Made by a program: the position numbers and the translations under genes. Shown piece after piece: positions 1 to 64,000 of a stretch of 64,000 nucleotides of DNA. The stretch is from Dehalococcoidia bacterium (GTDB lineage Bacteria; Chloroflexota; Dehalococcoidia; SHYD01): positions 269,638 to 333,637 of the forward strand of contig CBDDEI010000002.1 of NCBI GenBank assembly GCA_965226775.1. The letters run 5' to 3'. Positions within the stretch are counted from its first letter, which is position 1. Each line of letters begins with the position of its first letter. The notes below the pieces were generated by a model. The model was not told the origin of the DNA and did no database searches. It was given only the letters and a program-made list of their open reading frames with translations.

Positions 1-155
1 GCCGCGATCGCGGTAAAGCCGCAGGCAGAGGCGCGCCTTCTCTTCGTCGTCATCCAGCGATGGGTAGAGCGGGTGCACTGAGTTCGCCCGTCGAGTATAG
101 CCAGCAGCGAACCGCAACGCCCAGCCGTCGTACAGGATGGTTTCCAGGCTCGGCC
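1..155 (-). CDS. GNAT-like N-acetyltransferase, N-terminal fragment (gene runs off left edge)
   Basis: Reverse-strand translation from the ATG at 155-153 gives MNAWPSLETILYDGWALRFAAGYTRRANSVHPLYPSLDDDEEKARLCLRLY. This resembles the N-terminus of a GNAT-related acetyltransferase family (DGW.LR..GYT.RANSV). It is truncated by the window edge. Confidence 0.45.
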
Positions 156-230
156 AGGCATTCATGGACAGCTCCTCTAGCCGTCGTATGTAGCTGTCTG
201 AGACCCCGACTGCGCGGGTGAAGGGCGCAG

Positions 231-569
231 TCACTGAACTGCGTCGAAGACGGCTGCGAGGCGCTTCGGTGCAGTGCGGCGCCACGCATCGACAACCAGC
301 TCCCGCATGATGTCGGGCTCAACCGAGGCAAGTTGCACCGTCACCCAGCCAAAGCGGCCGACATACGAAGACATCGAGAACGTGCTCGGATCCATGTCGA
401 TGAGCGCCTGCTGATCGACTGGGCTGGCCTTGACGCTGGCGGCAGGCGGGTCGCCGCTGGTAACAACGAAGATCTTATTCCGGACACGAAAGGTTAAGTC
501 GCCCCACGTTTCGCGCTCCTCCGCCTCAGGCATGGAGAGCGCTAACGCCCGCAGCTCTTCAGAGGTCAC
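231..569 (-). CDS. MmcQ/YjbR family DNA-binding protein
   Basis: The C-terminal 113 aa of ORF 231..776 (VTSEELRALALSMPEAEERETWGDLTFRVRNKIFVV...) match the YjbR/MmcQ fold pattern. A GTG start at 569 lies 4 nt after the stop of the upstream comM-like gene. The long N-terminal extension in the ORF track overlaps that gene and is rejected. Confidence 0.55.
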   Translation of the reverse strand: MTSEELRALALSMPEAEERETWGDLTFRVRNKIFVVTSGDPPAASVKASPVDQQALIDMDPSTFSMSSYVGRFGWVTVQLASVEPDIMRELVVDAWRRTAPKRLAAVFDAVQ

Positions 570-573
570 TGCT

Positions 574-2097
574 TCAGCTCCAATCGCGGGGGCGGTACTG
601 GATGGCCTCAGCCAGATGCATTGACGAGATCGCCTCCGCGCCCGCCAGGTCCGCGATGGTACGGGAGACCTTGAGGATACGGTGAAACGCCCTCGCCGAG
701 AGCTGGAGCTGCTGCATCGCCGCGCGGAGGAGGGTCTGCGCGTCCGGCTCCACCGCGCAGTACTGGCGGACTTCAACTGCAGTCATATCGGCGTTTGCGC
801 CCAGGCGCGTACCGGCAAAGCGTTGCCGTTGTAGCGTGCGGGCAGCATCTACACGCGCACGGATGGAGGTGGAGGGCTCACCGGCCGAGACGTCGGCCAG
901 CTTGTCATACTCCACCCGCGGCACCTGCACAAAAATATCGATGCGGTCCATCAACGGCCCGCTAATCCGCTTCTGATAACGGTTCACAGCGCCGGAGCTG
1001 CAGGTGCACTCCTTCACCGGGTCGCCATAATAGCCGCACGGGCACGGGTTCATCGCCGCGATGAGCATGAAATTGGCGGGAAAACTCACCGAGCCGTTCG
1101 CCCGGCTGATGGTGACCACCCGGTCCTCCAATGGCTGGCGCAGCACTTCCAGGTCCGCCTGACCAAACTCGGGCAGCTCATCCAGAAAAAGGACGCCAAA
1201 GTGGCTCATGGTGATCTCTCCGGGCCGCGGGATACGGCCGCCACCCACTAGGCCGGCTTGAGAGATGGTGTAATGCGGCGCTCTGAAGGGTCGTTGGCGA
1301 ATAATGGGAGTGTCGCCCGGCAGCATGCCGCTCACACTGTAGATCTTGGTCACTTCCAGCGCTTCCTCAGGGGTGAAGGGCGGCAGAATGGAAGGCAGAC
1401 AGCGGGCCAAGAAAGTCTTGCCGCTCCCAGGCGGGCCGCTCATGACCAGGTTGTGCCCGCCCGCGGCCGCCACCTCCAGCGCACGCTTTACGTGTTCCTG
1501 CCCCTTCACGTGCTGAAAGTCCATACTGAACTCATCCTCCGCCGGCGCAGCCAGCACATCCTCATCAGTATGGAATGGCTCAATCTGGCGCTCGCCCCGC
1601 AGGTGCGCCACCAGATCAGCAAGCGTTGGGACGGGGTAGACCTCCGGGCCTTGCAGCAGCGCCGCCTCCCGCGCGTCTACCTCCGGCACAAAGACGCGAC
1701 GAATGTGCTGCTCCTGCGCTAGGGCCACCATGGACAGGATGCCAGCGGTATGCCGCAGCGTCCCTTCTAATGAGAGCTCACCCAGGAAGAGGGCAGGCTC
1801 CTCCAACAGCGGCGCTTGTTCAGAGCTCATCAGTACGCCCACCGCGATGGGCAGGTCGTAGGCCGGGCCCTCCTTCTTGAGGTCGGCGGGGGCCAGATTC
1901 ACGGTGATGCGCCGGGAAGGGAAGGTGCAGCCGGAGTTGCGGATGGCAAACCGCACCCGCTCCCTGGCTTCCTGCACCGCCGTGTCCGGCAGGCCCACGA
2001 TCAAGAAGTTGGGCAGGCCGGGCGCCATGTCCACTTCAACCTGGACTAAGGCCCCTTCCAGCCCAACCACCGCGCTGGTGTGCACTTTAGCAAGCAT
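574..2097 (-). CDS. comM: YifB/ComM family Mg-chelatase-like AAA+ ATPase
   Basis: The 507-aa protein has the N-terminal Lon-like ChlI domain (VGLEGALVQVEVDMAPGLPNFLIVGLPDTAVQEARERVRFAIRNSG). It has Walker A GPPGSGKT and a C-terminal Mg-chelatase C-terminal domain, and is full length. Confidence 0.9.
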   Translation of the reverse strand: MLAKVHTSAVVGLEGALVQVEVDMAPGLPNFLIVGLPDTAVQEARERVRFAIRNSGCTFPSRRITVNLAPADLKKEGPAYDLPIAVGVLMSSEQAPLLEEPALFLGELSLEGTLRHTAGILSMVALAQEQHIRRVFVPEVDAREAALLQGPEVYPVPTLADLVAHLRGERQIEPFHTDEDVLAAPAEDEFSMDFQHVKGQEHVKRALEVAAAGGHNLVMSGPPGSGKTFLARCLPSILPPFTPEEALEVTKIYSVSGMLPGDTPIIRQRPFRAPHYTISQAGLVGGGRIPRPGEITMSHFGVLFLDELPEFGQADLEVLRQPLEDRVVTISRANGSVSFPANFMLIAAMNPCPCGYYGDPVKECTCSSGAVNRYQKRISGPLMDRIDIFVQVPRVEYDKLADVSAGEPSTSIRARVDAARTLQRQRFAGTRLGANADMTAVEVRQYCAVEPDAQTLLRAAMQQLQLSARAFHRILKVSRTIADLAGAEAISSMHLAEAIQYRPRDWS

Positions 2098-2233
2098 TTT
2101 GGCAATCCATCACTAGGCGAAGCATAGCAGCGTAGCTAGTCGTGCCAAGAGAACCTAGCCAGCAAGAATACTTGACATTTAGTTTTACTACTTTACCATG
2201 TAAATATGGTATTACTATGACTGAAGGCATAGT

Positions 2234-2533
2234 ATGGTCACCACTAAGCCGATAACTATTGCTGACGAAGTATGGATAGCCACAGCATTACTCCATCGTG
2301 AGCAGCCGGATCGTGCTGATTTTACCATCCACGAGATCCAGGAACGCGTCACCGCCACTAGCGGGAGTAGTCCGCGCTGGCATTTTGCCACACATCTATC
2401 TCCATTGCGTGGCCAAATCTCCAAACCCAGCCAGACTCTGCACCTTGCAACAACCAAAGTACTCGTCGTCTCTGGCGTCCGGGAGACCCATGTCACCCAG
2501 ATAGGACCAAGGGACGGCAGCGTCCGGATGTAG
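2234..2533 (+). CDS. hypothetical protein in low-GC insert
   Basis: 99-aa ORF in a local AT-rich stretch (2100-2700). A perfect TTGACA hexamer lies at 2172-2177 upstream. No recognisable domain. Confidence 0.3.
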   Translation: MVTTKPITIADEVWIATALLHREQPDRADFTIHEIQERVTATSGSSPRWHFATHLSPLRGQISKPSQTLHLATTKVLVVSGVRETHVTQIGPRDGSVRM

Positions 2534-2704
2534 AGGTCATCCCCTTGCGCTACCGTGACCTACTTACCTGGTACTTCACGGAGTATGCCGTTCAAGGGGG
2601 CTCTTCGAAACAGATCCAATTCTCGCTCTCAGAGGTCTTGGGAAAGGCTACTTGGGTGACGAACACCCTGACGATTACGTTCGACGCTTGAGACAGGGCT
2701 GGGA

Positions 2705-3144
2705 ATGAGCAGAATCTTCTGGGACACAAACATCTTTGTAGAAGACTACCCCGTATTATCCACCCACGCCTTTGAGTTACGAGAGCGCATGTTAGAAAGA
2801 AATGACCAACTCTTTACTTCAACCATGACCCTTGGAGAATTACTCATAAAACCGCTAGAGGTAGGAGATAAAGACGGCGTTCTGAAATATCAAACGTTGC
2901 ACTGGCACGGCCACCCATTGAGCTGGCGGGTAGCGCGCGTCAGTCGGAAGGAAGAAGGGGTGAAGCGGTGCGCTCTAGGCGGCGGCGCACATTGGCCCGG
3001 AGCATAAGGCCGCCCGACGCCATTCAACTAGCCTGTGCCTCAACGGCAGACATCGATCTCTTTATTACCAACGATGAGCGACTAAGCCAGAAGAACGTGC
3101 CCGGAATCCAGTTCTTAGTCTCGTTCGATAGTGCCTTTCTCTAA
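2705..3144 (+). pseudogene. PIN-domain (VapC-like) toxin gene interrupted by a 90-bp repeat element
   Basis: The N-terminus MSRIFWDTNIFVED... is a typical PIN start and runs to ...KYQTL at about 2900. Then the 90-bp repeat (2908-2997) supplies a foreign in-frame tail and stop. The authentic C-terminus (DAIQLACASTADIDLFITNDERLSQKNVPGIQFLVSFDSAFL*) continues in a different frame from 2998 to the stop at 3142-3144. Confidence 0.6.
2908..2997. repeat. 90-bp repeat element, copy A (inside VapC pseudogene)
   Basis: About 94% identical to 3258-3346. It contains an internal GTGCGC...GCGCAC inverted repeat. Confidence 0.7.
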
Positions 3145-3257
3145 CGGCTTCCTTCACTACACACCTCCCATGGGCCACAGCCGTCCTGTAGCCTCACCCT
3201 ACTAGTACGTGGCCTGGCAACGCGTGGGAGTGACCGGACACACCAAAGAAAGCAGCG

Positions 3258-3346
3258 CCGCCACCCTTGAGCTGGCGGGTACTGCGCGTCAGTCGGAAGG
3301 AAGAACGGGTGAAGCAGTGCGCTCTAGGCGGCGGCGCACACTGGCC
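3258..3346. repeat. 90-bp repeat element, copy B (forms 3' end of the M42 peptidase ORF)
   Basis: Same element as 2908-2997 in the same orientation. The last 19 codons and the stop of ORF 3289..4416 are encoded by it. Confidence 0.7.
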
Positions 3347-4416
3347 GGCACTTGGCCGTAGCGCTCCCGGAGCGTATTGCTGATAGGCTCGGCGCACGCC
3401 TCTGCTGCGGCAAGGAGCAGCGCGCCCGCTCCCGCAAAGTCACTCCGGTGGATGTTCTCCAGAGAAAGCGTGCCGTCGTCGCCCATATTGTGATAGTTGC
3501 CCAGAGGCAGGGCCACCCCGGTAGTGGTGTAGCCAAACGCGCTGAACATAGTAGCCTCGCAGGTGCCGCCGTTCATGAGCTGGCGCTGCACCTTGAACCC
3601 CTGGTCGGTCTCCCGCAGCCGGGCCCAGCCCGCGTGCAGGATCGCCTCGGCCTCTGCATGAAAGGTGCTGCGAAAATCGCCCACGCGGATAACCGGACCG
3701 CCGCCCTGCACCGCGCCGGGGAGGGTGCGGCTGGCCTCTACGGACACAATGAGCGTGCGCTTGGGTATGCGGCGGCTCCGCGCAACCAACGCCGCGCCTT
3801 GCAGGCCCACCTCCTCAGCGCGCGTGAAAACGCCGTAGAAGTCCGCCGGACCGCCGTGCTCCTGCAAACGGGCGAGGGTCGAGAGGGTGAGCGCACAGCC
3901 GCCCAGGTCGTCCACTGCTCGCAGGTGCAGGTAGTCACCACGCACCTCAAAGTCGGCCATCTCCCACACACCCCAATCGTCCGGCTCTAGTGCGCTCTCT
4001 GCCTGGATAGAGAGCGTGGTGCGCGCCGTCGCAGGATCAGTGGTGGCTTCAACTAAGCGGCCTGGAACGACCCCTGCTTTGCTCATGACCCGCAGCGCGG
4101 TGTTGGGCGTGAGATAGGGTACCAGCGCTGTGCCGCCGCCCAAGAGCAGCGCCTGGTGCTCACCACGGTCATGGGCGATCACCTCAAATGCTGGGTGATC
4201 CATGTGGGCCACCAACGCCACCGGGCGATGCGCCTGGCCCCGGACGTAATGGGCGATGATGTTGCCGTAACGGTCCACGTGATATGGGACGCCGAGGAGT
4301 GCTAGGTGCGCCTTGATAACGCCTGCGACTCCCTCCTCATGGAAGGGCGCTGCGGGATGGGCAGCCAGTTCTTGGAGCGTCTGCTCCGCGGCTATAGCGG
4401 GGTCAGCAGCAGCCAT
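3289..4416 (-). CDS. M42 family metallopeptidase (FrvX/glutamyl aminopeptidase-like)
   Basis: 375 aa with M42 signatures (HMDHPAF..., GGGTALVPY..., DDLGGCA, EEVGLQGA, NGGTCEA). The C-terminal tail is encoded by the repeat element. Confidence 0.8.
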   Translation of the reverse strand: MAAADPAIAAEQTLQELAAHPAAPFHEEGVAGVIKAHLALLGVPYHVDRYGNIIAHYVRGQAHRPVALVAHMDHPAFEVIAHDRGEHQALLLGGGTALVPYLTPNTALRVMSKAGVVPGRLVEATTDPATARTTLSIQAESALEPDDWGVWEMADFEVRGDYLHLRAVDDLGGCALTLSTLARLQEHGGPADFYGVFTRAEEVGLQGAALVARSRRIPKRTLIVSVEASRTLPGAVQGGGPVIRVGDFRSTFHAEAEAILHAGWARLRETDQGFKVQRQLMNGGTCEATMFSAFGYTTTGVALPLGNYHNMGDDGTLSLENIHRSDFAGAGALLLAAAEACAEPISNTLRERYGQVPASVRRRLERTASPVLPSD

Positions 4417-4475
4417 AGGGGCCTTTCTAGGGAGAGCGTTGCGCCTCCCTGGGCGTCTGATGATGCCCGGAGCGC

Positions 4476-5612
4476 CTAAATCACCTCACGCATCACGAGG
4501 AACAGATGATAGTAGAGCTTAGACACTTCCCGCAAGAGCTCGGAACCCTCTGCACTGGCATCGGGATGCATGTGCTTGAACAGTGAAAACTCCGTGTAGT
4601 GCTTGTCTGGGTAGCCTGCCAGCGCGTCTAAGAGCCGCCGGCTTTCCGTGTGCGGGATGTAGGTGTCGTTGCGGTCATGCATGATGAAGATCTGCGCCTC
4701 TAGCCGCTCCAAGGAGCCGTTAAGCGATAGCCGCTCGAAACGCTCTCGCATAGACTGCGGCAGCGCCTTATACAGCGCATCGTACCGCTCGGGATCGTCG
4801 TTCGTGACGATATCGTACACAGCCCGCGCCTCCTGGGAGAGGAACGTCAGCTCATAATCACTGAGCAGCGTGCCCCGCGCTACTACCTGCCCCATCATCG
4901 CCCGTTCTTCGGGGGAAGTCAGCGCTGCGCCGAACTGCTGCAACAACCACAGGTACGCATCGGCGTTCGGCTCCCATGTCTCCACGGTATCCCCAACTGC
5001 TATCTGATGTGTGGTCATCGCGCTGAGCAAGCTTCTCGCGGAGTAGTATCCAGCAAAGAAGTTCACAAACTTCACCTGGGCGCTGATACGCGGATCCGCC
5101 GCCGCCAGCAGCGATACCGATGACCCAACACAGTACCCAACAAAGCCAACCCGATCGGGATCGGTGTAAGCAGCATCTCGGAGATAGCTGAACGCGCCTA
5201 CCAGCAGATCCACCTCTTGCAGGGTCAGCACCCCCTCCTGCAACTGCGCCGGCGCCGCCACCAGCACGACCACCCCTTCTCGGGCCAGCGCCCTCGCAAA
5301 GCGGTGGAGGGTTGAGTCCTCCATGTCCGGGTTGATGCCCAGGAACATGAGGATTGCGCCGTGCTGGTTATCGTCGTCAGGGCGGTAGAGCACGCCGTTG
5401 CCTGTGCCGCCGGAGTAGGGGAACTGGACGCGCTGCTCTAACGGCGCAGTTGTGAAACGCTCTAGCGGCTGTACGGGCGCGTTGGGCAGCACTTCCGGCA
5501 GCAGCAGCGCGGTGGCGATGGCCGCACGGCCTTCCCGGGTGACCATCAGGATCACGCTCATTGCCGTTAAGAGCAGCAAGAGTCCTATGAAGAGGTTTCT
5601 GAGAAAGGTCAT
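4476..5612 (-). CDS. alpha/beta-hydrolase family protein with N-terminal transmembrane anchor
   Basis: 378 aa. N-terminal hydrophobic helix MTFLRNLFIGLLLLLTAMSVILMV. A nucleophile-elbow-like GYCVGSS motif. A C-terminal histidine region (HDRNDTYIPH). Confidence 0.55.
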   Translation of the reverse strand: MTFLRNLFIGLLLLLTAMSVILMVTREGRAAIATALLLPEVLPNAPVQPLERFTTAPLEQRVQFPYSGGTGNGVLYRPDDDNQHGAILMFLGINPDMEDSTLHRFARALAREGVVVLVAAPAQLQEGVLTLQEVDLLVGAFSYLRDAAYTDPDRVGFVGYCVGSSVSLLAAADPRISAQVKFVNFFAGYYSARSLLSAMTTHQIAVGDTVETWEPNADAYLWLLQQFGAALTSPEERAMMGQVVARGTLLSDYELTFLSQEARAVYDIVTNDDPERYDALYKALPQSMRERFERLSLNGSLERLEAQIFIMHDRNDTYIPHTESRRLLDALAGYPDKHYTEFSLFKHMHPDASAEGSELLREVSKLYYHLFLVMREVI

Positions 5613-5713
5613 AGTTCTACAGCTACTAAAGCCGCCTCTCCTTCACGATGGAAGCGTTCATGCGTATTACGTTGACAGGCGAGCAAGGCTGTCCATAAGA
5701 TACGTCCGTGGGT

Positions 5714-5789
5714 GCGGGTGTAGCTCAGCTGGCAGAGCGCTTGCTTCCCAAGCAAGATGTCGAGGGTTCGAATCCCTTCACCCGCTCCA
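5714..5789 (+). tRNA. tRNA-Gly (CCC)
   Basis: GCGGGTGTAGCTCAGCTGGCAGAGCGCTTGCTTCCCAAGCAAG...GGTTCGAATCCCTTCACCCGCTCCA. The 7-bp acceptor GCGGGTG/CACCCGC, anticodon loop TTCCCAA, T-loop GGTTCGAATCC and encoded CCA are all present. Confidence 0.85.
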
Positions 5790-5911
5790 GGAGTCTTTGC
5801 TGTATATCATACAAGACCCCGCCTCAGCATGGAGCATCCAACCACCCAGTGATGCTCTCTTTGCTATCCCCAGTTCTAGCGGCGCACAAAGCGACCCTTC
5901 CTAAACAGTAG

Positions 5912-6538
5912 ATGCACCCTTCCCTCGTCGCCTGGCAGCAACCTACTGACGCCGCAGCGGAGGCCTTCCGCCAGCTCAGCGCTATCGTCGCGGCCGCGCC
6001 TGATAGCGCGCTCAAGAGCATCGGGGTCACAGCGCCGACGGACGGCACGGGAAGGAGCGCTGTGGCCGCCAATCTGGCCGTAGCTCTGACCCAGAGCGGC
6101 AAGCGGGTAACCCTGGTGGACGGCGACTTGCGAATGCCCACGCTCCACACCCTCTTCGAGGCCGATAACACCGCCGGATTGAGCGCGGTCCTCCTTGGCA
6201 GCGCGGATGCCCGGGCTGCTCTCCGGGACAGCGGCATCCCGCAGCTTGCCCTGTTGCCCGCCGGACCCGCAACCCAGGACTCCCACCAACTCCTGGCCGG
6301 CCCAGCCAAAGCCACGCTGCTCCAATCCCTGACACAGCAGGCAGACTACGTTGTCCTGAACCTACCGCCGGTGCTCGGCCGCAGCGATGCGTTAGAGCTC
6401 GCGCCGTTACTGGATGGCGTGTTCCTGCTGTTGAGAGCGGGCTCCAGCAGCACAGCAGACGGGCAGAAGGCCGCAAGCCTGCTCCGGCAAGTGAACGTCA
6501 ATGTTCTTGGCATTCTCCTGAGCAACGCCGCTCCGTGA
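5912..6538 (+). CDS. BY-kinase/CpsD-CapB-like P-loop ATPase domain protein with degenerate Walker A
   Basis: 208 aa. ...EAFRQLSAIV...IGVTAPTDGTGRSAVAANLAVALTQSGKRVTLVDGDLRMPTLHTLF matches the MinD/ParA-type BY-kinase catalytic domain. GEGKST is replaced by TDGTGRS. There is no Wzz N-terminal membrane domain. Confidence 0.55.
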   Translation: MHPSLVAWQQPTDAAAEAFRQLSAIVAAAPDSALKSIGVTAPTDGTGRSAVAANLAVALTQSGKRVTLVDGDLRMPTLHTLFEADNTAGLSAVLLGSADARAALRDSGIPQLALLPAGPATQDSHQLLAGPAKATLLQSLTQQADYVVLNLPPVLGRSDALELAPLLDGVFLLLRAGSSSTADGQKAASLLRQVNVNVLGILLSNAAP

Positions 6539-6595
6539 GCCGGTCGTCTAGCTCCGCTGCCGCATCTCCTCCACTATCGCATCACCCTGGCTACC

Positions 6596-8196
6596 GTGTC
6601 CCGTAACCTCCCAACGTGGTTCTGGGGCTGGTCCGCAGCCGTCCTGGCGGCAGCAGCGCTACCCTACCTGCTCGCGTGGGCGCTGGCGCCTAACGGCTAC
6701 CAGTTTACCGGCATGCTGGCGAACCCCCAGGACGGCTACTCCTATGTGGCCAAGATACGCCTGGCCGCCGAGGGCGGCTCGAGCGGCTGGAGCGGCTGGC
6801 TGCCCTACGCCATCCATGCCTATGGCGATGCCCCCATCTATCCGCAGTACGTGCTTTTGGGGAAGGTGAGCGCCGTCACTGGCGCACCGCCAGTTTTGGT
6901 CTATCATGGCGCAAGGGTTGCCGCCGCGGCGTTCCTGTTAGCCATGACCTTGCTCCTACTCAATCAACTTATCAAAAGCGAAGAGGCGCGCAAGACCGCG
7001 TTCATCTTTGCTGCGGTTGGGGGTGGCCTCACCTGGCTCACCGTGCCCTTTGGCGCGCTGGGATCAGACGTTACCATCCCCGAGTCGACGACCTTCGGCG
7101 GCAGCTTCGCTAACCCCCACTTCCCTATGGCAACCGGCCTGCTGTTCCTGGTGGCGATGGCAGCCCTCCGAGGCCCCCTCAGCAGCCCGCGCCTCGCCTT
7201 CACCGGCCTCCTCGCGAACCTCGCCGCCATCGCTATGCAGCCCTTCCTGTGGGTTACCCAGGTGGCGGTCGGCAGCGTATGGGCGGCGCTCATGATAGGC
7301 AAGGGGCGCACAACCCCCTCAGCCGTGCTGGCGCGCTGGCTATCGGCGGCTCTCCTCCTGGCCCCGTCGGCCCTCCTGCTGCTGCTTCTGGCGCGCGCGC
7401 TCTACGGAGACCCCGTCCTAGCCCAGTGGAGCGCGCAGAATGTGACGCTCTCGCCACCGCCTGCCACTTATCTCATTGGCTATGGCGCGCTGCTGCCTCC
7501 TGCGCTGGCGGGCCTGTGGACGCTGTGGCGCACACCGGACGAGGCGGGGTGCCCCCTCGCGCCGCGCTCTTCGTCATCGCGTGGGCTGTCGCCGGATGCG
7601 CGCTGCTCTACGCGCCCGCGCCCTTCCAGCGCCGCCTCAGTGAGGGCTTGCAGCTTCCCATCGCCGTCTTGGCCGCAGCCGGGATTCACAGTCCGCTGCT
7701 CGCCGCCCTGGGCGAAGCGTGGCGTAGGAGGACACGGCTGCTGGTTACGGCCATCGGGTGCGCGAGCATCTTCTGGCTCACCTACACCAGCGTGGCGGGC
7801 GCGCTCCTGCTGCGGGACGGCTTCTACTTGAGCGACGATGATGCCGCGGCCCTGACCTGGCTGACCGACAACGCTATCCGCGACGACCTGCTGCTGGCCG
7901 CGCCCGTCATCGGCAACGTCGCGCCGGTCTACGGTCCCGCCCGCGTCTACTGGGGCCATCCCTATGAGACGCCCACCGCGGCCTTGCGAGAAGCCGCCGT
8001 ACGCCGCTTCTACCAGCCCGAGACTGCAACCGCCGAGCGCTGCCGCATCCTAACCGAAGGCGATGTTACTCTCATCTACGCGGGCCCAAACGAGGCGCGT
8101 CTAGGCGGCGCAAGGCTGGACGATCAGGCGCTGGGGCTGGCATCGGTCTACGAAAATTCGAGCGTCACCATCTATCAGCGCGCGTCCGCCTGCTAG
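6596..8196 (+). CDS. polytopic membrane protein, putative GT-C-like glycosyltransferase (frameshifted near 7545-7560)
   Basis: ORF 6596..7831 is coherent and membrane-like up to ...LWRTPDEAG, then becomes P/S/R-rich nonsense. Frame-shifted ORF 7249..8196 becomes coherent from ...PRAALFVIAWAVAGCALLYAPAPF onward. The break is a 1-nt indel in GAGGCGGGGTGCCCCCTCGC. Merged length is about 530 aa. Confidence 0.5.
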
Positions 8197-8219
8197 ATAC
8201 GGACACTGGACACCGAGCC

Positions 8220-10517
8220 GTGACACTCCTGCGCGAGACCATTTTCACCAGCCGCTTGGCCGCACCGTTAGCCCTGGCAGCGCTCCCTGTCCTCTTCTTC
8301 TGGCGGCTCACCTTCCTGAGTGAGACCCTCTACTGGGGAACCCCCTTGCTCCAGTTCTACCCTTGGCGGTCTTTTGCTGTGCAGGAGTATCTCAGTGGAC
8401 AGATACCACTCTGGAATCCTCACGTGGGCCTGGGCGCGCCCCTGGCGGCCAACCTCCAGAGCGCTGTCTTCTATCCCCTAAACTTGGTCTATCTCCTTAT
8501 CCCCATTGAGCGAGCTATGACGGTCACGGTAGTGGGCCACATCGCGCTGGCCGGCCTCTTTTGCTACGGATTTGCCCGTCTTTTGGGGTTTAGCAAAGCC
8601 GGCGCATTCGTAACCGGGCTGACCTTTATGTTCAGCGGCTACGTGGTGGTAAGGGCGGGCTTCTTGAGCATGACCAGCGTGGTCGCGTGGCTCCCCGCGC
8701 TGCTCTGGAGCATCGAGGGCTTGCTCCGTGCTCATGCAGGTGGGCGTCGCAGCAGCGTTGCGTGCTGGCTGTGCGGCCTCGCGGCCATCACCGCGATGAC
8801 GCTCTTGGCCGGCCACGCGCAGCTCGCGGCCTACAGTCTGGCGGCGGCGAGCGCGTACCTCCTTGCCCGCTCCTGGTCTCGCTGGGGGCAGATGGCGACT
8901 GCCGGCGCGGGCCTCGCGCTGGGCGCGGCGCTGGCGGCGGTGCAGCTTCTTCCGACGCTTGAGCTAGCGCGCTACTCGGAGCGCCAGTCCGGCGTGGCCT
9001 ACGATGTAGCCACTAGCTCATCACTGTGGCCGGGGCAGCTTCTGGGCCTCCTCTTCCCCAGCTTCTTCGGCAGCCAGGCCGCCGGCGATTGGTGGGGGCC
9101 CGGACCCTTCTGGGACGGCGCGGTCTACGTGGGCGTCCTGCCTTTGCTGCTGGCCTGCTACGGACTACGCTTTGCGCCCAGGGGGCAGGCTTGGTTCTTC
9201 GGAGGACTGGCTCTCCTGGGCGCGTTCCTGGCGCTGGGACGATACAACCCGGTCTTCCCCTTCTTTTTCGACAACGTCCCCGGCATGAACCTCTTTCAAG
9301 GCCCGGCCCGCTTCTGGCTCTGGTGCACTCTTGCCGCGGCCATCCTGGCCGGCTATGGCTGGGAGGGCCTCCGGTCGCGCCTCAGTCCCGGCGGCTGGCG
9401 CTGTGGGCCCTGTTGCGGCGGCGGTCGGCCTAGGCGTCATCGGCGCATCCGCCGGCGCAAGCTTCGTACTGCCGCCCAGCACTGCGTTTGGCGCAGCGGC
9501 TATGGGCGGCGCTTGGCTCCTGGCGACGGGACTCCTCCTCAGTGTGCCGCGAGCGCGCTTCCCCCGTCTCTGGTCCGCGTACGCGCTCATGCTTATCCTC
9601 GCCGACCTCTCTATCTTCGGAATGCCCCTAAACACAACTACAAACGCGCAGCTCTATGAGTCGCCATCCAGCGCTGCGGCCCTTGCGCGGCGGACTGAAG
9701 CCGGCCTCGACCGCATCTACACGCCCGAGACTACTTATCAGTGGCTCCAGGAGCGCTACTTTAACTTGCGGGCCTTCCCTGCGGGCGACTGGCAGGACTT
9801 GCAGCGGCTGCGCGATGCGGCCATGCCCAACCTTGCCACCGCCGAGGGCCTGTACGAGGTCTACAACTACGACCCGCTCCGGCTGGAGCGCCCGCTCCTG
9901 GTCATGCGAGCCGCGGAGCCCAGGGATTCCAAAGCCCCCTGCTGGACATGCTGGGGGCGCGCTACATGCAGACGCCTGCGGAGCCGGCAGTGGATGCGGA
10001 TAGAGAGGGGAACGCCTTGGTCGTCCCACAGAAGCGCGCACGTCCCCTCCCGCGGGCCTACGTGGTATCGCACGTCTTGAGCGTCCCCACCAAAGCCGCT
10101 GCCCTAGCAGCCATCTCTGACCCAGCCTTCGACCCCGCTGCGACGGCCTTCGTGGAGAGCGGGCATCCTGTGCCTGAGGGCCGGCCCGGCGCGCTCCAGG
10201 CAGCCCGCATCGTGGAGTACGGCCCCCAGCGCGTGGTTATTGAGACGCCGGCCGCGGACGCGCCTGGCCTCTTAGTCCTGTCCGACGCCTACTACCCCGG
10301 CTGGCGCGCAGAGATTGACGGCCGCGCCGCCGACATTCTTCCGACGAACGTGGCCCTGCGCGGTGTGCTGCTTGCCGGCGGACCCCACCGCGTTGTCTTC
10401 CAGTACGATCCCCGCAGCTTCAAGATAGGGCTCACCGTCACCACCCTCGCGCTTGTTCTGCTGACGGCCATCGCGGTCTGGGGCTTGCGCGCCTACCGCA
10501 TGGAGCAGCCGGCATGA
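8220..10517 (+). CDS. YfhO-family membrane protein (GT-C-like), carrying two frameshifts
   Basis: Three successive ORF pieces (8220.., 9331.., 9948..) are each coherent only in part. The junctions at about 9380 and 9925 restore one roughly 765-aa protein. It has a YfhO-like C-terminus ...LVLSDAYYPGWRAEIDGRAADILPTNVALRGV.... Confidence 0.6.
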
Positions 10518-12664
10518 CCATGGAAACATCTGCGGACACCCCAAGGAGCACAGGCGCGCCCCGCACACTGCTAGTCTTTGGGTTGCTGGCCTGGGTGGCA
10601 ATAGTCACCGCGGCCTTCTACGCCGTCCACACTCCCATCTCACCGGCGATGGCTCAGGCCGGCCCGCTCTGGAGCACCCTCAGCGGTGGAGCCACTGCCG
10701 CTGCGCTGCTCCGCACTGCTCAAGACCTCGCAGCAGTCTTGGCGATAACTGTACTTGCGGTGGGCGCAGGTTCGCTCCTGCTGCAGCTCATCCTCCGCGG
10801 CCGCGTCATTGGCCACCTGGAGCGCTGGAGCTTCGGCGCGGCTCTGGGGCTTGGCCTGCTGGCCCACGCGTTCTTCCTGCTGGGGCTCGCGGGCGGGCTG
10901 CGTCCACTCCCCGCTTGGCTGCTCCTGGCCGTCTTTGCCGCGCTCGCCCTCGCCGGCTACATACGCTGGCCCTGGCCCCCGTGGTCGCGGGCGCCGGCCC
11001 GTCACGATGAGCCGCCGCTGGGGTTGCTGCCGCGCGTTGTGCAGGGCTTTCTCCTCATCGCGCTCCTCCTCACCCTCACCAGAGCTCTCGCGCCTCCCGT
11101 AGCCTGGGATAGCCACGTCTACCACCTCACCGCGCCGCTGCAGTACCTGGAGCAGGGAAAGATTACCGCGGGCATTGACGTGCCCCATTTCTACTTCCCC
11201 GCGCTGGTGGAGCAGCTCTACACGCTGGGCCTGCTACTGCGGGGGGACACTGTTGCCCAGCCGCTACACCTCGTCCTCGCTGCGGTCGGATTCCTCGCGC
11301 TCTTCGGATTCCTGCGGCAGCGCCACGGCGCGCGCGTCGCCTGGCTTGGGGCCGGCATACTCGCATCGTCCATCAGCCTGTGGTCCCTGGCTGGCTACGC
11401 CTACGTCGAGTGGGGCCTCCTGGCGTTCTGCACCCTTGCTTTCTGGGCGCTCCGCAACGCGCTCGACCAGGAGCGCGCGTCGTGGCTCCTCGTCTCCGGC
11501 ATCTGCTTGGGCCTCGCCCTGGGCGTCAAGTACACTGCGGCCTTCGTGGCGCTGGGATTGGGGAGCTACCTCCTCTGGACAACCATCAGGCGTGACACCC
11601 TCTTTGCCAAGTCCTTCCCCAACTGGCAGCACCTGGGCCTCTGGATGCTCACGGTCGCCACGGTAGCCAGCCCTTGGTATCTGAAGAACCTGGCCTTCAC
11701 CGGCAACCCCTTCTATCCCTTCTTCTTTGGCGGCCGGAACTGGGACGCCTGGCGCGACGCGTGGTTCACCCGCTGGGGCACGGGGCTGCTCCAGGAGCCC
11801 GTGCGGCTGCTCACCGCGCCCTGGGACCTGGGCGTCCTTGCCAGCGAGGGCAGCCTTCTCTACGACGTTTCCCTCTCGCCGCTCCTGCTCGGCTTCATGC
11901 CGCTGCTCCTGTTGCTGCGACGCGCCGCCGCCCCCTGGACGGCCTCGGCGCTGTGGGTGGCGCTGGTGGCCTACGGCGGCTGGCTCTTGGGCGCAGCTCA
12001 GTCGGAGTTGCTGCTCCAGGGCCGCTTGCTGCTGCCCGCGCTGCCCCTCTTAGCCGCCGCGCTGGCCGTGGCGCTGGCGGAGAGCCGTCGCCTCGCGCTT
12101 CCCTGGCTGCGGACATCCTTCCTGCTGGAAGCCACCCTCGTCCTTGTGCTCACCCTTCAGGGCCTCACCCTGGTCTCCCACTGGGCGGCCGATCCACCGT
12201 TGCCCTACCTCGCGGGCGCAGAGAGCCGCGAGGTCTATCTTGAGCGACACCTGGGCGCGCATTACCGTGCCCTCAACCACCTGAACCAGACCGTCTCACC
12301 GGAGGCCAGCGTCCTCTTCCTGTGGGAGCCGCGCACCTACCTCTGCCGCGTCCAGTGCCAGCCCGATGCGCTCCTCTACAACTGGCGAGACTTCCTCCGC
12401 CGCCATGAGGGGATCGACCCTGTCTACACCACGCTGCGGGAGCAGGGCTACACCCATATCCTGCTCAATGGCAGCGGGATGCGCTATTTCTCCACGCCGC
12501 CGCACGTGGAGCTGGGAGCGAGTCAGTTAGTGGACTTTGCCCGCTTCCAGTTGCGCTACCTGGAGCACGTGGCCGGCCCTACACTGGAGGAGATCCTGGC
12601 CGCGCCCAAGGGCGAGGTCGCCGGCCTTGAGTACACGCTGTATCACTTGCGGGACGCTGAGTAA
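10514..12664 (+). CDS. large polytopic membrane protein, putative GT-C glycosyltransferase
   Basis: 716 aa with 12+ predicted TM helices. The first extracytoplasmic loop carries APPVAWDSHVYHL (an acidic WD motif). There is a large C-terminal soluble domain. Its ATG overlaps the upstream stop (ATGA). Confidence 0.55.
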   Translation: MTMETSADTPRSTGAPRTLLVFGLLAWVAIVTAAFYAVHTPISPAMAQAGPLWSTLSGGATAAALLRTAQDLAAVLAITVLAVGAGSLLLQLILRGRVIGHLERWSFGAALGLGLLAHAFFLLGLAGGLRPLPAWLLLAVFAALALAGYIRWPWPPWSRAPARHDEPPLGLLPRVVQGFLLIALLLTLTRALAPPVAWDSHVYHLTAPLQYLEQGKITAGIDVPHFYFPALVEQLYTLGLLLRGDTVAQPLHLVLAAVGFLALFGFLRQRHGARVAWLGAGILASSISLWSLAGYAYVEWGLLAFCTLAFWALRNALDQERASWLLVSGICLGLALGVKYTAAFVALGLGSYLLWTTIRRDTLFAKSFPNWQHLGLWMLTVATVASPWYLKNLAFTGNPFYPFFFGGRNWDAWRDAWFTRWGTGLLQEPVRLLTAPWDLGVLASEGSLLYDVSLSPLLLGFMPLLLLLRRAAAPWTASALWVALVAYGGWLLGAAQSELLLQGRLLLPALPLLAAALAVALAESRRLALPWLRTSFLLEATLVLVLTLQGLTLVSHWAADPPLPYLAGAESREVYLERHLGAHYRALNHLNQTVSPEASVLFLWEPRTYLCRVQCQPDALLYNWRDFLRRHEGIDPVYTTLREQGYTHILLNGSGMRYFSTPPHVELGASQLVDFARFQLRYLEHVAGPTLEEILAAPKGEVAGLEYTLYHLRDAE

Positions 12665-14157
12665 TGGCAATAGTGCAGCGCTGGTGGGTGTTGGGAGTGA
12701 TCTGCGCGGCGGGACTGGCCCTGCGCTGGCCCAGCCCGGACCGTCAGCTGGAGTACGACGAGGTGGTCAGCCTGCTCTTTGCCCGCATGGACCTGGGGAC
12801 GATGGTGCAGGCCACTGCGGCGGACACCATGCCGCCCCTCTACTACGCGCTGCTCCACTTCTGGCAACTGCCGGGCGAGAGCCTTTTCCACGCCCGTCTG
12901 CTCTCCGTGATCCTGGGCGTCCTCACCATCCCCCTGCTCTATCTCCTGGGCAAGCGCCTCCTGGACGAGGGCACAGCCCTGGCGGGCGCGGCGTTGCTGG
13001 CCCTTTCGCCCTTCCACGTCTTCTATAGCCACTACGCGCGCATGTACGCGCTGCTGACCCTGCTCTCCGTCCTGGCCGTGCTGGCGCTCATCGGCTGGCT
13101 ACGCGGGGGCAGCCGTAAGGGATTGGTCATCGCGGTGCTGTCCACTATCGCGGCCCTCTACGTCCACAACCTCGCGGCGCTGCTGGTGCTGACCTTGAAC
13201 CTGCTCTTCCTGCTGACCCGCAACCGTTGGCCGGAGCAGGGCGCGCCACGTCCGCTGCGAGACCTTATGATAGTAGACGTGGTATTGGCACTGGCATGGT
13301 TGCCCTGGCTCTCCGTGCTGCCCGGACAGCTCGACAAGATAGCCGCCGCCTTCTGGATCCAGCATCCTGGAGCGGCAGAGGTCGCGCGCTCCGCCATCGT
13401 GTACCACTTTCACTTACCGTTGCCCGATTTGTGGTTGCCTGTTGCGGCCTTCCTGGCCCTGCTGCTCGTCGCGATTACTGCGGCGGAGGTGCGCCGGGTA
13501 TGGCTTGAGGAGCCGCCGCGCCGGGCCGGCCTCCTTGCGCTCATCACCTTAGCTTTGGCGCCGCCGGGCTTCATGTTCCTCCTGTCCCAGGCGCAACCCG
13601 TCTACGTGGAGCGGGGCATCCTCCTCTCGGCCTTGGCCTACTACCTCCTCCTCGCGCTGGCCCTGCGACGCCTGCCGCTGCGGCCTCTGGCCTGGGGCCT
13701 CACCGTCGTCTTTGGCCTGGCGCTGGGAGCGGCCCACGTCTACCAAGTGAGCTACGAGGCCTTCCCTCGCTCGCCCTTTGCCCAGGCGGCGGCCTACCTG
13801 GGCGGCGTAGTACAGCCCGGTGACCTGGTGCTCCACGATAACAAGCTGAGCTACTTCCCTACCTACTACCTTGCGCCGGAGCTGCCGCAAGCGTTCCTGG
13901 CCGACCCTCCCGGCTCGCCCAACGATACCCTCGCGCCCGGCACACAGCAGGCCCTTGGCCTCTACCCCGTCGCGCTGCCTGATGGCGTCGAGGGACGCTC
14001 CCGGGTGTGGCTGGTGGCCTTCGACCAGGCGCTGCAAGAGGGACGCGCCGCGGGCCAGCCACTGGCAAGCAAAGCCTGGCTGGACGACCGTTACACGAGG
14101 ACAGACCAGGCTCAGGTGGGCGATCTGCGCCTCTATCTCTATACCTTGGAGCACTAA
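12664..14157 (+). CDS. glycosyltransferase family 39 (PMT_2/ArnT-like) protein
   Basis: 497 aa. LEYDEVVSLLFARMDL...MPPLYYALLHFW...LSPFHVFYSHYARMYAL is the canonical PMT_2/GT39 N-terminal signature including the DE motif. The start overlaps the upstream stop (TAATG). Confidence 0.8.
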   Translation: MAIVQRWWVLGVICAAGLALRWPSPDRQLEYDEVVSLLFARMDLGTMVQATAADTMPPLYYALLHFWQLPGESLFHARLLSVILGVLTIPLLYLLGKRLLDEGTALAGAALLALSPFHVFYSHYARMYALLTLLSVLAVLALIGWLRGGSRKGLVIAVLSTIAALYVHNLAALLVLTLNLLFLLTRNRWPEQGAPRPLRDLMIVDVVLALAWLPWLSVLPGQLDKIAAAFWIQHPGAAEVARSAIVYHFHLPLPDLWLPVAAFLALLLVAITAAEVRRVWLEEPPRRAGLLALITLALAPPGFMFLLSQAQPVYVERGILLSALAYYLLLALALRRLPLRPLAWGLTVVFGLALGAAHVYQVSYEAFPRSPFAQAAAYLGGVVQPGDLVLHDNKLSYFPTYYLAPELPQAFLADPPGSPNDTLAPGTQQALGLYPVALPDGVEGRSRVWLVAFDQALQEGRAAGQPLASKAWLDDRYTRTDQAQVGDLRLYLYTLEH

Positions 14158-15732
14158 ATGGAGCCACTAGAGCAGCCACAGCAACATACCGCCACGCTAC
14201 GCGCCAGGGACTACCGTGTCCTAGTGGGCCTGGTCCTCTTCGCGTTCTTTCTCCGCATGCTGGTGGCTTCGCTGCTCCCCTTCCCCTCCCTGGACGACCC
14301 CGCGCTCTACTACACCACCGCGGCGCACTTGGCCGACGGCCGCGGCTTGGTGAGCGACGTCATCTGGAGCCACCTAGTTCCCTTTGACTCAGTGTCTCAC
14401 CCCAGCAACGAGCATTGGATGCCCCTCACCGTGTTTGTTCTGGCGGCCGCGTTCGCCGTGGCCGGGACCAGCTTGTCCATCGCCCAAGCGGTCGGCGCGC
14501 TCTTGGGGGCGCTGGTCGCCTGCCTCGCATGGCTCATCGCGCGCGATGCCCTTGCCCCCACGGATGGCTGGCGCTGGCGCGCGCTCTTTGCCGGCGCGCT
14601 GGTAGCCCTGAATCCGCTGCTGGTCTACCAATCGGTGACGGTGGACAGCGCCGTCTACTTCACCCTGCTGGGCGGAGCGTGCCTCTGGCTGGCTGGCCGC
14701 ACGCCCCAGGGCGCAACGCCGCATCCGCTGGTGGGCGCGCTGGCCGGCCTCTCCTACTTGGCCCGCAGCGAGGGCATTGTGCTGCTGGCGTTTATCGCCG
14801 CCCGTACTTGGAAGGACGCGCCGCCCGCGGAGCGCATCCGGCAACTTTCCGTGCTGATCCTTCCCGCCGCGCTGGTGATGGCGCCGTGGCTCCTTCGCAA
14901 CACGCTGACCTTCGGCGCGCCGCTGCCCGTGCCAACCCTCGCCCTCGCGCTCCTTCCCGACTATCCCACCCTCTTTCACTACGGCCAGCCTAGCTACTGG
15001 GACGGCCTGCCGCCGCTCCCAATTGGCGAGATCGTCATATCTCGCATAGCAGGGCTGATACACAACCTCTTTATCCTGGTAGGCCAGGCCCTCTTCCCCT
15101 GGGCCTTCTTCCTGCCGGCGGGGCTCATCGCCTCTAGCCATCGCTCGCCGCTGGGCACGGCCACTGCTGCCATGGTGGCGCTATTCCTTGCCAGCGCGCT
15201 GCTCTTCCCTGTCCTCACACTCTCGGGCTCGTTCTATCACGCGGTGGGCGCAGTGCTTCCTGGACTCACGGTGGCCGGACTCCTGGGCGCGGAGCGCATC
15301 GGCCGCATCCTGGGAGGCCGCTTCTTCAGCGACCCCGAGTTCCTCTCCATGCTCAGCGTGGTGGCCGCCGCCGCCCTGACCATGGCCCAGCTCGGCCTCT
15401 TTGCCGGCTACGCTGCGGAATTGCACCACTCCTGGCAGCAGGAGTTCGGCGATGCTTCCGCCTGGCTCCAGGAGCGCGATGCCGGCGCGGTGCTTTCGAC
15501 GCAGCCGCACAGCCTCAACTACGCGAGCGGCCTGCCCGCAGTGATGCTCCCCGCCAGCGACTCACCGGCTGTGGCCGAGCAGGTGGCCCGGAGGTACGGC
15601 GCGCGCTACGTGGTGGGCTTTGGACGCTTTGGACGCTACCCCGACGCGCTGGACAGCCCCGAGGGCGCAGCTTTCACCCAGGCCTACCGCAACGGCAACG
15701 TGTGGATCTACGAGCTGCAAGATGCCCCGTAA
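14158..15732 (+). CDS. ArnT/PMT-like GT-C membrane glycosyltransferase (paralogue of 22826..24451)
   Basis: 524 aa. ...PFPSLDDPALYYTTAAHLADGRGLVSDVIWSHLVPFDSVSHPSNEHWMPL... is the GT-C first-loop DD motif. Its start abuts the upstream stop (TAAATG). Confidence 0.65.
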   Translation: MEPLEQPQQHTATLRARDYRVLVGLVLFAFFLRMLVASLLPFPSLDDPALYYTTAAHLADGRGLVSDVIWSHLVPFDSVSHPSNEHWMPLTVFVLAAAFAVAGTSLSIAQAVGALLGALVACLAWLIARDALAPTDGWRWRALFAGALVALNPLLVYQSVTVDSAVYFTLLGGACLWLAGRTPQGATPHPLVGALAGLSYLARSEGIVLLAFIAARTWKDAPPAERIRQLSVLILPAALVMAPWLLRNTLTFGAPLPVPTLALALLPDYPTLFHYGQPSYWDGLPPLPIGEIVISRIAGLIHNLFILVGQALFPWAFFLPAGLIASSHRSPLGTATAAMVALFLASALLFPVLTLSGSFYHAVGAVLPGLTVAGLLGAERIGRILGGRFFSDPEFLSMLSVVAAAALTMAQLGLFAGYAAELHHSWQQEFGDASAWLQERDAGAVLSTQPHSLNYASGLPAVMLPASDSPAVAEQVARRYGARYVVGFGRFGRYPDALDSPEGAAFTQAYRNGNVWIYELQDAP

Positions 15733-17212
15733 CCAGGCCATGCTTGCGCTGCGGCCTCAGGCGCTCCTGGCTGCGGTGCTGCTCCTGGCCTTTGGTTTAC
15801 GGGTGGTTACCCTCGGCCAGCAGAGCCTCTGGTACGACGAAGCCTTCAGCCTGCTCCTGGCGCGCTATGACTTAAGCGAGATCGTGGCGCGCACGTCTCT
15901 GGACACTATGCCGCCCCTCTATTACTGGCTGCTCCACCTCTGGGGCGCGGGTGCGCCGGTGGACTTCTCTCCTCGCTTGCTCTCCGCCATCGCGGGCACG
16001 CTGTCCGTGGCATTGGTCTACGCCGTGGGGCGGCAACTTATGGACTCAGGTGTGGGCCTCTGGGCGGCCCTCTTCACGGCGGTCGCGCCCTTCCAGGTCT
16101 TCTACGGCCAGGAGACCCGCATGTATGCGTTGTTGGGCCTCTGGAACCTCCTGGCTGCCTGGGGCTTCCTCCTAGGCTGGAAGGAGCAGCGACGCCTTGG
16201 CTGGGCGCTCTACGGCTTGGGCGCCGGCCTGGCCTTCTACACCCACGCGCTGGGAGGTCTGCCATCCCTGGCGCTCCTGGCTTGGGGCATGGCGGCTTCC
16301 GTCAACGCCCGCGAGCCTTCCCGGCTGCGCGCGCCCCTCATCGCACTCGTCGTGGCGGGCATCTGCTACCTGCCCTGGCTCACCGTGCTGCTGGGACAGG
16401 CGCGCGCCGTGTTGTCCTCCTTCTGGGCCAGTCCTCCCAGCGTTATCAGTCCCTTAGCGAGCCTTTACGTTTTCTTCCAGGGCCCCTTTGCCAACCCGGC
16501 GTGGATGCCCCTAGCCCTGACCGCCGTGCTTGCGCCCCTTGCCCTAACGGTCTACGCGCTCACCCGCCACCCCGGCCCCGACCCCGCAGACCTGAGCTTC
16601 CTCTGGGCGTGGCTGGCGCTCCCGTTGCTCGCCCTGCTTCTCTTCTCCCTCGTGCGTTCGGTCTACCTGGAACGGGTGGTCATCGGCGCGAGCTTTCCCG
16701 TCTACCTGCTCCTGGGCTGGGCCGCCGCCCGCCTTCAGCCGCGCGCGCTGGGCCTCGCGCTGGCCGCGGCGGTACTCTGCTCCGCCGGCGCGGGGCTGAC
16801 CCTCTGGTTTACCGACGCCGCTTACGGCAAGCCGCCCCTGCGCGCGGCCGCCGCGGCGGTCAACGAGGCGTGGCAGGAGGGCTCGCCGGTCCTGCACACC
16901 AGCGACGGCAGCATGCTCCCCTTCCTCCTCTACGCGCCCGATCTCCCCAACACCCTCCTAGACGGCGACCCCGAACGCGCCGGCCGCACTGCCCGCGCCC
17001 GCAGCACTTACGAAGCCTTGGGTATCGTCCCGCTGTCTCTCGAAGAGGCTGTGGGCGACGCGACTGAGTTCTTCCTGGTCGTCGCGCTGGACCACAGCGT
17101 AGCCTTCCAGCGCGCCCTCGCCGACCGCATCGACCAGCGCTACCGGCGCGTCGCAGAACAGGACGTGGGCGGTATCACCGTGCGACGCTATCAGACCGGA
17201 GCCGGGCCATGA
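15722..17212 (+). CDS. glycosyltransferase family 39 (PMT_2/ArnT-like) protein
   Basis: ...GQQSLWYDEAFSLLLARYDLSEIVARTSLDTMPPLYYWLLHLW...APFQVFYGQETRMYAL. Start chosen at ATG 15722 (an alternative is 15740). The ORF-track start 15620 overlaps the upstream gene. Confidence 0.8.
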   Translation: MPRNQAMLALRPQALLAAVLLLAFGLRVVTLGQQSLWYDEAFSLLLARYDLSEIVARTSLDTMPPLYYWLLHLWGAGAPVDFSPRLLSAIAGTLSVALVYAVGRQLMDSGVGLWAALFTAVAPFQVFYGQETRMYALLGLWNLLAAWGFLLGWKEQRRLGWALYGLGAGLAFYTHALGGLPSLALLAWGMAASVNAREPSRLRAPLIALVVAGICYLPWLTVLLGQARAVLSSFWASPPSVISPLASLYVFFQGPFANPAWMPLALTAVLAPLALTVYALTRHPGPDPADLSFLWAWLALPLLALLLFSLVRSVYLERVVIGASFPVYLLLGWAAARLQPRALGLALAAAVLCSAGAGLTLWFTDAAYGKPPLRAAAAAVNEAWQEGSPVLHTSDGSMLPFLLYAPDLPNTLLDGDPERAGRTARARSTYEALGIVPLSLEEAVGDATEFFLVVALDHSVAFQRALADRIDQRYRRVAEQDVGGITVRRYQTGAGP

Positions 17213-18381
17213 CCCCCACGCCGGCCTTGCTGCAAAACCCGGCCCTCCGCAGCAGCCTCAGGTCGGCGGCGACGGCGTTCCTCATTTCCCGGGGCTTTGT
17301 GCTGGCCGCAGTGCTGGCAGCGCCTTTGCTGCTGGTGCAGGAGGTCTCACCGGACCTGGTCCCGCCGCCCTACCATACACCGGCCTTCTGGGTGGTAGAC
17401 GCCCTAGCCCGTTGGGATGCCTGGCGTTATCTGAGCGTAGCCAGCATCGGCTACCGGGAGGGCTACCTGGGCGCAAACCCCCAGATCTTCCCCCTCTACC
17501 CTGCGCTCATGCGTCTACTGGGGGGCTGGTTTGGCGATGCAGGGCTTGCCTATGCCGGCTTCTTCATTGCCAACGGGGCCTTCTTTGCTGCACTAACGCT
17601 GCTCCATCTCCTGGTGCGGGAGCGCTACGACAAGGCGGTTGCGGATAGAAGCGTCCTCTACCTCGCCGTCTTCCCCACCTCCTTCTTCTTCAGCGCCCTC
17701 TACGCGGAATCGCTCTTCCTGCTGTTGAGCCTCGGCTGCTGCTACGCCTTGGAGCAGCGCCGCTGGGTGCTTTCCGGCGCGCTAGGCTTCTTGGCGGCGC
17801 TGACCCGCGCGCCGGGCGTTTTTCTCGTTATCGTGCTGCTCTGGGAGTTCCTCCGGCAGCCGGGCGGCCTGCGGCAAGCGAAACCGGCCCAGCTGCTCTC
17901 GCTCCTACTGCCGCCCGCCGGGCTATTGCTGTTCATGGGCGTCCTAGCCCAGCAGATAGGCGATCCGTTGGGCTTCGTGCGGGTGCAGACCCAGTGGGGC
18001 CGTGAACTGGAGCTGCCTACGGGCAACCTCACCAGCCTCATAGAGGCAGTCACCAGCGGTGGCGCGCAGTTTCCCACCTTTGGACTGCTCTTTCCTCTGA
18101 CCCTAACCATCCTCTTCATTGCAGTGGGCCTCAAAGCGCTGGGCGGGCTGCCTTCTCTGTACCGGGTGTGGTTCTGGGTCTATTTGGGCGTCATCCTCTC
18201 TGCTCCCGCGGGCGCGGCCTTCCTGAGCGTCACCCGCTTCCTGGCGGTGGCCTTCCCGGCGTTCATCGGCCTGGCCCGCTGGGGAGACCGGCGCTGGTTC
18301 CACCTGGGCTACCTCACCCTTAGCCTCCTCTTCCTCACCTTCAGCACCATCCTCTTCTCACGTTGGTACTGGGTGGCATAA
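17209..18381 (+). CDS. PIG-V/GT76-like mannosyltransferase family membrane protein
   Basis: 390 aa. ...FWVVDALARWDAWRYLSVASIGYREGY... resembles the conserved RWDA..Y..IA..GY region of GPI mannosyltransferase 2-like GT-C proteins. The ATG overlaps the upstream stop (ATGA). Confidence 0.5.
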   Translation: MTPTPALLQNPALRSSLRSAATAFLISRGFVLAAVLAAPLLLVQEVSPDLVPPPYHTPAFWVVDALARWDAWRYLSVASIGYREGYLGANPQIFPLYPALMRLLGGWFGDAGLAYAGFFIANGAFFAALTLLHLLVRERYDKAVADRSVLYLAVFPTSFFFSALYAESLFLLLSLGCCYALEQRRWVLSGALGFLAALTRAPGVFLVIVLLWEFLRQPGGLRQAKPAQLLSLLLPPAGLLLFMGVLAQQIGDPLGFVRVQTQWGRELELPTGNLTSLIEAVTSGGAQFPTFGLLFPLTLTILFIAVGLKALGGLPSLYRVWFWVYLGVILSAPAGAAFLSVTRFLAVAFPAFIGLARWGDRRWFHLGYLTLSLLFLTFSTILFSRWYWVA

Positions 18382-18391
18382 GGACGCTGGA

Positions 18392-20782
18392 ATGAGCCTG
18401 GCTCCCGCGGCGCCCTCGACCGCTTTGCCCTTGCTGCGTCTGGGCTTGGCCCTCACCGCGGCGGTGGCCTTTGCTCTGGACGCCGAGCCCTTCCACCGTT
18501 ACCTGCGGGCGGTAGCCATCACCCCGGAGCTGCTCCAGACGGAAGCGCCTCCCGGCTACCTGCGGGTCACGGCCTACACCCTCCTCGGCTTCGTCCTACT
18601 GCTCATCGCTGCGCAACGGCGTTTGGGAGCGCGTTCTCTCCACGTCGCCTTAGGCATCGGGTTTCTGCTCGTTCTGGTTCCCAACCTCCTAGCATCATTC
18701 AGCGCGCCTCACTACGGCGTGGACAGCGTCTCCTACACCCGCTACGCCACCGGCCTGCTGCTGGAGGGGAAGCACCCCTACGCCGATTTCGAAGCCGCCG
18801 AGGCGCTCCAACGCTACCCCGTCCGGGACACCGCGGTCACGTACACCAACGACGGCAGGCTGATGAACGTATTCAACTACCCGCCGGGGTCTTTCCTGAT
18901 CCTCGCCCCCCTCTACGTTTTGGGCGACATCGACCCGCGCTGGCTCTACGGCCTCGCGTTCTTCTTTATCGCGGCGATGCTGCTCTGGCGCGCGCCTCCC
19001 TCGCTGCGACCGCTGGCGCTGGGCTTTCTCGGCTTCCACCAGTTCTTCGCATTGTGGGCCGTTCCTGGCGGCGTCGCCGAGCCCCTCTGGATGGCCCTGC
19101 TGCTGGTCGCGTGGCTGCTGCGCGATCGCCCAGTGCTGGGCGGCGCAGTCCTTGGGTTGGCGCTGGCGGTGAAGCAATTCGCCTGGTTCTTTTACCCTTA
19201 CTACCTCATCATCGAGTACCGGGAGCGCGGCTTGCGGGCGGCTATTCAGGCAGGGGCCATTGGAGCAGGCGTCTTCGCGCTAGCCAACCTCCCCTTCCTG
19301 GTCACCGACCCCGCCGCGTGGCTGGAAGGCATAACCGCGCCCTTAACGCAGCCGCTGCCGCCCATTGGCATAGGCATCGCCCGCTGGGCCACCCTGGCCT
19401 TCCCGGACGTACCCAAGATGGCGTACACCTTGCTCCTAGGCGGCGGGATTATCGCAGCGCTGGGCGTCTTCTGGCGTTGGGGCGGGCGGTATCCGGCGCT
19501 CACCTTTGTGCTGCCCTGGCTGCCCCTCTGGTTCTCCTGGCGCTGTCTTTCGGCCTACTTCTACCTGATGCCCATCATGGTGCTCTTTGTCTTTTTTGAG
19601 CAGTGGCGCAAGGAGGATACGGCCGTGGCCGCCCAAAGTACGGCTCCCCTGCTCCTGCCGTTGTCGCTGCTCCTCGCCTCCCTGGTAGCGTTCGCACTGC
19701 ACAGCACCTACCAGGCCTACTTCCTGTGGGAGCTGCTGGTGAACCAGGGGATGCCTCTGTCGCAGCTCCAGGACTTGGCGCTCTTGAGCATGCTCCTGAC
19801 CACCCTAGGGCTGAGCCTTATCGTGACCGCAGCGATGGTGCGGGATCGCTCGCCCAGTGCCCTGCGCTTCTCCCTCTTCGGCAGCGGGCTGCTGCTGGCG
19901 CTGGTAACCCTGGCGGGTATTCAGAGTGCGCAGACCTACCAGGTGGACGCTGGACTCTCACCCCACTACGCTGCGGAGCTCCTACTGCGCGGCGAGAACC
20001 CCTACGAGGCATGGAACATGGAAGCCGCCGCGGCTCGTTTCAAGGTGCCGGAAGCGCTGCTGGTAACCGCTCCCTCTAAGGACGCCTTTGGCTATCCCGC
20101 GGGGTCTTTCCTACTCCCCGCGCCCCTTGTTGCCCTGGGCCTCCCGAACCTGCGCCTTCTCTATGGCTTTGCCCAGATAGCCCTGGTGGTGTTCGCCTTG
20201 GCGCGCGCGCCGCAAGCGCTCAAACCCATCACGCTTGCTGTGGCCACAACCATTGCGGGCCTGAGCTTCCTCTTTGCGGGCGAGGGCTACAACGACATCC
20301 TGCTGGCGTGGCTGCTGCTGGGCGCATGGCTCCTGCGCGACCGCCCGCTGCTGGGCAGCCTGGCGCTGGGATTAGGGCTGGCATTCAAGCAGGCGGCCTG
20401 GCCCTTCCTGCCCTTTTATCTCATTGTGTTGCACCGCCGTCACGGCCTCGCGCCCGCCCTCCGGGGAGCTGCCCTCTCTCTCGGACTCTTCCTGCTGCTG
20501 AACGCGCCCTGGGCGCTTACCGCTCCCGATGCGTGGGCCCGCGGACTGCTGGCTCCCGCCTCGGTGGCTACGCTCCCCATCCCGGCGCTGCTAGCCTTGA
20601 CGGGCTTTGGTCTTGCCATCGCCGTCTTCTACCGCTGGCGCAGCCTCTGGGAGCGCGCTGCGCTGGCCCTGCCCTGGGCGCCGCTATGGTTCACTTGGGC
20701 CAGCCAGTTCAGCCTCTTCCACACGCTGCCCCTAGTCTTCCTGACCGCGGCCGTGTCCGACAACCGCGAGGAGGAAGTATGA
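18392..20782 (+). CDS. membrane protein with tandemly duplicated DUF2029/GT87-like GT-C module
   Basis: 796 aa. The two halves are clearly homologous: LLEGKHPY/LLRGENPY; YPPGSFLILAPL/YPAGSFLLPAPL; AWLLRDRPVLGGAVLGLALAVKQFAWFFYPYYLI/AWLLRDRPLLGSLALGLGLAFKQAAWPFLPFYLI. Confidence 0.6.
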   Translation: MSLAPAAPSTALPLLRLGLALTAAVAFALDAEPFHRYLRAVAITPELLQTEAPPGYLRVTAYTLLGFVLLLIAAQRRLGARSLHVALGIGFLLVLVPNLLASFSAPHYGVDSVSYTRYATGLLLEGKHPYADFEAAEALQRYPVRDTAVTYTNDGRLMNVFNYPPGSFLILAPLYVLGDIDPRWLYGLAFFFIAAMLLWRAPPSLRPLALGFLGFHQFFALWAVPGGVAEPLWMALLLVAWLLRDRPVLGGAVLGLALAVKQFAWFFYPYYLIIEYRERGLRAAIQAGAIGAGVFALANLPFLVTDPAAWLEGITAPLTQPLPPIGIGIARWATLAFPDVPKMAYTLLLGGGIIAALGVFWRWGGRYPALTFVLPWLPLWFSWRCLSAYFYLMPIMVLFVFFEQWRKEDTAVAAQSTAPLLLPLSLLLASLVAFALHSTYQAYFLWELLVNQGMPLSQLQDLALLSMLLTTLGLSLIVTAAMVRDRSPSALRFSLFGSGLLLALVTLAGIQSAQTYQVDAGLSPHYAAELLLRGENPYEAWNMEAAAARFKVPEALLVTAPSKDAFGYPAGSFLLPAPLVALGLPNLRLLYGFAQIALVVFALARAPQALKPITLAVATTIAGLSFLFAGEGYNDILLAWLLLGAWLLRDRPLLGSLALGLGLAFKQAAWPFLPFYLIVLHRRHGLAPALRGAALSLGLFLLLNAPWALTAPDAWARGLLAPASVATLPIPALLALTGFGLAIAVFYRWRSLWERAALALPWAPLWFTWASQFSLFHTLPLVFLTAAVSDNREEEV

Positions 20783-22239
20783 CCAGCGCGGGCTTCGCCT
20801 TCCGTGCGCTTCTTGGTAGCGCCGCCCTCTACCTGTTCGCGGCCTCGGCGTTTGCCGGCGCACTCGGCTACCCACTAGATGACGCCTGGATTCATCAGAC
20901 GCTGGCGCGCAATCTGGTGGAGCGCGGCGAGTGGTCTATCAACCCCGGCACGCCCGCGGCCGTCTCCACCGCGCCGCTGTGGACGCTGCTGCTGACCCCG
21001 GCCTATCTGCTCCCCATCCCTCCGTTAGCCTGGACCTACCTTCTGGGAGGACTAGCCCTAGCCTGGGTTGCCTGGGAGACCTTTAAGCTAGCCACCCTCC
21101 TCTTTCCCGATGATGAGGAGTCGCCCGGCATGGCTGCGCTGCTGGTGCCCTGCGAATGGCACCTCATCTGGGCAGGCTTCTCCGGCATGGAAACGCCTCT
21201 CTTTGCCGCGCTCAGCCTTGCGGTGCTGCGGATGGGCCTGCAGCAAACTGCGCTCAACCTCCGGCACTGGGGCGTGCTGCTCACCCTGCTTGTCCTCACC
21301 CGCCCAGAAGGCTTGCTCCTAGGCGCACTCATTCTCGTGTGGCGGTTCTTCCGTCCGAGCGCGCCGGAAGGGTTGGTCGAAAGGCTGCGGCCGGTAATCC
21401 CCCTAGTCGTCGCGCTCCTGGCGCTGGGTGCCCTGAACCTCGCGTTGAGCGGCCAGCCTCTGCCCAGCACTCTTGTTGCGAAGAACGCCGCCTACGGCTT
21501 CGGCTTCGACCTCGCCGACTACGGGCGGTTCATTGCAGACGCTACGTTGGAGCTGTCCAGCGGCCTGCTCTTGCTGCTCATACCAGGCATCCTGTACACC
21601 ATCTGGCGGCGACTCCCCGGCGGCCATAGCGACGGCTGGTTGCCGCTGCTGTGGGTAGTGGGCCTGATGGGCGCGTACGCCGTCTGGCTACCGGCGGTCT
21701 ACCATCATGGCCGCTATCTTATGCCGTTGATGCCCCTGCTCCTCATCTATGGTGTCCAGGGCAGCCGCGCGCTGCTGCAAGCGCGCCCGTATCCGCTGCT
21801 TGCCGGCGTGGCCCCGTGGATCATGGCCGCTCTGGTTGCGATGTCCTGGCTGCGGGGCGCGGATATCTATCGAGAAAACGTGGCGTTCAGCCAAAAGCAG
21901 CAAGTGACCCTCGCCCGCTGGATTAGCCAGAATACGCCAGAGGACGCCCGCATCGCCGGCCACGACATCGGTGCACTGGGCTACTTTAGCCAGCGACCGA
22001 TCATAGATATGGCGGGGCTAGCAACCCAGGAACTCACCAACAGCCCCAAAGACGTCGAGCGCATCCTGGCTGTGCTTCAGGAGCAGGGTGTCACGTATCT
22101 GCTGGTGCAGCCGAGCTGGTTCCCGTCCCTTTACGCGCGCCTCCAAGCCGAGCCTAACGTTGAGGTGGTTCAGGAGGGACCCAAGACCATTCACGGGCCG
22201 TCTTACAGCTTCCAAGTGCTGCATTTTGGGGAGGATTAG
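20779..22239 (+). CDS. polytopic membrane protein, putative GT-C glycosyltransferase
   Basis: Start reassigned to ATG 20779 (GAGGAAG RBS; ATGA overlap with the upstream stop). The ORF-track start 20308 is antisense-overlapping garbage. ...LGYPLDDAWIHQTLARNLVERGEWS... plus multiple TM helices and a C-terminal soluble domain. Confidence 0.5.
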   Translation: MTSAGFAFRALLGSAALYLFAASAFAGALGYPLDDAWIHQTLARNLVERGEWSINPGTPAAVSTAPLWTLLLTPAYLLPIPPLAWTYLLGGLALAWVAWETFKLATLLFPDDEESPGMAALLVPCEWHLIWAGFSGMETPLFAALSLAVLRMGLQQTALNLRHWGVLLTLLVLTRPEGLLLGALILVWRFFRPSAPEGLVERLRPVIPLVVALLALGALNLALSGQPLPSTLVAKNAAYGFGFDLADYGRFIADATLELSSGLLLLLIPGILYTIWRRLPGGHSDGWLPLLWVVGLMGAYAVWLPAVYHHGRYLMPLMPLLLIYGVQGSRALLQARPYPLLAGVAPWIMAALVAMSWLRGADIYRENVAFSQKQQVTLARWISQNTPEDARIAGHDIGALGYFSQRPIIDMAGLATQELTNSPKDVERILAVLQEQGVTYLLVQPSWFPSLYARLQAEPNVEVVQEGPKTIHGPSYSFQVLHFGED

Positions 22240-22269
22240 TCAAACGCTGCAGTAAGTGCGCCGCGTCTC

Positions 22270-22300
22270 TTGACGCAGGTTGGGGAGGTAGCTCTACAAT
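22270..22300 (+). promoter_or_regulatory. candidate sigma70-like promoter for flp pilin gene
   Basis: TTGACG (22270-22275), a 19-nt spacer, then TACAAT (22295-22300). Located about 115 nt upstream of the pilin start. Confidence 0.3.
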
Positions 22301-22415
22301 AATCCATCGAGTTACGAGTATCAGGACCGGATAGCACATCTATACCCCCTGTATGATAAATGGAATTGTCCTTGTGCTTGGCGCTCGAAATCTATTGGAA
22401 GGGAGTAAGAGGGCT

Positions 22416-22565
22416 ATGCATTCCCTACTACGAAGGGAAGAAGGACAAGGTCTAGTTGAGTACGGGTTGATCATCTTCCTGGTTGCAATCGTAGTGATTG
22501 CCATTCTGGTACTGCTCGGCCCGCAGATTGGCGCCATCTTCAGCGGCATTACCGCCTCTATCTAG
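22416..22565 (+). CDS. flp: Flp/Fap family type IVb pilin
   Basis: MHSLLRREEGQGLVEYGLIIFLVAIVVIAILVLLGPQIGAIFSGITASI. It has the G/XXXXEY prepilin-peptidase motif, a hydrophobic helix, and a strong SD GGAAGGGAG upstream. The ORF-track start 22353 was shortened. Confidence 0.75.
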   Translation: MHSLLRREEGQGLVEYGLIIFLVAIVVIAILVLLGPQIGAIFSGITASI

Positions 22566-22663
22566 CCAATGCGTGGTGATTGCCCGGCTAGTACTCCTTG
22601 GCGCACCAACTGGCTCCAAGTCCATTAACATCACCGCATCCATCTAGCCAATTTGATAGGTAT

Positions 22664-22703
22664 TCAGAGGCGTCAGGTTCTACTCGTTAGTCCTGACGCC
22701 TCT
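22664..22703 (+). terminator. hairpin downstream of flp (13-bp perfect stem)
   Basis: CAGAGGCGTCAGG - 14-nt loop - CCTGACGCCTCTG. No strong U tract. Confidence 0.45.
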
Positions 22704-22825
22704 GCTGTACTCACACACTTCTCTCATCGCCGGCATGAGCTCGCTGTGACCAGACACCCCTTCGCAATAACCGACCCTCCTTCACTGCTCCCCGAACCAC
22801 GGATCAGCTCGACCGCCTGCACTCT

Positions 22826-24451
22826 ATGAGCGTCACACCCGCACCCCAACCGCCTCCTAGCGCCAGCGCAGAGGGTCGCTTGTCCCAAGAGCACGCCAGC
22901 GCGCTGCCCCTCAAGTACATCGTTGGGTTAGCCGTAGCAGCCCTGGCGGTGCTCGTCCTGGCCGCCCTCGCTTTCCATGACCCCGGCTACATGGACGCCT
23001 ACTACGCGTACCACGTGGCTGCCAACTTGGCCGCCGGCCGCGGCTTTACCGAGGACTTCATCTGGATCTACCTGACCAACCCGCCTTCCCTCTCGCATCC
23101 CAGCCATCTCTACTGGATGCCGCTAGCAAGCCTGCTAGCCTACCCCGCGCTCCTGCTCTCGGGCGAGCACTTTCGCGCGGCCCAAGCGCCCTTCCTGATC
23201 CTCAGCGCTGCGGCTGTCGTCACCACGGCGCTGCTCGCCCGGCAGCTGCTGCCCGGAACCTTCCGTCCTCTCGCGGCGGCGCTCCTCACCCTCTTTGCGG
23301 GCTACTACTTTGTCTACTGGCTGGCCGTGGATGCCTTTGGCGCGTTCACGCTGGCCGCACTCCTGGCATTTGTCGCGACGGCCGGCCTCCTGGAGGAAGA
23401 CCGGCCACTATCTCGCACGGTCCTGCTGAGCGCGCTCTTGGGCCTTGCAACCGCCGCCGCCCACCTGGCGCGCGCAGACGGCCCGCTGCTGCTCGCCGCC
23501 TGCAGCCTTGTCCTCATCGCATCTCAGCGACGGCGCGCTCCCCAGACCTGGCTCCTTCCCCTAGGCATCGCGAGCGCCGCCTATCTGCTGGTGATGCTCC
23601 CCTGGTTTCTCCGCAACTTGGGCGTGAGCGGCGCACCCCTGCCCAGCGACGGCCTGCAGACCCTCTTCCTCCGCGAGTACAACGATATCTTTTCCTACGG
23701 GCTTGCCCTAGACCTCCAGCACTACCTGGGAGAGGGCTGGGCAGCTATCCTAAGCGGCAAAGCTGTGGCCGCGCTGCGGAACCTGGGCGTCCTCTTTGGG
23801 CTGCAATACTGGCTGGTACCCTTTGCCGCCATGGGCTGGTGGGCGCTACGCGGTCGTCCTGTTATGCGCGCGCCCTTGCTCTACGGCGCGTTGCTCTACG
23901 GCGTCATGACCCTCCTCTTCACCTACCCAAGCAGCCGCGGGGCCATGCTCCACTCCAGCGTTGCGCTGCTGCCTTGGTTGAGCATCGCCGCGGTGCGGGG
24001 CATTGAGGTTGCGGTCTACTGGGCCGCGGCTCGCCGGCCCCACTGGAAGCCCGCCCTCGCTACCCGCAACTTCACCCTTCTGGCTCTCGTGGCCGCCGTG
24101 GCCGCATCGGGCTACGCCTGGTACGACCAGGCCCGCGGCTGGAGCGAGCAGGCCCAGACCTATCAGTCGCTTGCGCCCGCCCTCAACGCCGACGACCCAT
24201 CTGCCGTGCCTATGGTGCTTAATGCTCCCGCCTGGTGGTATGTATCCCGCCGCTCGGCTATGCTAACCCCCAGCAACGGCCCGGACGCCGCGCTGGCCGC
24301 AGCCGCCCGCTTTGGCGCGACCCATCTCATCCTCGAGCCGGCGCGACCCACCGCTTGGGAAGGCTTCGGCAAGGGCAGCGACCCGCGGTTCAGCCTGGTG
24401 TATGCTAGGGACAACTACGAGATCTATCGACTAAGCCCTGTACAAAAATAA
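22826..24451 (+). CDS. ArnT/PMT-like GT-C membrane glycosyltransferase (paralogue of 14158..15732)
   Basis: 541 aa. ...FHDPGYMDAYYAYHVAANLAAGRGFTEDFIWIYLTNPPSLSHPSHLYWMPL... aligns with the corresponding segment of gene 14158..15732. Confidence 0.65.
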   Translation: MSVTPAPQPPPSASAEGRLSQEHASALPLKYIVGLAVAALAVLVLAALAFHDPGYMDAYYAYHVAANLAAGRGFTEDFIWIYLTNPPSLSHPSHLYWMPLASLLAYPALLLSGEHFRAAQAPFLILSAAAVVTTALLARQLLPGTFRPLAAALLTLFAGYYFVYWLAVDAFGAFTLAALLAFVATAGLLEEDRPLSRTVLLSALLGLATAAAHLARADGPLLLAACSLVLIASQRRRAPQTWLLPLGIASAAYLLVMLPWFLRNLGVSGAPLPSDGLQTLFLREYNDIFSYGLALDLQHYLGEGWAAILSGKAVAALRNLGVLFGLQYWLVPFAAMGWWALRGRPVMRAPLLYGALLYGVMTLLFTYPSSRGAMLHSSVALLPWLSIAAVRGIEVAVYWAAARRPHWKPALATRNFTLLALVAAVAASGYAWYDQARGWSEQAQTYQSLAPALNADDPSAVPMVLNAPAWWYVSRRSAMLTPSNGPDAALAAAARFGATHLILEPARPTAWEGFGKGSDPRFSLVYARDNYEIYRLSPVQK

Positions 24452-24474
24452 ACTGCATATAGCAATCCACAAGT

Positions 24475-25032
24475 ATGACGAGTTCGCAATTTGTAAACCG
24501 CAGTCATGAGAGCATCCTCAATGACGTACTTGCGCGGTTATTCCGTGAAAGGTACGGACTACCTGCTGTAGCTGAAACACTCCGGCAACGCCAGCGGCCT
24601 GACATAGTGGCACGGCGAGTGGACGACGCGGTCATCGTTGAAGTTGAATTTGAGCCTGCAGATACAGTAGACGCAGATGCGCTCTCCCGGCTTGGAATGG
24701 AGATAGACGGGAAACCCGTACAGGTTGCATTCGCAGTTGCCATTCCTAATGCGCTGAGGACTACTGAACAGCAGCATTTACTAGAGCGTCTTGCTACAGC
24801 CTCTTTCAGATGGCAAGAGTGGCGTTCTGATGGCACTTCCGGACCAAAGGTGAGTGGAAATTCCGCTGATTTGGCTCAAGCGGTACGGGAAGCTGTAGCA
24901 CCTGGTGGAAATCTAGAGCAAGCTGTTGCCCTCCTGGATGAAGGCACGCGCTTCGCGGGGGGCGCGCCTCTATTCCTCACCTGGCACGCTAACCAGAATC
25001 GCCCGAATCTTTGGAACTGCTCCCAGCCTTGA
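24475..25032 (+). CDS. hypothetical protein; possible PD-(D/E)xK-like nuclease module of a split type IIG enzyme
   Basis: 185 aa at the start of a low-GC island. ...RPDIVARRVDDAVIVEVEFEP... is a PD...EVE arrangement. It stops 10 nt before the ATG of the methyltransferase gene. The downstream reading frame is open through this region. Confidence 0.4.
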   Translation: MTSSQFVNRSHESILNDVLARLFRERYGLPAVAETLRQRQRPDIVARRVDDAVIVEVEFEPADTVDADALSRLGMEIDGKPVQVAFAVAIPNALRTTEQQHLLERLATASFRWQEWRSDGTSGPKVSGNSADLAQAVREAVAPGGNLEQAVALLDEGTRFAGGAPLFLTWHANQNRPNLWNCSQP

Positions 25033-25042
25033 AGTGGGCAAT

Positions 25043-27334
25043 ATGGCCTCGTTAATAATGACTAACGCTATGTTGTTTCAAGAGAGGCTTGCAAGCGCAG
25101 ACGCTGATGTTCCCTCAGTTAACAGCGCTCGAGACGGAAACGGGATTTCGCGAACGAAGCTCATGGACGCATGGAGCATCATTCTCGAAAAGGATTACTG
25201 GCCCGTCTTTCACATGGCCCAAGCTATTGCTGAGAGCTTGTCAGACATTGAGGGGCCTGCCGTGTTATCAATGTGCGCTCTGACTTCTGAACGTTTACTG
25301 AGCACTGGCGCGGTGGGAAGGCACGACCTTGCTGGACGAATATTCAATAGGCTGATATCCGACCGTAAACTGCTCGCAGCATTCTATACAACAATCCCAG
25401 CCGCTACATTACTGGCTGGGCTCGCACTCTCACCAAAACGGTGGTCAACAATTAACTGGAGTGACGCCGAAGCAATAAATGACTTGCGGGTCGTTGACCC
25501 GGCCTGTGGCACAGGCACCTTGCTGATGGCAGCCTATCGTCAAATTGTCGATAACGTTCGTGCAGCTTCATATGGGAAGCTTGACGAATTGAACCTTCAC
25601 AAATCTTTGATTGAGAATGTCCTGCATGGCGCTGATGTTGTCCAAGCAGCAATCCATCTGACTGCTTCAACGCTGGCAGCTATGTCGCCTTCCGTCCGCT
25701 TCAGCCAAATAAATCTCCACACGCTAAAAATTGGGATTGACCCAGACCTGCAAAGCATCAACCTGGGATCTTTGGATTGGCTTGAAGCAGGGGAGATACA
25801 ATCCTTTTTCTCTGCCACAGGTGAGCAGGTTGCAGCAGCCAAGGGAATTACAGGAGCTCTCGTTGAAAGACCACGAGCAAACGTAGTGATTAGTAATCCA
25901 CCATATACCCGCCGTGGTAGCGATGGGAGTGCTTCCGAAGAAATTTCTAGAGTTTTTGCACTCCCTATAGGTGACCCAGATTCCCAGGATCGTATAGCAA
26001 AGCGCACTGCTCAACTGATTCATGGCACAGGAGCTAGTCAAATAGCTGGGCACGCCTCCTCTTTTACCGTCTTGGCAGATAGGCTTGTTGTTCCAGGCGG
26101 CCGGATAGCCCTGGTACTCCCTGTGACCGCTATTGCAGGAGAATCTTGGTCTAGCATTAGAAAACTTATCTCCTCTCGTTACGAAGTGGAATTTGTGGTT
26201 TCATCACACGATGCGTCCTCTCCCGGTATGTCCTTCGATACAGGAATCGCTGAGATTCTGCTTGTAGCCCGTCGACATAATCAAGCGGAGATACCAACTA
26301 ATCGCGGCTTATTCGTCAACATATCACGTGCTCCTACGCAGGTCACTGAAGCACTCGCATTATTAAATGCCCTTGAAGCGTCCGCTCAGGGATCGGTTCA
26401 TCGGTCCGATGGGCCACCAGTTGGTGGTACACCGTTGATCGTTGGCGGCGAGCAATGGGGCGAAATAGTCAATGGGCCACTGGGTTCTGACTCCTGGACA
26501 GCAGCACGTTGGAGGAGAGCTTTAGTAGAGCAGTTTGCTTCAGCGTTGGAACGTGGAGAACTATGGTCAGCTGAAGGCACTCGGCTCTTAGAACGTATTC
26601 CTGTTGCACCTCTTCATGAAGTTGCCGTTATTGGGCCGCAAGATCGTCAGATTCGCGGCTCTCTTGGAGCTTTTGACGCTTATCCAGGTTGGGACTCACA
26701 GGCCCAGTTCCCCGCCATTTGGCGACAACAAGAATCAATTCATAGAACATTACAAACTGAGCCTAACGCACGATTGGTTCCGCAAACAGGTCGAGCTTAT
26801 GCCAAACTTTGGGAACAGGCAGGCACACTTCACATTACTCGTGACGTTAGGTATAACTCACAACGGGTCGCTACCGTCCGAACGGCAAGGCGCGTTCTAG
26901 GCGTTCGTGCCTGGCACTCATTAAATGTCCGTGGTGAACCTGAAGCAACAAAGGCTCATCGTGAGATGGCTCTGGCGCTATGGTGTAACTCTACGCTGGG
27001 ACTCCTACTCCACAGCAATCACGCTAACCGAGCTCAGGCTGGGCGTGGAACCGGGAGCAAGGGAATGCTTGAGTCCTTACAGACTTTAGACGTTCGCATA
27101 CTCGCCCCTTGGCAGCTTGATGCGGCGGAAAGTATTTGGCGAGACATGGAAAACCGCGAATTTCAATCGTTCCATAGCTGCGCGATAGATCCCGCTCGTA
27201 TCGAACTAGACAATCGCGTACTCCATGATTTATTAGGTTTTGGGCTAGAGAGTGAGACGACAGTCCAACGTTTGCGTCTCGCACTTGCAGAGGAGCCCTC
27301 AATCCATGGTTCTAAAGTGCCCCGTTTACCATGA
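25043..27334 (+). CDS. N6-adenine DNA methyltransferase (Eco57I/type IIG-like) with C-terminal target-recognition region
   Basis: SAM motif I VVDPACGTGTLLMAAY. Catalytic motif IV VISNPPYT. About 430 aa of non-MTase C-terminal sequence. Low GC. No separate HsdS/HsdR nearby. Confidence 0.7.
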   Translation: MASLIMTNAMLFQERLASADADVPSVNSARDGNGISRTKLMDAWSIILEKDYWPVFHMAQAIAESLSDIEGPAVLSMCALTSERLLSTGAVGRHDLAGRIFNRLISDRKLLAAFYTTIPAATLLAGLALSPKRWSTINWSDAEAINDLRVVDPACGTGTLLMAAYRQIVDNVRAASYGKLDELNLHKSLIENVLHGADVVQAAIHLTASTLAAMSPSVRFSQINLHTLKIGIDPDLQSINLGSLDWLEAGEIQSFFSATGEQVAAAKGITGALVERPRANVVISNPPYTRRGSDGSASEEISRVFALPIGDPDSQDRIAKRTAQLIHGTGASQIAGHASSFTVLADRLVVPGGRIALVLPVTAIAGESWSSIRKLISSRYEVEFVVSSHDASSPGMSFDTGIAEILLVARRHNQAEIPTNRGLFVNISRAPTQVTEALALLNALEASAQGSVHRSDGPPVGGTPLIVGGEQWGEIVNGPLGSDSWTAARWRRALVEQFASALERGELWSAEGTRLLERIPVAPLHEVAVIGPQDRQIRGSLGAFDAYPGWDSQAQFPAIWRQQESIHRTLQTEPNARLVPQTGRAYAKLWEQAGTLHITRDVRYNSQRVATVRTARRVLGVRAWHSLNVRGEPEATKAHREMALALWCNSTLGLLLHSNHANRAQAGRGTGSKGMLESLQTLDVRILAPWQLDAAESIWRDMENREFQSFHSCAIDPARIELDNRVLHDLLGFGLESETTVQRLRLALAEEPSIHGSKVPRLP

Positions 27335-27543
27335 CGCAACCACCGCTGCCTTACACCCTTGACTCCCTGCGAGCTTTCTACGCCGGCCTCGGCCTGGCCC
27401 CGGAGGACGGGGATCTTGCCGCCGCGCTTGCGGCCATCAACGCGCTGCTGCAGAATGCCGCCAGCCTGGACGAGATAACGCCGCTGGAAGAAGACCCCGG
27501 TGCGGCGTTCCTTCCCTGGGCCGCGGACGCTCCCGAGCCCTAA
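27331..27543 (+). CDS. small GatC/AtzG-like (DUF4089-like) partner protein of the downstream amidase
   Basis: 70 aa, high GC. Its start overlaps the upstream stop (ATGA). It ends 4 nt before the amidase start. Size and position match small amidase-partner proteins. Confidence 0.4.
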   Translation: MTQPPLPYTLDSLRAFYAGLGLAPEDGDLAAALAAINALLQNAASLDEITPLEEDPGAAFLPWAADAPEP

Positions 27544-27547
27544 GCCT

Positions 27548-28966
27548 ATGCCTACCGAACTCTGGCAGCGCTCCATCGCAGATGCCGCCGACGCCATCCG
27601 TAGCGGGGAGGTCTCTCCCCTTCAGCTCACTGAGAGCTACCTGGAGCGCATCCAGCGCGTGGACGGCCGCTATCATGCCTACATCACCGTCATGGCAGAC
27701 CAGGCCCGCGCCGCCGCCCAACAAGCAGAGGCAGAGCTTGCCAGCGGCCACTACCGCGGCCCCTTGCATGGCATCCCAGTTGCGGCAAAGGACCTCATCT
27801 ACACCAAGGACGCGCCCACCTCTGCGGGCTCCACTATCTTCCGTGAGCACCGTCCCAGCTTTGACGCTACCATCATTCAACGGTTGCAGGACGCGGGGGC
27901 AATCCTCCTGGGCAAGACCAACCTCCACGAGTTCGCCTACGGCACCACCGGCGTTAACATCACCTACGGCACACCGGAGAACCCTTGGGGCGCGGGACGC
28001 CTTCCCGGCGGCTCCAGCAGCGGCTCCGCGGTGGCCCTGGCCGCGGGCCTCTGCGCGGGGGCTATCGGCAGCGACACCGGCGGCTCTATCCGCATACCCG
28101 CCAGCCTCTGCAGCGTGGTAGGCATTAAGCCCACCTACGGCCGGGTGAGCCGCTACGGCGTCTTTCCCCTCGCTTGGTCGCTAGACACACTCGGCCCTAT
28201 GGCCCGCACGGTGGAGGATGCGGCGTTGCTCTTGAACGTCCTCGCCGGCCACGATCCTCTCGACCCTATGTCTGTAAATACCCCCGTGCCCGACTACCGC
28301 CGCGGCCTCCAGAACGGCGTGCGGGGCTTGCGTATTGGCGTACCCCGTGACTATTTCTTTAGCCGCATCGACCCCGAGGTCCGCGCCGCTGTGGATGAAG
28401 CCATCGCCACGCTAGAGGGCCTTGGCGCGCGGGTCACGGAGGTATCGCTCCCCCACCTCGACCACCTCACGCCTATCTATAGCCCCCTCATCCAGAGCGA
28501 GACCGCGGCCTTCCACCTGCCGCTGCTGCGGAAGCACTGGAACAGCTACTCTCCGCAGGTGCGGAGCCGCCTGCTGCCTGGGCTGGCCATCCCCGCCTCG
28601 GTCTATCTCAAGAGCCAGCGGGCCAAAAACGTCGCGCTGCGGGAGTACCGCGCGCTCATGCAGCAGGTTGACCTGCTGGTGACCCCCACGGAGCCGGTGG
28701 CCGCCCCGCGCGTGGACGCCACAGCAGTAGAATGGGAGGACGGCCCGGAGGAGATTATCCCTGCGCTGGGACGTTTCGCCCGGCCCTTCAACCTGCTGGG
28801 CGTGCCCGCTTGCTCGCTGCCCTGCGGCTTCACCCGCGAGGGGTTGCCCATCGGCCTGCAGCTTGCCGGACGCGCCTGGGACGAGGCGACAGTGTTGCGC
28901 GCCGCCTACACCTACGAGCAGGCGACGGAGTGGCACGAGAGAACACCTGAAATCAAGGAGCATTGA
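27548..28966 (+). CDS. amidase-signature family amidase (GatA/AtzE-like)
   Basis: Amidase signature GGSSSGSAVALAAGLCAGAIGSDTGGSIRIPASLCSVVGIKPTYGRVS. Start set at MPTELWQ... rather than the overlapping upstream Met. Confidence 0.85.
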   Translation: MPTELWQRSIADAADAIRSGEVSPLQLTESYLERIQRVDGRYHAYITVMADQARAAAQQAEAELASGHYRGPLHGIPVAAKDLIYTKDAPTSAGSTIFREHRPSFDATIIQRLQDAGAILLGKTNLHEFAYGTTGVNITYGTPENPWGAGRLPGGSSSGSAVALAAGLCAGAIGSDTGGSIRIPASLCSVVGIKPTYGRVSRYGVFPLAWSLDTLGPMARTVEDAALLLNVLAGHDPLDPMSVNTPVPDYRRGLQNGVRGLRIGVPRDYFFSRIDPEVRAAVDEAIATLEGLGARVTEVSLPHLDHLTPIYSPLIQSETAAFHLPLLRKHWNSYSPQVRSRLLPGLAIPASVYLKSQRAKNVALREYRALMQQVDLLVTPTEPVAAPRVDATAVEWEDGPEEIIPALGRFARPFNLLGVPACSLPCGFTREGLPIGLQLAGRAWDEATVLRAAYTYEQATEWHERTPEIKEH

Positions 28967-29469
28967 GCGTGGTTAGACCCAACCGGTACGAAGAGCTACT
29001 GCCCGCCGCGGCGCGGCAGCGCGCGGTGCGCCTCAAGAACGGCGAAGCCGCCTGGGACAAGCGAGACATGGACCAGATTGTCGGCGTGCTGGCCCACGCC
29101 AAGCTGGCCATCGTAAGCATGGAAGTATGGGCCGTCAGCGAGGACTCCGCCCTGGGGCGCATCCCCTTCCGCAACCCTGCCAACCCTATGGAGACCATCG
29201 AGCCGCTAGGACCCGCCGCGGATGGCCGACTGGTCTGGGGCGAGCTACCCACCCGCGACGGCCAGGAGACGGTGTTCCGCATGGGCGGTCACGATCACCC
29301 CGACCCCGGCGAGTCCTGGGAGGAGTTCGTCCTGGCCAAGGCCGACCTCGCCCGCACCATCGTCACCGAAGTCGACAAACGCGTCGTCCCCGCCGTCCGA
29401 GACAAGCTCTACTTTGAGCTCACAGCGGAGGAGAGCGAATCCAACGAAAGTACAACGAGCACTATATGA
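28963..29469 (+). CDS. hypothetical protein (TTG start, 168 aa)
   Basis: The ORF overlaps the amidase stop. High GC until the last ~10 codons, which enter a low-GC island. Confidence 0.45.
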   Translation: MSVVRPNRYEELLPAAARQRAVRLKNGEAAWDKRDMDQIVGVLAHAKLAIVSMEVWAVSEDSALGRIPFRNPANPMETIEPLGPAADGRLVWGELPTRDGQETVFRMGGHDHPDPGESWEEFVLAKADLARTIVTEVDKRVVPAVRDKLYFELTAEESESNESTTSTI

Positions 29470-29524
29470 ACGGGGTTATCATACATTGCCACAGCTAGAA
29501 GGAATAAAATATGATAATGATGCT

Positions 29525-29914
29525 ATGGAGAGAATAATTCTGCCAGACGATTTGCCGGACGTGCCAGCCAACCTGGTCTATTCCGCTGCAAAACTACCAC
29601 TCGTTGCTTGTGAAGCACGATTCAGCCCAATACTAAAGATTGCTGAAGTTCCTCCTAGTGATTATCAAGAAAGGATCCGTCATGTTTTCTCAGAGCTAGC
29701 TGAGGTTCAAGGACTGGAAGCTATTGCAAAGGAAGGTCTACCAGCACTAGAGATTACAGATCTAGGTAGGTCATGGGCTTTCAGCACAGCCAACGAAACA
29801 GTTACAGCTCACCTTAAAGCCGGAGCTTTATCACTACAGACTACGAAAAATGACCAAAGTACTCTCACTATCCAGAATTCAAAGACCGTTGGAACCTTGC
29901 TTACCAAGCATTGA
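29525..29914 (+). CDS. hypothetical protein, gene 1 of low-GC four-gene cassette (start uncertain; alternative TTG 29486)
   Basis: Coherent frame ...MERIILPDDLPDVPANLVYSAAKLPLVACEARFSPILKIAEVPPSDYQERIRHVFSELAEV.... No recognisable domain. Confidence 0.4.
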   Translation: MERIILPDDLPDVPANLVYSAAKLPLVACEARFSPILKIAEVPPSDYQERIRHVFSELAEVQGLEAIAKEGLPALEITDLGRSWAFSTANETVTAHLKAGALSLQTTKNDQSTLTIQNSKTVGTLLTKH

Positions 29915-30288
29915 TAGACACGTATAAAATACCCATCGTAAAACGTTTAGGGCTTAGGTATGTGAACCAATTCGAACCACCGGGTTCTGGCAATTGGAGT
30001 GATTTTATCAATCCAGTACTATCCAGCGAAGTACAAGTCTTTGGAGAACAAGTTGTCCGTGCTTCAACACTTCTGACCTTACATGTTGATAAGTATCTGG
30101 TAAATGTCCGTCACGGCATAGGGAACGATAAGAAGTATGATCTAGATTTTGACATGTTCTCAGACGCAGATACAAATGTGGATAGCGTGCCCGCGTTAAT
30201 CGATCATTTTCACAACGTGATTACTAGGCTTTTTAGATGGTCTATCACTGAACAGATGCATGCAGTATTGGAGCCAAAGCATGAATAA
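29911..30288 (+). CDS. hypothetical protein, gene 2 of cassette (TTG start overlapping upstream stop)
   Basis: 125 aa. (M)IDTYKIPIVKRLGLRYVNQFEPPGSGNW.... The TTGA overlap, or else a frameshifted continuation of gene 1. Confidence 0.4.
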   Translation: MIDTYKIPIVKRLGLRYVNQFEPPGSGNWSDFINPVLSSEVQVFGEQVVRASTLLTLHVDKYLVNVRHGIGNDKKYDLDFDMFSDADTNVDSVPALIDHFHNVITRLFRWSITEQMHAVLEPKHE

Positions 30289-30658
30289 CTATCAGCCAGC
30301 TGAACTATTGAAAGAGCCTGATTCTAGGTATGCGAAAAGGACCTTTGCAGAATGGGCTGACTTCGATGGCGGAACCGCGATCTATGTGAGAGGGGAGCGA
30401 CTAACTGTATCTTTAGACAATCCAAATGCGACTCCAATTGAAGAGATCCGCCCAGTTACTCAGAAAGTTAGCATGGAGACGTTGAAGCTCCGCCTTATTG
30501 CCTTCCGTCTCATTGAGAACGTACCCTCTGAAATCTTGCCAGAGGTTGTAAATGAACTGCGTGAGTCAATTGAATACGAACAGCGCATGTTAGAAGAACG
30601 TTCGAGGCAAGTGCGCTACATTGCTTCTGAAACGAAGATGCTGCCAATCTTGAGCTAG
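30281..30658 (+). CDS. hypothetical protein, gene 3 of cassette
   Basis: MNNYQPAELLKEPDSRYAKRTFAEWADFDGGTAIYVRGERL.... Its start overlaps the upstream stop by 8 nt. Confidence 0.4.
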   Translation: MNNYQPAELLKEPDSRYAKRTFAEWADFDGGTAIYVRGERLTVSLDNPNATPIEEIRPVTQKVSMETLKLRLIAFRLIENVPSEILPEVVNELRESIEYEQRMLEERSRQVRYIASETKMLPILS

Positions 30659-30666
30659 CATCGGCA

Positions 30667-31254
30667 GTGTCCCCCCATCTTCTCCCGCCACATACTGGCC
30701 CTCTACGTCAGGGGGAGATCCTATCAGATTTTCCGGTGCCGTTGGTTCAATATACAGACGCTGCTTCAGAAGAGCCTGGAAAAGTTGGCGTAAGATTTTG
30801 CACCTATCCCTGGATAATTGTCCTAACTCAAGAATGTGATTTAGATCTAGATTACAAGGCGCGGAATCAAATAGCCGCTGTAGAGAACTCTCCCCCAGTT
30901 TCCAAAGACAAACTCCTTCTTGGCACTCTTCTTTGCGCGGGCTATCCACTTGACGCGGTTACAGCTGGAACGTATCGCGAAGGTGCCGGCAAAATGAAGA
31001 GAGAACATGCCGCCATGCTGGCACAGCACAGAATGGAACGGTTTGGTTTCGTAGATGCTTACGCAGGTCTGCTAGAGACACCAATAGTCTTTGACTTCAA
31101 ACTGCACGTTACAGTCCCCCTTGAATATATTTACGCCACTCTTGAAGACAGCAGTAATATGCGAACCTTTTGCCTAAATATGCCTTGGCGGGAACAAATG
31201 TCATCGCGCTTTTTGTTCTATTTAAATCGCGTGGCCCTGCCAGAAGTAGACTAG
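30667..31254 (+). CDS. hypothetical protein, gene 4 of cassette
   Basis: 195 aa. ...LRQGEILSDFPVPLVQYTDAASEEPGKVGVRFCTYPWIIVLTQECDLDLDYKARN.... No recognisable domain. Confidence 0.45.
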   Translation: MSPHLLPPHTGPLRQGEILSDFPVPLVQYTDAASEEPGKVGVRFCTYPWIIVLTQECDLDLDYKARNQIAAVENSPPVSKDKLLLGTLLCAGYPLDAVTAGTYREGAGKMKREHAAMLAQHRMERFGFVDAYAGLLETPIVFDFKLHVTVPLEYIYATLEDSSNMRTFCLNMPWREQMSSRFLFYLNRVALPEVD

Positions 31255-31297
31255 CCTAGTCTCCAATCCTATTGCTATAGCTACCGTTCCATCCCCG

Positions 31298-31330
31298 CGT
31301 TCCTCACGCCGCGCCAGGCTGGCTAGTGCT
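31298..31330. repeat. 33-nt direct repeat, copy 1 (31/33 identical to 34045-34077)
   Basis: CGTTCCTCACGCCGCGCCAGGCTGGCTAGTGCT. Confidence 0.6.
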
Positions 31331-31459
31331 AGCTGAAGCGGACTGAGTCTGTGATGCTTTAGCCCTCTCCAGAGGCGAATCATCTTCGGCGACAGGCCAA
31401 TGCTACCCATCCAAATCTAGGTTGACCCCTTATCCCTTCTCACCTAGACTGAATCCTGT

Positions 31460-31535
31460 GGGGCTATAGCTCAACTGGGAGAGCGCAGCGTTCGCAATGC
31501 TGAGGTTAGGGGTTCGAGCCCCCTTAGCTCCACCA
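31460..31535 (+). tRNA. tRNA-Ala (CGC)
   Basis: GGGGCTATAGCTCAACTGGGAGAGCGCAGCGTTCGCAATGCTGAGGTTAGGGGTTCGAGCCCCCTTAGCTCCACCA. G3:U70 identity pair, anticodon loop TTCGCAA, encoded CCA. Confidence 0.85.
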
Positions 31536-31664
31536 ATTCAGCCGGATACTGCCTCGCTGCCATCAGCGGACTCGTTTAGTGGCTTGCCAGACAATCTGAC
31601 CGTACCTCGCCTGGGGACACAGGACGAGCCTTGTCACACTGAGTCTTAGCACAGGGAGCACGGG

Positions 31665-32429
31665 ATGACAGAACACCATCATGACCATGACTGGAAGTCC
31701 CAGGAGTACGTCGACCACTGGATCGGGCAAGACGTCACCCGCGACGAGGACAGGCAACAGCACCTGCGACGGATGGCTGCGCTACTTCCGTATGGGCCTG
31801 ACGCGGAGATACGCGTGCTCGATGTTGGTGCCGGCTATGGAGCCGCAAGCCGGGCGGTACTGGAGACGTTCCCCAAAGCACACGTGCTCCTCCACGACTT
31901 CTCGGCTCCCATGCTGCAGCACGCACGACAACGCCTCGGAAGCTACGAGAACCGGATCTCCCAAGCAATGGCCGACCTCACAGACCCGGCGTGGGTGCAA
32001 GCCATTGGCGAGCCGGTAGATGGTGTGGTCTCCGCCATCGCCATCCACAACCTTCGCAACCCCGAGGCCGTCGCCCGTGTTTATGCCGACATTTTCACGA
32101 TCGTGAAGCCAGGGGGCGCATTCCTCAACTGGGAGCTCGTATGGCCGGGCGATGCAGCCGGGGCGGCGAATGTACGGGCGGGGCTGGTGATGGAGCAATG
32201 GCGCAGGTTCGAAGAGGCCGGTGTCCAGCCATCCTTCGAAGCGTTGATCACTGAGCAAGCAGACCAAGGGGCCTCACGGCCCAGCGGACAGAGGGGCCAG
32301 AGGACGCGCGCTACGCTGGTAGACCACCTCAACTGGCTCCGCACCGCTGGATTCGACGAGGTTGAGTGCTTCTGGCGCGACGGCAGTCATGCCTTAATCG
32401 GCGGCTACCGCCGGAGTGCAACGTCTTAA
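31665..32429 (+). CDS. class I SAM-dependent methyltransferase
   Basis: VLDVGAGYGAASRAVLETFPKAHVLLHDFS (motif I), followed by motif II/III-like DGVVSAIAIHNL and KPGGAFL. Confidence 0.8.
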   Translation: MTEHHHDHDWKSQEYVDHWIGQDVTRDEDRQQHLRRMAALLPYGPDAEIRVLDVGAGYGAASRAVLETFPKAHVLLHDFSAPMLQHARQRLGSYENRISQAMADLTDPAWVQAIGEPVDGVVSAIAIHNLRNPEAVARVYADIFTIVKPGGAFLNWELVWPGDAAGAANVRAGLVMEQWRRFEEAGVQPSFEALITEQADQGASRPSGQRGQRTRATLVDHLNWLRTAGFDEVECFWRDGSHALIGGYRRSATS

Positions 32430-32694
32430 AGACTAGTCAACAAACAGTCTCCCTACACCCCAGCAGATCAACGTCCCTCCCGGTGTCGCGGGCCGCGCGA
32501 ATCCCTGCCAGCCCGCCCCGACAGCCGCCTGAGGCCCGTTCTTCACCAGCCTATTGAAGTGAACGCCATGGCCGGCAAGACGCCCAAGAGTCAACGAAGG
32601 CATCAATGGAGACCGTCCCCGAGAATGCAGGCAGGAAGCCGGTGCTCCTTTCAGGTGGCAACCCTCAGATTCCAAAGTTGAAAAGTTGTTCTAC

Positions 32695-33954
32695 ATGAAT
32701 AGCAAGGTTCTCAAATGGCGTTTCGTCTTAGCTGTGGGAGCGCTCGTGCTCCTCGCGGCGGTTGCTGGCTGCGTCGGCGGCGCATCGCAGGCGCAGGACG
32801 ATGTGGGGCCGCTGCGGCTTGGGGTGCTGCTGAACTTCAGCGAGGGCGCGCCGGCCAAGGCCAAGGACCGCCAACGGGCCTTTGACCTAGCGGTGAAGCA
32901 CGTCAACCAGGGCGGCGGCGTGTTTGGGCGGCCCGTAGAGGTGGTGGTGGGAGACTCGACGCTGGACCCGGCGAAGGCGGTGGAGGCGGCGCGGCGTATG
33001 GTTGAAGTGGAGGGCGTTCACGCAATCGTCGGCCCCAGCTCCAGCGCCAACTCGCTGATGGTGGTGAAACAGGTGACCGGCCCAGCGAGGATCCCCATCG
33101 TCAGCCCCTCGGCAACCTCACCAATGCTCACGGCCGTGGAGGACAACGACTTCTTCTTCCGCACCACCCTCTCAGACAGCGCCCAGGGGCCCGTGCTGGC
33201 GCAAGTGACGCGGGAGCAGGGGTACGACAACGTGGGGCTGGTCTATCGCGACGACGCTTGGGGGCAGGGCCTCTTCAAGGCCTTCCAAGCCGCGTGGACG
33301 GGGCAATTGCTGGCCGTGGCGGTTGAACCAGGGCAGGACACCTACCTCCCCCAACTCCGGGAAACGGCGAAAGGGGGAGCGCAAGCCCTGGTGGTGATCA
33401 CCTTTGAAACCGAGGCTGCGCAGATTCTTCGGGAAGCCCTCGAGCACGGATTGTACAACCAGTTCACCTTCGGCGACGCGCTGAAGAGTCCCGACCTGGC
33501 CATGGCCGTCGGCGGTGGGCGCCTGGCGGGGATGCGCGGCACGGCGGGGGCCGGGGCGGGTGGCCTAGCGACTCCGGCGGCGACGGCATGGGAAGCAGCC
33601 TTTTTGGCGGAGTACGGGAGCCTCCCAACCTTCTCCTACGTGCAGGAGACGTACGACGCCACGATTGCCCTGGCGCTGGCAGCCCAAGCGGCGGGCAGCG
33701 TGAACGGCGCGGCCATCCGCGACCAACTTCGCCGCGTTGGCGGAGGGCCCGGCGAGGCGACGCTACCGGGCCAGCAGGGGGTTGCCGATGCGCTGCGCGT
33801 CCTGTCGGAGGGCGGCGAGGTGGACTACGAGGGCGCCGCCAGCAGCTTGGACTGGGACGACAACGGCGACCTGCGCCAGGGCCACATCGGGATCTGGCGC
33901 TTCACAGAAGACGACCAGATTGAAGAACTAGGAGTGACCCCCTTCTCGCAGTAG
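32695..33954 (+). CDS. ABC transporter substrate-binding lipoprotein, LivK/Peripla_BP_6 family
   Basis: Lipobox LLAAVAGC. ...RLGVLLNFSEGAPAKAKDRQRAFDLAVKHVNQGGGVFGRPVEVVVGDSTLDPAKAVEAARRMVEVEGVHAIVGPSSSANS.... An alternative start is at 32686. Confidence 0.8.
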   Translation: MNSKVLKWRFVLAVGALVLLAAVAGCVGGASQAQDDVGPLRLGVLLNFSEGAPAKAKDRQRAFDLAVKHVNQGGGVFGRPVEVVVGDSTLDPAKAVEAARRMVEVEGVHAIVGPSSSANSLMVVKQVTGPARIPIVSPSATSPMLTAVEDNDFFFRTTLSDSAQGPVLAQVTREQGYDNVGLVYRDDAWGQGLFKAFQAAWTGQLLAVAVEPGQDTYLPQLRETAKGGAQALVVITFETEAAQILREALEHGLYNQFTFGDALKSPDLAMAVGGGRLAGMRGTAGAGAGGLATPAATAWEAAFLAEYGSLPTFSYVQETYDATIALALAAQAAGSVNGAAIRDQLRRVGGGPGEATLPGQQGVADALRVLSEGGEVDYEGAASSLDWDDNGDLRQGHIGIWRFTEDDQIEELGVTPFSQ

Positions 33955-34044
33955 CGCCGCTCGCCTTGTCATTCTGAGCACAGCGAAGAATCCACTCCAC
34001 CGGCGCTCACACCTCAATAATCGGTGCTCCCCCAGCACACCCCA

Positions 34045-34077
34045 CGCTCCTCACGCCGCGCCAGGCTGTCTAGTGCT
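34045..34077. repeat. 33-nt direct repeat, copy 2
   Basis: CGCTCCTCACGCCGCGCCAGGCTGTCTAGTGCT, about 90 nt after the SBP stop. Confidence 0.6.
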
Positions 34078-34358
34078 TATTGTCCGTATGGGTGGGAAAT
34101 GCGGGGTTCCATGATCTTCATTAGTGGTGAGGCCGTTAACCAACTAGTCGGTACGGCTGATTGGCTTTTCGTGATGGCTGACGTGATTATGACCATGGCG
34201 AGCATATTGATCTTCGTGTTGGTACGGCAGATAACATCAAATCAAGAAAAAAGCACAACAGTTTACAGAACCCATGCCAACGGCTAGCATCACTAGCACA
34301 GACCAGCCCTAGCTATTGGTCGATATACAATATGCGGAGATATACCTAGGAGGTTACT

Positions 34359-35576
34359 ATGAGTTCCCCTTTCGCTCAGAAAGTGCTTTGTGTTCTTTAT
34401 TCCGATCCAGTGGCAGGATTTCCTCCGGACTATGCCCGCGAAAGCATACCCACCCTCACCCAGTATCCAGACGGCCAGACTTTACCCTCACCAGCCTCCA
34501 TAGACTTCACCCCTGGCCACCTTCTGGGATCTGTTTCGGGCGGGCTTGGGCTGGAGAGGTTCTTGACTGAACGGGGACATAGGTTCGTCGTAACGGCGGA
34601 CAAGGATGGACCCGATTCCGTTTTCGAAAGAGAACTGCCCGATGCCGATATAGTCATCTCTCAACCCTTCTGGCCCGGGTACCTCACCGCCGAGCGCATT
34701 GAAAAGGCTCCGAACCTCAAATTAGCCATAACCGCTGGCATTGGGTCGGACCATGTCGACCTTCAGGCAGCCATCGGCAGGAACATCACTGTGTGTGAAG
34801 TGACTTGGTGCAACAGCACAAGCGTCGCGGAGCACGCGGTCATGCAGATGTTGGCGCTGGTCAGGGACTACATTCCCCAGTACGGTTGGGTGGTCAGGGG
34901 CGGTTGGAACATTGCGGACGCCGTTTCCAGGTCCTACGACATTGAGGGAATGGACGTGGGTGTAGTGGCGGCCGGCAGAATTGGCTTAGCGGTCCTAAGA
35001 CGAATGAAGCCTTTCGACGTCACTCTCCACTACACCGACAGACATCGGCTTGCCACCGATGTCGAGCAAGAGCTTGGCCTGACGTTCCACGAAACCGTTG
35101 AGTCGCTGGTCAGTGTGTGTGATGTGGTCAGCATCCATTGTCCTCTCCATCCCGAGACTGAGCATATGTTCAACGATGCTCTGATTAGCAAGATGAAGCG
35201 CGGGTCCTATATCGTCAACACCGCACGCGGCAAAATCTGTGACCGGGACGCCATCGTCAGAGCTCTGGAAAGCGGCCAACTGGCAGGGTATGCGGGCGAT
35301 GTTTGGTTCCCTCAGCCGCCTCCCAATGATCACCCCTGGAGGGCCATGCCCAACCACGCCATGACTCCCCACACCTCGGGCACTTCGCTTTCAGCCCAAG
35401 CCCGCTACGCAGCAGGAGTCCGTGAGATTCTGGAATGCTGGTTGGATGGACGGCCGATTAGGGAGGAGTACCTGATTGTCCAGGGAGGCGCCCTTGCTGG
35501 AACAGGAGCCCACTCATACAGCGAAGGGGATGCTACAGGCGGTTCGGGGGAAGCGGCAAAGTTCACAGCCGGCTAG
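34359..35576 (+). CDS. fdh: NAD-dependent formate dehydrogenase
   Basis: 405 aa. KVLCVLYSDPVAGFPPDYARESIP... N-terminus. Rossmann GxGxxG VGVVAAGRIGLAV. ...PQPPPNDHPWRAMPNHAMTPHTSGTSLSAQARYAAG... This is the classic FDH catalytic His/Arg context. Confidence 0.9.
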   Translation: MSSPFAQKVLCVLYSDPVAGFPPDYARESIPTLTQYPDGQTLPSPASIDFTPGHLLGSVSGGLGLERFLTERGHRFVVTADKDGPDSVFERELPDADIVISQPFWPGYLTAERIEKAPNLKLAITAGIGSDHVDLQAAIGRNITVCEVTWCNSTSVAEHAVMQMLALVRDYIPQYGWVVRGGWNIADAVSRSYDIEGMDVGVVAAGRIGLAVLRRMKPFDVTLHYTDRHRLATDVEQELGLTFHETVESLVSVCDVVSIHCPLHPETEHMFNDALISKMKRGSYIVNTARGKICDRDAIVRALESGQLAGYAGDVWFPQPPPNDHPWRAMPNHAMTPHTSGTSLSAQARYAAGVREILECWLDGRPIREEYLIVQGGALAGTGAHSYSEGDATGGSGEAAKFTAG

Positions 35577-35709
35577 GCAGACTGATCGAAGGAGGGCTCC
35601 ACGCTTCAGTCGGGCTTTTCAACGCCCACTTATCGAGGGCCTCTAGGACGATATGCCCGCCGTATCCGTCGGCCGTCACCAGTCTTGAAGGAAGGGGGGT
35701 GAAGGAGCC

Positions 35710-36648
35710 ATGACAATTACGCATGAACGAGCTCAGAGCATTGTTGAAGCGATAGATCCGCATCTGCAGGTTGTGTCTATGGCATCTACTATTGGAAGCT
35801 TCACAAACGATGCGCGAATCCTTGAGTGCCAGACGACTGCCGGGAGCCGAGTCTGCCTGGTCGCTAAGTTCTTGGTTGATAAATCCGCATTAGCTTCGCG
35901 GATTGCAGCAGTGTCGTTTCATGCCGCAATTCTCGCACGGGAGCATGGGGTACCAGTACCCGAGCCTTTGCTCCTTGACGAGACCGGAGAAGTCCTGGGA
36001 GTTCCTGGTGTCGTGTCGCGCTTTGTCCAAGGGAGACAAGTAGCAAATCCTAAGGATCCAGAGAGGTGGGCTGAGGACCTTGCCCGTCAGTTAGTCCAGA
36101 TTCATTCAATCCGTCCAGGAGAGAGGGACAAACCGTTCTTATTTGATGGAAACCACGAAACCCTCTATTTCACCAGGGGCGAATACCCAACGCTAATGGC
36201 AGGTCATCCACTGTCTGCTGACATACTTGATGCTGTTCGGGAACTTCAATCAGCGCTTGTGCCAACGCCTCCCGCGCTGGTCCATCTAGACTATTGGCAC
36301 GGCAACATTCTGTGGCGTCGCGGTCTGATTTCCGCTGTTCTGGATTGGGATTTTGCGGGATACGGGGACCCTTGCATTGATGTGGCTTACTTCAGAATGA
36401 ACATGTACTTGAGAGGCATCAAGGATGCAGCGGACTATTTCTTGAAGGCTTATGAAAGGCAGTCTGGTGAGGTTGTGAAGAACCTTGGATTTAGAGAATT
36501 GGCTGCAGCTGCTCAATGCCTGCCGTCCATACTCTGGATACCTATGAGCAGAGAGATGGTAGGCCCGCCAATTACTGATGAACGCGCCATAGCTCAGTAT
36601 GAGGAATTTGTCGCGGGCGCCTTGCAACGTGCTTATGAAGGGCGCTGA
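35710..36648 (+). CDS. aminoglycoside phosphotransferase (APH) family protein
   Basis: Brenner motif LVHLDYWHGNILW and DWDFAGYGDP. Confidence 0.8.
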   Translation: MTITHERAQSIVEAIDPHLQVVSMASTIGSFTNDARILECQTTAGSRVCLVAKFLVDKSALASRIAAVSFHAAILAREHGVPVPEPLLLDETGEVLGVPGVVSRFVQGRQVANPKDPERWAEDLARQLVQIHSIRPGERDKPFLFDGNHETLYFTRGEYPTLMAGHPLSADILDAVRELQSALVPTPPALVHLDYWHGNILWRRGLISAVLDWDFAGYGDPCIDVAYFRMNMYLRGIKDAADYFLKAYERQSGEVVKNLGFRELAAAAQCLPSILWIPMSREMVGPPITDERAIAQYEEFVAGALQRAYEGR

Positions 36649-36744
36649 GCGCTCCAGGGAATCGCTGAAAACTGGGCGTATGCCAGACTTGATTGACCGT
36701 GATGGTTGTAGACGGCTGCGAGAAAATGTGCCAATGGGGTGATG

Positions 36745-37110
36745 TTAAAAGTTCTCAAATGGCGTTTCGTCTTAGCTGTGGGAGCGCTCGCGCTCCTCAC
36801 GGCGGTTGCTGGCTGCGGCGGCACATCGCAGGCGCCGGACGACGTGGGGCCGCTGCGGCTTGGGGGGTGCTGCTCCACTTCAGCGAGGGCGCGCCGGGCA
36901 AGGCCCAGGACCGCCAACGGGCCGTGGAAGACTCGACGCTGGACCCGGCAAAGGCAGTGGAGGCGGCGCGGCGCATGGTTGAAGTGGAGGGCGTTCACGC
37001 AATCGTCGGCCCCAGCTCCAGCGCTAACTCGCTAATGGTGGTGGAACAGGTGACCGGCCCGGCGGGGATCCCTATCGTCAGCCCCTCGGCAACCTCACCA
37101 ATCCTCACGG
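36745..37110 (+). pseudogene. decayed duplicate of the 5' end of the LivK-like SBP gene (compare 32712-33135)
   Basis: About 90% nucleotide identity, with a roughly 75-nt deletion and a frameshift. The ORFs 36739..37035 and 36693..37190 each cover parts of it. Confidence 0.6.
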
Positions 37111-37324
37111 CCAGGGATGGTGTCTCCAATCCACTTGTGCGTCAATTCACAATTAGAGTGCCTGGAAAGTCCGCGGCAGCTCGCTTTTAGTTTATGAGTC
37201 TTGTTAGACTGGAATGCTGATTGGCATAGTCTGCCTTTTGTCACTGACGAGTGCGCAATAAAGGCAACAACCTCTTGGAAGAATAAGAGCCATTACTAGA
37301 GTTCTTCCATAATTCGAGGAAAGG

Positions 37325-38344
37325 GTGGACGATGCACGAACCATGATAGATGAACTTACAACTGCAGTTGCTTCCTTAAATCGCTATATCTCACAGAATA
37401 GGAACGTGGATGAATGGTATGTGAGGCGTCTCCTTCGGGATATTGTTGTACCTCGACTGGACGAAGTGTTCCGAGAGGTATTCGCTGAGATTGACAAGTT
37501 CCATGATCTTGGAAAAGACGCCAAGGAGGTTATTCACTATACCAGCCTCGACATGCTAGTCTCAGTCCTTCGTGATAAAGCTGAAGAGAAAGAGGCTTTC
37601 GTCCGTATGAACGACTCCTTTCATCTCAATGATCCAGAAGAGGGACAGTATCTAGCCCGCCGTATCGAAGCAATCGACCAGTCCGGATGGTTCGGAGAAA
37701 AGAAGGACCTTCACGCGTATATTGCCTCGTTTATCCTCCCTGACGAAAAGAAGGACCAAGAACTACGAGATGAGGACAACCTCAAGTATTGGCTTGCTTA
37801 CGGACAACAAGGCAAAGGCTGCTCAATTAGGTTTCCTGTAAGCCACAATCGCTTTCGGCGGGTTCTCTACGGACAGCAGAAGGTGACTCGCACCTTGAAA
37901 CGCCTGGACCTGACATCATTGTGGAATTCCTTGAAGCCCTTAGCAACTAACCGAAACCAAGAGGTTAGCCGCACCGCCAGAGATATGCTTTCGGAGCTAA
38001 TCAGAAGGAACATCGCCCGAATCCTTTATCTGTACAAGGACGACGCCTACAAGTATGAACAGGAATGCAGAATGGTGAGGTCAGTCCTAGAAATCACTGA
38101 TGAAGATATCTTTTTCGAGCCACTGAAAGAACGGGACTCGCCACATAACATAAGACACTACTATCATGATAGCGACCTAAGCATTGACCATATTCTGGTT
38201 ACAGGAAGCTTAATCACATTAGGTCCCCTCGTTCCCCGTCCCTACAATGTGATGTATTACATCAACACGCTTTTGGGGAAAGCACACTTACGCGGGCCTA
38301 AGGTCAAGATCTCGAAAATACCTTACCAAGAACCTTGGCGATGA
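37325..38344 (+). CDS. hypothetical protein, DUF2971-like (HYTS...NDPxE motifs)
   Basis: 339 aa, low GC. ...VIHYTSLDMLVSVL...FVRMNDSFHLNDPEEGQYL...YIASFILP.... Convergent with, and overlapping the 3' end of, the JAB-E1 gene. Confidence 0.4.
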   Translation: MDDARTMIDELTTAVASLNRYISQNRNVDEWYVRRLLRDIVVPRLDEVFREVFAEIDKFHDLGKDAKEVIHYTSLDMLVSVLRDKAEEKEAFVRMNDSFHLNDPEEGQYLARRIEAIDQSGWFGEKKDLHAYIASFILPDEKKDQELRDEDNLKYWLAYGQQGKGCSIRFPVSHNRFRRVLYGQQKVTRTLKRLDLTSLWNSLKPLATNRNQEVSRTARDMLSELIRRNIARILYLYKDDAYKYEQECRMVRSVLEITDEDIFFEPLKERDSPHNIRHYYHDSDLSIDHILVTGSLITLGPLVPRPYNVMYYINTLLGKAHLRGPKVKISKIPYQEPWR

Positions 38345-39770
38345 GCCTCGCAAATCCACCCCTAGGCCTAGTAGACATCGGAGTCGGTTCCTGAAGGTAG
38401 AATGGAGCTACCCTGTCACCCTGCATGCGATGCTCTCGGAATGAGCAATGGGCCTCGCACTGCATATTGATAGTCCTTAAGTCCGCTGTGACAAACTGAT
38501 AGTCCTGCTGCTGTACAAGTGGCCACCAGTCTGGCGATAGAATATAGCGAATCATAAGATTAACTTCCATGGCGGCGACGCTCAAACTGAAGGGGAACAC
38601 ATTTTGATTTCTGTTCCGTTCTGACTCTGGCAAATTGCTAGTGTATGACGGATCGGAGAGAGAACCATCCAATTCCATAACGACGTTGCTTGAGTTGTAT
38701 TGACCGCTGCACCGCAGACATTGGTGAAAAGGCGTGACAAGGTGAGCCCGCCAATGTGCTGAAAACAACTTGTCCTTAGACGTATCTGTTTCTACTGAAA
38801 CTCCGCCGTCAATCACAGGAATCATATGAGCCTGAGCTATGTAGTTCAGCACATCACGTGGGAGTGGACGATCAACGCAGCTGAAGATGACATCGCAATC
38901 CAGGGCCGCACTATACGCCTCTTTGTCATGAATAGATTTTGGTAGTGCGATGATGTCAACGCTGTCCGCAGTAGCGTTCAGGCGTATTGCTTCGGAAGCG
39001 ATTTGCACTTTTTGCTTACCTATGTCCCTAGTCGTCGCGTAGAGCAGTCTATCGAGGTTGTGTTCTTCAACCTCATCGGGATCGATTAAGGTAATGCGAG
39101 TGACGCCTATCCGGGCCACGGCCTCCGCGACAATCGATCCCACACTACCAAGGCCTACAATGCCAACCCTTAAACGTGCGATGGTGCTTTGCACGTCGCG
39201 GCCCCACGTATCGAAAGTTCTCCTGAGAACTTCTTTACGCTCAGGTGGAGGTTCTACTTGGTCGTTAAAGTAGATTTGGTAGGACTTCGAACTGACAACC
39301 CGAGTTTTAGCACACGAATTGCGCCGCATCCCTTTGCCATCTCGTTGCCAGAAACGAGAACTCCAGTAGCCGTCACTACCGATGGTCAGCCCGACCAGTG
39401 GGAAGCCTGTCGCTCCAGCTGGATAGGCCAAGACATCTCGCTCAGCCTCGACGTCAGCATCACTCATGCTCTGCCAACCTGGTCCGGGGTGGCTGTGCAT
39501 AAAGGCCACACCCGCCTGTCTTTGACGAGCTGTGTTTATTGCCCGTGCTAAGTAATTAGGCTGGAAGCTGGCATTCCCGTGTAAGAGACGCTCGCCCTTT
39601 TGGGGGAGAAGAATCTCATACACAAGAGCCGTGTATCGTTGATTCCCGGTGGAAGGACGCCACAGGCCGAAGCACAAATCCTCCTGAAGGTCATTTCTCC
39701 TGTAGTGTTGCAGCAAGTGATCGCTTGAAGCAGAGTTCGCCTCCGCCGAAAGCGCCACCTCAAATTTCAT
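38304..39770 (-). CDS. JAB/MPN metalloprotease - ThiF/MoeB E1-like adenylyltransferase fusion protein
   Basis: Start set at MKFEV... (ATG 39770, ATGA overlap with the E2 stop). N-terminal domain YEILLPQ...FMHSHPGPGWQSMSDADVEAE is JAMM-like (E...HxH...S..D). C-terminal domain VGIVGLGSVGSIVAEAVARIGVTRITLIDPDEVEEHNLDRL... has the E1 Rossmann fold, plus a Cys-rich region CLRCSGQ. Confidence 0.7.
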   Translation of the reverse strand: MKFEVALSAEANSASSDHLLQHYRRNDLQEDLCFGLWRPSTGNQRYTALVYEILLPQKGERLLHGNASFQPNYLARAINTARQRQAGVAFMHSHPGPGWQSMSDADVEAERDVLAYPAGATGFPLVGLTIGSDGYWSSRFWQRDGKGMRRNSCAKTRVVSSKSYQIYFNDQVEPPPERKEVLRRTFDTWGRDVQSTIARLRVGIVGLGSVGSIVAEAVARIGVTRITLIDPDEVEEHNLDRLLYATTRDIGKQKVQIASEAIRLNATADSVDIIALPKSIHDKEAYSAALDCDVIFSCVDRPLPRDVLNYIAQAHMIPVIDGGVSVETDTSKDKLFSAHWRAHLVTPFHQCLRCSGQYNSSNVVMELDGSLSDPSYTSNLPESERNRNQNVFPFSLSVAAMEVNLMIRYILSPDWWPLVQQQDYQFVTADLRTINMQCEAHCSFREHRMQGDRVAPFYLQEPTPMSTRPRGGFARLIAKVLGKVFSRS

Positions 39771-40138
39771 ACGTCCTTCCAAATTTTCCGTAGGTGTTCG
39801 TTGATGTAGCCGTACATATGCTTCGTCGGTAGCTGGTCCCAAAGCTGACCCGGCGGCCTGCTCATAGCCAACCATGCACATCCAGACACTTCGTAGGTTT
39901 GTCCCGGCCCCCCCCTACCATCGGCAATTGGAGGGCTAACGTGGAGCCAATGAGGGGGATATTCGGGGTACCCCTCATCTTGGAAGCTGACACCTACTAG
40001 AACTGGCGTACCCTTATGTGAGCCAGTTTCGATGGTGTAATTGAATGCTACTACGACTCCCATTCCGGAATCGAACGTCTGGGTTTCGTAACCAAGGGAT
40101 TCTAATTCTTCTCGTACTCGGTTTGCACTATCGGACAT
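39767..40138 (-). CDS. E2 (UBC)-like ubiquitin-conjugating protein homologue
   Basis: 123 aa. ...YPEYPPHWLHVSPPIADGRGGPGQTYEVSGCAWLA... has the YPxxPP and His...Cys spacing reminiscent of the UBC fold. Translationally coupled to the E1 fusion. Confidence 0.5.
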   Translation of the reverse strand: MSDSANRVREELESLGYETQTFDSGMGVVVAFNYTIETGSHKGTPVLVGVSFQDEGYPEYPPHWLHVSPPIADGRGGPGQTYEVSGCAWLAMSRPPGQLWDQLPTKHMYGYINEHLRKIWKDV

Positions 40139-40146
40139 TCCATTCC

Positions 40147-40380
40147 CTATGCCACGTCAGTTGCACCTTGAGGTATCGTTATGAACACTTTGTCTTCCTC
40201 AAAATTTACCCAGTCCTCGGGCTTATAGAGGTGCTTGTCCCCTTGGAGCAGATAATCCTCTGGCTTCCCGGCTCCGTGCCTTTTGCTATCTCCGTCGCCG
40301 CGTTTGTCTACATCGACTTTGATAAGAACTCCGTTCACCATGATCCGCTTTTGCACGACGTTACTTGCTTCAGCCACCAC
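40147..40380 (-). CDS. small beta-grasp/ubiquitin-like protein candidate
   Basis: 77 aa. GTG start with AGGAGG 4 nt upstream. ...IMVNGVLIKVDVDK... is a ThiS/MoaD-like start. It ends ...IPQGATDVA with no terminal GG. It lies 8 nt upstream of the E2-like gene. Confidence 0.4.
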   Translation of the reverse strand: MVAEASNVVQKRIMVNGVLIKVDVDKRGDGDSKRHGAGKPEDYLLQGDKHLYKPEDWVNFEEDKVFITIPQGATDVA

Positions 40381-40683
40381 AGACCTCCTGCCAAGAGTGC
40401 AGACACTTTGAGGCTCGCTGCCACCAATACGTTCGCGACCCAGGTTTCGTACATTACGACCTCTTCAGATTCATAAGCCATAATACCACGAGGCCCTTCT
40501 TCAGAGCGAAGGCCCTGGTCTACCACCTAGGCCAGATGCATCCGCGGGCAGGTAGGGGGTCTGGTTGAGGGCCGGTGCATCTTAGCGTCTATATCCACCG
40601 CGGCGAATATCTCCAGCCACCGGGCTTGGTCTCCACTCATCTGCGGTGGGACTGGAAAGGGCAGGCGACGCAGGCCGAGCGTT

Positions 40684-41474
40684 CTAGGGGCCCGTAGCGG
40701 GCGGCCCAGAGCGGCTTGGTTCCCACTTGAAGAACCTTACGGCAATCACCAAACCGGCCAGTAGCCAGCCAACCAAGGCCATCAGATGGGCAAACTCAAA
40801 ACCTGCGCCGGTTTCAAAGGGGTTAAAGGACGTGTGGAGGGCCAGCGCGAAGTGCCGGATGGGAAAGAGATCGGCGAAAGAGGTAAGCCATGGCGCGTCC
40901 CGCAAGGGGACAAACACGTCTGATATGAAGAGCAGCGGCAGGATGGAGGCTTGGACAATGGCCGGCGCCGCGTCGGCGTTGGGTATTAGCGCCGTGACGG
41001 CCAGGCCAAGAGTGCAGAAGGCCGCTGCCCCAATAATAAGGGTCACTAGAAAGGCGGGTATGGTGTTAGTAGGCGGGTCCACACCGTAGAAGAGCACCCC
41101 CGCGTAACGATGGCGGCCAGCAGCAGCGCCACCAATACGGAGTGGAGAACCTTCCCGAAGAGCAATGACCAAGCGGGCAGCGGTGTGCCGCGAACGCGCT
41201 TAAGCAATCCCGCGTCCCTGGAGAAGGCGACCCCCATGGCCACGTTGGTGTAGCAGGCGCCAATAACCGACATGGCTACTATGGCCGGCACGTAGAAGGT
41301 TGACGAGCTGATGGTCCCCCCTGGGACAGCTAGCTCACGGTTGCCGAAGAGCAGGTTAAAGATAACAAGGAACATGAGGGGAAAGACAAAGGTAAAGAAG
41401 GCCGCCGCAGGGTTGCGCCAGAAGGCGGTGTTCTCATACTTGACCTGCCTCAAAGCCAGGACAAAGGCGTTCAT
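40684..41474 (-). CDS. ABC-2 type transporter permease (frameshifted near 41080-41110)
   Basis: Two overlapping ORFs (41046..41474 and 40684..41172) together give a typical six-helix ABC-2 permease. The start overlaps the ATPase stop (ATGA). Confidence 0.6.
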
Positions 41475-42457
41475 TGCTGCGTGTCTACCGCCTCTGAGGA
41501 TTCGGCAAGCCGGACGAAGAGGTCTTCCAGCGATGGGCGGGATACCGACATCTCCTCCAGTTCAAGGCCCTGCTCCACGGCCCAACTCGTGAGCCGGTAC
41601 AGGGTAGACGTAGGGGTGAAAGTCACGGCGGTGTATTGGCCGTTGGGTTCCCTGGGGCCAACAGTCAGGTCCTCTGGCAGCGGGGGCGCTCCGGCGGCTA
41701 GCTTGAAGCGTATGGTAGTCGCGCCGCTGTTCTGCAGCAGCTCGCTGGGAGTTCCTTGGGCGACAATCTCGCCATGCACCATAATTGCCGCCCGGTCGGC
41801 CAAATGCTCGGCCTCGTCCATGTAGTGCGTGGTGAGCACCACCGTCTTGCCCAGGTTCCGAAGGTTGCGAATCATTTCCCAGGCGCCGCGGCGAGCTGAG
41901 GGGTCAAACCCCGTAGTAGGCTCGTCAAGGAACAGCAGCTCCGGGTTACCAGAGAGTCCGATGGCGACGTCCAATCTTCTCTGCTGACCGGTGGAGAGTC
42001 GCCTCGCCCGGATACTTCGTTGCTCCGTCAGACCCGTAACGCTCAGAACCTCCTCCAAAGGCAGCGGGTTGGGGTAGTAGCCACGGAAGAGGTTCACGGT
42101 CTCCTCCACGTTCAGGTACGGTTGTACTCCCGTTGTCTGGAGGACTATGCCAATGCGCTCCTTCAGGCTGCGGTGGTTTCCACTTGGATCGTACCCCAGA
42201 ACTGAAATATCCCCTGCGGTCCTGTCCAGGTAGCCCTCCAGTATCTCCATGGTTGTGGTCTTCCCCGCGCCGTTGGGCCCTAGGAGGGCAAAGACCTCTC
42301 CCATGGAAACTTGCAGGTCTATACCTCGCACGGCTTCCACCGTCCCGTAGGACTTGCGGAGGCCGCGAACCTCAATGGCCAAGGGGGCGGGGTGCGGAGT
42401 CTTGATAGTCAAAGCGGACGTAATGTTAAGGGGGATGGCAGACCTTGTCCAGCACAT
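41471..42457 (-). CDS. ABC transporter ATP-binding protein (DrrA-like)
   Basis: Walker A GPNGAGKTT. Signature LSTGQQRRL. Walker B LFLDEPTTGFD. H-loop TTHYMDEAE. Confidence 0.9.
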   Translation of the reverse strand: MCWTRSAIPLNITSALTIKTPHPAPLAIEVRGLRKSYGTVEAVRGIDLQVSMGEVFALLGPNGAGKTTTMEILEGYLDRTAGDISVLGYDPSGNHRSLKERIGIVLQTTGVQPYLNVEETVNLFRGYYPNPLPLEEVLSVTGLTEQRSIRARRLSTGQQRRLDVAIGLSGNPELLFLDEPTTGFDPSARRGAWEMIRNLRNLGKTVVLTTHYMDEAEHLADRAAIMVHGEIVAQGTPSELLQNSGATTIRFKLAAGAPPLPEDLTVGPREPNGQYTAVTFTPTSTLYRLTSWAVEQGLELEEMSVSRPSLEDLFVRLAESSEAVDTQQ

Positions 42458-42692
42458 GCAGGCCGCAATTACGCCCCCGCGGCATGGACAAAATTGAGAA
42501 CCTTCGTGTTGAGGTTCAGGCTGAGGCTAGAGGTTCAGGGTGATAGACGCTGCCTGGCGTTGACACCTCTAGGGTGGTTGCTACATTACTGGTGCTCAAG
42601 ACCGCTACCTACGGTGGCGTTGGTTACTTACTAAGCCTAAGTAGTACAATAGGTAAGTTCCCGTACTACATATCAGCTAGGAGGGTGCAGCG

Positions 42693-43913
42693 ATGTCTAT
42701 GTCTTGGAAAACAATCGCCTTACTTTGTCTGCCGGCACTTCTGGTTCTTGCGTGCACTGCTGAGCCTGCGCCACCCGCTGCACCCGCTGCACCTGCTCCG
42801 ACGAGCACGCCACCCCCTCCCCCGGAGCCTTTCGTGATTGGCGCAATGGACGCGCTCACCGGGGTTGCCGAGTCCTATGGAAACCCCATGATCCAGGCCA
42901 AGCAACTGGCTGTGGAGGAGATAAACGCTGCCGGCGGTATCAATGGCCGGGAGTTGAAGCTCATCGCAGAGGACTCCAAATGCGCCGCCCAGGACGCCAT
43001 TACTGCCTACAACAAGTTGACCGATGTGGATGGCGTCAAGATCATCCTGGGCACCAGCTGCAGCGGCGCGATGCTCGGCGCGGCGCCTCTGGCCGAAAAG
43101 GAAGGCGTCATCCTCTTTTCCGCATCCGCCACCAGCCCTGACATCACCGTCGCGGGCGACTACATCTTCCGCACCGCCATCAACGACCTCCAGCTGGGCA
43201 TTGACACCGGCAACACCCTCTGGGTTGATGGAGTGCGCAAAATCGCCACCATCACCGAGGCCACGGATTACGCAGAGGGCGCCCGCCGCACTTCCGTCGC
43301 TCAATTCGAGAAACTGGGCGGCTCGGTGTTAGCGGCGGAAGGCTACCCCTCTGAGGTTGTCGACTTCCGCAGCCAACTGACCAAATTGTTCAGCACTAAC
43401 CCCGACGCACTGCTCGTGGCCGCTCAGGGCGAGATCTCCGGAGGCACTATCATCAAGCAGGCCCGCGAGCTGGGGTACGATGGTCCAATCTACTCCGAAA
43501 GCGTGCCTACGGCGCCGGCTCCCCTCGAACTCGCCGGTGACGCCGCCACCGGCCTGAAAGCCATTGTCCCCAACCCCGACCTCTCCAACGCCGCCGGCAA
43601 GGGGTTCCTGGAGAAGTTTAGCGCCCGCTACGGCATAGTTGCCCCATTGCCTTGGTTCATGGGTTCAGCTTACGACGACGTTTACATCGCCGCCGCGTGC
43701 CTAAAGCAGACCAACGACGACCAGGACGCCGACGGCTTCAGGGACTGCCTGTATAACAATACCTGGAGCGGAGCCATCGGTGACGAATACAGCTTCGACG
43801 AAAACGGCGACGTGGTTGGACTGTCAAATGTCGTTATCGAGGTGCTGCCCCTCGCCGAGCGGACTGAGGAGAATCTGGGCTACCGCGTACTGGGACTCGC
43901 TCCCACCCCGTAA
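42693..43913 (+). CDS. ABC transporter substrate-binding lipoprotein (branched-chain amino acid/Peripla_BP_6 type)
   Basis: Lipobox LVLACTA plus a Pro/Ala-rich linker. ...IGAMDALTGVAESYGNPMIQAKQLAVEEINAAGGINGRELKLIAEDSKC.... SD AGGAGGG is 8 nt upstream. A TACAAT -10-like hexamer lies in the divergent intergenic region. Confidence 0.8.
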   Translation: MSMSWKTIALLCLPALLVLACTAEPAPPAAPAAPAPTSTPPPPPEPFVIGAMDALTGVAESYGNPMIQAKQLAVEEINAAGGINGRELKLIAEDSKCAAQDAITAYNKLTDVDGVKIILGTSCSGAMLGAAPLAEKEGVILFSASATSPDITVAGDYIFRTAINDLQLGIDTGNTLWVDGVRKIATITEATDYAEGARRTSVAQFEKLGGSVLAAEGYPSEVVDFRSQLTKLFSTNPDALLVAAQGEISGGTIIKQARELGYDGPIYSESVPTAPAPLELAGDAATGLKAIVPNPDLSNAAGKGFLEKFSARYGIVAPLPWFMGSAYDDVYIAAACLKQTNDDQDADGFRDCLYNNTWSGAIGDEYSFDENGDVVGLSNVVIEVLPLAERTEENLGYRVLGLAPTP

Positions 43914-44005
43914 CCCTCTCAGTTTACTGCTGTGCTGAGTGCTCTGCGGGAGGTAGACACGCCTGCGACGGTTGCTGAAGCCAGCACCGACCGATTGGAG
44001 GCTCT

Positions 44006-44671
44006 GTGCAACAGGGGCCGGTGATCACCTGCCACAAGTGCGGACAAGAGAACACTCCCGGTTCGAACTTCTGTAACAGCTGCGGCCAGGATTTAACAGC
44101 TAAGGCACCGCGCACGCCCGCAGATCCGTCCGGCGCGGCGGCTGTCTGCCCACGCTGCCACCGCCCAAACGAGCCCCTATCGCAGTTCTGCTACAACTGT
44201 GGACTGCCCCTCAACGAAGAGGTCGGGTTTCGTCAGCCAACTCCAAGGCTCTCAGCACTCGCACAAGGGCCGCCCGCGGGCTTCTGGGCGCGGCTGGTTG
44301 CGTCATTCCTCGACTATTTGGTCGGATTGTCGATACTTTACTTCACTCTCCCTCTGTTCGGCACCTCTCTCTGGGAGTACGTGACCGCAGAAGAGATCCG
44401 CCCCGAAATTCTTATCGATATCACTAGCGGCTTACTCTACCAGACGCTTCTCGTGGGAGCATTCGCAACGACTGTTGGGAAGCGCACCCTGACCATGTAC
44501 GTGCGCCGGCCCGACGGCTCGCGCGTCGGGTATAGACGCGCCCTTGGAAGGGAACTGGCCAAGTTCCTCTCGGCCATCACGTTTGGCATCGGCTTCCTGA
44601 TGATTGCCTTTAGAAACGACAAGCGCGGATTGCATGACTTGATCGCCGACACCGTCGTAATCAAGCGCTGA
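44006..44671 (+). CDS. RDD family membrane protein with N-terminal double zinc-ribbon
   Basis: CHKCGQ...CNSCGQ and CPRCH...CYNCG ribbons. The RDD core is ...KRGLHDLIADTVV. Confidence 0.7.
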   Translation: MQQGPVITCHKCGQENTPGSNFCNSCGQDLTAKAPRTPADPSGAAAVCPRCHRPNEPLSQFCYNCGLPLNEEVGFRQPTPRLSALAQGPPAGFWARLVASFLDYLVGLSILYFTLPLFGTSLWEYVTAEEIRPEILIDITSGLLYQTLLVGAFATTVGKRTLTMYVRRPDGSRVGYRRALGRELAKFLSAITFGIGFLMIAFRNDKRGLHDLIADTVVIKR

Positions 44672-44675
44672 CGGC

Positions 44676-45536
44676 GTGAGCGCCCTTGGCGTCCTGGTCA
44701 TTGCGTTCACACCAGGGCTGTTCTGGTTGTGGTTCTTCCTCCGGCTCGACCGCGTCCATCCGTCCCCACGCCACCTCATCGTGTCGAGCTTCCTCCTCGG
44801 CATGCTGTCGACTATCCCGGCAGCCATCATCGAATACTTTGTGCTCGACACTGTGGTTTTCGAGCCGGACGCGACACTTTCCGCCATAACCGTAGGCAAG
44901 CTTGCCATGGTTGGCCCAGTCGAGGAATGCAGCAAGTTTCTCGCCGTCCGTTTGGGCGCATACCGCTCCCGCTACTTCGACGAGCCGGCGGATGGCCTCG
45001 TATACAGCGCAGCAACGAGCCTCGGGTTCGCATCTCTGGAGAATGCTTCCTACGTATTGAAGTACGGCCCTGAGGTGATGCTCATTCGCGCTCCCCTCGC
45101 CACGGTTGCTCACCTGGTGTTTGGGAGCCTATGGGGTTACTCCCTTGGCCTGCGGCAACAAGGCCGCGGCCTCTGGGTCGTCGTCGCAGGCTTGGTCGGA
45201 GCCGCAGCCCTACACGACATGTTTAACTTCTCCCTCTTAACCCCCCTCATCACACCCGTGGCCGCCCCGCTCATCGTCCTGGCCGGCGGCCTCTGGTCAT
45301 ACAAGCGCTTCCAATGGGGGCAGCTTGTATCCCCGTTCCGCTACCAGCGCAACATCCCGCTGACCGCCTGCCAGAGCTGTGGGCAACCCATACGCATTGC
45401 CAGCGCCTACTGTCGGTTCTGCGGCAAACGCCAGTCAGTGGTCCGAGCAGCGCAGGTTATCTGTGGCAACTGCCGCCACGTCAACCGTCACGACGCCCGC
45501 TATTGCACAGGATGCGGCGACAAGCTCCTGAGGTAA
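44676..45536 (+). CDS. PrsW family intramembrane metalloprotease with C-terminal zinc-ribbons
   Basis: PVEECSKF (EExxK) and HDMFN motifs. A C-terminal CQSCGQ...CRFCG and CGNC...CTGCG region. Confidence 0.7.
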   Translation: MSALGVLVIAFTPGLFWLWFFLRLDRVHPSPRHLIVSSFLLGMLSTIPAAIIEYFVLDTVVFEPDATLSAITVGKLAMVGPVEECSKFLAVRLGAYRSRYFDEPADGLVYSAATSLGFASLENASYVLKYGPEVMLIRAPLATVAHLVFGSLWGYSLGLRQQGRGLWVVVAGLVGAAALHDMFNFSLLTPLITPVAAPLIVLAGGLWSYKRFQWGQLVSPFRYQRNIPLTACQSCGQPIRIASAYCRFCGKRQSVVRAAQVICGNCRHVNRHDARYCTGCGDKLLR

Positions 45537-45769
45537 CCCAGCACGCCTTGCCGTCCCATGCTGGTAAGGCCCCGTGCATGCTGACGGCTGGTTCTATTTC
45601 CATGACTTTAGCTATCGCATAGCAGCGATTTTACGCACGCACGATTTACATCCCTGCCAACACTTTGTAAGCTCTCTAGGAACTATTGTCGAAACTCGTC
45701 AACATCCCGAGTTGGGTGGGCCTCGGCTAGGCTCTCCCTGCAGATGTCGGCTATTCCTATTGACGAAAG

Positions 45770-48587
45770 GTGATGCCAGCCTTGGATGAGATATGCTTGC
45801 ACCAACTCCTCAAAGACCAGGCTGAGAAGACTCCGACCGAACTGGCGGTAGTAGGCCCGGAAGGGGAAAAGACTTACGCGCAGTTGGACCGTGAATCAGA
45901 TGCTTTAGGCGCATACCTCCGCCGGCATGGGGTCCTAGCAGACGACCGGGTGGGTATCTATATGGAGACCTGCTCGGACTACATCCTCTCTTGCATCGGG
46001 GCTCTGAAAGCAGGCGGCGCATTCATGCCGCTGGCGCTGGAGTCACCAGATACGTTGCTCCAGACCATCTTGAAAGAAGCAAAGCCGAAGGTAATTATTA
46101 CCAAAGAACGCTACTTCCCACGGTTGGCTTCCTACTCCGACGGCCACGTGTTGCGGATAGATACCGAGCACGTCTGGCAAGATATCCCCGTTGAACTCCA
46201 ACCGCCAGCCATCTCTCCGCACAATCTAGCTTTTGTGCCGTACACCTCTGGCACTACCGGTGACCCCAAGGGAGTAATGCAGACCCACGGGGCCATGGTA
46301 GCCTCCTACTACGGGAGGTATAAGTTCAGCTCTTACCAGCCTGGAGACAGGGTCGCATGCAATATCTTCTTTACCTGGGAGTTCTTACGTCCGTTGCTGA
46401 AAGGTGGCACAGTCTACGTTATTCCGGATGATATCGTGCCCCTGCCCCGGTCCGTCATCAAATATATCTCCGAGAACCGCATCACCGAAGTGTTATTCAC
46501 TCCGTCCCTTCTACAAGGGATCTTGAACTCGGCTGAGCCAGCGGTTCTGCGTGCTGCGTTTGAGTCCTTACGAGTTGTTTGGCTCAACGGGGAAGTGGTG
46601 GCTAGCAGCTTGAAGGAAAAGGCCCTGGCGGTATTTCCGTCTTCCACCCGCTTTTTCAATACCTACAGCATCAGCGAAGCCCATGACGTGTGCACGATAG
46701 ACTTGACGTCTGCGCCGCCGGACGTAACGGGCATCTGTCCCGTTGGGCTTCCCATGGATGGAGTAACGACTCAAGTCTTACCGGAAGACGAAACTAAACT
46801 CTCCACGGGTGGAACCGGTGAGCTCTATATCGGTGGAGTGGGGATCGCCAGAGGCTACCTGGAAAGACCTGACTTGGACCAGCAGAAATTCGTAACCAGG
46901 GACGGTGAGCGGTACTACGCTACAGGTGACGTGGCCAAGATTGATCCCCAAGGGGTGGTCACGGTCATTGGCCGCAATGATTCGATGGTCAAAATCCGGG
47001 GATATACCGTTTATTTGGGCGCCATTGAGGAGACGCTAAAGAGGCGTTGCGCGGTGTTGGATAGCGCGGTCTTGCTTGAGTCCGACGGCGAGACTACCCC
47101 GCTGCTGGTAGCCTACGTGGTCCGTAAGCCCGGCGCTACTTGGCGGGTAGACCTACATAGCAGTACTAGCAGGGGCCTACGGAACCTTGTGGAGCGGTAC
47201 CTGCCTCACTATATGGTGCCTAGCCAGTACGTGGAACTAGATGAACTGCCAATAGACCGGCAGACAGGCAAACTTGAGCGGAAAGCTTTAGCCAGGCCCC
47301 GTAGAAGCAAGGCTGACTCCCTAGACACAGTGATGCCCGCAGAACAGGCCTCGCAACCGCAAGGGCGGGTGTTGATGGGAACACTATGGGGCGAGGCGTT
47401 GGGCATTGAGGCCGGGGCGCTAAAGGATGATTGGGATTTCTTCGACCTCGGTGGAAACTCACTCTCAAGCCTTAGCTTGATCTTGGGTATCGAACAAGCA
47501 TTTGGAGTCAAGCTGGATGGGACCGAAGTTTATGACTACCCGACAATAGATAAACTAGTAACCCATCTGGCCAATGGAGGGTCACCCAAGATGGCTGAAT
47601 ACTCACTGGCCGAAGACTCGCTCCTAGACCCGGCGGTGGTCCCTGCCGGAGGTGGTGGATCTGGCCGCCTTACCGAGGCCTCCAAGATATTGGTGACAGG
47701 CGCGACAGGTTTCCTAGGGGCACACCTTCTTGATGCGTTATTGCGCCACACGGACCCCTCTACGAAATTCTATTGCATAGCCAGGCCGACAGGCGGTCAG
47801 AACAGATCAAACCAACAACCGGGTTGTAGAGGCGCTAAGGTTCTACGAGTTAGCTGGACAAACGCTGCAAGACCGCATCGTTACTGTGACGGGCGACTTA
47901 ACGCAGACTCGATTCGGGTTAGGCGACGATGAGTACCGTGAACTGGCAGAAGAAGTCGACCTGATCTTCCACTGCGCCGCATCGGTCAACTACGCCTATT
48001 CCTACCCAATCATCAAACCCCATACGGTGGATGGCACCATCGAAGTCATTAAATTTGCCTGTCACGCCAAAACCAAGCCGATGCAGTATATCTCCTCCAA
48101 CGGCGTTTTCCCGGGGGGTGATGCTGCTCCCTACCTAGAGAACAGGGACATTGATGACTTTGTCGATAGGATGGAGGGAGGCTACAACCAGGCCAAATGG
48201 GTGGCTGAGCGGCTGGTGTGGTCTGCCGAGTCAAGGGGTCTGCCGGTCTGTATGTTTCGGCCAGGCAATATCGGCCATCACAGCGTTACCGGTGTGAATA
48301 ATCCCAACGACTTCCTTACGTTGATAATCAAAGCCTGTTTGCGTGTGAACTGCGCTCCGGTAAAGGCAGGCTGGTTTTTCGAGATGACTCCTGTAGATTT
48401 CCTGTGCACCGCCATCGCCAAGATTGCCGATGCCCCCGGGCATTTTGGGAACGTCTATAACGTGGTCCAACAGGCCCCGGTGCCTGCAGACCACGTCTTC
48501 ACCAACATGAGAGACCAGGGCTTGGTGGCAGACTTGGCGCCTTTGCCCGAGTGGCGGTTGAGGTTAGAGAGCGGCGGCGGACAGTGA
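45770..48587 (+). CDS. NRPS-like adenylation-thiolation-reductase (A-T-R) enzyme, frameshifted near 47790-47810
   Basis: AMP-binding core YTSGTTGDPKGV. PCP motif FFDLGGNSLSSL. Reductase NAD motif ILVTGATGFLGAHLL. The reductase domain continues in ORF 47886..48587 (...RIVTVTGDLTQTRFGLGDDEYRELAEEVDLIFHCAASVNY...) after a frame change. Confidence 0.75.
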
Positions 48588-49048
48588 AAACGACCTAGAA
48601 TTGAAACTGTTGGCTCAAACTCTGGACTCCGTTGAGTCTTATCTAACCGATACCAGTGTCTACGACAACAGCAGGTTCAGCCAAGTCTTACGCCAATTGG
48701 GTCTCGCGCCGCCAGTAGTGGATGTGGACTACGTGACAAGGTTCCTGGGGGAACAGCGGCAATAAACCGCCAAATAGGGCTGACTGGCGCCTTCTCCCAG
48801 TGTTCTGCGTCGGTGGCATGATCCTCCAGCGGGCTAAAGCGGGCCGGAGGCACGGGCTAGGTCGCCATACAGGTGGGGCTTGCTCAGACATAGTAGTCCA
48901 TAAGGCCAACTCAGTCCTCGGTGCAGCCCTGTCAACGAATGGGCACGCCCCTGAACTTTTGCTCTTGAAGCACTGTACGCGAGAGGCAACCAATGCTAAC
49001 AGTGGGATCAAGTCAATCACCGCAGTCGAGAAACGAGAGGCTTCTGTG

Positions 49049-50410
49049 CTATTCAAGGTCTTCACCCATGACTAGATCGTTCCAGTCCGGAATGTCGCCC
49101 GCCTCGATAACGGATGTTATCCCCTGCCAACACAACTCTTGAGCGCGGCTGACGAACGCTGACTCGTCGAACGAAGACTTGGCCCTGTCACCTCTCAGAC
49201 TCCCAGTATGTACGACATCGGAGCGCGCAGCGTAAATCTGCCGGAATTCCTCTCTAAGCTCCTGTCGTTCTGTCTTGCTCTTACCCAGGTGCCATGCAGC
49301 GTGGAGGGCGAACCTCATATTGACTTCACCTTGTGAATCGGGAACATAAAGAGACTCAAGAGCTATGCCGAGGTCAATAATCTGGTCAAGTGGATTATCC
49401 TCCGCCATAGACTTCGCCCAACGATCTATCGGTATGCGTAGCCTATTCCACGTCTCTGTTGGCACTTGAGTTAGTCCCCGATACAAGGTTGTAATGGTAT
49501 CCACTTGAGCGGGACTGAGCTGCACCTTTGCGCCGAGACCGGAAACAGGCATGGACCCACTGTAACCGCTCGGACCTATGCCCCAAAGGGAACTCAAGTC
49601 AAAAATCTCGTAGTCCAACAGAGAGGTCCAGGCCATCACAGATTCAACATTGCAGCGACCAGCCACCGCCAGAGCCTGGCAGAGCGTGTTCAGGTTGGGG
49701 TCCGGAATCTCCTGACCTTTCAGTCTGATAGTAAAGTGTTTTTCTGGCCCCGATTCCAACGTATAAGGCCCTGCTGGCCTGTGGAAAACTGGAGAGACCT
49801 CGTATTCCACGCGGACCAAGGTCCTTCCCAAGAGATCGTTGAGGCTGATGGCATGTAGTCGGTCGGGTTCGGTGCTGACTAAGGGTAGGTGAGGTGGAAG
49901 TTCGGACGTCGATTCGGGCAGAGGCATGAGCGTTATCCCGTCAAACATCTCAACGGCCGCTGGGATACTTACGCCGGTCAGTAAGAAGAATCCATAGAAA
50001 CTGCATGACGATTTCGTCGTGCACTCTACGAAGGCATGTGCGGCCTCAGATGGTCCATCCAATATTGCGCGTTTAAGGAGATTCTGTAGGACATCTTCGA
50101 CTGGTGAACCGCTACCTAGGCCTCCGGCAAAGGCGATTGTTGCAGAGTATATCCTTCCGTCACGGACATGATTGCCTAGCTCCCGATTGACAAATCTCAA
50201 TACCTTGTTCTTTACTTCGGTCTGGCTGATTTTGAGCCGGCATGAAGAGATCAAGGATCTAAGAGCAGGGTCGTAGACCGACCGACACCTTTGCAAGAAC
50301 TGCCTAAATTGTACAGGACTCAATTGCTCAGATTGGCCATGCCGAATTGTCACGCTCTGCAACGCCTCTGACAACAGACTTTCGAGCTCCACTATCTTGC
50401 TCGTGTTCAT
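49049..50410 (-). CDS. hypothetical protein with C-terminal HEPN-like Rx4H motif (start uncertain, possibly 50602)
   Basis: Low-GC patch. ...LDQIIDLGIALESLYVPDSQGEVNMRFALHAAWHLGKSKTERQELREEFRQIYAARSDVVHTGSL... contains R-x4-H. Confidence 0.4.
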   Translation of the reverse strand: MNTSKIVELESLLSEALQSVTIRHGQSEQLSPVQFRQFLQRCRSVYDPALRSLISSCRLKISQTEVKNKVLRFVNRELGNHVRDGRIYSATIAFAGGLGSGSPVEDVLQNLLKRAILDGPSEAAHAFVECTTKSSCSFYGFFLLTGVSIPAAVEMFDGITLMPLPESTSELPPHLPLVSTEPDRLHAISLNDLLGRTLVRVEYEVSPVFHRPAGPYTLESGPEKHFTIRLKGQEIPDPNLNTLCQALAVAGRCNVESVMAWTSLLDYEIFDLSSLWGIGPSGYSGSMPVSGLGAKVQLSPAQVDTITTLYRGLTQVPTETWNRLRIPIDRWAKSMAEDNPLDQIIDLGIALESLYVPDSQGEVNMRFALHAAWHLGKSKTERQELREEFRQIYAARSDVVHTGSLRGDRAKSSFDESAFVSRAQELCWQGITSVIEAGDIPDWNDLVMGEDLE

Positions 50411-51073
50411 TACGTTCCACCCCATAGGTCGGTAGCTCGCCACAGTCGATCCTGTGACAATACGACTACCATAGATTGCTTGTACCCTTGCATTCCATTC
50501 TAGCGGCCTCAACGTCCCAAGAGGAGCCATCCACGTAAACCACATCGCCCGTCCAACACAAAGGAGGTTGCCAGAAGGGCGCAATCGGTGGTCTTCTAGC
50601 ACATCACACTCGTTACCGAAGCTGTCCCGCTGCTCCTCTGCCCCGATGTTCGCCTCATCGAGCGCGACCGCTTAGTCCAGGGGCATCCGAAGAGAGTGCA
50701 GATTGGAGGTCTTGTCGAGGGACAGTTCCTCATTCTTGGCTGTGTGGGGTGAGAAAGGCCCGACGCCCAGTGTCTCCCTCGCCTATCTGCTAAGAGAGCA
50801 GTTTTGAATTAACAACAGCCATGTGGGAGAGTGCAACACCAGTGGGCGTTCCCGCTCCACGTCTGCACTCTAAATTGACCGCCGCGCGGCCGGTGTCTGG
50901 CAGCAGCTTTCCCGTCAACCCAGGCCCATCCGACCGCCGAAAGGATGGCCGGATGGGCGATCGTGATCAAACATGCCGCTAAAGAAACCTGTGCCGCAGT
51001 GACTGGGCGGGGATACCGTGGAGTAGTGCGCCCTGCGCAAGTGGCTGCGGGGGCTGCCGTGATTCCGCAAGAC

Positions 51074-53301
<2,228 letters not shown>

Positions 53302-53352
53302 ACTTAGCGAGGTGATCGTAGCGGTCGTCTCCTTTACATCCGAGAAATGAAT

Positions 53353-53384
53353 GGTAGGGGCGGGTTTGAAAGCCCGCCCCTACC
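53353..53384. repeat. REP-like perfect palindrome (copy 1), likely katG terminator hairpin
   Basis: GGTAGGGGCGGGTTTGAAAGCCCGCCCCTACC, 50 nt after the katG stop. Confidence 0.6.
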
Positions 53385-53778
53385 CTCGTTTAAACCAGAA
53401 TTATCGGGGCTTCTGGGCTGCGCGTGTTGCCGCTGCTAAATGATGAAACCCGCCTATGCAGCGGTTGTGAAGAATAGCATAAGTAGGGCGCCTGCGTCGC
53501 CCTTAGACTGGTCGCCGTGTTCGGCGCCATTCGCTACGGGCAAGACCGTACTCAACCAGCAGAGTTGCGGGTCGGTACGGATGTCTGCTATATGAGCGAT
53601 TGCTAGAATAGGTTTTAGGGCGCAGAACTGGTACCTTCCATCTTGGCTGAGTTAGCTCTGGGATCTTGTTGCCCGAATAGAACCCCAAGAACATAAAGTG
53701 CTGATCCAATGGGCTTGGGCCCGAGAATCCACGGTAACCCTTCGCTGCACAAGACAGGCTGCCATAGCACCCACAGCA

Positions 53779-53810
53779 CGTAGGGGCGGGTTTGTAACCC
53801 GCTACCGTAG
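53779..53810. repeat. REP-like palindrome (degenerate copy 2)
   Basis: CGTAGGGGCGGGTTTGTAACCCGCTACCGTAG. Confidence 0.5.
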
Positions 53811-53945
53811 AACTAGAAGTACCTTCCATGCGCGTGTTCGGCGCTTTCGCTACGGGCAAGACCGTACTCAACCAGCAGAGCTACGGATGTCTGCTATATA
53901 CGGATGTCTGCTATATTAACGCTTGCTAGAATAGGTTTTTGGGCC

Positions 53946-55121
53946 ATGAACATACCGACTGACTACAAACCGGGTTACGAAAAGGCCCACGCGATCGCGC
54001 CCGATATCGCGGACAAATACATCGCACACACACACATTGGGGATCCATTGGCCGAAGCGATGACGGCAGACCTCGCAGAGCTTGGCGAAGAAGCGTCAAC
54101 GAGACTCATCCAAGCGGCTATGGAAAACGAAGGTGAGAAGGCTCTGCGGGACGCGCCAGCCTCGCTGCGAAAATTCTTCAAAGAAGCGGAAACTCCGCCG
54201 GAATGGCTCGATTATGCAGCATTCGCCCCGGGTGTCCGCATGTTTCACAGGCACTCGTCGGTAGTCCTAGCGGCACTCGTCGCAGGCGTTCTGATAGAAG
54301 GCTTTACGACGAATATAGCAAAGTCCTTCTTCATCACCGGGCGGGTGCGTGACCAGGGCGTCAGGCGTTTGGGGCAAAATAACCGTCACATGACGGAGAT
54401 ATTCCTTCCCGGCGGCCTGTACAGGACCGGAGACGGTTGGAAACTTTCGGTCCGTATCAGGATACTTCATGCACGGTTAAGACACCTCCTAAATTCTTCG
54501 GAAGAGTGGAATACCGAAGCTTGGGGTGTGCCGATTAGCGCTGCGCATTTGGGTTACGCCATTTCCGCTTTTTCTGCAAGGCTGCTGTTGCACATGAAAA
54601 CCTTGGGCGCTGACTACACTCCAGAAGAGCACGCGAGCTTCATGGCCATTTGGCGCTATTCAGGGCATTTGATGGGCATTCCTAAAACCATCCTTTTCCA
54701 CGATGCCGATGAAGCACTGAGACTGTATGATATCGGCCACATATGCGAGCCTAGTGCCGAAACTGAATCGGTCGTCATGGCACACTCTTTGGTCAACTCA
54801 GCTCCGTTGATTGCTGGGAAGACAGATCCGGCCGCTCGCCGCGACTTAGCTGGGTACGTTTACCGCATTTCCCGCGGACTTATCGGAAGAGAGACTGCCG
54901 ATTCACTGATGTACCCACCGCTCTCCTCCTTTGGAGCTGTCTGGTGGTTCAAGACGCAACGGCGTTATGGCAAGATCCTGAGTAAACTGTTTCCAGGCCG
55001 TTACGAAAACAGTAACTTCACCAGATTCACGTCCTTGCTCGATACTTCAACGTTCGACCAGAACGGAATCCGCTACACACTGCCCGACCACGTATACTCA
55101 GAAGAGTCCACCAGTTGGTGA
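53946..55121 (+). CDS. MpaB/DUF2236 family oxygenase-like protein
   Basis: About 390 aa. ...LVAGVLIEGFTTNIAKSFFITGRVRDQGVRRLGQN...RIRILHARLRHLL... is typical of the DUF2236 (ER-bound oxygenase MpaB-like) domain. Start set at MNIPTDYKPGY. Confidence 0.55.
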   Translation: MNIPTDYKPGYEKAHAIAPDIADKYIAHTHIGDPLAEAMTADLAELGEEASTRLIQAAMENEGEKALRDAPASLRKFFKEAETPPEWLDYAAFAPGVRMFHRHSSVVLAALVAGVLIEGFTTNIAKSFFITGRVRDQGVRRLGQNNRHMTEIFLPGGLYRTGDGWKLSVRIRILHARLRHLLNSSEEWNTEAWGVPISAAHLGYAISAFSARLLLHMKTLGADYTPEEHASFMAIWRYSGHLMGIPKTILFHDADEALRLYDIGHICEPSAETESVVMAHSLVNSAPLIAGKTDPAARRDLAGYVYRISRGLIGRETADSLMYPPLSSFGAVWWFKTQRRYGKILSKLFPGRYENSNFTRFTSLLDTSTFDQNGIRYTLPDHVYSEESTSW

Positions 55122-55382
55122 AGTAGGCGACGCCACTTGACGGGCGATGGCGTCGCCGCTCCGTTCGTCGCCGGGTTGTCGCTCCGCCGGAACCACCAAG
55201 GGTCTCGCCTTCCGTAACACCTGGTGAGGCGGCGCACTGAGCGGCTGCCGTCGATTACCCCCGCCCGCGCCGGACGCCTCCGATGTACCCCTCTCGCCCG
55301 CCATCTGTAGGTAGGGCGTGGCCGACCTAATTGCCGCCCTCCGCGCGTCCACGTATGTGACTTTTTTTGTTGCTCTGAAGAA

Positions 55383-55447
55383 CGTAGGGGCGGGTTTGAA
55401 ACCCGCCCCTACTCCGCGTATGCAGCGGTTGTGTAGAATGGCATAAG
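55383..55447. repeat. REP-like palindrome (copy 3) plus 28-nt tail also found at 53456-53484
   Basis: CGTAGGGGCGGGTTTGAAACCCGCCCCTAC followed by ATGCAGCGGTTGTGTAGAATGGCATAAG. The tail is nearly identical at 53456-53484. Confidence 0.6.
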
Positions 55448-55556
55448 CCGGGCGGCTGCTCCTGGATTGGCATGTCCGCTGCGTCTCTGGTAGACGCTGG
55501 CTCGGTAGCACACCACGAGCCCGGCCAAACTTAGTCCCACGTTCGAGGTTGCCCGG

Positions 55557-56717
55557 ATGAACGCCAAACCCAAGACTGCGCTACTCTCCGCCATAGGCAT
55601 CGGGATAGTCCTGCTGGCCGCCGCTGGTTGTCAGGACAGCCCTTCCCCGGAACCGGGCCAAGAGCTGCGTACGCGGCCCAACGCGTCGGTAAGCGGCTCC
55701 GTCACCTATCGGGAGCGGCTAGCCCTCACCCCTGGCGCAACGCTAGCAGTACAACTACGGGACGTATCTCTGCAGGACACCGCCTCCATACTCATCGCTG
55801 AGCAGGTCATACCCAACCCAGGCCAGGTGCCGATAGCGTTCAAGGTTGAATACAACAAGGACGACCTAAACCCGAGGAACACCTACTCCATAACCGCCCG
55901 GATAAGGGAATCCGATGGCCGTCTCGCCTTCACTAACGATACTGCTTATGAGGTGATTACCCGGGGCAACCCCAACAACGTGGATATGGTGCTAGTGCTG
56001 GTTGAGCCGCCTCCGGACCCTTCCAATAGTGGCGATAAGAGCGGCTCGAGCCGGCCAAAGTGGGTAGAGGTTCCAGTTCCAATTGTTGGAGCTAAGGTGC
56101 TGCAAGAGAACTCGGAATATCTGCTGCTGGTTACCTTTCATCAGTCCAGCATAGAGGGCTGTGTTCGACCCGGCGGCCAGGAGCTCAAGATGAAAGGCTC
56201 TGACATCATCGTCACGGTAACTCTAATGCAGCCGCCGCCCACTCCCTGGGCCATCCCCTGCGCCGAGGAGTTGCTGGAGGTGGAAACCATTGTGCCTCTG
56301 GGAGCGTCCTTCGCGCCGGGCAAAACCTACCGGGTGAAGGTTAATGGCCGCGTCACCACTGCCTTTACCTTGCTGGGGCCGGACTTTCCGCATTCGTTTA
56401 TCGCCTTGTCGCCGATCCAGAGGGTGTCGGTAGTGACGCTAAAAGGCGCCCCGCTTCAATACGAGCTGCGCGTCGTCTCCGCTCTGCCTCTGGGCAGCAG
56501 GTGCTCCAAGTTCAACGGCTACGAAGTCCGGCGCGCCGACCCGACGAGGATAGAAGTAGACGTAACCCACCACGCGGTCGCCGACCGCGCTATCAGGTGC
56601 ACTAAGGACTATCCGCTAGTGGAAACGTCCATACCCCTGGGTTCCGACTTTGAGCCGGGGCTGGAGTACACAGTAAGTGTAAACTCCGACAAGACCCAAA
56701 CCTTTCTGGCCCGCTAG
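55557..56717 (+). CDS. lipoprotein with N-terminal YbaY-like domain
   Basis: Lipobox LLAAAGC. ...GSVTYRERLALTPGATLAVQLRDVSLQDTASILIAEQVIPNPGQVPIAFKVEYNKDDLNPRNTYSITARIRESDGRLAFTND.... Confidence 0.55.
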   Translation: MNAKPKTALLSAIGIGIVLLAAAGCQDSPSPEPGQELRTRPNASVSGSVTYRERLALTPGATLAVQLRDVSLQDTASILIAEQVIPNPGQVPIAFKVEYNKDDLNPRNTYSITARIRESDGRLAFTNDTAYEVITRGNPNNVDMVLVLVEPPPDPSNSGDKSGSSRPKWVEVPVPIVGAKVLQENSEYLLLVTFHQSSIEGCVRPGGQELKMKGSDIIVTVTLMQPPPTPWAIPCAEELLEVETIVPLGASFAPGKTYRVKVNGRVTTAFTLLGPDFPHSFIALSPIQRVSVVTLKGAPLQYELRVVSALPLGSRCSKFNGYEVRRADPTRIEVDVTHHAVADRAIRCTKDYPLVETSIPLGSDFEPGLEYTVSVNSDKTQTFLAR

Positions 56718-56772
56718 CGGTCACGGGCAACAGCCGCAGTGTGGCGGCAGGTGAGCGGTCGGTGGGCTGTGG

Positions 56773-57282
56773 TTAAGGCAGGGGGAACCGAATGGGCGAG
56801 CGGTCATGCGGGACCCCGCGGGGATGTCGGGGTTGCTCTCTCCTGGTTATCCCCAAGCAATGCGCTTTTTGTCTCCTACGCTGCAGGGCCCGGAGTACCT
56901 TGCCCGCACGGTCAGTCCTGGCCCCGTTGTTACCCCAGGCCAGCATCACCATCTTCGCTCTGGCAGCGGCCTTCAATACCCATTTCTTATTCCTTTTCCA
57001 CACATGAGGCGGTTCTGGGCCCGCCTCGAACAGCTCGGCCAGCTTGGTCACTCGAAAGGGCAAGAGACTCGTCACACACAACTTCCCATACCCCTCTAGC
57101 TCAGCAAAGCGCTTGCACCAGGTAATCGTACTATCGTCTTTCGTTTCATCTGCAGTGGAGGGGTTGAGCATGATGAACGTGACGGCATGTCGTGACGGCC
57201 CGACCTTGCGTGTCAGCACATACCGATAGCGTTTATCGGGGGAGAAGACGGCTCCGTCTTTCGGCAGTTTGTATCTTCCCAT
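56773..57282 (-). CDS. DUF1643 domain protein
   Basis: ...RYRYVLTRKVGPSRHAVTFIMLNPSTADETKDD... is the characteristic MLNPSTAD motif. Confidence 0.55.
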   Translation of the reverse strand: MGRYKLPKDGAVFSPDKRYRYVLTRKVGPSRHAVTFIMLNPSTADETKDDSTITWCKRFAELEGYGKLCVTSLLPFRVTKLAELFEAGPEPPHVWKRNKKWVLKAAARAKMVMLAWGNNGARTDRAGKVLRALQRRRQKAHCLGITRREQPRHPRGVPHDRSPIRFPLP

Positions 57283-57436
57283 GTGGGTGTCCCCTTGTAC
57301 CTCGGTCCATGGAACAGATGACTACTCGCTAGGTTGGGCTGCGTCGCTTCATCGGAAGCCGGGTTGGGGGAGTAACCCTCACCGAGATCGAGCGTCGGGA
57401 GCGCGGTGTTGACAATACCCTGGCCATAGGCTTCCC

Positions 57437-58534
57437 TTAACCTCCCCCAATAAGGAAGACGATCAAGAATGGCAGCCCGAAGTAGGCTATCGCGATGTAC
57501 GCAATGGGCAGCAGCCGAACGCGTATCGCGGCCGATGCCATCCACTCAGCCAGCGTTAGTGGTATCTGTCGGATTCTAGGCACCGGGTAGATGAGCGCTA
57601 TGCCGCACAGGTTGAACAGCAGGTGCGCCAATGACACGGTGACGGCGGCAAGATTTCCGGTAGACAGCGCCGCCAGGTTCGCCGTCATAGTAGTACCAAC
57701 ATTCGCCCCTAGCGTATAGGGAAAGACCTGCTTTAGCTTCAATACGCCTGTTCCAACTAGGGGAACTATCAGCGACGTAGTGATAGAACTGCTCTGTACA
57801 AGGAGCGTTACCACCACGCCAGACAGCATAGACCGTCCGTCATTCTTGAAGAGGTGTTCGTCTAAGACGGCCTCCACACGGGTAAGGACCAGGCTTCTTA
57901 GGATTCTTACAAGGCTAAACAGCATACCGAATGTCAACAGCACGGCCACCAGCAGCAACAGCGCACCGTTCTGACCCACCAGTTCTGCTAATGCGAGGAT
58001 CACCGGCTTGGTCGCCTCTTTTATCGGGTTCCCGAGCGTCAGGCCCCCAATCCCTGCGAACGCGCCCGCAAGCACGGCCGACAGGCGCGAGAGGAAGCCT
58101 GTTGCCACCTCCAGCGGAAAGAGGACCGCTACTGCCATGAAGTTGAAGAGGTCGTGCACGGTCGCCGCGGCAAACGCTCGCCGGAATTCACCCGTCCGAG
58201 TGATGTGCCCCACCGAGACGATCATGCTCGTAATCGTCGTCCCAATGTTGGCGCCCATCACCATGAACACCGCGCCCCCCGTGGAGATCGCTCCTCCCGC
58301 GACCATCCCCACGATGATCGACGTGGTCGTTGACGAGCTTTGCACAAGGGACGTAGCGAGAATCCCGATGAATAACGCGAGCAGAGGCGACTCTGTTGCT
58401 GTAAGGATCTTTGTGGCGACTTCTGGGTCGAAGAGCTTAACCGAGTGGCCCATCCCTCCTATCCCAACGATGAAAAGGTAAAGACAGACCACGATGGCCA
58501 GGAGCTTGGCTATGACGAGCGAGTTAGCTCTCAA
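57437..58534 (-). CDS. Na+/phosphate cotransporter family protein (Na_Pi_cotrans)
   Basis: Duplicated QSSS.TT / GANIGTT motifs (LVQSSSTTTSIIVGM...GANIGTTITS; LVQSSSITTSLIV...GANVGTTMTA). Confidence 0.85.
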   Translation of the reverse strand: MRANSLVIAKLLAIVVCLYLFIVGIGGMGHSVKLFDPEVATKILTATESPLLALFIGILATSLVQSSSTTTSIIVGMVAGGAISTGGAVFMVMGANIGTTITSMIVSVGHITRTGEFRRAFAAATVHDLFNFMAVAVLFPLEVATGFLSRLSAVLAGAFAGIGGLTLGNPIKEATKPVILALAELVGQNGALLLLVAVLLTFGMLFSLVRILRSLVLTRVEAVLDEHLFKNDGRSMLSGVVVTLLVQSSSITTSLIVPLVGTGVLKLKQVFPYTLGANVGTTMTANLAALSTGNLAAVTVSLAHLLFNLCGIALIYPVPRIRQIPLTLAEWMASAAIRVRLLPIAYIAIAYFGLPFLIVFLIGGG

Positions 58535-58701
58535 TTATGTGACTACCTCCAGGACTTAAAACGTTTACATGAACTCATTTGAGTGCGGGTTCCTCCTGCC
58601 GCTGCGCTAGAGTCTACCTGGCATACGCCTAGCCGTCTATAGAGAATGCGGTCCGCTCTCTATCGGCGCGTGACCTCAGCAGGCCCACTCCCGCTGCCAC
58701 G

Positions 58702-59967
58702 CTATGCAGCAAGCCGCGCCGTCGACGCCTTCGTGTGGTCCTTGACGCGATCGGCGAGGCGGCGGACCTCGCCAAGGATGTCTTCCGGCGTGCCGCTGAG
58801 GTCCAACGAGGCGACCTCTATCGTCTTGCCCGCGTGCTTGATCTTGTACTCGCCGGGTTCGTCCTCGCCGGCAGCGTAGACCAGCATACCCGAGGGCAGA
58901 TCGGCCGCCGTGCAGTAAGCGAGCATCTGGTAGATGTCGGGGTGCACGAAGCCTTGCGGGTCAAGCTTCTTGTATTTCGCGTCGCCGACGAAGAGAGGCC
59001 GCGCGCCGTTCTTTCCCGGACTAGGAGTCCACCACGACAAGTCCGGCTGCATCAAGATGCGGCTGTCCTCGTCCAGCGTAAGCGTCTCCTCGTGTTTCCA
59101 TTGGCGTTCGGCGAGACCGAGCACCTCGCCCAGCGCGACATAGAGGAACCGCTCGAATACCTTGTTCATGTCGATGAGAAAGGCCGCGCCGGCAACCTTG
59201 CCGTGAAGGAGCTCCAGGCTCGAATTTTCGATGATAAGCCGCGCCAGTTCCACAGCTGGGCGGTAGTGCTCGTCGAGCCGGGTGTAGCGAACTTCGGGCA
59301 GCGCCCCCCGCTGGTACGAGCCGAGCCCGACCGTTGCGAAGGCGGGCCGGAGGCGGCGGACCTCCTGCCTGGCGGCCTCGGAGCGAATGAAGGTGTGCCC
59401 CAGCAGGTGAATCGCGGTCTTGAGTAGCCGGTTCTTCTCGATGTCCTCGGTGTATTCGTCGTACGCCACCTCAATGGGCAGCGGGACGGCGAAGCGCCGC
59501 CCTATCTGGTCGCCGAAGCGGATGCGGCCTCGCACGGTGTTGAGCGCGTCCTCCTCCCGCCGGTAGCCCTGGAGCAGGCCGCGTTGGATGGCCTGCCGGG
59601 TGCGGTGAGCAAAGGCGAAAACGATCGCTTCAAGGCAGTCGTCGTCGCGGTCCAACACGACGGGATCCCTCCGCCAGTTCTTGGGGTCCATCGCGTAGGT
59701 GACCAGGAACATAACGCGGTCGATGGGGATCTTGGGCCGCACCACGACGGCGAGCTCACCGATGTTTATGGCGCCGATGTAGGACGTCGGCTTGAGGCGG
59801 TACGCGCCGTCTTCGTTGGGCGAGGGCGTAACCTCAATGTGCGCGTCGACGGTCAGCGCATGCAGCTGGTCTTTGTTGAGCCGGACGTTTCCTGGGTAAG
59901 ACGCGTACTCTTCTAGCTTAAGCTCATGCATCGCCAGCGTTGTTCTCAGGTTGCCCGTTGTCCGCAT
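58702..59967 (-). CDS. mcrC: McrC-like type IV restriction endonuclease subunit
   Basis: 421 aa. C-terminal PD-(D/E)xK ...QPDLSWW...FVGDAKYKKL.... Lies immediately downstream of McrB. An alternative start is ATG 59931. Confidence 0.8.
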   Translation of the reverse strand: MRTTGNLRTTLAMHELKLEEYASYPGNVRLNKDQLHALTVDAHIEVTPSPNEDGAYRLKPTSYIGAINIGELAVVVRPKIPIDRVMFLVTYAMDPKNWRRDPVVLDRDDDCLEAIVFAFAHRTRQAIQRGLLQGYRREEDALNTVRGRIRFGDQIGRRFAVPLPIEVAYDEYTEDIEKNRLLKTAIHLLGHTFIRSEAARQEVRRLRPAFATVGLGSYQRGALPEVRYTRLDEHYRPAVELARLIIENSSLELLHGKVAGAAFLIDMNKVFERFLYVALGEVLGLAERQWKHEETLTLDEDSRILMQPDLSWWTPSPGKNGARPLFVGDAKYKKLDPQGFVHPDIYQMLAYCTAADLPSGMLVYAAGEDEPGEYKIKHAGKTIEVASLDLSGTPEDILGEVRRLADRVKDHTKASTARLAA

Positions 59968-61157
59968 CCGCCGCGCCTACAGGCTCCGCGCCGGCGGCAC
60001 TCGGATTCGGGCGCCGTGCCATTAAGCTTCCCCTTCAACGTGTCATAGGCGAACTTATTGAGCTCGGCCTCGTCACCGAAGCACTGCTCCTCGATATAGG
60101 GGATGACCCCTTGCTCCCAGATAAAGCGAACCCGGTTTTCGTCGAGTGGCGTGTCTTTCTTCATGAAGTAGCTGGGGCCTATGCCCAGATGCCGATCTTT
60201 CAGCTCGTGGTTCGCCACATCAACGAGATCGGCCACCCACGTCGCCTCGGGATTGTTCTCTTTCAGCCAGCGGCCCAGCAGTCCTTGAATAGGGGGCTCA
60301 TCTGGGAAGAAGCCAAAGAAATAGAAGCGGCGGCGCAGGGCCGCATCCACCAGCGCGATAGAGCGGTCCGTCGTGTTCATCGTGCCGATAACCCAGAGGT
60401 TCTTCGGCAGGCTGAACTGCTCGTTGCTGTATTGGAGCGTTATCTCCTCATCCCGGTACTCCAGAAGGAAGTAAAGCTCCCCGAGAACCTTGGCGACGTT
60501 GCCGCGGTTGATCTCGTCTATCACAAGAATGAAGGTGGCATCGGGCTTGGCCGCGGCCTCCTTGGCAATGCGCCGCAGCGGCCCTTCCGTGAGCTTGAAC
60601 CCAGCCTGGCCACCCTCAGTGAGGGTGGGCCGGAACCCCTCGACGAAGTCCTCATAGGAATAGGATGGGTGGAACTGCACGATCCGGAAGTCGCCGCCGT
60701 GTGCTTTACACCACTCGGCGATGCGCTTAGCTACGTAGGTCTTGCCAGTGCCAGGCGGCCCCTGAAAGATCGCCTGTCGCTTGTCCTTCAACCCGTCGAT
60801 GATCTTCTGCAGCTCGCGTGGCTCCCACAGAAGCTTCTTGGCCAACGCCTCTATATTGGATGGCGACCAAGGGTCGGTATCAGTAGAGGGGTCGGCTAGA
60901 GGGCGGCAATGTACCCTCTGGTGACTCAGTAGAGAAGCGTCGGGTCGTCGTCGTTGCCATCCACTGGACTCGCCGCGATCTTCCCGGATTGCCCAGACCA
61001 GCGACTGCGCGTCAAGACGGTGGCGCAACGTTAGCCCGCGCTCCTGCGCTTCCTCAATAAACCGGTCGAGGAAACCTAGCGCATGTTCATACAACGCTGC
61101 CTCGTCGGCCTGCTTCTCTGGTTGGCTGTATCCGGTAAGCGTCGTATGCTTCGTCAA
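59946..61157 (-). CDS. mcrB: McrB-like AAA+ GTPase subunit (AAA_5)
   Basis: ...AIFQGPPGTGKTYVAKRIA..., FILVIDEINRGNVAKVLGELYFLLEYR, NLWVIGTMNTTDRS. TTG start immediately after an in-frame-shifted upstream ORF remnant. Confidence 0.85.
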   Translation of the reverse strand: MTKHTTLTGYSQPEKQADEAALYEHALGFLDRFIEEAQERGLTLRHRLDAQSLVWAIREDRGESSGWQRRRPDASLLSHQRVHCRPLADPSTDTDPWSPSNIEALAKKLLWEPRELQKIIDGLKDKRQAIFQGPPGTGKTYVAKRIAEWCKAHGGDFRIVQFHPSYSYEDFVEGFRPTLTEGGQAGFKLTEGPLRRIAKEAAAKPDATFILVIDEINRGNVAKVLGELYFLLEYRDEEITLQYSNEQFSLPKNLWVIGTMNTTDRSIALVDAALRRRFYFFGFFPDEPPIQGLLGRWLKENNPEATWVADLVDVANHELKDRHLGIGPSYFMKKDTPLDENRVRFIWEQGVIPYIEEQCFGDEAELNKFAYDTLKGKLNGTAPESECRRRGACRRGGCGQRAT

Positions 61158-61159
61158 AT

Positions 61160-61612
61160 AGGGTCACCCTGAACGGCGGGTACTGCTGAACGTCTACTCC
61201 CATCAGCAGGACGGACGCTAGGTTCATCCGGGTCCCTTTACCGCTTATCACGGACTGAGGGAAAAGTTCACAAAAGCCGCGGATCCGCTCGGCAACGGAC
61301 GAGGCGTCCTCCGCCCAAATCGCCTGCAGCGCCCGCAGCGCGTCGTTAGGGGACTTATCGATCCAATCATGGAGTTGCGCTAGCTGTACGTTGTAGATCA
61401 GATTGCTAATCGTGCCTCTTTTTACCAGGCTAGCCCAGTCGCCGGCGCCTGCAAAAACTGCTTCCCGCGCTTCCGCGAGCTTGCGGCCTATCTCAACTTT
61501 GTAGTCAATCTCTTCGCTTTCCAGTCGTCCGGTGTCAAAATACGCCTGGGCGCGTCTGACGAACTCATCCCGCGTTGGCTAGTGTTTTGGCTGTCCCACT
61601 GAGCACGGAGTT
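61160..61612 (-). pseudogene. start-less coherent coding remnant upstream of mcrB (probable decayed N-terminal domain)
   Basis: A 150-codon open frame ...DEFVRRAQAYFDTGRLESEEIDYKVEIGRKLAEAREAVFAGAGDWASLVKRGTISNLIYNVQLAQLHDWIDKSPNDALRALQAIWAED... has no usable start codon. It ends where mcrB begins in another frame. Confidence 0.4.
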
Positions 61613-61864
61613 CGATGACTCATAGTAGAGTCATCGCTGCCCATACTGGGCCTCAAGCTTCAGTCGAATCTGCGCTAGTTTGCGGTCAACATCCTCCATC
61701 GGTTGTGTGACGTAGTCCGCGAACGCCTTGGCGATCTTTACTTTGTGTTCAACGGAGAGAATTCCCTCAAAGGTATCAGGAAAAACGAGATGGAGCAAGC
61801 TTCCCGTTGCGTGCGAGCTTTGTTGGTTGACTTTGCATCGTCTCGCTTCGGAAGTTCAGCCGCG

Positions 61865-62392
61865 TCACGAAATCTTTGAACTCCCACGGATTATTGAGTA
61901 GTGGCGCCGCTCATCCGGCCCCTGCTCCTTCCATTGCTCGCAGAACTCTATGAGGAACCCGACCTGATATGGACGGCCCGCGTGGAAAATCACTCCCGGA
62001 TCGGCGATGCCCGGCGTCAGGGCGGCAACGAGGTCCGGCGGGATTTCTACGGGCGACGGCGACAATCCGAGCACCTCTTCGATCCTTTTCTGTTCGTCGG
62101 TGCTGCTCTTCGTGGAGACGATTAGGAAGTAAAAGTAAAGGGCCTCACCCAGCAGTTGGTAGACCTCCGGCGGGCTGTCTCTCAGTTGTCCCTGGAACTT
62201 CTCAAAGGAGCTAGCACTCCCTTCGTCCGGATGGTTCAGGAATCGCTCATGGAGTTCCCCTAGCCACTGGCGCGACCAGATTGGCTTGCCTGGCGTGAAC
62301 AGCGAGTCGTCGGTCTGCAGCGCGCGTTCGACCCATGTGGCGGCCGCTGCGTAGACTCTCTCGACGCCGTTACCCTCTCTTTTCGTGCCCAT
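61865..62392 (-). CDS. hypothetical protein (175 aa), possibly the original N-terminus of a longer McrB
   Basis: Coherent ORF followed by two in-frame TGA codons 9 nt apart, then a further 55-codon open stretch in the same frame. Confidence 0.35.
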   Translation of the reverse strand: MGTKREGNGVERVYAAAATWVERALQTDDSLFTPGKPIWSRQWLGELHERFLNHPDEGSASSFEKFQGQLRDSPPEVYQLLGEALYFYFLIVSTKSSTDEQKRIEEVLGLSPSPVEIPPDLVAALTPGIADPGVIFHAGRPYQVGFLIEFCEQWKEQGPDERRHYSIIRGSSKIS

Positions 62393-62624
62393 TGTTCCTC
62401 TTCCGCTATCCTGTCTTGCCTCGAGTTCCCACTATAGCGTAGTTCGACATGGGAGGTGGTGGCGAAGAAGATCTAAGGGCTCCCCGCTAACCGCGAGGAG
62501 CTTCCGAGGACGGGCTAGCTGCCTACGGGGACAACCAGATGCCAGCCCTAGCAGGGAAGAGCGTCAGCGGAGAGTCGTAAGGGGAAGCGCCGTCTACCGG
62601 CCCGTCCCAGATGCAGGGGGGGTT

Positions 62625-63113
62625 TTACGGGCTGCCCGCGGGGCCGCCGTCTTCTATGACCAGCTTGCCTTCTTTGGAGCCCTTGCGGTAATCCTTTACC
62701 GCTTCCTGCAACGTCACCCAGCCCAGCGTGGCGCACTTAACCCGCACCGGGAACTTGCGCACGCCCTCCAGCACCTCCAGATCACCCAGCCCCTCTGTTG
62801 GGGCATCAGGCTCGGTCATGAAGGCGCGGAAGTCGTCGGCCAACGCCTCGGCGTCTTCTAGCGACTTGCCAAGGAGGGTGTCCGTCATCATAGAGGCGGA
62901 GGACTGGCTGATGGCGCAGCCCTTACCCATAAACCCCACGTCGGCAATCTTACCGTCTTTGACCAGCAGTTGCAGCGTAATCTGGTCGCCGCAGGAGGGG
63001 TTGAACCCCTCCGTGGCCACCGAGGCAGCATCCAGCGCGTGGTGATGCCGGGGGCTTTGGTAGTGGTCTAGGATAACTTCTTTATATAGAGCGTCCAGCG
63101 CGTCTAGGGACAC
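62625..63113 (-). CDS. sufU: SUF system Fe-S cluster assembly scaffold SufU (NifU-like N-terminal domain)
   Basis: ...LYKEVILDHYQSPRHHHALDAASVATEGFNPSCGDQITLQL...GKGCAISQSSASMMTD... with the three conserved Cys. Confidence 0.85.
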   Translation of the reverse strand: MSLDALDALYKEVILDHYQSPRHHHALDAASVATEGFNPSCGDQITLQLLVKDGKIADVGFMGKGCAISQSSASMMTDTLLGKSLEDAEALADDFRAFMTEPDAPTEGLGDLEVLEGVRKFPVRVKCATLGWVTLQEAVKDYRKGSKEGKLVIEDGGPAGSP

Positions 63114-64000
63114 GGCTAAAGTACTCCTGTGTAGCTTGTAGTGCTTCGACGAACTTGTCGATCTCTTCCTCAGTATTGTACAGGTAAAAGCTGGCGCGAG
63201 CAGAAGAGTCTACCCCCAGGCGGCGATGCAACGGCTGCGCACAGTGGTGGCCCGCTCGCACGGCAACGCCGAACTGGTCCAGCGCCGTGCCGATGTCGTG
63301 GGGATGGATGCCCTCCAGGCTAAAGGCCGCCACGCCGCCCTTGAGCGCCGGGTCGGCAGGTCCGTAGACCTTGAGGTTCTGGACATTCTTCAGCGCGTTC
63401 AGCGCATAGCGCGTGAGCTGGATTTCGTGCTCCCGCACCTGCTCCATGCCCAGGCTGCTCAGATACTCGATACCTTCCGCCCAGGCAATCGCGTCGGCGA
63501 TGTTGGGTGTGCCCGCCTCAAAGCGATAGGGGGCGGTATTCCAGGTGGAGTAGTCTAGCTGCACCTCTCGGATCATCTCGCCGCCGCCCATAAAGGGCTC
63601 CAGCGTCTCCAGCAGCTCCTGCTTCACCCACAGTGCGCCCACGCCGGTGGGTCCCAGGGTCTTGTGGCCGGAGAATGCCAATAGGTCGCACCCCAGCGCC
63701 TCGACGTCCACCGGCAGGTGCGGCACGCTCTGTGCGCCGTCTATCAAGACGATGGCTCCCTGCTCGTGGGCCGCTTTGGCTATCTCCTCAACGGGATTGA
63801 TGGTGCCCAGCACGTTAGACATGTGGGTAACGCTCACCACCCTGGTCTTGGGGCCCAGCAGCTTGTAGAAGGAGGCCATGTCCAGCAGCCCTTCCTCCGT
63901 GATGTCCACATGCCGCAGCACCGCGCCGGTCTGCTGCGCGATGATCTGCCACGGCACCAGGTTGCTGTGATGCTCCATCACCGTCAGCAGGACCTCGTCG
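63082..64000 (-). CDS. sufS: cysteine desulfurase SufS (C-terminal ~300 aa; gene continues past right edge)
   Basis: ...SGHKTLGPTGVGALWV... (PLP Lys), RAGHHCAQP (catalytic Cys loop), and the class V aminotransferase fold. Confidence 0.9.
   Translation of the reverse strand, partial: DEVLLTVMEHHSNLVPWQIIAQQTGAVLRHVDITEEGLLDMASFYKLLGPKTRVVSVTHMSNVLGTINPVEEIAKAAHEQGAIVLIDGAQSVPHLPVDVEALGCDLLAFSGHKTLGPTGVGALWVKQELLETLEPFMGGGEMIREVQLDYSTWNTAPYRFEAGTPNIADAIAWAEGIEYLSSLGMEQVREHEIQLTRYALNALKNVQNLKVYGPADPALKGGVAAFSLEGIHPHDIGTALDQFGVAVRAGHHCAQPLHRRLGVDSSARASFYLYNTEEEIDKFVEALQATQEYFSRVPRRAGRSI

Follow-up and report, generated by a model that had tools for sequence, protein, structure and literature searches.

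In Pseudomonas aeruginosa, the pilin gene cluster includes the gene for a GT-C enzyme, TfpW, which glycosylates the pilin (bioRxiv 10.1101/2020.04.19.049825). In group IV strains TfpW, with TfpX, directs arabinosylation of the pilin at Ser/Thr residues in the periplasm; the sugars come from a polyprenyl-phosphate-linked donor that is synthesised in the cytoplasm (bioRxiv 10.1101/2020.04.19.049825). In streptococci, PgfS, PgfM1, PgfE and PgfM2, which comprise a GT2, an epimerase and two YfhO-like GT-Cs, glycosylate surface proteins (PMC5856776). In both the Pgf and the CsbB/GtrA/YfhO systems a lipid-phosphate sugar is made by a GT2 and transferred outside the membrane to surface proteins or teichoic acids by a YfhO-type enzyme (PMC5856776, PMC8035078, PMC5836110).

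The locus described here lies in a window of 64,000 nt from a Dehalococcoidia (Chloroflexota) genome, which is the whole stretch of DNA that was analysed, and contains ten GT-C genes, G1 to G10, all on the + strand (Table 1). It resembles the TfpW system in its gene setting, a GT-C gene in a pilin gene cluster. However, the acceptor of TfpW is a type IVa pilin, whereas the candidate acceptor here is a 39-aa Flp (type IVc) pilin; TfpW is one multifunctional enzyme, whereas up to ten different GT-Cs may take part here; and the donor genes of the TfpW system (DprE1/E2, GtrA-like) are known, while they are absent from this window. The likeness to Pgf consists in G2, a YfhO protein whose C-terminal part matches PgfM1 and PgfM2 weakly, and in the GT2 and epimerase genes found in the same operon in two relatives (L039 and L122). 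In contrast, Pgf has two GT-Cs instead of ten, its acceptors are large adhesins whereas the acceptor proposed here is a pilin, and no GT2, epimerase or GtrA flippase is present in the window. The mycobacterial and corynebacterial GT-C enzymes (Pmt, PimE, EmbA/B/C and AftA-D) produce arabinogalactan, LM/LAM and mannoproteins with no link to a pilin; the mycobacterial genes are scattered over several loci with cytoplasmic steps mixed in, unlike the single block seen here, in which Emb/Aft families (GT53, GT85, GT89) were not detected. AglB/STT3/PglB glycosylate archaeal pilins and archaellins, but G1 has no detectable sequence similarity to these enzymes.

Table 1. Coordinates of the features of the GT-C cluster in the window.
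Feature	Position	Strand	Description
BY-kinase-like gene	5912..6538	+	208 aa, 57 nt upstream of G1
G1	6596..8196	+	GT-C-fold, large family without Pfam model; frameshifted in window
G2	8220..10517	+	YfhO-family GT-C; frame shifted from ~9400 (+1) to 9918 (-1)
G3	10514..12664	+	716 aa, GT39-like (PMT_2 and PMT)
G4	12664..14157	+	497 aa, PMT_2 GT-C, YDE after TM1; G6 paralogue
G5	14158..15732	+	524 aa, divergent PMT_2-like GT-C; G10 paralogue
G6	15722..17212	+	496 aa, PMT_2 GT-C
G7	17209..18381	+	390 aa, PIG-V-like GT-C (Mannosyl_trans2)
G8	18392..20782	+	796 aa, two GT87-like modules fused in tandem
G9	20779..22239	+	486 aa GT-C, widespread Chloroflexota family without Pfam model
Flp/Fap-type (Tad, type IVc) prepilin	22416..22565	+	49 aa
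Hairpin, 13-bp stem	22665..22704	+	~100 nt past Flp stop codon
G10	22826..24451	+	541 aa, divergent PMT_2/GT39-like GT-C, 3' of pilin gene

The sequence-only reading described ten co-directional genes that formed a single translationally coupled operon composed solely of GT-C genes. The ten genes are indeed present in one tightly packed block, with junctions of +23 nt (G1/G2), -4 (G2/G3, ATGA), -1 (G3/G4, TAATG), 0 (G4/G5, TAAATG), -11 (G5/G6), -4 (G6/G7), +10 (G7/G8) and -4 (G8/G9). However, translational coupling reaches G2 to G9 at most, because a pilin gene and a hairpin lie between G9 and G10 and set G10 apart. Nor is the cluster made up of GT-C genes alone, since it includes this Flp pilin gene and, at its head, a degenerate BY-kinase-like gene. 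The claim that no GT-A/GT-B, flippase or Wzx/Wzy gene is interleaved holds for the scanned ORFs of the window (nearly all of at least 150 aa), but the absence is local to the lineage, since GT2, methyltransferase and epimerase genes are located directly upstream of the GT-C genes in L039 and L122. In addition, Wzz, ABC exporter and priming transferase families, GT2 genes and the Tad assembly genes (cpaB/rcpC, cpaE/tadZ, cpaF/tadA, tadB and tadC) were not found in the window. A foreign 2.9-kb restriction-modification insertion directly follows G10.

The tyrosine-autokinase-like gene just upstream of G1 was overlooked in the first reading. Its product scored 115 bits against NCBIfam TIGR01007 (cut-off 108; 108.05), also matched Pfam ParA, AAA_31, CbiA and BcsQ, and is apparently a degenerate protein of the polysaccharide-biosynthesis tyrosine autokinase type. 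The Walker A site reads GTGRS where GxGK[ST] is expected, the Walker B site (VVLNLPP) is missing its Asp, and the C-terminus (...GILLSNAAP) has no Tyr cluster. An active BY-kinase was rejected for this gene, as neither Walker motif has its key residue (Lys in A, Asp in B) and the C-terminal Tyr cluster is lacking.

All ten products of G1 to G10 are GT-C-type enzymes, and they belong to several different families. Each of them has sequence or structural similarity to an established GT-C family, spans the membrane several times and carries a conserved acidic residue in the first loop, which is putatively extracytoplasmic. Among the genes tested, D46 of G1, D34 and D35 of G9 and D57 of G10 were invariant across homologues, which agrees with the acidic first-loop motifs proposed earlier for G9 and G10. 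The earlier estimate of 10-14 helices per protein was not reproduced, as a crude hydropathy count, which gives a lower bound, found 6-15 hydrophobic segments. Profile searches with Pfam (gathering thresholds of 26.1 bits for PMT_2, 28.5 for YfhO, 25 for GT87 and 22.4 for Mannosyl_trans2) gave hits for G2, G3, G4, G6, G8 and, at the borderline, G7. The YfhO assignment of G2 was borne out by the intact 763-aa orthologue in L002 (E 3.4e-18, 65.9 bits) and by the C-terminal fragment in the window (32.9 bits; 18.3 bits for the N-terminal fragment), and a protein with YfhO and G1 fused also exists (P0272). G3 exceeded the cut-offs for both PMT_2 (45.6 bits) and PMT (34.8 bits) and is, by sequence, the member closest to true protein O-mannosyltransferases. 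G4 (44.9 bits; 34.5% identical to G6) and G6 (52.7 bits; the same 496-aa gene call in L001) matched PMT_2 above the cut-off, and the GT39 DE motif that had been noted in both is found as YDE after TM1. G5 and G10 are 28% identical to each other (E 6e-21) and did not themselves match PMT_2 in Pfam; the G5 orthologue in L035 had a weak PMT_2 match, a joint G5/G10 profile matched the G9 profile with 98.7% probability, and about half of the G10 homologues listed carry PF13231, some of them being named GT39 or ArnT-like. The Mannosyl_trans2 match of G7 (23.5 bits, cut-off 22.4) is borderline and covers only profile positions 57-192 of 443, and G7 also resembles NCBIfam AZOBR_p60025, "cell surface glycopolymer formation protein" (E 1.2e-10, 41 bits, below the cut-off of 150). 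The N-terminal half of G8 matched GT87 (33.6 bits, residues 161-373), and a comparison of its halves with each other gave 38% identity over 338 residues (E 3e-36); the duplication of a DUF2029-like module, as previously suggested, is therefore real.

The best structural matches of G1 were the oligosaccharyltransferases STT3 (STT3B) and AglB. The scores for ArnT and AftA were almost as high, and therefore the fold match does not establish oligosaccharyltransferase activity. No sequence match of G1 to the oligosaccharyltransferases in the PDB was found, whether the search used G1 by itself or a profile of its family, and the conserved motifs of the G1 family are NPxDGxSY and, at the C-terminus, Y-x-G-H-P-x-E-T. 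Assignment of G1 to STT3/AglB/PglB was rejected, since it does not show the catalytic and sequon-binding motif set of these enzymes (DxD in EL1, WWDYG, DK/MI), WWDYG being absent, and the fold alone is in common.

What looked like a 586-nt "gap" between G9 and G10 contains the gene for this 49-aa pilin, which the first reading overlooked. The prepilin, MHSLLRREEG/QGLVEYGLIIFLVAIVVIAILVLLGPQIGAIFSGITASI, would yield a mature pilin of 39 aa. It carries the G/xxxxEY processing motif (REEG/QGLVEYGLIIFLVAIVVIAILVLLG) followed by a hydrophobic helix, and its gene is preceded by a GGAAGGGAG-like ribosome-binding site. The match to Pfam Flp_Fap (E 2.4e-5, aligned over positions 5-45 of 46) scored 24.5 bits, below the gathering threshold of 32.2. 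Near-identical pilin genes occupy the same slot in L001, L002, L038, L039, L040, L120 and L122, and every one of the 34 distinct pilins from the loci compared has F[S/T] at a distance of about 7 residues from its C-terminus. Downstream of the pilin gene, the region 22560-22720 is predicted to fold with -51.1 kcal/mol (z -3.5), and none of 200 shuffles was as stable. The strong hairpin in this region has no T-run, for which reason a consensus terminator scan missed it, and it is probably a terminator, an attenuator or an mRNA-stabilising element.

The block is kept in relatives. All ten genes were found in L002 (95% nucleotide identity); in L035 (53% amino acid identity) the BY-kinase-like gene, which there overlaps the G1 start, leads into G1 to G7, where the fetched stretch ends; and large parts of the cluster are retained in L120/L038 and in L122, where the G8 orthologue is 843 aa long. 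Given these family assignments and this synteny, the products are not unrelated transporters or permeases and the genes are not scattered in close relatives, so that the sequence-only reading stands in this respect. The order G9-Flp-G10 is shared by the window, L002, L038, L039, L120 and L122, at 45-60% amino acid identity in L038/L120, L039 and L122, with a Flp-G10 spacing of only 20 nt in L038/L120; a glycosyltransferase gene is thus conserved immediately next to the pilin gene, as in TfpW/TfpO-type systems. In L039 and L122, G9-Flp-G10 runs straight into cpaB-like, cpaF, tadB and tadC genes, giving the order G8-G9-Flp-G10-cpaB-cpaF-tadB-tadC without a break. In L040 the order is G9-Flp-Flp followed by cpaF-tadB-tadC, and in L121 three Flp genes and G10 form a unit with transposase genes on both flanks. 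Downstream of the orthologous pilin genes, Tad assembly genes are found in L039, L040, L122, L060 and numerous further loci. The linkage of G9/G10, Flp and Tad is conserved through several different gene orders, and G9 is the gene that most constantly adjoins the Flp/Tad genes in relatives.

A wider set of 80 metagenome loci, fetched by similarity to G9 only, showed that multi-GT-C clusters are common in such loci of Chloroflexota. A G10-like gene is located immediately 5' of the G9 homologue in most loci with upstream sequence, and G3-, G4-, G1- or G7-like genes are often found further upstream. In 19 of 40 loci an Flp gene was present on the same strand no more than 3.5 kb downstream, and none of 38 had one upstream; cpaF was found within 8 kb in 14 of 26. 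A LuxR-type response regulator (RR) and histidine kinase (HK) pair directly follows the G9 homologue in 41 of the 53 assessable loci; in the remaining 12 the pair is absent downstream, and unrelated housekeeping genes were found instead in all five examined. The full order in L060 is G3, G10, G9, RR, HK, Flp, CpaB, CpaE, CpaF, TadB, TadC. Since the two-component pair separates the GT-C genes from Flp in such distant loci, these are neighbours and not one operon.

Because the same enzymes are located beside or inside Tad pilus genes in relatives, the cluster may glycosylate the pilus. The explanation that we favour, tentatively and somewhat short of an even chance, is that an expanded, Tad-pilus-linked set of extracytoplasmic GT-C enzymes glycosylates the Flp pilin with sugars from lipid-linked donors; with the same reserve, the locus would be an expanded form of a Chloroflexota module kept beside or inside the Tad (Flp) pilus locus. 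The link between enzymes and pilin is drawn from gene neighbourhood only. A stepwise pathway with lipid-linked donors on the outer face, as first suggested, is still the most reasonable mechanism for GT-C enzymes. Among the products suggested with it, protein O-glycosylation fits the new context better, with Flp as candidate acceptor, whereas an Emb/Aft-type lipoglycan gained no specific support. As judged from the behaviour of their families, G1 to G10 would work at the outer surface of the cytoplasmic membrane and, like characterised GT-Cs, draw single sugars from polyprenyl-phosphate carriers. A GT2 whose gene lies elsewhere in the genome would make these carriers; a candidate donor synthase of this type adjoins the cluster in the relatives L039 and L122 only. 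The most likely acceptor would be the exposed Ser/Thr of the C-terminal pilin segment FSGITASI, and the F[S/T] pair near the surface-exposed C-terminus of all the distinct pilins is consistent with this. The first sugar might be added by a GT39-like enzyme (G3, G10 or G9), after which the PMT_2 paralogues, the YfhO and PIG-V-like proteins, the double GT87 and the oligosaccharyltransferase-like G1 would extend or branch the glycan by one sugar each, and the glycosylated pilin would be polymerised by Tad machinery encoded elsewhere in the genome. Several observations count against the pilin as acceptor: ten enzymes are many for a 39-aa pilin with three C-terminal Ser/Thr, neither Tad assembly genes nor a GT2 or flippase were found in the window, the frames of G1 and G2 are broken in it, and the one Tad pilus structure consulted, that of Caulobacter, has no glycan density (PMC10710030).

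The main rival, to which we give about one chance in three, is that the enzymes work outside the membrane to build an envelope glycopolymer whose acceptor is a lipid or the cell wall, such as a lipoglycan, a secondary cell-wall polysaccharide, a sheath or an adhesive matrix, and that the pilin is not the acceptor. The cluster would then adjoin the Tad locus because both specify co-regulated adhesion or surface structures; in Caulobacter, holdfast and Tad pili are regulated together. BY-kinase-family proteins normally accompany polysaccharide synthesis, and a gene of this family heads the operon. This gene, the resemblance of G7 to the glycopolymer formation family (below its cut-off), the two-component pair between the GT-C genes and Flp in most distant loci, and the roughly 23% of G9-homologue loci in which that pair does not follow all argue for a glycopolymer and against pilin glycosylation. 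Layered envelopes proposed to be polysaccharide or protein have also been described in Chloroflexota (PMC13319060). However, the kinase-like protein lacks its catalytic residues and Tyr cluster, none of the export, polymerisation and priming families listed above was found in the window, and a glycopolymer would leave unexplained both the retention of Flp between G9 and G10, at the 20-nt spacing of L120, and the fact that three Flp genes and G10 remain a unit between transposase genes in L121.

It is unlikely that the pathway is decaying in the source genome, with real frameshifts, loss of nearby Tad assembly genes and a partly non-functional cluster. Relative to L002, in which G1 (531 aa) and G2 are intact, G1 has a 1-nt deletion near 7552 and G2 has 1-nt indels near 9400 (+1) and 9918 (-1), which were overlooked in the first reading; downstream Tad assembly genes are absent, unlike in L039 and L122, and foreign DNA lies right behind G10. 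However, because both genes are intact in a genome with 95% identity, the indels are probably assembly errors. Unrelated genes of the window are split too (a CAR-like gene at 45770-48587 and a binding-protein fragment at 36693-37190), and related long-read metagenome contigs have other frameshifts in the same genes (P0002, P0022, P0028, P0144), a pattern typical of assembly indel errors. Furthermore, the two G2 indels together restore the frame, and the remaining eight genes have unbroken frames and tightly coupled starts and stops.

In actinobacteria, Pmt enzymes have many secreted proteins as substrates for glycosylation, and this, the PMT (GT39) match of G3 and the structural matches of G1 to STT3B and AglB would suit a general extracytoplasmic O-glycosylation of many secreted or surface proteins (S-layer, substrate-binding lipoproteins), with Flp as one substrate or none. 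Cultivated Dehalococcoidia bear S-layers (PMC10284905) and GT-C systems of streptococci modify several membrane-associated proteins rich in Ser/Thr (PMC12041528), but such a general role is improbable, as broad specificity gives no obvious reason for linkage to a single pilin through several rearrangements, and no S-layer or other candidate acceptor gene is found in or beside the cluster in the window.

No description of a system such as the proposed pilin glycosylation pathway was found in the literature searched. It is possible, though less likely than not, that Chloroflexota possess a dedicated multi-enzyme pathway made up entirely of GT-Cs, by which a glycan is assembled outside the membrane directly on the Flp (Tad) pilin. 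If so, as far as the literature searched shows, type IVc pili would have a defined glycosylation machinery for the first time, and no earlier glycan assembly line would be known in which GT-Cs catalyse all of the transfer steps. The signature enzymes of this pathway would then be those of the G9 and G1 families, for which Pfam has no model and which comprise hundreds to thousands of sequence clusters.

The ten large open reading frames on the forward strand at 6596-24451 all encode GT-C enzymes, as the sequence-only reading had proposed, and the 586-nt space between the last two of them holds an overlooked gene for a Flp pilin, the pilin of Tad (type IVc) pili. This small gene has a good ribosome-binding site and a G/xxxxEY prepilin motif, and its product matched the Pfam Flp_Fap family over the full length with an E-value of 2.4e-5, which is below the threshold.

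The assignment to GT-C was based on Pfam matches, fold comparison, profile alignment and paralogy. The YfhO identity suggested for G2 was recovered with its intact orthologue (Pfam, E 3.4e-18), and the duplicated module recognised in G8 matched GT87 in Pfam; the 38% identity between the halves of G8 (E 3e-36) shows that it is two GT87 modules fused in tandem. The PIG-V-like character attributed to G7 held to the extent that its score for Mannosyl_trans2/PIG-V (23.5 bits) exceeded the cut-off of 22.4, although this is a borderline match. G4 and G6, as well as G5 and G10, are paralogue pairs. No Pfam match was obtained for G1, G5, G9 or G10 themselves, and PF13231 was present in approximately half of the G10 homologues listed. 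Sequence searches of PDB chains with G1, G5, G8, G9 and profiles A1, A2 and A3 returned nothing meaningful, and fold comparison was therefore needed: the best matches of the predicted G9 structure (pLDDT 92) were ALG12 (22.3), ArnT (21.7) and GPI-MT-I (20.3), with AglB, STT3B and AftB at 20.1. Furthermore, the profiles of G5/G10 and G9 could be aligned across 400 columns with 98.7% probability, and invariant acidic residues were found right behind the first hydrophobic segment in G1 (D46), G9 (D34/D35) and G10 (D57), where the membrane topology is a crude estimate.

Features of the window (junction: overlap or spacing in nt to the next GT-C gene)
Feature	Position	Strand	Description	Junction
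tRNA-Gly(CCC)	5714-5789		~120 nt upstream of head gene
BY-kinase-like head gene	5912-6538		208 aa, upstream of G1; NCBIfam polysaccharide-biosynthesis tyrosine autokinase, 115 bits (cut-off 108)
G1	6596-8196	+		+23
G2	8220-10517	+	YfhO	ATGA (-4)
G3	10514-12664	+	PMT_2 and PMT (Pfam)	TAATG (-1)
G4	12664-14157	+	PMT_2 (Pfam)	TAAATG (0)
G5	14158-15732	+		-11
G6	15722-17212	+	PMT_2 (Pfam)	ATGA (-4)
G7	17209-18381	+	PIG-V-like, borderline	+10
G8	18392-20782	+	GT87	ATGA (-4)
G9	20779-22239	+
Flp gene	22416-22565		49-aa ORF MHSLLRREEGQGLVEYGLIIFLVAIVVIAILVLLGPQIGAIFSGITASI
Hairpin	22665-22704		13-bp stem, downstream of Flp gene
G10	22826-24451	+
Restriction-modification insertion	24445-27328		2.9 kb, right behind G10; low GC, GC3 0.44; missing in L001 and L002
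ORF	24475-25032		weak AHJR-like nuclease match; overlaps next ORF
ORF	24926-27334		N6_Mtase/MmeI_Mtase
tRNA-Ala(CGC)	31460-31535		further downstream
Low-GC block	35710-39881		GC3 about 0.5; APH-family phosphotransferase, DUF2971 protein, 525-aa ThiF-family protein
Fragment	36693-37190		lone periplasmic-binding-protein fragment
Carboxylic-acid-reductase-like gene	45770-48587		two overlapping ORFs (AMP-binding + PP-binding / NAD_binding_4)
McrBC-type restriction pair	58702-61157	-	McrC (PF10117, E 2e-53) and AAA_5 GTPase-like McrB

The overlapping or abutting junctions described for G2/G3, G3/G4, G4/G5, G6/G7 and G8/G9 were borne out. The picture of a ten-gene block stands as far as the co-directional large ORFs are concerned, but G1 and G2 are each broken into several ORFs in the window. 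When aligned with L002, a complete chromosome of a Dehalococcoidia bacterium MAG (OZ244809.1) that is 95% identical, G1 has a 1-nt deletion near 7552 and G2 has changes of +1 near 9400 and -1 near 9918, while the L002 genes are unbroken (531 and 763 aa). Since splits also hit other, unrelated genes of the window and the same genes are frameshifted differently in related long-read metagenome contigs, the breaks in G1 and G2 are more likely to be assembly indels than signs of real pseudogenes. The split carboxylic-acid-reductase-like gene and the lone periplasmic-binding-protein fragment are further frameshifts, pointing to assembly indel errors.

The full block is kept in L002, and parts of it were found in more distant relatives. 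For instance, in L035 (53% amino acid identity) a BY-kinase-like gene, which overlaps the start of G1, is followed by G1 through G7 in the same order up to the edge of the fetched stretch. In L120 and L038 the order is G2-G3-G4-G5-G9-Flp-G10, with just 20 nt between Flp and G10; in L121 three Flp genes and G10 form a unit with transposase genes on either side; and in L040 G9 is followed by two Flp genes and then by CpaF-TadB-TadC. The most informative relatives are L122 and L039, in which GT2, methyltransferase, ~768-aa protein and SDR epimerase/dehydratase genes (L039 32-6962, L122 1-4269) precede PMT_2, G6-like, G8-like (L122), G9, Flp, G10, CpaB-like, CpaF, TadB and TadC genes. L039 also carries split transketolase subunits upstream. 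In these two relatives the pilin gene and its two flanking GT-C genes lie inside a Tad operon beside a putative donor synthase; the upstream genes are candidates for donor-sugar synthesis, and the sugar may be methylated, given the methyltransferase among them.

The association was also seen in 80 metagenome loci fetched by the G9 family alignment alone, which were therefore not selected for pilins. A G10-like gene was directly upstream of the G9 homologue in most loci having upstream sequence, and G3-, G4-, G1- or G7-like genes were often found further upstream, indicating that multi-GT-C clusters are common in Chloroflexota. The loci are not phylogenetically independent, and the following fractions describe the sample rather than probabilities: a pair of genes for a LuxR-type response regulator and a histidine kinase was directly 3' of the G9 homologue in 41 of 53 assessable loci, and 14 of 26 loci had cpaF no more than 8 kb away. 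Of 40 loci, 19 had a Flp gene on the same strand up to 3.5 kb downstream, and none of 38 had one upstream; these Flp counts are lower bounds, as they were obtained with a strict regular expression. The complete order in L060 is G3-like, G10-like, G9-like, response regulator, histidine kinase, Flp, CpaB, CpaE, CpaF, TadB and TadC. All 34 distinct mature pilins encoded in these loci were 39-59 aa long, mostly 39-43, and had an F[S/T] pair approximately seven residues before the C-terminus. About a quarter of the loci were without the downstream regulatory pair, and in the five of these that were examined ordinary housekeeping genes followed. The pair, with a DegS-like kinase (L060 11462-13213), lies between the GT-C and Flp/Tad genes, which makes it a candidate regulator of the two sets; the lineage of the window is without it.

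GT-C glycosylation outside the membrane is well known, and so are pilin gene clusters that include a GT-C gene. Characterized GT-C enzymes, such as ArnT, Pmt, PimE, Emb/Aft, YfhO and OSTs, work at the outer face of the membrane with polyprenyl-phosphate- or diphosphate-linked sugars (PMC8035078, PMC11127046, PMC12041525), and the stepwise outer-face assembly line put forward in the sequence-only reading is therefore a reasonable model here. What can be said of the acceptor, the donor and the sequence of transfers is inferred from the families of the enzymes and from their neighbouring genes. The linkage of G9/G10 with Flp survives in four or more different gene orders, as would be expected if they were functional partners. 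tfpW of P. aeruginosa is likewise in a pilin gene cluster (bioRxiv 10.1101/2020.04.19.049825), and the GT2, epimerase and YfhO-type GT-C of the streptococcal Pgf protein-glycosylation machinery (PMC5856776) are mirrored in L039/L122. Because of this linkage and these parallels, glycosylation of the Flp pilin, which would be the acceptor of the glycan, is tentatively ranked first, at slightly short of an even chance. The main rival, which is given a lower but still appreciable chance, is that the enzymes build an envelope glycopolymer whose only tie to the pilus is a shared location or shared regulation. The kinase-like gene at the head of the cluster, the resemblance of G7 to a glycopolymer-formation family, the number of enzymes, which is large for a 39-aa pilin, and the two-component genes lying between the GT-C genes and Flp in the majority of the distant loci all favor a glycopolymer. 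Third comes a system for the general O-glycosylation of proteins, such as those of the S-layer (PMC10284905). The Caulobacter Tad pilus is without glycan density (PMC10710030), and thus Flp glycosylation would not be universal.

The literature on GT-C, YfhO, GT87 and GT39 in Chloroflexi and on pilin glycosylation in Chloroflexota, as searched, contained no description of an operon of ten GT-C genes from at least six families, and none of GT-C genes being associated with the Flp/Tad locus across the phylum. The layered envelopes of Chloroflexota are poorly characterized in their composition. In the Chloroflexota examined, the pilus genes are those of the Tad system, the proposed driver of adhesion and motility (PMC7332563, PMC13319060). 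A conserved GT-C set tied to a Flp gene is a testable handle on the decoration of surface filaments and envelopes in these abundant but poorly cultivated bacteria. If the pilin is the acceptor, type IVc pili would join type IVa and archaeal pili as targets of pilin glycosylation, which would matter for phage resistance, adhesion and immune evasion in any setting where Flp pili are found, and the cluster would be a natural example of a glycan made solely by lipid-phosphate-sugar-dependent enzymes.

The cluster also gives a working context to two large uncharacterized families of membrane proteins, G1 (more than 8000 representative clusters) and G9 (at least 700 sequence clusters), for which no Pfam model matched in our scans; ten sampled members of the G1 family had no Pfam match across the G1-like region. 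G1 had appeared to be a tiny orphan family of 19 proteins in a word-indexed search, which is a sensitivity artefact, since 8620 representative clusters were retrieved by an exhaustive profile search. One of the ten sampled members from the profile search, P0272 (1391 aa), is a natural fusion of a YfhO-type N-terminal part (Pfam YfhO C-terminus at 663-722) with a G1-family part (804-1357). The fusion suggests joint action of G1 and G2, whose genes are adjacent in the window. Another organism has a multi-GT-C cluster of different make-up (L032 10001-21593), which adjoins molybdopterin oxidoreductase genes and has the order G1-like, YfhO, second G1-like, YfhO, 530-aa ORF (opposite strand) and PMT_2.

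A family scan of nearly all ORFs of at least 150 aa in the 64-kb window found no GT-A/GT-B, flippase or Wzx/Wzy gene, in agreement with the sequence-only reading, and no Tad assembly families. Tad-like genes behind the amidase (28963-31254) were considered and rejected, as there were no family matches and no pilin-like N-termini. The P-loop protein at the head of the cluster has neither the lysine of Walker A nor the aspartate of Walker B, and no C-terminal tyrosine cluster; it was discounted as TadZ/CpaE, because its match to L060 CpaE was only marginal (E 0.044) and NCBIfam assigns it to BY-kinases. In a consensus scan of 5500-25000 the sole sigma-70-like promoter match was just before tRNA-Gly, and terminator-like matches inside genes showed an uninformative, modest excess (19 versus a shuffled mean of 11.9). 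A genomic island at tRNA-Gly(CCC) was ruled out by GC3: the raw GC of the cluster is high (0.65-0.68), and its GC3 of 0.74-0.85 equals that of core genes (amidase 0.81, ComM 0.78, NifS 0.80), and its composition is therefore native. The foreign stretches of the window are its low-GC parts. The insertion after G10 looks like a single frameshifted type IIG/MmeI-like restriction-modification gene, and the block at 35710-39881 may be a foreign or defence-related segment.

Follow-up and report, generated by a model that had tools for sequence, protein, structure and literature searches.

The window, which is the 64,000-nucleotide stretch of DNA from a Dehalococcoidia bacterium analysed here, contains an open reading frame whose product seems to carry a GT-C glycosyltransferase twice. 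This raises the question of whether the repeat is genuine, how old it is and what the second copy contributes to the function of the protein. The original prediction had read the gene as a tandem duplication of two GT87/GT-C-like modules. The frame begins with ATG, has the boundaries first described and encodes 796 amino acids, and all three motif pairs quoted for the repeat are present. The product is a membrane protein in which a PimE/ALG3-like lipid-sugar glycosyltransferase occurs twice, as diverged copies arranged head to tail (Table 1). When the halves were cut at residue 410 and compared by BLASTP, residues 4-410 and 411-796 aligned over 409 columns with 36% identity (E 1e-46); with composition-based statistics, 349 columns aligned with 38% identity (E 1e-37). 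The duplication is thereby confirmed. The similarity proposed for residues of about 100-400 and 500-796 exists, but the limits of the repeat had to be moved to 4-410 and 411-796, and the repeat unit also covers the three helices at the N-terminal end of either module.

The Smith-Waterman score of the N module against the C module was 523, compared to 53.5 ± 8.5 for full shuffles (z = 55) and 66 ± 15 for shuffles of 20-residue blocks, which keep the pattern of hydrophobic segments (z = 31). The similarity is therefore not an artefact of low complexity or hydrophobicity, and the objection that only hydrophobic low-complexity segments are shared fails. Furthermore, the intact 796-aa form was found on at least ten independent contigs, chromosomes of 2.2-2.35 Mb among them, which excludes a mis-assembly or a missed stop codon. 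Orthologues of the double gene encode proteins of 796-846 aa.

Table 1. Positions of the two-module gene, its modules and motifs, and neighbouring genes in the window.
Feature	Position	Strand	Remarks
PMT_2-family GT-C protein, 496 aa	15722..17212	+	49% orthologue lies directly upstream of the double gene in a reduced cluster (L004)
PIG-V-like (Mannosyl_trans2) membrane protein, 390 aa, upstream neighbour	17209..18381	+	
Complete two-module GT-C gene	18392..20782	+	Stop overlaps the next start (GTATGACC, ATGA at 20779-20782)
N module, aa 1-410, canonical copy	18392..19621	+	Pfam GT87 match; 30/36 family-conserved positions
YxxD of N, Y108-G-V-D111	18713..18724	+	D111 candidate catalytic base
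KQxxW of N, K261-Q262-x-x-W265	19172..19186	+	K261 candidate phosphate-binding Lys, probable equivalent of PimE K195
PxGxG extracytoplasmic loop of N, P323-P-I-G326-I-G328	19358..19375	+	Absent from C
W383-R384...Y389 of N (family motif AWRSLxxYF)	19538..19558	+	Intact
Inter-module linker, short, charged, ~aa 404-417, EQWRKEDTAVAAQSTA	19601..19642	+	Probably on the cytoplasmic side
C module, aa 411-796, divergent copy	19622..20779	+	23/36 family-conserved positions
YxxD of C, Y516-Q-V-D519	19937..19948	+	Invariant in four lineages
KQxxW of C, K666-Q667-x-x-W670	20387..20401	+	Retained
W769-A770...L775 of C	20696..20716	+	Family-invariant Arg and Tyr lost (R384 -> A770, Y389 -> L775)
Downstream partner, polytopic membrane protein, 486 aa, 'YPLDDAWIH' motif	20779..22239	+	
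Flp/Fap-type pilin gene, 49 aa	22416..22565	+	Same gene run, two genes downstream

The two-module layout is common to four lineages (97, 56, 48 and 39% identity), and split-half BLAST revealed significant internal similarity in P0001, P0002, P0004 and P0005 (E 1e-31 to 1e-53). In a tree of the individual modules, the N modules were monophyletic with 100% bootstrap support; the C modules of three lineages grouped together, likewise at 100%, and the C module of P0005 joined them at 54%. Between the lineages, identities amounted to 42-62% (N-N), 32-50% (C-C) and 27-35% (N-C). Since N modules cluster with N modules and C modules with C modules, the duplication is older than the split of the lineages. 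Judged from these comparisons, duplication and fusion are ancient and not recent events, which predate the split of at least four lineages and have been kept as one reading frame ever since. The double gene had also been regarded as strong evidence that the operon is evolving by duplication. This was overstated: the duplication predates lineages that are now 39% identical, and at the DNA level the halves resemble each other in only one stretch of 80 nt (76% identity). Other paralogue pairs in the operon share 34-38% identity and are equally old. The deep nodes of the module tree, which bear on whether the window's N and C modules arose by duplication in situ or by the joining of two older paralogues, had bootstrap values of 8-37%. 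A short EL1 (spacing 29-38) is present in both modules, and it was considered as a derived trait unique to them; this was rejected, as the feature also occurs in 16 proteins that are not two-module forms, at least two of which are gene fragments.

Purifying selection acts on both modules and is strong for the C module, with dN/dS values against the 97% orthologue of 0.126 (N) and 0.084 (C). For the segment of residues 411-470, which is wider than the linker, a value of 0.93 was obtained on 7 substitutions only, indicating relaxed constraint.

The domain annotation recovers the N module but not the C module: N reaches 33.6 bits with the Pfam GT87 model (PF09594, residues 161-373; cut-off 25), but the window's C module alone remains below every Pfam threshold and had no Pfam match at E ≤ 0.1. 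The C module of P0004 does exceed the GT87 cut-off (27.4 bits, above 25), and that of P0002 matches ALG3 with 36.1 bits (above 23.6) and GT87 with 21.6 bits (below 25). The Pfam ALG3 model matches N as well as C modules of the orthologues. When all PDB sequences were searched with phmmer and, in two further runs, with profiles, no GT-C protein was retrieved, PimE included; the protein is therefore better described as a GT87-like member of the GT-C clan than as a PimE orthologue.

An AlphaFold2 model of the full-length protein, based on an alignment with 6 two-module sequences, had a pLDDT of 80.7 and a pTM of 0.79. The latter, calculated over a chain of 796 residues, suggests that the two modules are placed confidently relative to each other in the prediction. 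In a Foldseek search with the full model, GPI mannosyltransferase I (9WNO, TM by target, here and in the following, 0.64), PimE (9DM5/9DM7, TM 0.58-0.60), PIGU (TM 0.58) and ALG3 (9S6R, TM 0.50) were the only credible PDB matches (probability 1.00), and the predicted fold is of the GT-C_A type and resembles PimE. The C module modelled alone (pLDDT 86.4, pTM 0.87) matched PIGU best, followed by ALG3 (probability 1.00, TM 0.49), PimE (probability 0.54, TM 0.31) and EmbB. These fold matches are weak (E 0.04-0.6, TM 0.31-0.49); the homology of C to N stands at E 1e-46.

Both modules retain the family-invariant motifs YxxD, GxNPY, YPxGSF, AW..R, KQxxW, NxP and PxxW, except that C has lost the Arg equivalent to R384. 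The Asp of the YxxD motif is conserved in 99% of the family members. It lies at the N-terminal tip of a predicted juxtamembrane helix in both cases, D111 at that of helix 111-124 and D519 at that of helix 519-532 in the C-only model. Across the orthologues, the N modules retain 30-31 and the C modules 23-26 of the 36 family-conserved positions; in the window, C has 7 fewer than N, a functional asymmetry. At the Arg and Tyr positions the C modules of the four lineages read A/P/P/H and L/I/I/Y, respectively. In addition, about 27 residues including the PxGxG loop are deleted in C near residues 722-729, and the T/G positions of EL1 are gone. The assumption of two complete catalytic modules is consequently true only in part: C keeps the candidate catalytic D519 and K666/Q667 but has lost the Arg, the Tyr and the deleted residues.

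The layout was rightly called unusual. Among the best 150 of 1,906 family representatives (HMMER), nearly all are single modules of 450-510 aa, and only a handful are two-module forms. The N and C modules of P0011 and of P0129 are sisters, with 100% and 97% bootstrap support, and hence result from independent fusions; P0030 and P0039 are hetero-fusions. On this sequence evidence, two-module forms arose independently at least three times by homo-duplication, with hetero-fusions besides, and it can be argued from this recurrence that pairing of modules is functionally favoured. An adjacent pair of GT87 genes at locus L014 was considered as the counterpart of a P0030-type hetero-fusion and was rejected, as no significant similarity was found. 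A repeated homologue search with a two-module profile yielded no further relatives.

The double gene is located in a conserved run of about nine membrane-protein genes on the same strand, most of which are GT-C-like; the members include a YfhO-like protein, three PMT_2 proteins, a PIG-V-like protein and others. The operon recurs in relatives at 97% and 48% identity, and its core triad at 39%. Probably translationally coupled to the double gene, the 486-aa partner gene comes right after it both in L001, the close relative, and next to the 39% orthologue, where the partner shares 47% identity; in the case of the 48% orthologue a gap of 166 bp lies in between. A single-module relative at L012 is likewise paired with a PIG-V-like gene. 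Single-module relatives adjoin PIG-V-like and small GT2 genes or form part of a type IV pilus cluster. The top structural matches are all called mannosyltransferases, which, like the PIG-V-like and GT2 neighbours of the relatives, is circumstantial evidence for a polyprenyl-phosphate-mannose donor and alpha-mannosyl transfer. A gene for a polyprenyl-phosphate-sugar synthase or a flippase was not found within the window. The glycan that this gene run may produce goes unnoticed in current annotation, as its proteins are nameless and Pfam marks one of the two modules only.

Among the closest characterised counterparts is PimE, the mycobacterial polyprenyl-phosphate-mannose-dependent alpha-1,2-mannosyltransferase of family GT87, which has 12 transmembrane helices, both termini in the cytoplasm and the catalytic D58 at the tip of JM1 (PDB 9DM5/9DM7). 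Both share the GT-C_A fold class, and the N module scores above the Pfam GT87 cut-off. An invariant Asp, with which the first juxtamembrane helix begins in the first loop outside the membrane, is a putative counterpart of D58; a conserved Lys about 150 residues further on would correspond to K195, and a Trp-basic motif near the C-terminal end to W319/H322, the equivalences to K195 and H322 being assigned by spacing and predicted topology. PimE, however, is a single-module actinobacterial enzyme, whereas the present protein joins two modules, both extended by a helical hairpin at the N-terminus, and belongs to a Dehalococcoidia-like Chloroflexota; the sequence relationship is remote. GPI mannosyltransferase I (PIG-M/Gpi14, GT50) and ALG3 (GT58) both depend on polyprenyl(dolichyl)-P-Man as donor. 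Their structures match the full model best, and ALG3 also matches C; they differ in being single-module enzymes of the eukaryotic ER with 15-17% identity.

Dimers of paralogous GT-C proteins are established, for example Pmt1-Pmt2, EmbA-EmbB and the obligate PMT dimers (PMC7341804, PMC12705809, PMC7759382). As in these, two homologous GT-C modules would form one unit here, and the partners have diverged asymmetrically. Those partners are separate GT39 or GT53 chains with large soluble domains, in contrast to the one GT87-like chain of the present protein, in which the interface is predicted from the pTM only. A translational fusion of GT39 and GT87 in Paenibacillus (UniProt V9WAU2) and ML2687c, a catalytically dead GT87-like protein predicted to form a heterodimer with the mycobacterial Pmt, have been described (bioRxiv 10.64898/2026.07.15.738315). 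Fusions of two GT-C modules are therefore not unprecedented: V9WAU2 carries a GT87-like module beside another GT-C module in one polypeptide, and to fuse or pair such modules is a recurring solution. V9WAU2 differs in that it joins two different families and that its GT87-like partner is devoid of catalytic residues; here both modules are GT87-like and descend from one ancestor, and a candidate catalytic Asp is present in each. Besides this GT39-GT87 fusion, a literature search for tandem or fused GT-C proteins revealed no precedent. Finally, TfpW is a GT-C enzyme that glycosylates the type IV pilin of Pseudomonas aeruginosa (bioRxiv 10.1101/2020.04.19.049825). As with TfpW, a GT-C gene lies close to pilin genes, with an Flp pilin gene in the same run and a pair of relatives inside a type IV pilus cluster; TfpW is a single-module enzyme, and the link to a pilin consists here of genomic adjacency only.

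Taken together, it is somewhat probable that the protein is a single-chain pseudo-heterodimer of two GT87-like GT-C modules, in which C carries out a second, different transfer on the same glycan. It would have originated from an enzyme of about 400 residues of the PimE/ALG3/PIG-M class by ancient tandem duplication and fusion. Each module is predicted to cross the membrane an even number of times with its ends in the cytoplasm, so that both YxxD loops (D111 and D519) would face the outside of the membrane; loops rich in Lys and Arg lie before the helix that precedes each YxxD loop. The N module would perform the canonical reaction, in which a polyprenyl-phosphate-sugar donates its sugar (probably a hexose, for instance mannose), with D111 as the base and K261 and R384 presumably holding the donor phosphate. 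In the C module, the Asp and the Lys are kept and the donor and acceptor loops appear to be remodelled. This module most likely makes a second transfer, and the product might pass directly from one site to the other. The run of membrane-protein genes as a whole would build an extracytoplasmic glycan. Its carrier may be a lipid or a surface protein, for which the Flp pilin is a speculative candidate based on the adjacency of its gene.

Action as a bifunctional or processive transferase, as originally suggested, is plausible, but a non-catalytic C partner is a live rival. In that case N would be the only enzyme, and C a pseudo-enzyme serving as scaffold, as acceptor- or lipid-binding partner or as regulator of N. 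We rate this as a serious possibility, though below an even chance. Such a role would fit a module that lacks the PxGxG loop, the T/G positions of EL1 and the equivalents of R384 and Y389, and in each pair of lineages C has evolved faster than N. The missing Pfam match points in the same direction, and PIGU, the top structural match of the C-only model, is a non-catalytic subunit with a GT-C fold. Moreover, the C modules of the P0005/P0012 lineage have Ser instead of Lys in the KQ motif, and in the relative P0024 the C module is largely deleted. Proposed parallels are Pmt2 in Pmt1-Pmt2, ML2687c with the mycobacterial Pmt and PIGU in the GPI transamidase. However, the catalytic acid is usually the first residue to go in dead paralogues, and D519 with its YxxD motif, GxNPY, YPxGSF, KQxxW and NxP are invariant or nearly so down to 39% identity; the dN/dS of C is equal to or below that of N.

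A stronger version of the pseudo-heterodimer, which can be put forward only tentatively and is rather doubtful, places the protein in a GT87-like subfamily of obligate dimers that was repeatedly locked in one chain. About 24-28 helices would then enclose two different sites in one extracytoplasmic cavity, where two successive sugars are added to a surface glycan of Chloroflexota without release of the intermediate, maybe to an O-glycan of the Flp pilin.

It is unlikely that the protein is a processive polymerase, which would catalyse the same or alternating transfers at both sites and produce a homopolymer or a polymer of disaccharide repeats. Two sites per chain are a hallmark of several dual-domain GT-A/GT-B polymerases, and a gene for a ParA/BY-kinase-like ATPase (5912-6538) heads the gene run; ATPases of this type are associated with the control of polysaccharide chain length. 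On the other hand, the sequence offers no sign of processivity, the divergence of the two modules is asymmetric, and with about nine other membrane-protein genes in the operon, mostly GT-C-like, a stepwise assembly fits better than polymerisation by one enzyme. An artefact, be it that adjacent paralogues were joined through faulty sequencing or assembly or that the similarity is mere transmembrane low complexity, has a negligible probability and is refuted by the continuous frame conserved across the four lineages and the contigs as well as by the shuffles, even though two frame changes in the window's YfhO-like gene relative to its 97% orthologue indicate that this sequence is not free of indel errors or pseudogenisation.

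The fusion, which is ancient, conserved and rare, thus provides a natural one-chain form of enzymes that are paired elsewhere in the superfamily, and most likely it represents a single-chain pseudo-heterodimer. GT-C glycosyltransferases make key glycans of the cell envelope and the secretory pathway, such as LAM, arabinogalactan, N- and O-glycans and GPI, and several of them need a paralogous partner. A GT87-like fusion that was kept for a long time and re-invented independently is genetic evidence that pairing matters functionally in this family, too. The 796-aa protein is also a convenient single-chain target for cryo-EM studies of a GT-C pair. If the two-site obligate dimer proved to be true, it would be the first natural GT-C enzyme with two active sites and would open the way to an envelope glycan of the Dehalococcoidia that is as yet uncharacterised. 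The significance of the finding is moderate, as it extends the known theme of paired GT-C enzymes and does not open a new one. For the organism itself, the conserved GT-C-rich gene run suggests that this uncultured Dehalococcoidia-like bacterium makes a surface glycan or glycoprotein that is so far uncharacterised.

The 796-residue ORF on the plus strand was recovered exactly as originally predicted, with every quoted motif pair present, and the proposed internal tandem repeat was borne out. Comparison of the two halves (BLASTP of residues 1-420 against 421-796, composition-based statistics) showed 38% identity over 349 columns (E 1e-37), and with the cut moved to residue 410, residues 4-410 and 411-796 aligned almost entirely (36% identity, E 1e-46). 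The boundaries of about residues 100-400 and 500-796 were found but proved too short, as three N-terminal helices per copy also belong to the repeat. The Smith-Waterman score of the halves was 523, versus 53.5 +/- 8.5 for a fully shuffled C half (z = 55) and 66 +/- 15 when shuffling was confined to 20-residue blocks (z = 31), a control which keeps the hydrophobic-segment pattern of the C half; a hydrophobicity artefact therefore fails to explain the repeat. On the DNA level, similarity between the halves is limited to a single 80-nt stretch (76% identity), which covers the AWLLRDRP...KQ motif.

Neither an artefact nor a recent duplication accounts for the two-module ORF. The closest genome is OZ244809.1, the complete chromosome (2.22 Mb) of a Dehalococcoidia MAG; it encodes a 796-aa protein with 97% identity, and this form is present on at least ten independent contigs. 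Among 5.8 billion protein clusters, a word-indexed search detected only four clusters of two-module orthologues (P0001, 97%; P0002, 56%; P0004, 48%; P0005, 39% identity); the internal repeat is significant in each (E 1e-31 to 1e-53). When the modules were treated separately in a neighbour-joining tree, the N modules of all four lineages formed a single clade (100% bootstrap), as did the C modules of three lineages (100%; 54% with P0005 added). Module identities were 42-62% (N-N), 32-50% (C-C) and only 27-35% (N-C). Because N modules group with N and C modules with C, the duplication is older than the split of the four lineages. Evolution of the operon by duplication, as suggested, is true in deep time only and not as a recent process; its other paralogue pairs are equally old (PMT_2 proteins 12664-14157 and 15722-17212, 34.5% identity over 472 aa, E 4e-53; 14158-15732 and 22826-24451, 37.6% over 93 aa, E 6e-11). 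The first outside loop (EL1) occurs in two length classes in the family, and both modules of the double protein belong to the short class. The protein could have originated either by in-situ duplication or by fusion of two adjacent short-EL1 paralogues, because some stand-alone proteins share the short EL1 and the deep nodes of the module tree are not resolved.

The N module matched Pfam GT87 (PF09594) above threshold (33.6 versus 25 bits) and ALG3 more weakly. The C module searched alone against Pfam gave no match; C modules of orthologues did (P0004, GT87, 27.4 bits; P0002, ALG3, 36.1 bits). Standard annotation therefore flags just one module per protein, and all two-module proteins are without a name in annotation. 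The full-length AlphaFold2 model, calculated from a 40-sequence alignment (pLDDT 80.7, pTM 0.79), had credible PDB matches only to GPI-mannosyltransferase I (9WNO), ALG3 (9S6R), PimE (9DM5/9DM7) and PIGU (probability 1.00 each; TM by target 0.50-0.64). The C module modelled alone (pLDDT 86.4, pTM 0.87) weakly matched the same few structures (PIGU, ALG3, PimE, EmbB; E 0.04-0.8, query-length-normalised TM 0.31-0.49). From these fold matches, both modules are predicted to be of the GT-C_A type, PimE/ALG3/PIG-M class. Direct PDB sequence searches never reached PimE; the family is termed GT87-like here, and its members are not called PimE orthologues.

PimE spans the membrane with 12 helices and has both termini on the cytoplasmic side; each module of the double protein has an additional N-terminal helical hairpin. 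K/R-rich loops (QRRLGARS and MVRDRSPSALR) stand before the helix leading to each YxxD loop; the linker between the modules (EQWRKED) is charged. Together with the PimE topology, these features suggest that each module crosses the membrane an even number of times, and both candidate active sites would then face outwards. The pTM value over the whole chain suggests that the two modules are confidently placed as a pair.

For the conservation of the modules, 80 single-module representatives were aligned with the N and C modules, which gave 36 columns conserved to at least 85%. N modules kept 30-31 and C modules 23-26 of these. The assumption of two complete modules applies to the motifs YxxD (D111/D519), GxNPY, YPxGSF, AW...R, KQxxW (K261/K666), NxP and PxxW, which both modules retain, but not to the C module as a whole. 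A near-invariant Arg is gone from the C modules (A770 in the double protein; P, P and H in the other lineages), as are the following Tyr and two EL1 positions; some 27 residues, the PxGxG loop among them, are missing in the lineage of the window. In the P0005/P0012 lineage, the Lys of the KQ motif of the C module is replaced by Ser. The models place D111 and D519 in the first outside loop, each on the N-terminal tip of a short helix, a position like that of the catalytic D58 of PimE at the tip of JM1 (PMC12041525). By spacing and predicted topology rather than superposition, K261/K666 would correspond to K195, and W383-R384 to W319/H321/H322, of PimE.

Evolution was faster in the C than in the N modules for every pair of lineages. 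Against the 97% identical orthologue, dN/dS was 0.126 for the N and 0.084 for the C module (about 0.9 for the linker, from only 7 substitutions). With a low ratio despite its losses, the C module is strongly constrained yet functionally diverged. The main rival explanation is that it is a non-catalytic partner module; the lost residues would fit this, and a dimer of Pmt with a catalytically dead GT87-like protein has been predicted (10.64898/2026.07.15.738315); given the Asp and KQxxW motif kept in the window's C module, we regard this explanation as plausible but on the unlikely side. On balance, we slightly favour a pseudo-heterodimer of two GT87-like GT-C modules in a single chain, ancient and conserved, in which a canonical N and a remodelled C site, both outward, would act on the same surface glycan. 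The observation behind the original prediction was confirmed, and its interpretation was right in part only.

The double gene belongs to a run of genes on the same strand (about 5912 to 24451) with a G+C content of 0.65-0.68 (0.51-0.64 elsewhere in the window) and a strongly negative AT skew (down to -0.29).

Features of the gene run and its flanks
Feature	Size	Position	Strand	Remark
tRNA-Gly(CCC)		5714-5789		immediately upstream of the run
Gene 1, ParA/MinD/BcsQ-like P-loop ATPase	208 aa	5912-6538	+	heads the run; resembles BY-kinase/chain-length-regulator ATPases of polysaccharide loci
Gene 2	411 aa			no Pfam match
Gene 3, YfhO-like protein		~8220-10510	+	
Genes 4-5, two PMT_2 proteins				
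Gene 6	524 aa			no Pfam match
Gene 7, third PMT_2 protein				
Gene 8, PIG-V-like protein				
Gene 9, double GT87-like protein	796 aa	18392..20782	+	stop overlaps start of gene 10 (ATGA)
Gene 10, polytopic membrane protein	486 aa	20779-22239	+	no Pfam family
Gene 11, Flp pilin	49 aa	22416-22565	+	
Gene 12, membrane protein	541 aa			
MmeI-like N6-adenine DNA methylase	802 aa	24926-27334	+	candidate type IIL restriction-modification enzyme

From the YfhO-like gene on, the 97% relative and the 48% lineage have the same gene order. The 39% lineage keeps a core triad of PMT_2 (49% identity to the window copy), double GT87 and a 491-aa protein (47%), the counterpart of the 486-aa protein, whose gene directly follows the double gene there too. 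The 486-aa protein has a YPLDDAWIH motif after the first helix and a C-terminal soluble region, and is probably another GT-C-type enzyme. A donor synthase gene was not found within the window. The run could be an old genomic island or merely reflect the composition of Ala/Leu/Gly-rich membrane proteins; given that the 48% lineage shares it, any transfer would be ancient.

The YfhO-like gene is broken in comparison to its 97% orthologue (763 aa, close relative L001; tblastn frames 1, 2, 1, with switches near 9417-9430 and 9921-9957), and is either a pseudogene or affected by indel errors in the window sequence. The MmeI-like gene, situated between the genes of the 541-aa membrane protein and an amidase in a stretch of lower G+C content (0.55), is not at this position in L001 and so looks like a strain-specific insertion. 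The groundwater contig with the 39% orthologue carries phage-like genes (Mor-like regulator, SPP1-type portal; L004:401-3330), some 7-9 kb upstream of the three glycosyltransferase-triad genes.

Two genes downstream of the double gene, a Flp/Fap-type pilin (MHSLLRREEGQGLVEYGLII..., with a G/xxxxEY processing motif) is encoded, which matched Pfam Flp_Fap with E 2.4e-5, under the gathering score. Its gene is conserved in L001, and in L008 a second, unannotated 49-aa gene follows. This pilin may be an acceptor of the operon's glycan; TfpW is a known pilin-glycosylating GT-C enzyme (bioRxiv 10.1101/2020.04.19.049825). In one setting, single-module relatives adjoin a PIG-V-like gene and a small GT2. 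In another setting (L014:4166-7644), two adjacent, unfused GT87-like genes (554 and 547 aa), only distantly related to each other (BLASTP E 0.003), lie within a type IV pilus cluster that also encodes two N_methyl pilins, a prepilin peptidase, PilM and PilO.

The two-module layout is unusual, as claimed. An exhaustive HMMER search of 1.84 billion representatives with a single-module profile gave 1,906 family members (E<=1e-3), and nearly all of the best 150 were single modules of 450-510 aa. Also among these 150 were P0002 and P0012, multi-module members of the double protein's clade; P0129 (1,322 aa), which has TPR repeats and a soluble region besides its two modules; P0030 and P0039, in which a family module is joined to a different DUF2029-like membrane module; and P0024, whose C module is largely deleted and has lost its core. 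P0011 (870 aa) likewise has two modules. In P0011 and in P0129, the N module is sister to the C module (100% and 97% bootstrap, respectively), which indicates independent duplications.

Non-covalent dimers of GT-C paralogues are well known (Pmt1-Pmt2, EmbA-EmbB, obligate PMT dimers; PMC7341804, PMC12705809, PMC7759382), and a translational GT39-GT87 fusion (UniProt V9WAU2) was noted in a 2026 preprint (10.64898/2026.07.15.738315). The double protein therefore extends the known theme of GT-C pairing and fusion and introduces no new principle; what is new here is the homo-fusion of GT87 with GT87, both modules keeping the Asp.

Follow-up and report, generated by a model that had tools for sequence, protein, structure and literature searches.

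A three-gene module with a disrupted TIGR04255 gene and a predicted MazF-like protein beside tRNA-Ala in a Dehalococcoidia bacterium

What are the AT-rich, tightly packed genes that lie beside a tRNA gene in this Dehalococcoidia genome, and could they form a toxin or defence system? The DNA analysed here, a stretch of 64,000 nucleotides (GCA_965226775.1 CBDDEI010000002.1:269638-333637; hereafter the window), contains a cassette between an amidase gene (27500-28966) and tRNA-Ala(cgc) (31460-31535, plus strand) that a first-pass annotation had described as four coupled ORFs. The ORFs and their coordinates stand (ORF 1, 29486 or 29525 to 29914; ORF 2, 29911-30288; g3, 30281-30658; g4, 30667-31254; all called on the plus strand), but the gene count does not, because the first two ORFs are halves of one gene, leaving three. 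The coupling is as described: ORF 1 and ORF 2 overlap in the TTGA at 29911-29914, the g3 ATG at 30281 opens an 8-nt overlap with the ORF 2 stop at 30286-30288, and a further 8 nt separate g3 from g4. In the public record, the first gene is likewise cut in two, and g4 is called for its last 86 residues only.

The cassette is also AT-richer than its surroundings, as had been claimed. G+C and GC3 profiles place it in a low-G+C stretch at about 29470-31400 (no strand assigned), with G+C of 0.42-0.50 (29400-31400) against 0.64-0.70 in the flanks, and GC3 of 0.37-0.50 against 0.72-0.82 for flanking genes. Atypical composition alone might be taken as a sign of chance ORFs in AT-rich non-coding DNA, but homologues of all the ORFs occur, with gene order preserved, at more than 80 loci, a result that already refutes this reading and leaves it practically no probability. 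The neighbours of the cassette in the window are the amidase, orf168, the tRNA and a methyltransferase. A methyltransferase island lies at 24.4-27.3 kb. Other low-GC patches hold N6-MTase, ThiF and McrBC genes, in agreement with the earlier remark that the window carries further defence-type modules. The tRNA lies outside the module, is preceded by a promoter-like site (31422-31450, pattern match) and is kept as the right-hand neighbour in the lineage. No direct repeats were found flanking the cassette, which sits on the 5' side of the tRNA, and a fresh tRNA-targeted island is ruled out on these grounds.

ORFs 1 and 2 are one gene of the TIGR04255 family (29525-30288, plus strand; hereafter T), which bears out the suggestion that they form a single frameshifted protein of about 255 aa. 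Against the NCBIfam model (252 positions, cut-off 30 bits), fragment 1 matches positions 3-93 (E 1.3e-5, 25.1 bits) and fragment 2 matches positions 114-249 (E 1.7e-16, 60.8 bits), colinear with the first, while operon homologues of T score 93-146 bits over positions 2-252. The earlier statement that none of the products has a recognisable domain thus fails for these two ORFs and holds, at the sequence level, for g3 and g4.

The split is due to a frame-shifting insertion of 11 nt, CGAAAAATGAC, at 29844-29854 on the plus strand, located by blastn of contig L094 against the window. L094 is an independent Logan contig (ERR14231557), retrieved by exact-protein look-up of g4, and is identical to window positions 29399-31449 at 2040 of 2040 bases, with a single 11-nt gap. 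Its intact T allele encodes 250 aa and aligns end to end with family members; without the 11 nt, the reading frame runs on unbroken (...GALSLQTTKYSHYPEFKDRW...). In the window, the first part of T reads to the TGA at 29912-29914 and the remainder lies in the -1 frame, ending at the TAA at 30286-30288, and the TTG "start" of ORF 2 is a by-product of the frameshift. In an alignment, neither a sister lineage (described below) nor seven other family members have residues at the insertion site, so the window allele is the derived one. The 11-mer occurs once in the window, with no duplication. Since the insertion inactivates T, this copy of the module is likely to be crippled or in decay.

An assembly or sequencing artefact, or a programmed frameshift, would instead leave the module intact in the cell. 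The allele lacking the 11 nt does come from an independent read set, as an artefact would predict, but a non-repetitive insertion of this length is unlike a homopolymer-type error. As for programmed frameshifting, the downstream frame contains a TGA just ahead of where a slip would have to occur, there is no slippery heptamer, and no recoding is needed because the intact allele is simply colinear. With that allele at hand, homopolymer error and programmed frameshift are ruled out, and the artefact reading as a whole is very improbable.

The start of T at ATG 29525 is backed by the sister protein, which begins MPDLLLPDALP against MERIILPDDLP here. A promoter-like TTGCCA-18-TATGAT (29486-29515, plus strand; 10/12 consensus matches, pattern match only) ends 9 nt 5' of this ATG, and the TTG at 29486 that had been taken as a start belongs to the -35 hexamer of this putative promoter. 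NCBIfam lists TIGR04255 as "sporadTIGR04255", a family of unassigned function named years ago for its sporadic distribution alone, and the family goes unmentioned in the literature searched. T carries the conserved motifs RxGLRY and LDxD. It has no Pfam match, and PDB sequences include no relative of it. Pfam, NCBIfam and PDB sequences gave no sign of a DNA-binding or SecB-like domain in T, and a comparison of its N- and C-terminal halves by hhalign gave no signal of internal duplication. No domain fusions were seen among the best 120 of 548 relatives, all of which are stand-alone proteins of 256-331 aa without a Pfam domain.

The last gene, g4 (30667-31254, plus strand; 195 aa, with 190-200 aa typical of the family), provides the main clue to function. 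A word-indexed search recovered six homologues, and a profile search of 1.84 billion cluster representatives at 50% identity recovered 2201 relatives at E<=1e-3, of which 420 reach E<=1e-30. The protein matches no model in Pfam, PADLOC or PHROGs. Across 116 family sequences, C57, R125, R181 and R188 are invariant, and Q15, E17, Q55, D58, D62, N121, D137, D143, K145 and Y156 nearly so, with conserved motifs QGEI (15-18), TQxCDL (54-59) and DFK (143-145). AlphaFold2 gave a model with pLDDT 73 from a seven-sequence input and with pLDDT 92.7 and pTM 0.88 from the 116-sequence input. For both models, the best 50 Foldseek matches in the PDB are solely MazF, Kid, MoxT, YdcE and CcdB structures, and for the confident model these reach a probability of up to 1.0 with target-normalised TM of 0.54-0.62 and modest E-values of 6e-4 to 0.1. 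The query-normalised TM is only about 0.38 owing to helical insertions. In a viral structure library, the best five Foldseek matches are PemK-like or endoribonuclease. The modelled fold is that of MazF and CcdB, a six-stranded SH3-like barrel with a C-terminal helix, into which four extra helices are inserted.

Sequence comparison tells a different story from the predicted structure. Pfam returns no MazF or PemK match at E<=1, a profile search of PDB sequences gives no MazF, and hhalign against four MazF/Kid sequences gives a probability of 0.1%. Residues 29-40, the putative counterpart of the beta1-beta2 loop that in MazF carries the catalytic Arg (conserved together with a Ser or Thr), contain no invariant or near-invariant residue among the 116 sequences, and the chemistry of g4 may for this reason differ from that of MazF. 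Because no sequence method detects the link and the putative catalytic loop shows no conserved residue, we regard g4, on the strength of its model, as a probable fold-level relative of MazF/CcdB toxins that lies outside that family. By eye, its N-terminal QGEI and hhhh-TQxCD segments look like the MazF/Kid strands RGD(I/V) and VLVIQND, the former being similar to the G-(D/E)-I strand motif of MazF, PemK and Kid.

A barrel of this kind could also serve a purpose other than toxicity. T might be an enzyme, an idea that its RxGLRY and LDxD motifs invite, and g4 its partner, using the SH3-like MazF/CcdB barrel simply to bind nucleic acid or a ligand, with the triad serving a niche role in RNA processing, modification or stress. 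The seemingly unconserved MazF loop and the separate invariant set of one Cys and three Arg would fit such a role, but every structural neighbour of g4 with a Foldseek probability above 0.9 is a toxin. The genomic distribution, set out below, bears on this reading as well.

Between T and g4 lies g3 (30281-30658, plus strand; 125 aa), a putative neutraliser or adaptor. Its start at ATG 30281 is favoured over an alternative ATG at 30260 by comparison with the sister lineage, in which a stop codon precedes this position and the GGAG 8 nt before the ATG is conserved, and an independent gene call on L094 agrees. When 40 homologues encoded at this place in the operon are aligned, they show a variable N-terminal part, a helical conserved core (RLxCHxLxxxxPxxxLxExxExLxxxxxFY) and a C-terminal tail. 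Across loci, the T-g4 spacing falls into two modes, which separate two classes of middle gene: class A, to which g3 belongs, encodes proteins of 65-142 aa with this helical core and ending in ...RPxFxhxEE or QVRPPIVLES, and class B encodes proteins of 54-86 aa with a low-complexity N-terminal part and a C-terminal KPxRRVIIRAKI motif. A C-terminal motif is conserved in both. For g3 there is no match in Pfam, NCBIfam or PDB sequences, and no DNA-binding domain was detected in them. The middle protein of a distant variant, L091, has the same basic tail and appears HTH-like by eye; its only PDB match, MbcA, is non-significant (E 0.3).

How general is this arrangement? The true unit is three genes: T, g3 and g4. 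At all five metagenomic loci with g4 homologues the order is T, small ORF, g4, with T of 250-280 aa. A motif scan limited to one genome per species found g4 relatives in 231 genomes. From these, 80 loci were kept, 78 of them with enough upstream DNA to judge, and T lies directly upstream of g4 on the same strand with a small ORF between them in 77 of the 78. The single exception (L009) has a different first gene of 214 aa and a typical middle gene. The genomes with g4 relatives belong to Acidobacteriota, Cyanobacteria, Chloroflexota, Planctomycetota, Patescibacteria and Proteobacteria, among others, and to the archaeal genera Methanothrix, Methanoperedens and Methanomethylovorans. Pairwise distances of T and g4 are correlated (r=0.81, reached by 0 of 999 permutations; r 0.79-0.82 within classes), which indicates that the triad genes travel and evolve together, and the two T/g4 clades differ in the class of their middle gene.

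The distribution of g4 relatives is sporadic, with taxonomic mixing of the kind expected from horizontal transfer and with frequent pseudogenes; T, for instance, is fragmented in two further loci (L055 and L036). No source searched here reports the near-obligate pairing of TIGR04255 with the g4 family, nor is the triad described in the papers and family databases that were covered. PHROGs contain no match to any triad component. PADLOC-DB v2.0.0, proposed at the outset as a check, likewise yielded nothing at E<=1, whether with the window proteins or with intact homologues of T, g3 and g4.

Nor does the triad have a fixed genomic context, as its 143 immediate neighbours match 134 different Pfam families (E<=1e-5). 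By raw count, the most recurrent neighbours are defence genes. These include type IIG and type ISP restriction-modification enzymes (3), type I restriction-modification components, EcoRI, a PLD-helicase, DISARM DrmA and DrmMI, Mokosh MkoA (2) and mads mad2 (4). The first-pass annotation had asked whether such cassettes recur beside defence genes in other genomes, and in these raw counts they do. A well-conserved copy of the triad, on Methylocystis iwaonis plasmid NZ_CP143318, comes directly after an annotated abortive-infection gene and a recombinase; NCBI annotation there names only TIGR04255 and leaves the other two genes hypothetical. Mobile elements very rarely carry the triad: apart from this 1 plasmid, it was seen on 4 of 2.9 million viral contigs and in 0 phage records. 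The window g4 as query found no phage or plasmid copies, and the sole plasmid copy was found with a proteobacterial g4. Other plasmids have TIGR04255 genes with different downstream partners, which are unrelated in L090 and L092 and in L091 and L093 are larger proteins that keep QGD and (S/T)QxCD motifs.

This distribution cuts both ways for a non-toxin role of T and g4. Such a role would accommodate the unrelated partners of T on the plasmids L090 and L092, as well as the synteny of the cassette in a relative (see below). Sporadic spread, taxonomic mixing and frequent pseudogenes are less easily reconciled with it, as are neighbourhoods that have nothing in common with one another. Together with the toxin neighbours of the g4 model, this makes a non-toxin system quite unlikely in our judgement.

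The history of the cassette at this particular locus can be followed in one diverged relative. A T homologue of 54% identity lies on a 29-kb contig (L095), with further copies from other samples (L096 and L097). The gene order of L095 is orf22826 homologue, amidase, orf168 homologue, T, g3, g4 and tRNA-Ala(cgc); the methyltransferase island of the window is missing. The identities are 69% for the orf22826 homologue, 62.6% for the amidase and 60% for the orf168 homologue (duplicated there), and within the module 54% for T, 46.5% for g3 and about 65% for g4. Metagenome scans with orf168 and the T subclade found no further close relatives of the lineage. Because the same locus is occupied in a diverged relative, the cassette is either old at the orf168-tRNA-Ala locus or has been repeatedly replaced there. 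The host value of GC3 is about 0.8, whereas the cassette has about 0.4-0.5 in both lineages. Simple vertical descent does not account for this difference, which points to either a hotspot or a constraint on composition. A core syntenic context had been named at the outset as a result that would tell against a defence or toxin system; the conserved position beside flanking proteins of 60-69% identity goes part of the way, but the wider distribution is sporadic and not core.

The damaged gene differs by lineage. In the sister lineage, it is g4 that is broken, with the same 1-nt deletion in the assemblies of three independent samples, and in the window it is T. This pattern of decay (T here and in L055 and L036; g4 in the sister lineage) fits a costly or selfish module. 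A freely mobile defence module would not usually be expected at the same chromosomal site in a diverged relative.

These observations raise the possibility of a purely selfish addiction module, chromosomal or plasmid-borne, without a role in phage defence, in which T would be a transcriptional regulator or an antitoxin chaperone on the pattern of omega-epsilon-zeta, PaaR-PaaA-ParE or SecB-type systems. Tight coupling of the genes would suit this, as would the retention of the module at one locus by two diverged lineages, which is expected for addiction, and decay in the sister lineage struck the putative toxin first. The order of accessory gene, small protein and toxin-fold protein also recalls omega-epsilon-zeta, in which an accessory gene is followed by antitoxin and toxin. 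However, no signature of DNA binding or of SecB was seen in T. Nearly all copies of T are intact and T co-evolves with g4, yet here it is the broken gene while g3 and g4 survive, and defence genes recur beside the triad. Overall, we consider a purely selfish module unlikely.

Known systems provide partial parallels. The g4 model shares its SH3-like barrel and C-terminal helix with MazF, PemK, Kid and CcdB, which also have a small, fast-evolving gene tightly coupled upstream, like g3. An adjacent, coupled small gene, as in type II toxin-antitoxin systems, is present as the middle ORF in essentially all loci. In contrast to these toxins, g4 is about 80 residues longer, with its four inserted helices, and relative to MazF/PemK it lacks a Pfam PemK match and a profile-profile signal, shows no conserved residue in the putative catalytic loop, has its own invariant Cys and three invariant Arg, and comes with an obligate third gene, TIGR04255. 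Unlike type II antitoxins, g3 has no recognisable MazE, AbrB, RHH or HTH domain, and searches of Pfam, NCBIfam and PDB sequences gave no sign of a DNA-binding, autoregulatory antitoxin.

Three co-transcribed genes for a toxin, a small neutraliser and an accessory protein are found in omega-epsilon-zeta, PaaR-PaaA-ParE and SecB-type toxin-antitoxin-chaperone systems, and in this the triad resembles them. No component is homologous, however, and T (250 aa) has no DNA-binding or SecB signature; with no Pfam match and no relative among PDB sequences, it gives no indication of being a SecB-like chaperone. Another parallel is GajC of type II Gabija (Liu-DS1), a validated anti-phage effector that is required for defence and has a split MazF-like domain with a helical insertion; it acts under the control of a separate partner protein, the UvrD-type helicase GajB (PMC13069673). 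The triad differs in having TIGR04255 rather than GajB as partner, and Gabija has no small middle gene. No UvrD-type helicase was found among the window neighbours, and the conserved partner across loci is TIGR04255.

On balance, we lean towards reading the locus as one copy of a widespread, uncharacterised three-part module of the toxin-antitoxin or abortive-infection type. The toxin fold of g4, the small, fast-evolving and coupled upstream gene with its conserved tail, the sporadic spread across domains, the defence-rich neighbourhoods and the recurrent pseudogenes all point to a three-part module of this kind. We infer that g4 would be a growth-inhibiting effector, most plausibly directed at RNA or another nucleic-acid target. 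The g3 protein, translated just upstream, would neutralise it by direct binding, probably via the conserved C-terminal tail, and T, the obligate third partner, would serve to regulate, sense or stabilise g3 and g4. The role of T is the weakest part of this model. As g3 and g4 survive here without a working T, T is arguably not the neutraliser; with g3 and g4 intact and T broken, either T is not needed to keep g4 in check or g4 is not toxic. The suspicion that a tRNA-adjacent, low-GC cassette might house a defence or toxin system is therefore plausible at the family level, given the predicted MazF/CcdB fold, the defence neighbours and the recurrence of the triad in variable contexts in hundreds of unrelated genomes and on plasmids, although the module has three genes rather than four and the copy in the window is disrupted.

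A more specific version of this model is possible but tentative. The triad may be an unrecognised abortive-infection or defence system, widespread in bacteria and archaea, in which T is the infection sensor or switch that controls release of the effector from g3, and in which the effector is a new type with the MazF fold that uses its own catalytic set (Cys57 and three Arg). T might then also act as a general sensor that pairs with other effectors, as in L090-L093.

In summary, this locus provides a first functional context for TIGR04255, and g4 defines a large unannotated family with a predicted toxin fold, comprising at least 2200 clusters at 50% identity. The two lineages also constitute a natural experiment: T is broken in one, for which an intact allele exists, and g4 in its sister, a comparison that indicates which components a cell can lose and survive. 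Should the triad prove to act in toxin-antitoxin or defence, its three-part architecture would be new, and the MazF/CcdB fold would gain a new branch whose conserved chemistry is different.

Third-position GC (GC3) sets the three-gene cassette at 29525-31254, comprising a TIGR04255 gene (T), a small middle gene (g3) and a gene for a MazF-fold protein (g4), apart from its host in two lineages. Both at 29470-31400 of the window and at 8001-9730 of L095, a 29-kb sister-lineage contig carrying the same locus, cassette GC3 is 0.37-0.50 versus a host value of 0.77-0.83, with no drift toward the latter in either lineage. Cassette proteins are 46-65% identical between the lineages and flanking core genes 60-69%, a comparable divergence. 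The undrifted composition may reflect an acquisition hotspot next to tRNA-Ala or a compositional constraint. The spacer between g4 and tRNA-Ala is 205 nt in the window and exceeds its sister-lineage counterpart by about 150 nt; a promoter-like site, TTGACC-17-TAGACT (31422-31450), lies 10 nt upstream of the tRNA gene.

Damage in the sister lineage falls on g4, with T and g3 both left intact. The g4 gene there carries a 1-nt deletion (CACAT-CATGG versus CCTATCCCTGG; L095 9125-9729), which is the same across three independent assemblies (L095, L096 and L097). For the window's own g4, the public NCBI/ENA record, a 2.36-Mb contig, calls only the last 86 residues (30994-31254, protein P0279), beginning at Met110. 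The GTG start at 30667 was overlooked, and g4 is therefore mis-annotated there.

To the left of the cassette lies orf168 (28963-29469), a high-GC ORF with a 4-nt overlap with the amidase stop and a possible link to the amidase. It has no match in Pfam, NCBIfam, PADLOC or PHROGs. A homologue is kept in the sister lineage at 60% identity, where it occurs as a tandem duplicate of 167 and 159 aa.

A second low-GC patch, at 24475-27334 (GC about 0.50-0.52, GC3 0.44), contains an ORF of 185 aa and encodes an 802-aa protein that weakly matches N6_Mtase and MmeI_Mtase. This patch is not present in L095, where the amidase comes almost immediately after the homologue of orf22826, and its absence there makes it a later insertion than the triad. 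Lower-GC patches with defence-type genes also occur at 37325-39881, where a DUF2971 protein and a member of the ThiF family are encoded, and at 58702-59967, with McrBC. The remaining genes, including a Mg-chelatase-like ATPase, PMT_2/GT87 glycosyltransferases, ABC transporter components and a catalase-peroxidase, make the rest of the window look like ordinary chromosome.

Triad loci in other genomes vary in make-up. At L008 (3196-4344), g4 is present as a tandem pair of paralogues, 195 and 184 aa long, downstream of T and the middle gene. Among the evaluable loci, only L009 (4877-6570) lacks a recognisable TIGR04255 gene; its first-position protein (214 aa) gives no match to the T profile, and is followed by a typical middle gene of class A, the type to which the window's g3 belongs, and then by g4. 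The TIGR04255 gene is broken into two or three pieces at L055 (4823-5654) and L036 (82-876), so decay of T is not peculiar to the window.

On plasmids, TIGR04255 genes also occur with other downstream partners. At L090 (3977-6150) these are unrelated proteins of 288 and 218 aa, and the locus adjoins a multiubiquitin/ThiF/DUF6527 module and an IS110 element; at L092 (3989-5291) the partner is an unrelated 147-aa protein, near VapC, a DNA methylase and cas6. In Sinorhizobium (L091, 3782-6260) and Paenarthrobacter (L093, 3980-6351), TIGR04255 precedes larger proteins of 278 and 326 aa, respectively, which the g4 profile does not match but which retain g4's QGD and (S/T)QxCD motifs. The L091 middle protein (195 aa) is HTH-like in appearance and ends in GKPVKKAKLRIR, in the manner of class-B middle proteins, the second type found between T and g4. 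These features point to a wider superfamily.

Follow-up and report, generated by a model that had tools for sequence, protein, structure and literature searches.

A ubiquitin-like conjugation cassette related to Type I Bub

The window analysed here, a 64,000-nucleotide stretch of a Dehalococcoidia genome, harbours a locus that we consider fairly probably a horizontally acquired four-gene cassette, working by the mechanism proposed below and belonging to a so far uncharacterised sister family of Type I Bub (6E.1). Three genes on the minus strand encode a ubiquitin-like tag, an E2-like protein and a JAB-E1 fusion protein, and a convergent gene encodes a DUF2971-like protein. The features are as follows (genes and overlap from the ORF list).

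37325–38344, plus strand: DUF2971-like gene, 339 aa
38304–38344: convergent 3'-end overlap of the JAB-E1 and DUF2971-like genes, 41 nt
38304–39770, minus strand: JAB-E1 gene (BubCD-like), 488 aa
38421–39215, minus strand: E1 adenylation domain, approximately residues 186–450 (GxGxxG 206–211, R241, D300)
39276–39770, minus strand: JAB/JAMM peptidase domain, approximately residues 1–165 (E30, H92, H94, S103, D106)
39767–40138, minus strand: E2-like gene, 123 aa, UBC-fold
40147–40380, minus strand: tag gene, 77 aa, GTG start
40276–40347, minus strand: indel-damaged segment of the tag gene (DNA alignment with loci L005 and L006, protein alignment with five close relatives)
40384–40389, minus strand: Shine-Dalgarno sequence AGGAGG, 5' of the tag gene (from the sequence; kept in L005 and L006)

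The four genes had been described in an earlier note on this DNA, and all are present in the ORF list at these positions and lengths. The junctions that it had claimed were each found in the sequence, namely the AGGAGG, the 8 nt that separate the stop codon of the tag gene from the E2 ATG, an ATGA overlap between the E2 and JAB-E1 genes, and the convergent 3' overlap. The start of the 488-aa JAB-E1 protein is an internal ATG of a 525-aa ORF, and the start M-[KRS]-F-E-V is common to all homologues. These are not chance ORFs because homologues at 55–88% identity occur in the same gene order at 80 fetched loci from many phyla. Relatives were found in 327 species.

The GC content of the module is 50.2% against 60.3% for the window, which confirms the AT-enrichment noted before, here measured relative to the window. 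In a 3-kb GC scan of the window the module was the minimum, and only 0.4% of equal-length stretches were as low. Genes on both sides are damaged, with a LivK-like gene fragment at 36748–37117 and a split ABC-2 permease gene at 40684–41474. The cassette is foreign DNA, a low-GC island in defence-type surroundings. A repeat search did not find direct repeats flanking the module, the duplicated LivK-like gene fragment being the only repeat, and promoter and terminator scans of the 36.6–41.2 kb region gave results at or below shuffled expectation and were thus uninformative.

The JAB-E1 protein

That a JAMM peptidase and a ThiF-type E1 are fused in one 488-aa protein, as had been proposed, is borne out by the motifs of both halves, a Pfam ThiF match (E 6.5e-33) and similarity to a solved structure. 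The JAMM motif reads E30...H92-S-H94...S103..D106; E30, H92, H94 and D106 align with E28, H91, H93 and D104 of the BubCD peptidase, and the JAMM residues are invariant in 21 homologues. The E1 half displays GxGxxG, NLDR and CxxC motifs along with zinc-type cysteines (C351/C354/C438/C442). A phmmer search against PDB sequences identified Citrobacter BubCD (E 8e-27, residues 68–333, both domains), which was also recovered in a profile search (2.4e-28). The crossover loop of the E1 is free of cysteine, the stretch between C354 and C438 having no conserved one. Tyr376 in this loop is invariant in 21 homologues and is kept in relatives at 35–38% identity. No match to the E1 turned up in a phage collection, and an exact look-up of the E1 product of the window (P0001) returned no record. 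The fusion had been regarded as a departure from the rule; it turns out to be the architecture by which Type I Bub is defined, BubCD joining an N-terminal JAB/JAMM peptidase to a single-domain E1 of the homodimer type.

The E2-like protein

The YPxxPP motif attributed to the E2-like protein is present as YPEYPP. The His...Cys arrangement that had been read alongside it did not hold up, as Cys86 is replaced in homologues by R, H, Q or others. Across 42 diverse E2 sequences Ser93 is the sole invariant nucleophile and no cysteine is conserved, and a UBC-fold with an invariant serine in place of the cysteine is present. This combination points to the oxyester chemistry of Bub rather than to thioester chemistry, with Ser93 as the candidate catalytic residue. 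The motif around the serine is S93-R-P-P-G, with no His at position +2; D73, H63 and H66 are highly conserved and are located elsewhere in the protein.

The tag and its damage in the window

Neither the tag nor the E2 nor the profile of the DUF2971 family gave a significant match in searches of PDB sequences, the last thus having no solved relative by sequence, and the folds of the tag and E2 therefore had to be predicted. PADLOC and NCBIfam, which contain no model for the tag or E2, provided no family-level match for these two and only a partial one for the E1, and the matches of Pfam Multi_ubiq to the tag were below threshold. An AlphaFold2 model of the tag homologue P0249 (pLDDT 84.3) displayed a beta-beta-alpha-beta-beta-beta layout with the helix at residues 28–38. 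The best Foldseek matches of this model, each at a probability of approximately 1, were BubA (9ea8_B), BilA, ubiquitin and multi-ubiquitin proteins. As judged from the predicted structure, the tag family is a beta-grasp family of the multiubiquitin type, with BubA as its nearest relative.

The absence of a terminal Gly-Gly, which the earlier note had pointed out, is a property of the whole family, whose alignments end in an invariant ...T-x-V-A-stop; all 112 sequences share the terminal Ala, although E1 substrates do not usually end in alanine. A few relatives carry a short tail after this residue or a tag-E2 fusion, and some have tandem tag copies. JAB cleavage after the residues QG, suggested previously, was rejected because QG varies among relatives whereas T-x-V-A is invariant; most tags need no trimming. 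As for the start of the gene, the GTG codon and the AGGAGG stand, but the first GTG and the length of 77 aa probably do not. The start in relatives aligns with the second GTG (40377), 6 nt past the Shine-Dalgarno sequence, and this is the probable true start, giving a protein of 76 aa.

In DNA alignments with L005 and L006, the tag gene of the window shows a 9-nt deletion ahead of strand 1, and 11-, 1- and 6-nt deletions that turn the beta-grasp helix, EKLPAEKVLEIAKEHGAMPG in relatives, into KRGDGDSKRHGAG. The deletions total 27 nt and include a locally frame-shifted stretch. The ORF is still open, and strands 2–5 and the C-terminal TDVA are kept. In a protein alignment, the five closest relatives of this tag were all intact, and no second tag gene was found in the window. 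The beta-grasp assignment made earlier is therefore valid for the family, while the copy in the window has lost its helix through indels. With its tag gene lacking the helix, the cascade of this genome is probably either in decay or no longer active.

The DUF2971-like protein

The 339-aa protein scores 25.9 bits with Pfam DUF2971 (PF11185), above the gathering cut-off of 22. Of 60 family members, 39 match this Pfam family, and a weak PDC-S31 match was obtained with PADLOC/NCBIfam for the protein of the window. Its conserved residues are H71-Y72-T73, N102-D-P-x-E-G, Y159, Y182 and E245-x-E247; the HYT and NDPxEG motifs seen earlier are thus present. DUF2971 has been predicted to adopt an ADP-ribosyltransferase (ART) fold, and a single DUF2971 gene, Aristaios, is antiphage (PMC12522546, PMC11381338). 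By analogy, the protein of the cassette is a predicted ADP-ribosyltransferase-fold effector. It shares with Aristaios and DarT/AbiGi-like ADP-ribosyltransferases a DUF2971 match above the cut-off and keeps the Tyr and ExE motifs of the family, but is longer, with a helical N-terminal region. In addition, unlike described DUF2971 proteins, the clade of the cassette is tied to the tag/E2/JAB-E1 trio, a link absent from the papers found.

Of 82 loci, 62 have this gene next to that of the E1, mostly in convergent orientation, with a 3' overlap in 44 of the 52 convergent loci (most often 35 nt). The earlier note had raised the gene overlapping the 3' end of the operon as a possible effector or target; it is a conserved partner of the trio.

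Spread and genomic context

In several loci the module lies between hsdM and hsdS/hsdR of type I restriction-modification systems, and CapH/CapP-like HTH + M78 pairs are found directly upstream in nine loci. Other neighbours in relatives include DarT, TIR, PIN, Schlafen, recombinase and transposase genes. The cassette is probably defensive in role. Many of the metagenome-assembled genomes with the cassette have record titles that point to sponge microbiomes or symbionts. No description of the four-gene arrangement was found in the literature searched; an earlier one is possible, for instance in comparative-genomics papers in subscription journals.

Comparison with Bub, Bil and CBASS

Type I Bub (bacterial ubiquitination-like, formerly 6E.1) consists of BubAB, BubCD and BubE (Ye, Gong, Chambers & Corbett, bioRxiv 10.1101/2024.11.21.623953; PDB 9ea4, 9ea8, 9eae and 9eav). 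The system uses Tyr/Ser oxyester chemistry, with Tyr370 as the catalytic residue of BubCD, S333 of BubB accompanied by an invariant His at +2 (H335) and an Asp (D299), and a JAB that cleaves the BubAB precursor; the DUF6527 serine protease (BubE) is, according to the authors, in all Bub operons, and they were unable to demonstrate phage protection (10.1101/2024.11.21.623953). For each trio protein or its family, the best solved match is a Citrobacter Type I Bub protein. The cassette resembles Bub in its fused JAB/JAMM-E1 with the same active-site residues and a Tyr rather than a Cys in the crossover loop, its UBC-fold E2 with an invariant serine and no cysteine, and its multiubiquitin-type beta-grasp tag. 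Occasional tag-E2 fusions, CapH/CapP-like regulators at some loci and residence in mobile or defence regions are further points in common. From position and conservation, we infer that S93 corresponds to S333 of BubB and Y376 to Y370 of BubCD.

On the other hand, sequence identity between the JAB-E1 protein and BubCD is only about 24–30%, and a zinc site of four cysteines is retained in the E1 of the cassette, unlike in that of Bub. As a rule, tag and E2 have separate genes, fusions being a minority (P0173, L001 and 11 of 107 representative clusters), whereas BubAB is a Ubl-E2 fusion. The tag ends in Ala, while BubAB is released by JAB after a conserved Gly, and the E2 reads S-R-P-P in place of the Ser-x-His motif of BubB. 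The conserved fourth gene encodes the DUF2971-like predicted ADP-ribosyltransferase, and the DUF6527 protease is absent: the window has no ORF for it, DUF6527 is not among the recurrent flank clusters, and of the 79 Pfam families matched by 148 small flanking ORFs of about 48 loci, the 25 commonest do not include it. At a genuine Bub locus (L090), DUF6527 was plainly seen.

The earlier note had put the locus forward as a Bil/6E candidate. A 6E-kind Ubl/E2/JAB-E1 cassette is indeed what was found; the resemblance, however, is to Bub and not to Bil. Bil (BilABCD, formerly 6C/CEHH) likewise combines Ubl, E2, JAB and E1 components, is found in defence islands and conjugates its tag to proteins. 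Its E1 is a multidomain protein with inactive and active adenylation domains and a mobile catalytic-cysteine domain, its CEHH-type E2 uses cysteine chemistry, its JAB is free-standing and its tag has a Gly C-terminus. Membership in Bil was rejected on the basis of the single ThiF domain of the cassette E1, the fused JAB and the E2 without a conserved Cys; the tag, moreover, ends in Ala. The E1 adenylation domain is of one superfamily with those of Type II CBASS (Cap2/Cap3) and 6A-MBL, and CBASS shares a JAB peptidase as regulator and conjugation machinery that controls an immune effector or sensor, the logic that we propose for the DUF2971-like protein. In CBASS, however, Cap2 is an E2-E1 fusion with cysteines, and the conjugated moiety is the CD-NTase itself rather than a Ubl. 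PADLOC E1-E2 models matched only the adenylation core (residues ~190–320), and no CD-NTase or nucleotide-signalling gene was found in the window or the recurrent flanks. Type II CBASS was therefore rejected.

Proposed mechanism and alternative explanations

For the E1, E2 and tag, the mechanism that we propose is based on homology to Citrobacter Bub. The E1 half of the 488-aa protein would adenylate the invariant alanine at the tag C-terminus, and the tag would then move as an oxyester to Tyr376 of the crossover loop, from there to Ser93 of the E2-like protein, and finally be joined to a target lysine. For its part, the JAB half would cut off whatever trails the terminal Val-Ala, strip conjugates, or both. 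The DUF2971-like protein would most likely be a toxic effector under the control of the conjugation module, or a substrate of conjugation, and together with the trio may constitute a system against phages or mobile elements. Tentatively, and at less than an even chance, we raise the stronger proposal of an undescribed, distinct defence system spread by horizontal transfer over more than ten phyla, in which a cysteine-free Tyr-to-Ser oxyester cascade attaches a Ubl via its C-terminal alanine and thereby switches an ADP-ribosyltransferase toxin on or off.

It is unlikely, in our view, that the trio and the DUF2971-like gene serve defence independently of each other and simply co-travel in defence islands, with the trio tagging phage proteins directly like Bil and the DUF2971 protein acting alone like Aristaios, which works as a single gene. 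The convergent orientation would fit, as it allows no co-transcription, and 20 of the 82 loci lack an adjacent DUF2971 gene, some having TIR or methylase-PIN-helicase genes in its position; relatives on actinobacterial plasmids consist of the trio without DUF2971 altogether. From these loci and plasmids it follows that the trio can work alone or with other partners. Against independence stand the adjacency of the genes in three-quarters of the loci across many phyla and the conserved 3' overlap, whereas every other flanking family is limited to ten loci at most; moreover, this DUF2971 clade was only ever seen beside the trio in the loci examined. Far less probable still is conventional MoeB/ThiF-type activation of a sulfur carrier for cofactor biosynthesis. 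The Pfam ThiF domain, weak NCBIfam ThiF/MoeB matches and MoeB-like CxxC...C zinc cysteines agree with it, but the NCBIfam scores are at most 75 against cut-offs of 150–650, the tag ends in VA without Gly-Gly, and sulfur transfer has no role for a fused JAB or an E2-like partner. Genes for thiamine or molybdopterin are absent from the vicinity, the neighbours being defence or mobile genes. Together with BubCD as the best solved relative, the scores, tag end and neighbours effectively refute this reading.

The alternative that the locus in the window is a dead remnant, acquired and then decaying, so that nothing is conjugated in this organism, has a slightly better than even chance. The deletions affect the tag gene alone, where a conserved helix is gone while the closest relatives are intact and no other tag gene is at hand in the window, and the neighbouring LivK-like and ABC-2 permease genes are damaged as well. 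On the other side, the E2, JAB-E1 and DUF2971 genes are of full length and have lost none of the residues invariant in their families, the tag ORF remains open with its C-terminal TDVA, and a tag might be encoded elsewhere in the genome.

To our knowledge, Bub systems are the only ubiquitin-type cascades known to work without cysteine. A family sister to Type I Bub would provide a concrete hypothesis for what cysteine-free cascades regulate, through a predicted ADP-ribosyltransferase in place of the Bub protease, a terminal alanine, and siting inside restriction-modification loci. It also supplies a second group of sequences, independent of the first, on which the oxyester mechanism can be tested, and adds hundreds of uncultured species to the range of bacterial ubiquitin-like signalling. 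For this genome the meaning is more modest: a foreign cassette whose tag gene is probably broken.

Gene organization of the low-GC module

The low-GC module (37325-40380) consists of three minus-strand genes and a convergent fourth.

40380..40147, minus strand: gene of the ubiquitin-like tag (77-aa ORF, GTG start)
40138..39767, minus strand: E2-like gene (123-aa ORF)
39770 (internal ATG of a longer ORF) to 38304, minus strand: gene of the JAB-E1 fusion protein (488 aa)
37325..38344, plus strand: DUF2971-like gene (339-aa ORF)

We found AGGAGG at 40389-40384, before the tag gene, and a spacer of 8 nt between the tag and E2 genes. In the ORF list, the internal ATG of the JAB-E1 gene at 39770 forms an ATGA overlap with the preceding E2 stop, and in the window the 3' ends of the convergent DUF2971-like and JAB-E1 genes overlap by 41 nt. 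The three minus-strand ORFs with their lengths, the GTG start, the AGGAGG, the 8-nt spacing, the ATGA overlap and a convergent DUF2971-like gene overlapping the 3' end had been described in an earlier note made from the sequence alone, and all were seen in the ORF list or the sequence. DNA alignment placed the start of the tag gene in close relatives at the second GTG (40377), 6 nt past the Shine-Dalgarno sequence. The GC content of the module was 50.2%, against 60.3% for the window; it was the lowest of all 3-kb stretches, and only 0.4% of equally long stretches of the window were as low. Database homologues number over 3,000 for JAB-E1, with identities of 65-88% for the best, and 207 for the E2-like protein. 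When a single genome was scanned for each species, relatives turned up in 327 species, and the order tag-E2-JAB/E1 was essentially universal in 80 loci fetched from other genomes. Judging from these many homologues and the gene order kept across loci, the ORFs of the module are real genes.

Other regions of the window also differ in composition. Low-GC patches at about 2-3 kb, 25-27 kb and 29-31 kb may be further islands. A long run of same-strand ORFs at about 7000-24000 (+) has a GC content of 65-70% and an AT skew of -0.2 to -0.34, a composition unlike the rest of the window. The two genes at 34359-36648 (+), which by the look of their translations are D-2-hydroxyacid/formate-dehydrogenase-like and aminoglycoside-phosphotransferase-like, are flanked by an intact LivK-like gene on one side and its duplicated fragment on the other; they are of intermediate GC (52-58%) and may belong to a more extensive acquired region. 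tRNA genes are present at 31460-31535 (+) (tRNA-Ala(CGC), about 6 kb left of the module) and 5714-5789 (+) (tRNA-Gly(CCC)).

The JAB-E1 and E2-like proteins

Pfam ThiF matched residues 186-411 of JAB-E1 (E 6.5e-33). By a wide margin, the nearest solved relative was BubCD (9ea4, E 8e-27) from the bacterial ubiquitination-like (Bub) operon of Citrobacter; the alignment covers both the JAMM motif and the adenylation domain, and the match with the JAB-E1 profile was 2.4e-28. The fusion of JAB and E1, which the earlier note had regarded as unusual, is an architecture shared with Citrobacter Bub. Homologues share the N-terminus M-[KRS]-F-E-V, confirming the 488-aa reading. Among 21 homologues, the JAMM residues E30, H92, H94, S103 and D106, the nucleotide loop G206-x-G-x-x-G211, as well as R241, D300 and four zinc-type cysteines (C351, C354, C438 and C442) were invariant. 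No conserved cysteine was found in these homologues in the crossover region from C354 to C438. Tyr376 (D-P-S-Y) was invariant and is also kept in plasmid relatives at 35-38% identity; Tyr358 is not kept in those relatives.

The earlier note had pointed to a His...Cys spacing in the E2; the cysteine concerned is C86 (SGCAW). Homologues have R, H, Q, D or E at this position, and we found no conserved cysteine at all among them. Only Ser93 and Trp100 were invariant among 42 representatives of the family, down to 23% identity. Ser93 is placed directly ahead of the short helix that comes after the sheet. The catalytic cysteines of E2 enzymes are located just before a short helix after the sheet, and the order of secondary structure elements suggests that Ser93 occupies the corresponding position. 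One distant family member matched Pfam Prok-E2_E at 9e-4. Giant proteins of 750-3800 aa (P0406, P0409, P0438, P0442, P0445 and others) also matched the E2 profile, over profile positions of about 16-58 and in as many as 18 short repeats per protein; rather than E2 homology, this is probably a beta-hairpin motif that recurs along the chain.

The tag family

The tag family was aligned with 80 sequences from the loci and with 112 database sequences. The consensus was F-x-F-K-V-N-G...L-A-x-x-I-L-E-L-A-K...P-E-D-Y-x-L-Q-G-D-K...F-I-T-I-P-x-x-P-T-P-V-A. A representative database homologue, P0249, was predicted with a pLDDT of 84.3 as beta-beta-alpha-beta-beta-beta with a flexible tail. In a Foldseek search with this model the top matches were all ubiquitin-like, with Citrobacter BubA (9ea8_B) first, followed by BilA, ubiquitin and multi-ubiquitin proteins. 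Matches of the tags to Pfam Multi_ubiq were sub-threshold and precomputed PF14452 is present on some homologues, consistent with a ubiquitin-like fold; NCBI names an actinobacterial counterpart 'multiubiquitin domain-containing protein'.

The C-terminal alanine is invariant, and in most ORFs the stop follows it directly. JAB cleavage had been proposed after a 'QG' near the C terminus, residues that are not conserved in the family. A minority of relatives have a short tail after V-A, tandem tags or an in-frame tag-E2 fusion. Tails are seen for example in L047 and L074, and L001 has a natural fusion at 7366-8004. In some relatives, the tag-E2 pair is duplicated in tandem, or two or three tag genes are present, ahead of one JAB-E1 gene (L008 687-2260; L010 8512-10004; L025 8501-10004; L012, L020 and L037 upstream of 9621), and the database homologues P0241-P0245 are double-tag proteins of 151 aa.

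A putative oxyester relay

In Citrobacter Bub, experiments have shown that the JAB domain cleaves a tag-E2 precursor after the terminal Gly, that the E1 requires Tyr370 of its crossover loop and the E2 requires Ser333, and that the tag ends up on lysines; protection against phage by Bub could not be demonstrated (bioRxiv 10.1101/2024.11.21.623953). Taking into account the JAB-E1 fusion, the Cys-free crossover loop with a conserved Tyr, and the UBC fold with one invariant Ser shared with Bub, the most economical reading is that the cassette uses a Bub-type oxyester relay. The E1 would adenylate the terminal Ala of the tag, which would then be transferred to Tyr376 of the E1 as an oxyester, from Tyr376 to Ser93 of the E2, and from Ser93 to a lysine of the target. 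Processing of tag precursors that are fused or extended, and/or reversal of conjugation, would fall to the JAB domain.

The DUF2971-like partner

The window protein matched Pfam DUF2971 with 25.9 bits (cut-off 22), and 39 of 60 relatives matched this family as well. H71-Y72-T73, N102-D-P-x-E-G, Y159, Y182 and E245-x-E247 are conserved. A profile sequence search found no solved relative. In two papers DUF2971 is assigned, as a DarT/AbiGi-like family in which a Tyr and an ExE motif are conserved, to the fold of ADP-ribosyltransferases, and a single DUF2971 gene is reported to constitute the antiphage system Aristaios (PMC12522546, PMC11381338).

Adjacency was counted in 82 non-redundant loci (81 fetched and the window). 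The DUF2971-like gene was convergent with the E1 gene in 52, with overlapping 3' ends in 44 of these (most commonly by 35 nt), on the same strand in 10 and not adjacent in 20; every other flanking protein cluster occurred in at most 10 loci. The main rival explanation is that the conjugation trio and the DUF2971-like protein act independently. Because its gene is so tightly and consistently linked to that of the E1, and by analogy with the way Cap2 controls CBASS, we consider it most likely that the DUF2971-like protein is a regulated toxin or a conjugation substrate.

Other layouts were also observed. In L013, a TIR/SEFIR-domain protein (11548-12468) replaces the missing DUF2971-like gene. 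Downstream of E1 in L046, L054, L056, L058 and L062, genes for a DNA methylase of ~920 aa, a PIN protein and a ResIII helicase of ~935 aa are present instead; three of these loci (L056, L058 and L062) also have CapH/CapP-like genes upstream. The presence of other genes in the DUF2971 position suggests that the partners of the trio are exchangeable. A Dehalococcoidia sub-clade has the DUF2971-like gene on the same strand as E1, followed by a second, opposite-strand E2-like gene (L040, L044, L051 and L052, about 11500-13100; L069 12398-15149); L069 also carries a second, fragmented cassette copy. In L002-L004 (9424-10920, minus strand), one widely sampled contig family, the ORF convergent with E1 is annotated DDE_Tnp_ISL3 by the gene caller while another part matches the DUF2971-like protein, and may represent an insertion or fusion at the partner gene.

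Genomic neighbourhood and hosts

Type I restriction-modification genes are recurrent neighbours, with the cassette between hsdM and hsdS/hsdR, as is the DNA methylase-PIN-helicase set. Pairs of HTH (XRE) and M78/IrrE peptidase genes, a CapH/CapP-type regulator, lie directly upstream in 9 loci; such regulators accompany 31% of Bub operons (bioRxiv 10.1101/2024.11.21.623953). DarT, a TIR protein in the DUF2971 position, Schlafen/AlbA, Fic, serine recombinases and transposases also recur. More distant trios without DUF2971 were found on actinobacterial plasmids, adjoining AbiE and HigA modules. No relatives were found in the phage collection. The genomic context suggests a defence function for the cassette. 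The host metagenome-assembled genomes belong to Chloroflexota, Latescibacterota, Binatia, Acidobacteriota, Gemmatimonadota, Nitrospirota, Proteobacteria, Actinomycetota and others, and record titles suggest that many are from sponge microbiomes.

No DUF6527 protein was found among the recurrent flanking neighbours. In a Pfam search with 148 small flanking ORFs, which matched 79 families, DUF6527 was also absent from the 25 commonest. A true Type I Bub locus, carried by a Rhizobium plasmid, has a DUF6527 gene immediately following the BubCD gene.

Damage to the copy in the window

The tag gene of the window had been taken as intact. DNA alignment with two relatives (L005 and L006), with L085-L087 added at the protein level, revealed a 9-nt deletion ahead of strand 1 and further deletions of 11, 1 and 6 nt; the result is a local frame shift and the loss of the helix EKLPAEKVLEIAKEHGAMPG, in whose place stands KRGDGDSKRHGAG. 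The lost helix corresponds to residues 28-38 of the P0249 model and bears four near-invariant hydrophobic positions of the family. The tag is intact in all five closest relatives, which share 79-88% E1 identity with the window, and no second tag gene was found in the window. The E2, JAB-E1 and DUF2971 genes keep every invariant residue.

Neighbouring genes also show signs of decay. Immediately left of the module, at 36748-37117 (+), the 5' portion of a LivK-like substrate-binding protein gene (32686-33954) is present a second time as a decayed, partial copy; it has 91-95% identity to 32704-33140 (+) with frame disruptions, and may be the trace of an old rearrangement or the border of an insertion. 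An ABC-2-type permease gene (40684-41474, minus strand), which follows its own ATPase gene (41471-42457) and lies just upstream of the module, appears to be broken into overlapping ORFs for 142 and 162 aa that are read in different frames, and is probably a frameshifted pseudogene. The tag-gene damage together with these decayed and apparently frame-shifted neighbours indicates that the local system is probably inactive or on its way out.

Comparison with known systems

The earlier interpretation of the module as a candidate Bil/6E-type conjugation system was right in outline, but it erred on four counts, namely in assuming Cys chemistry, in placing the processing site at QG, in treating the JAB-E1 fusion as unusual and in taking the tag gene as intact. 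Bil, CBASS and sulfur-carrier identities were all rejected. The cassette is homologous to Type I Bub and would work alike, but three features that define Type I Bub are missing from it: a DUF6527 gene, a tag obligatorily fused to the E2, and a glycine at the end of the tag. Its conserved fourth gene also differs. We found no description of the four-gene arrangement in the searchable literature, and PADLOC and NCBIfam have no model for it. The cassette is of interest as a family, with the reservation that the window's own copy has likely been inactivated.
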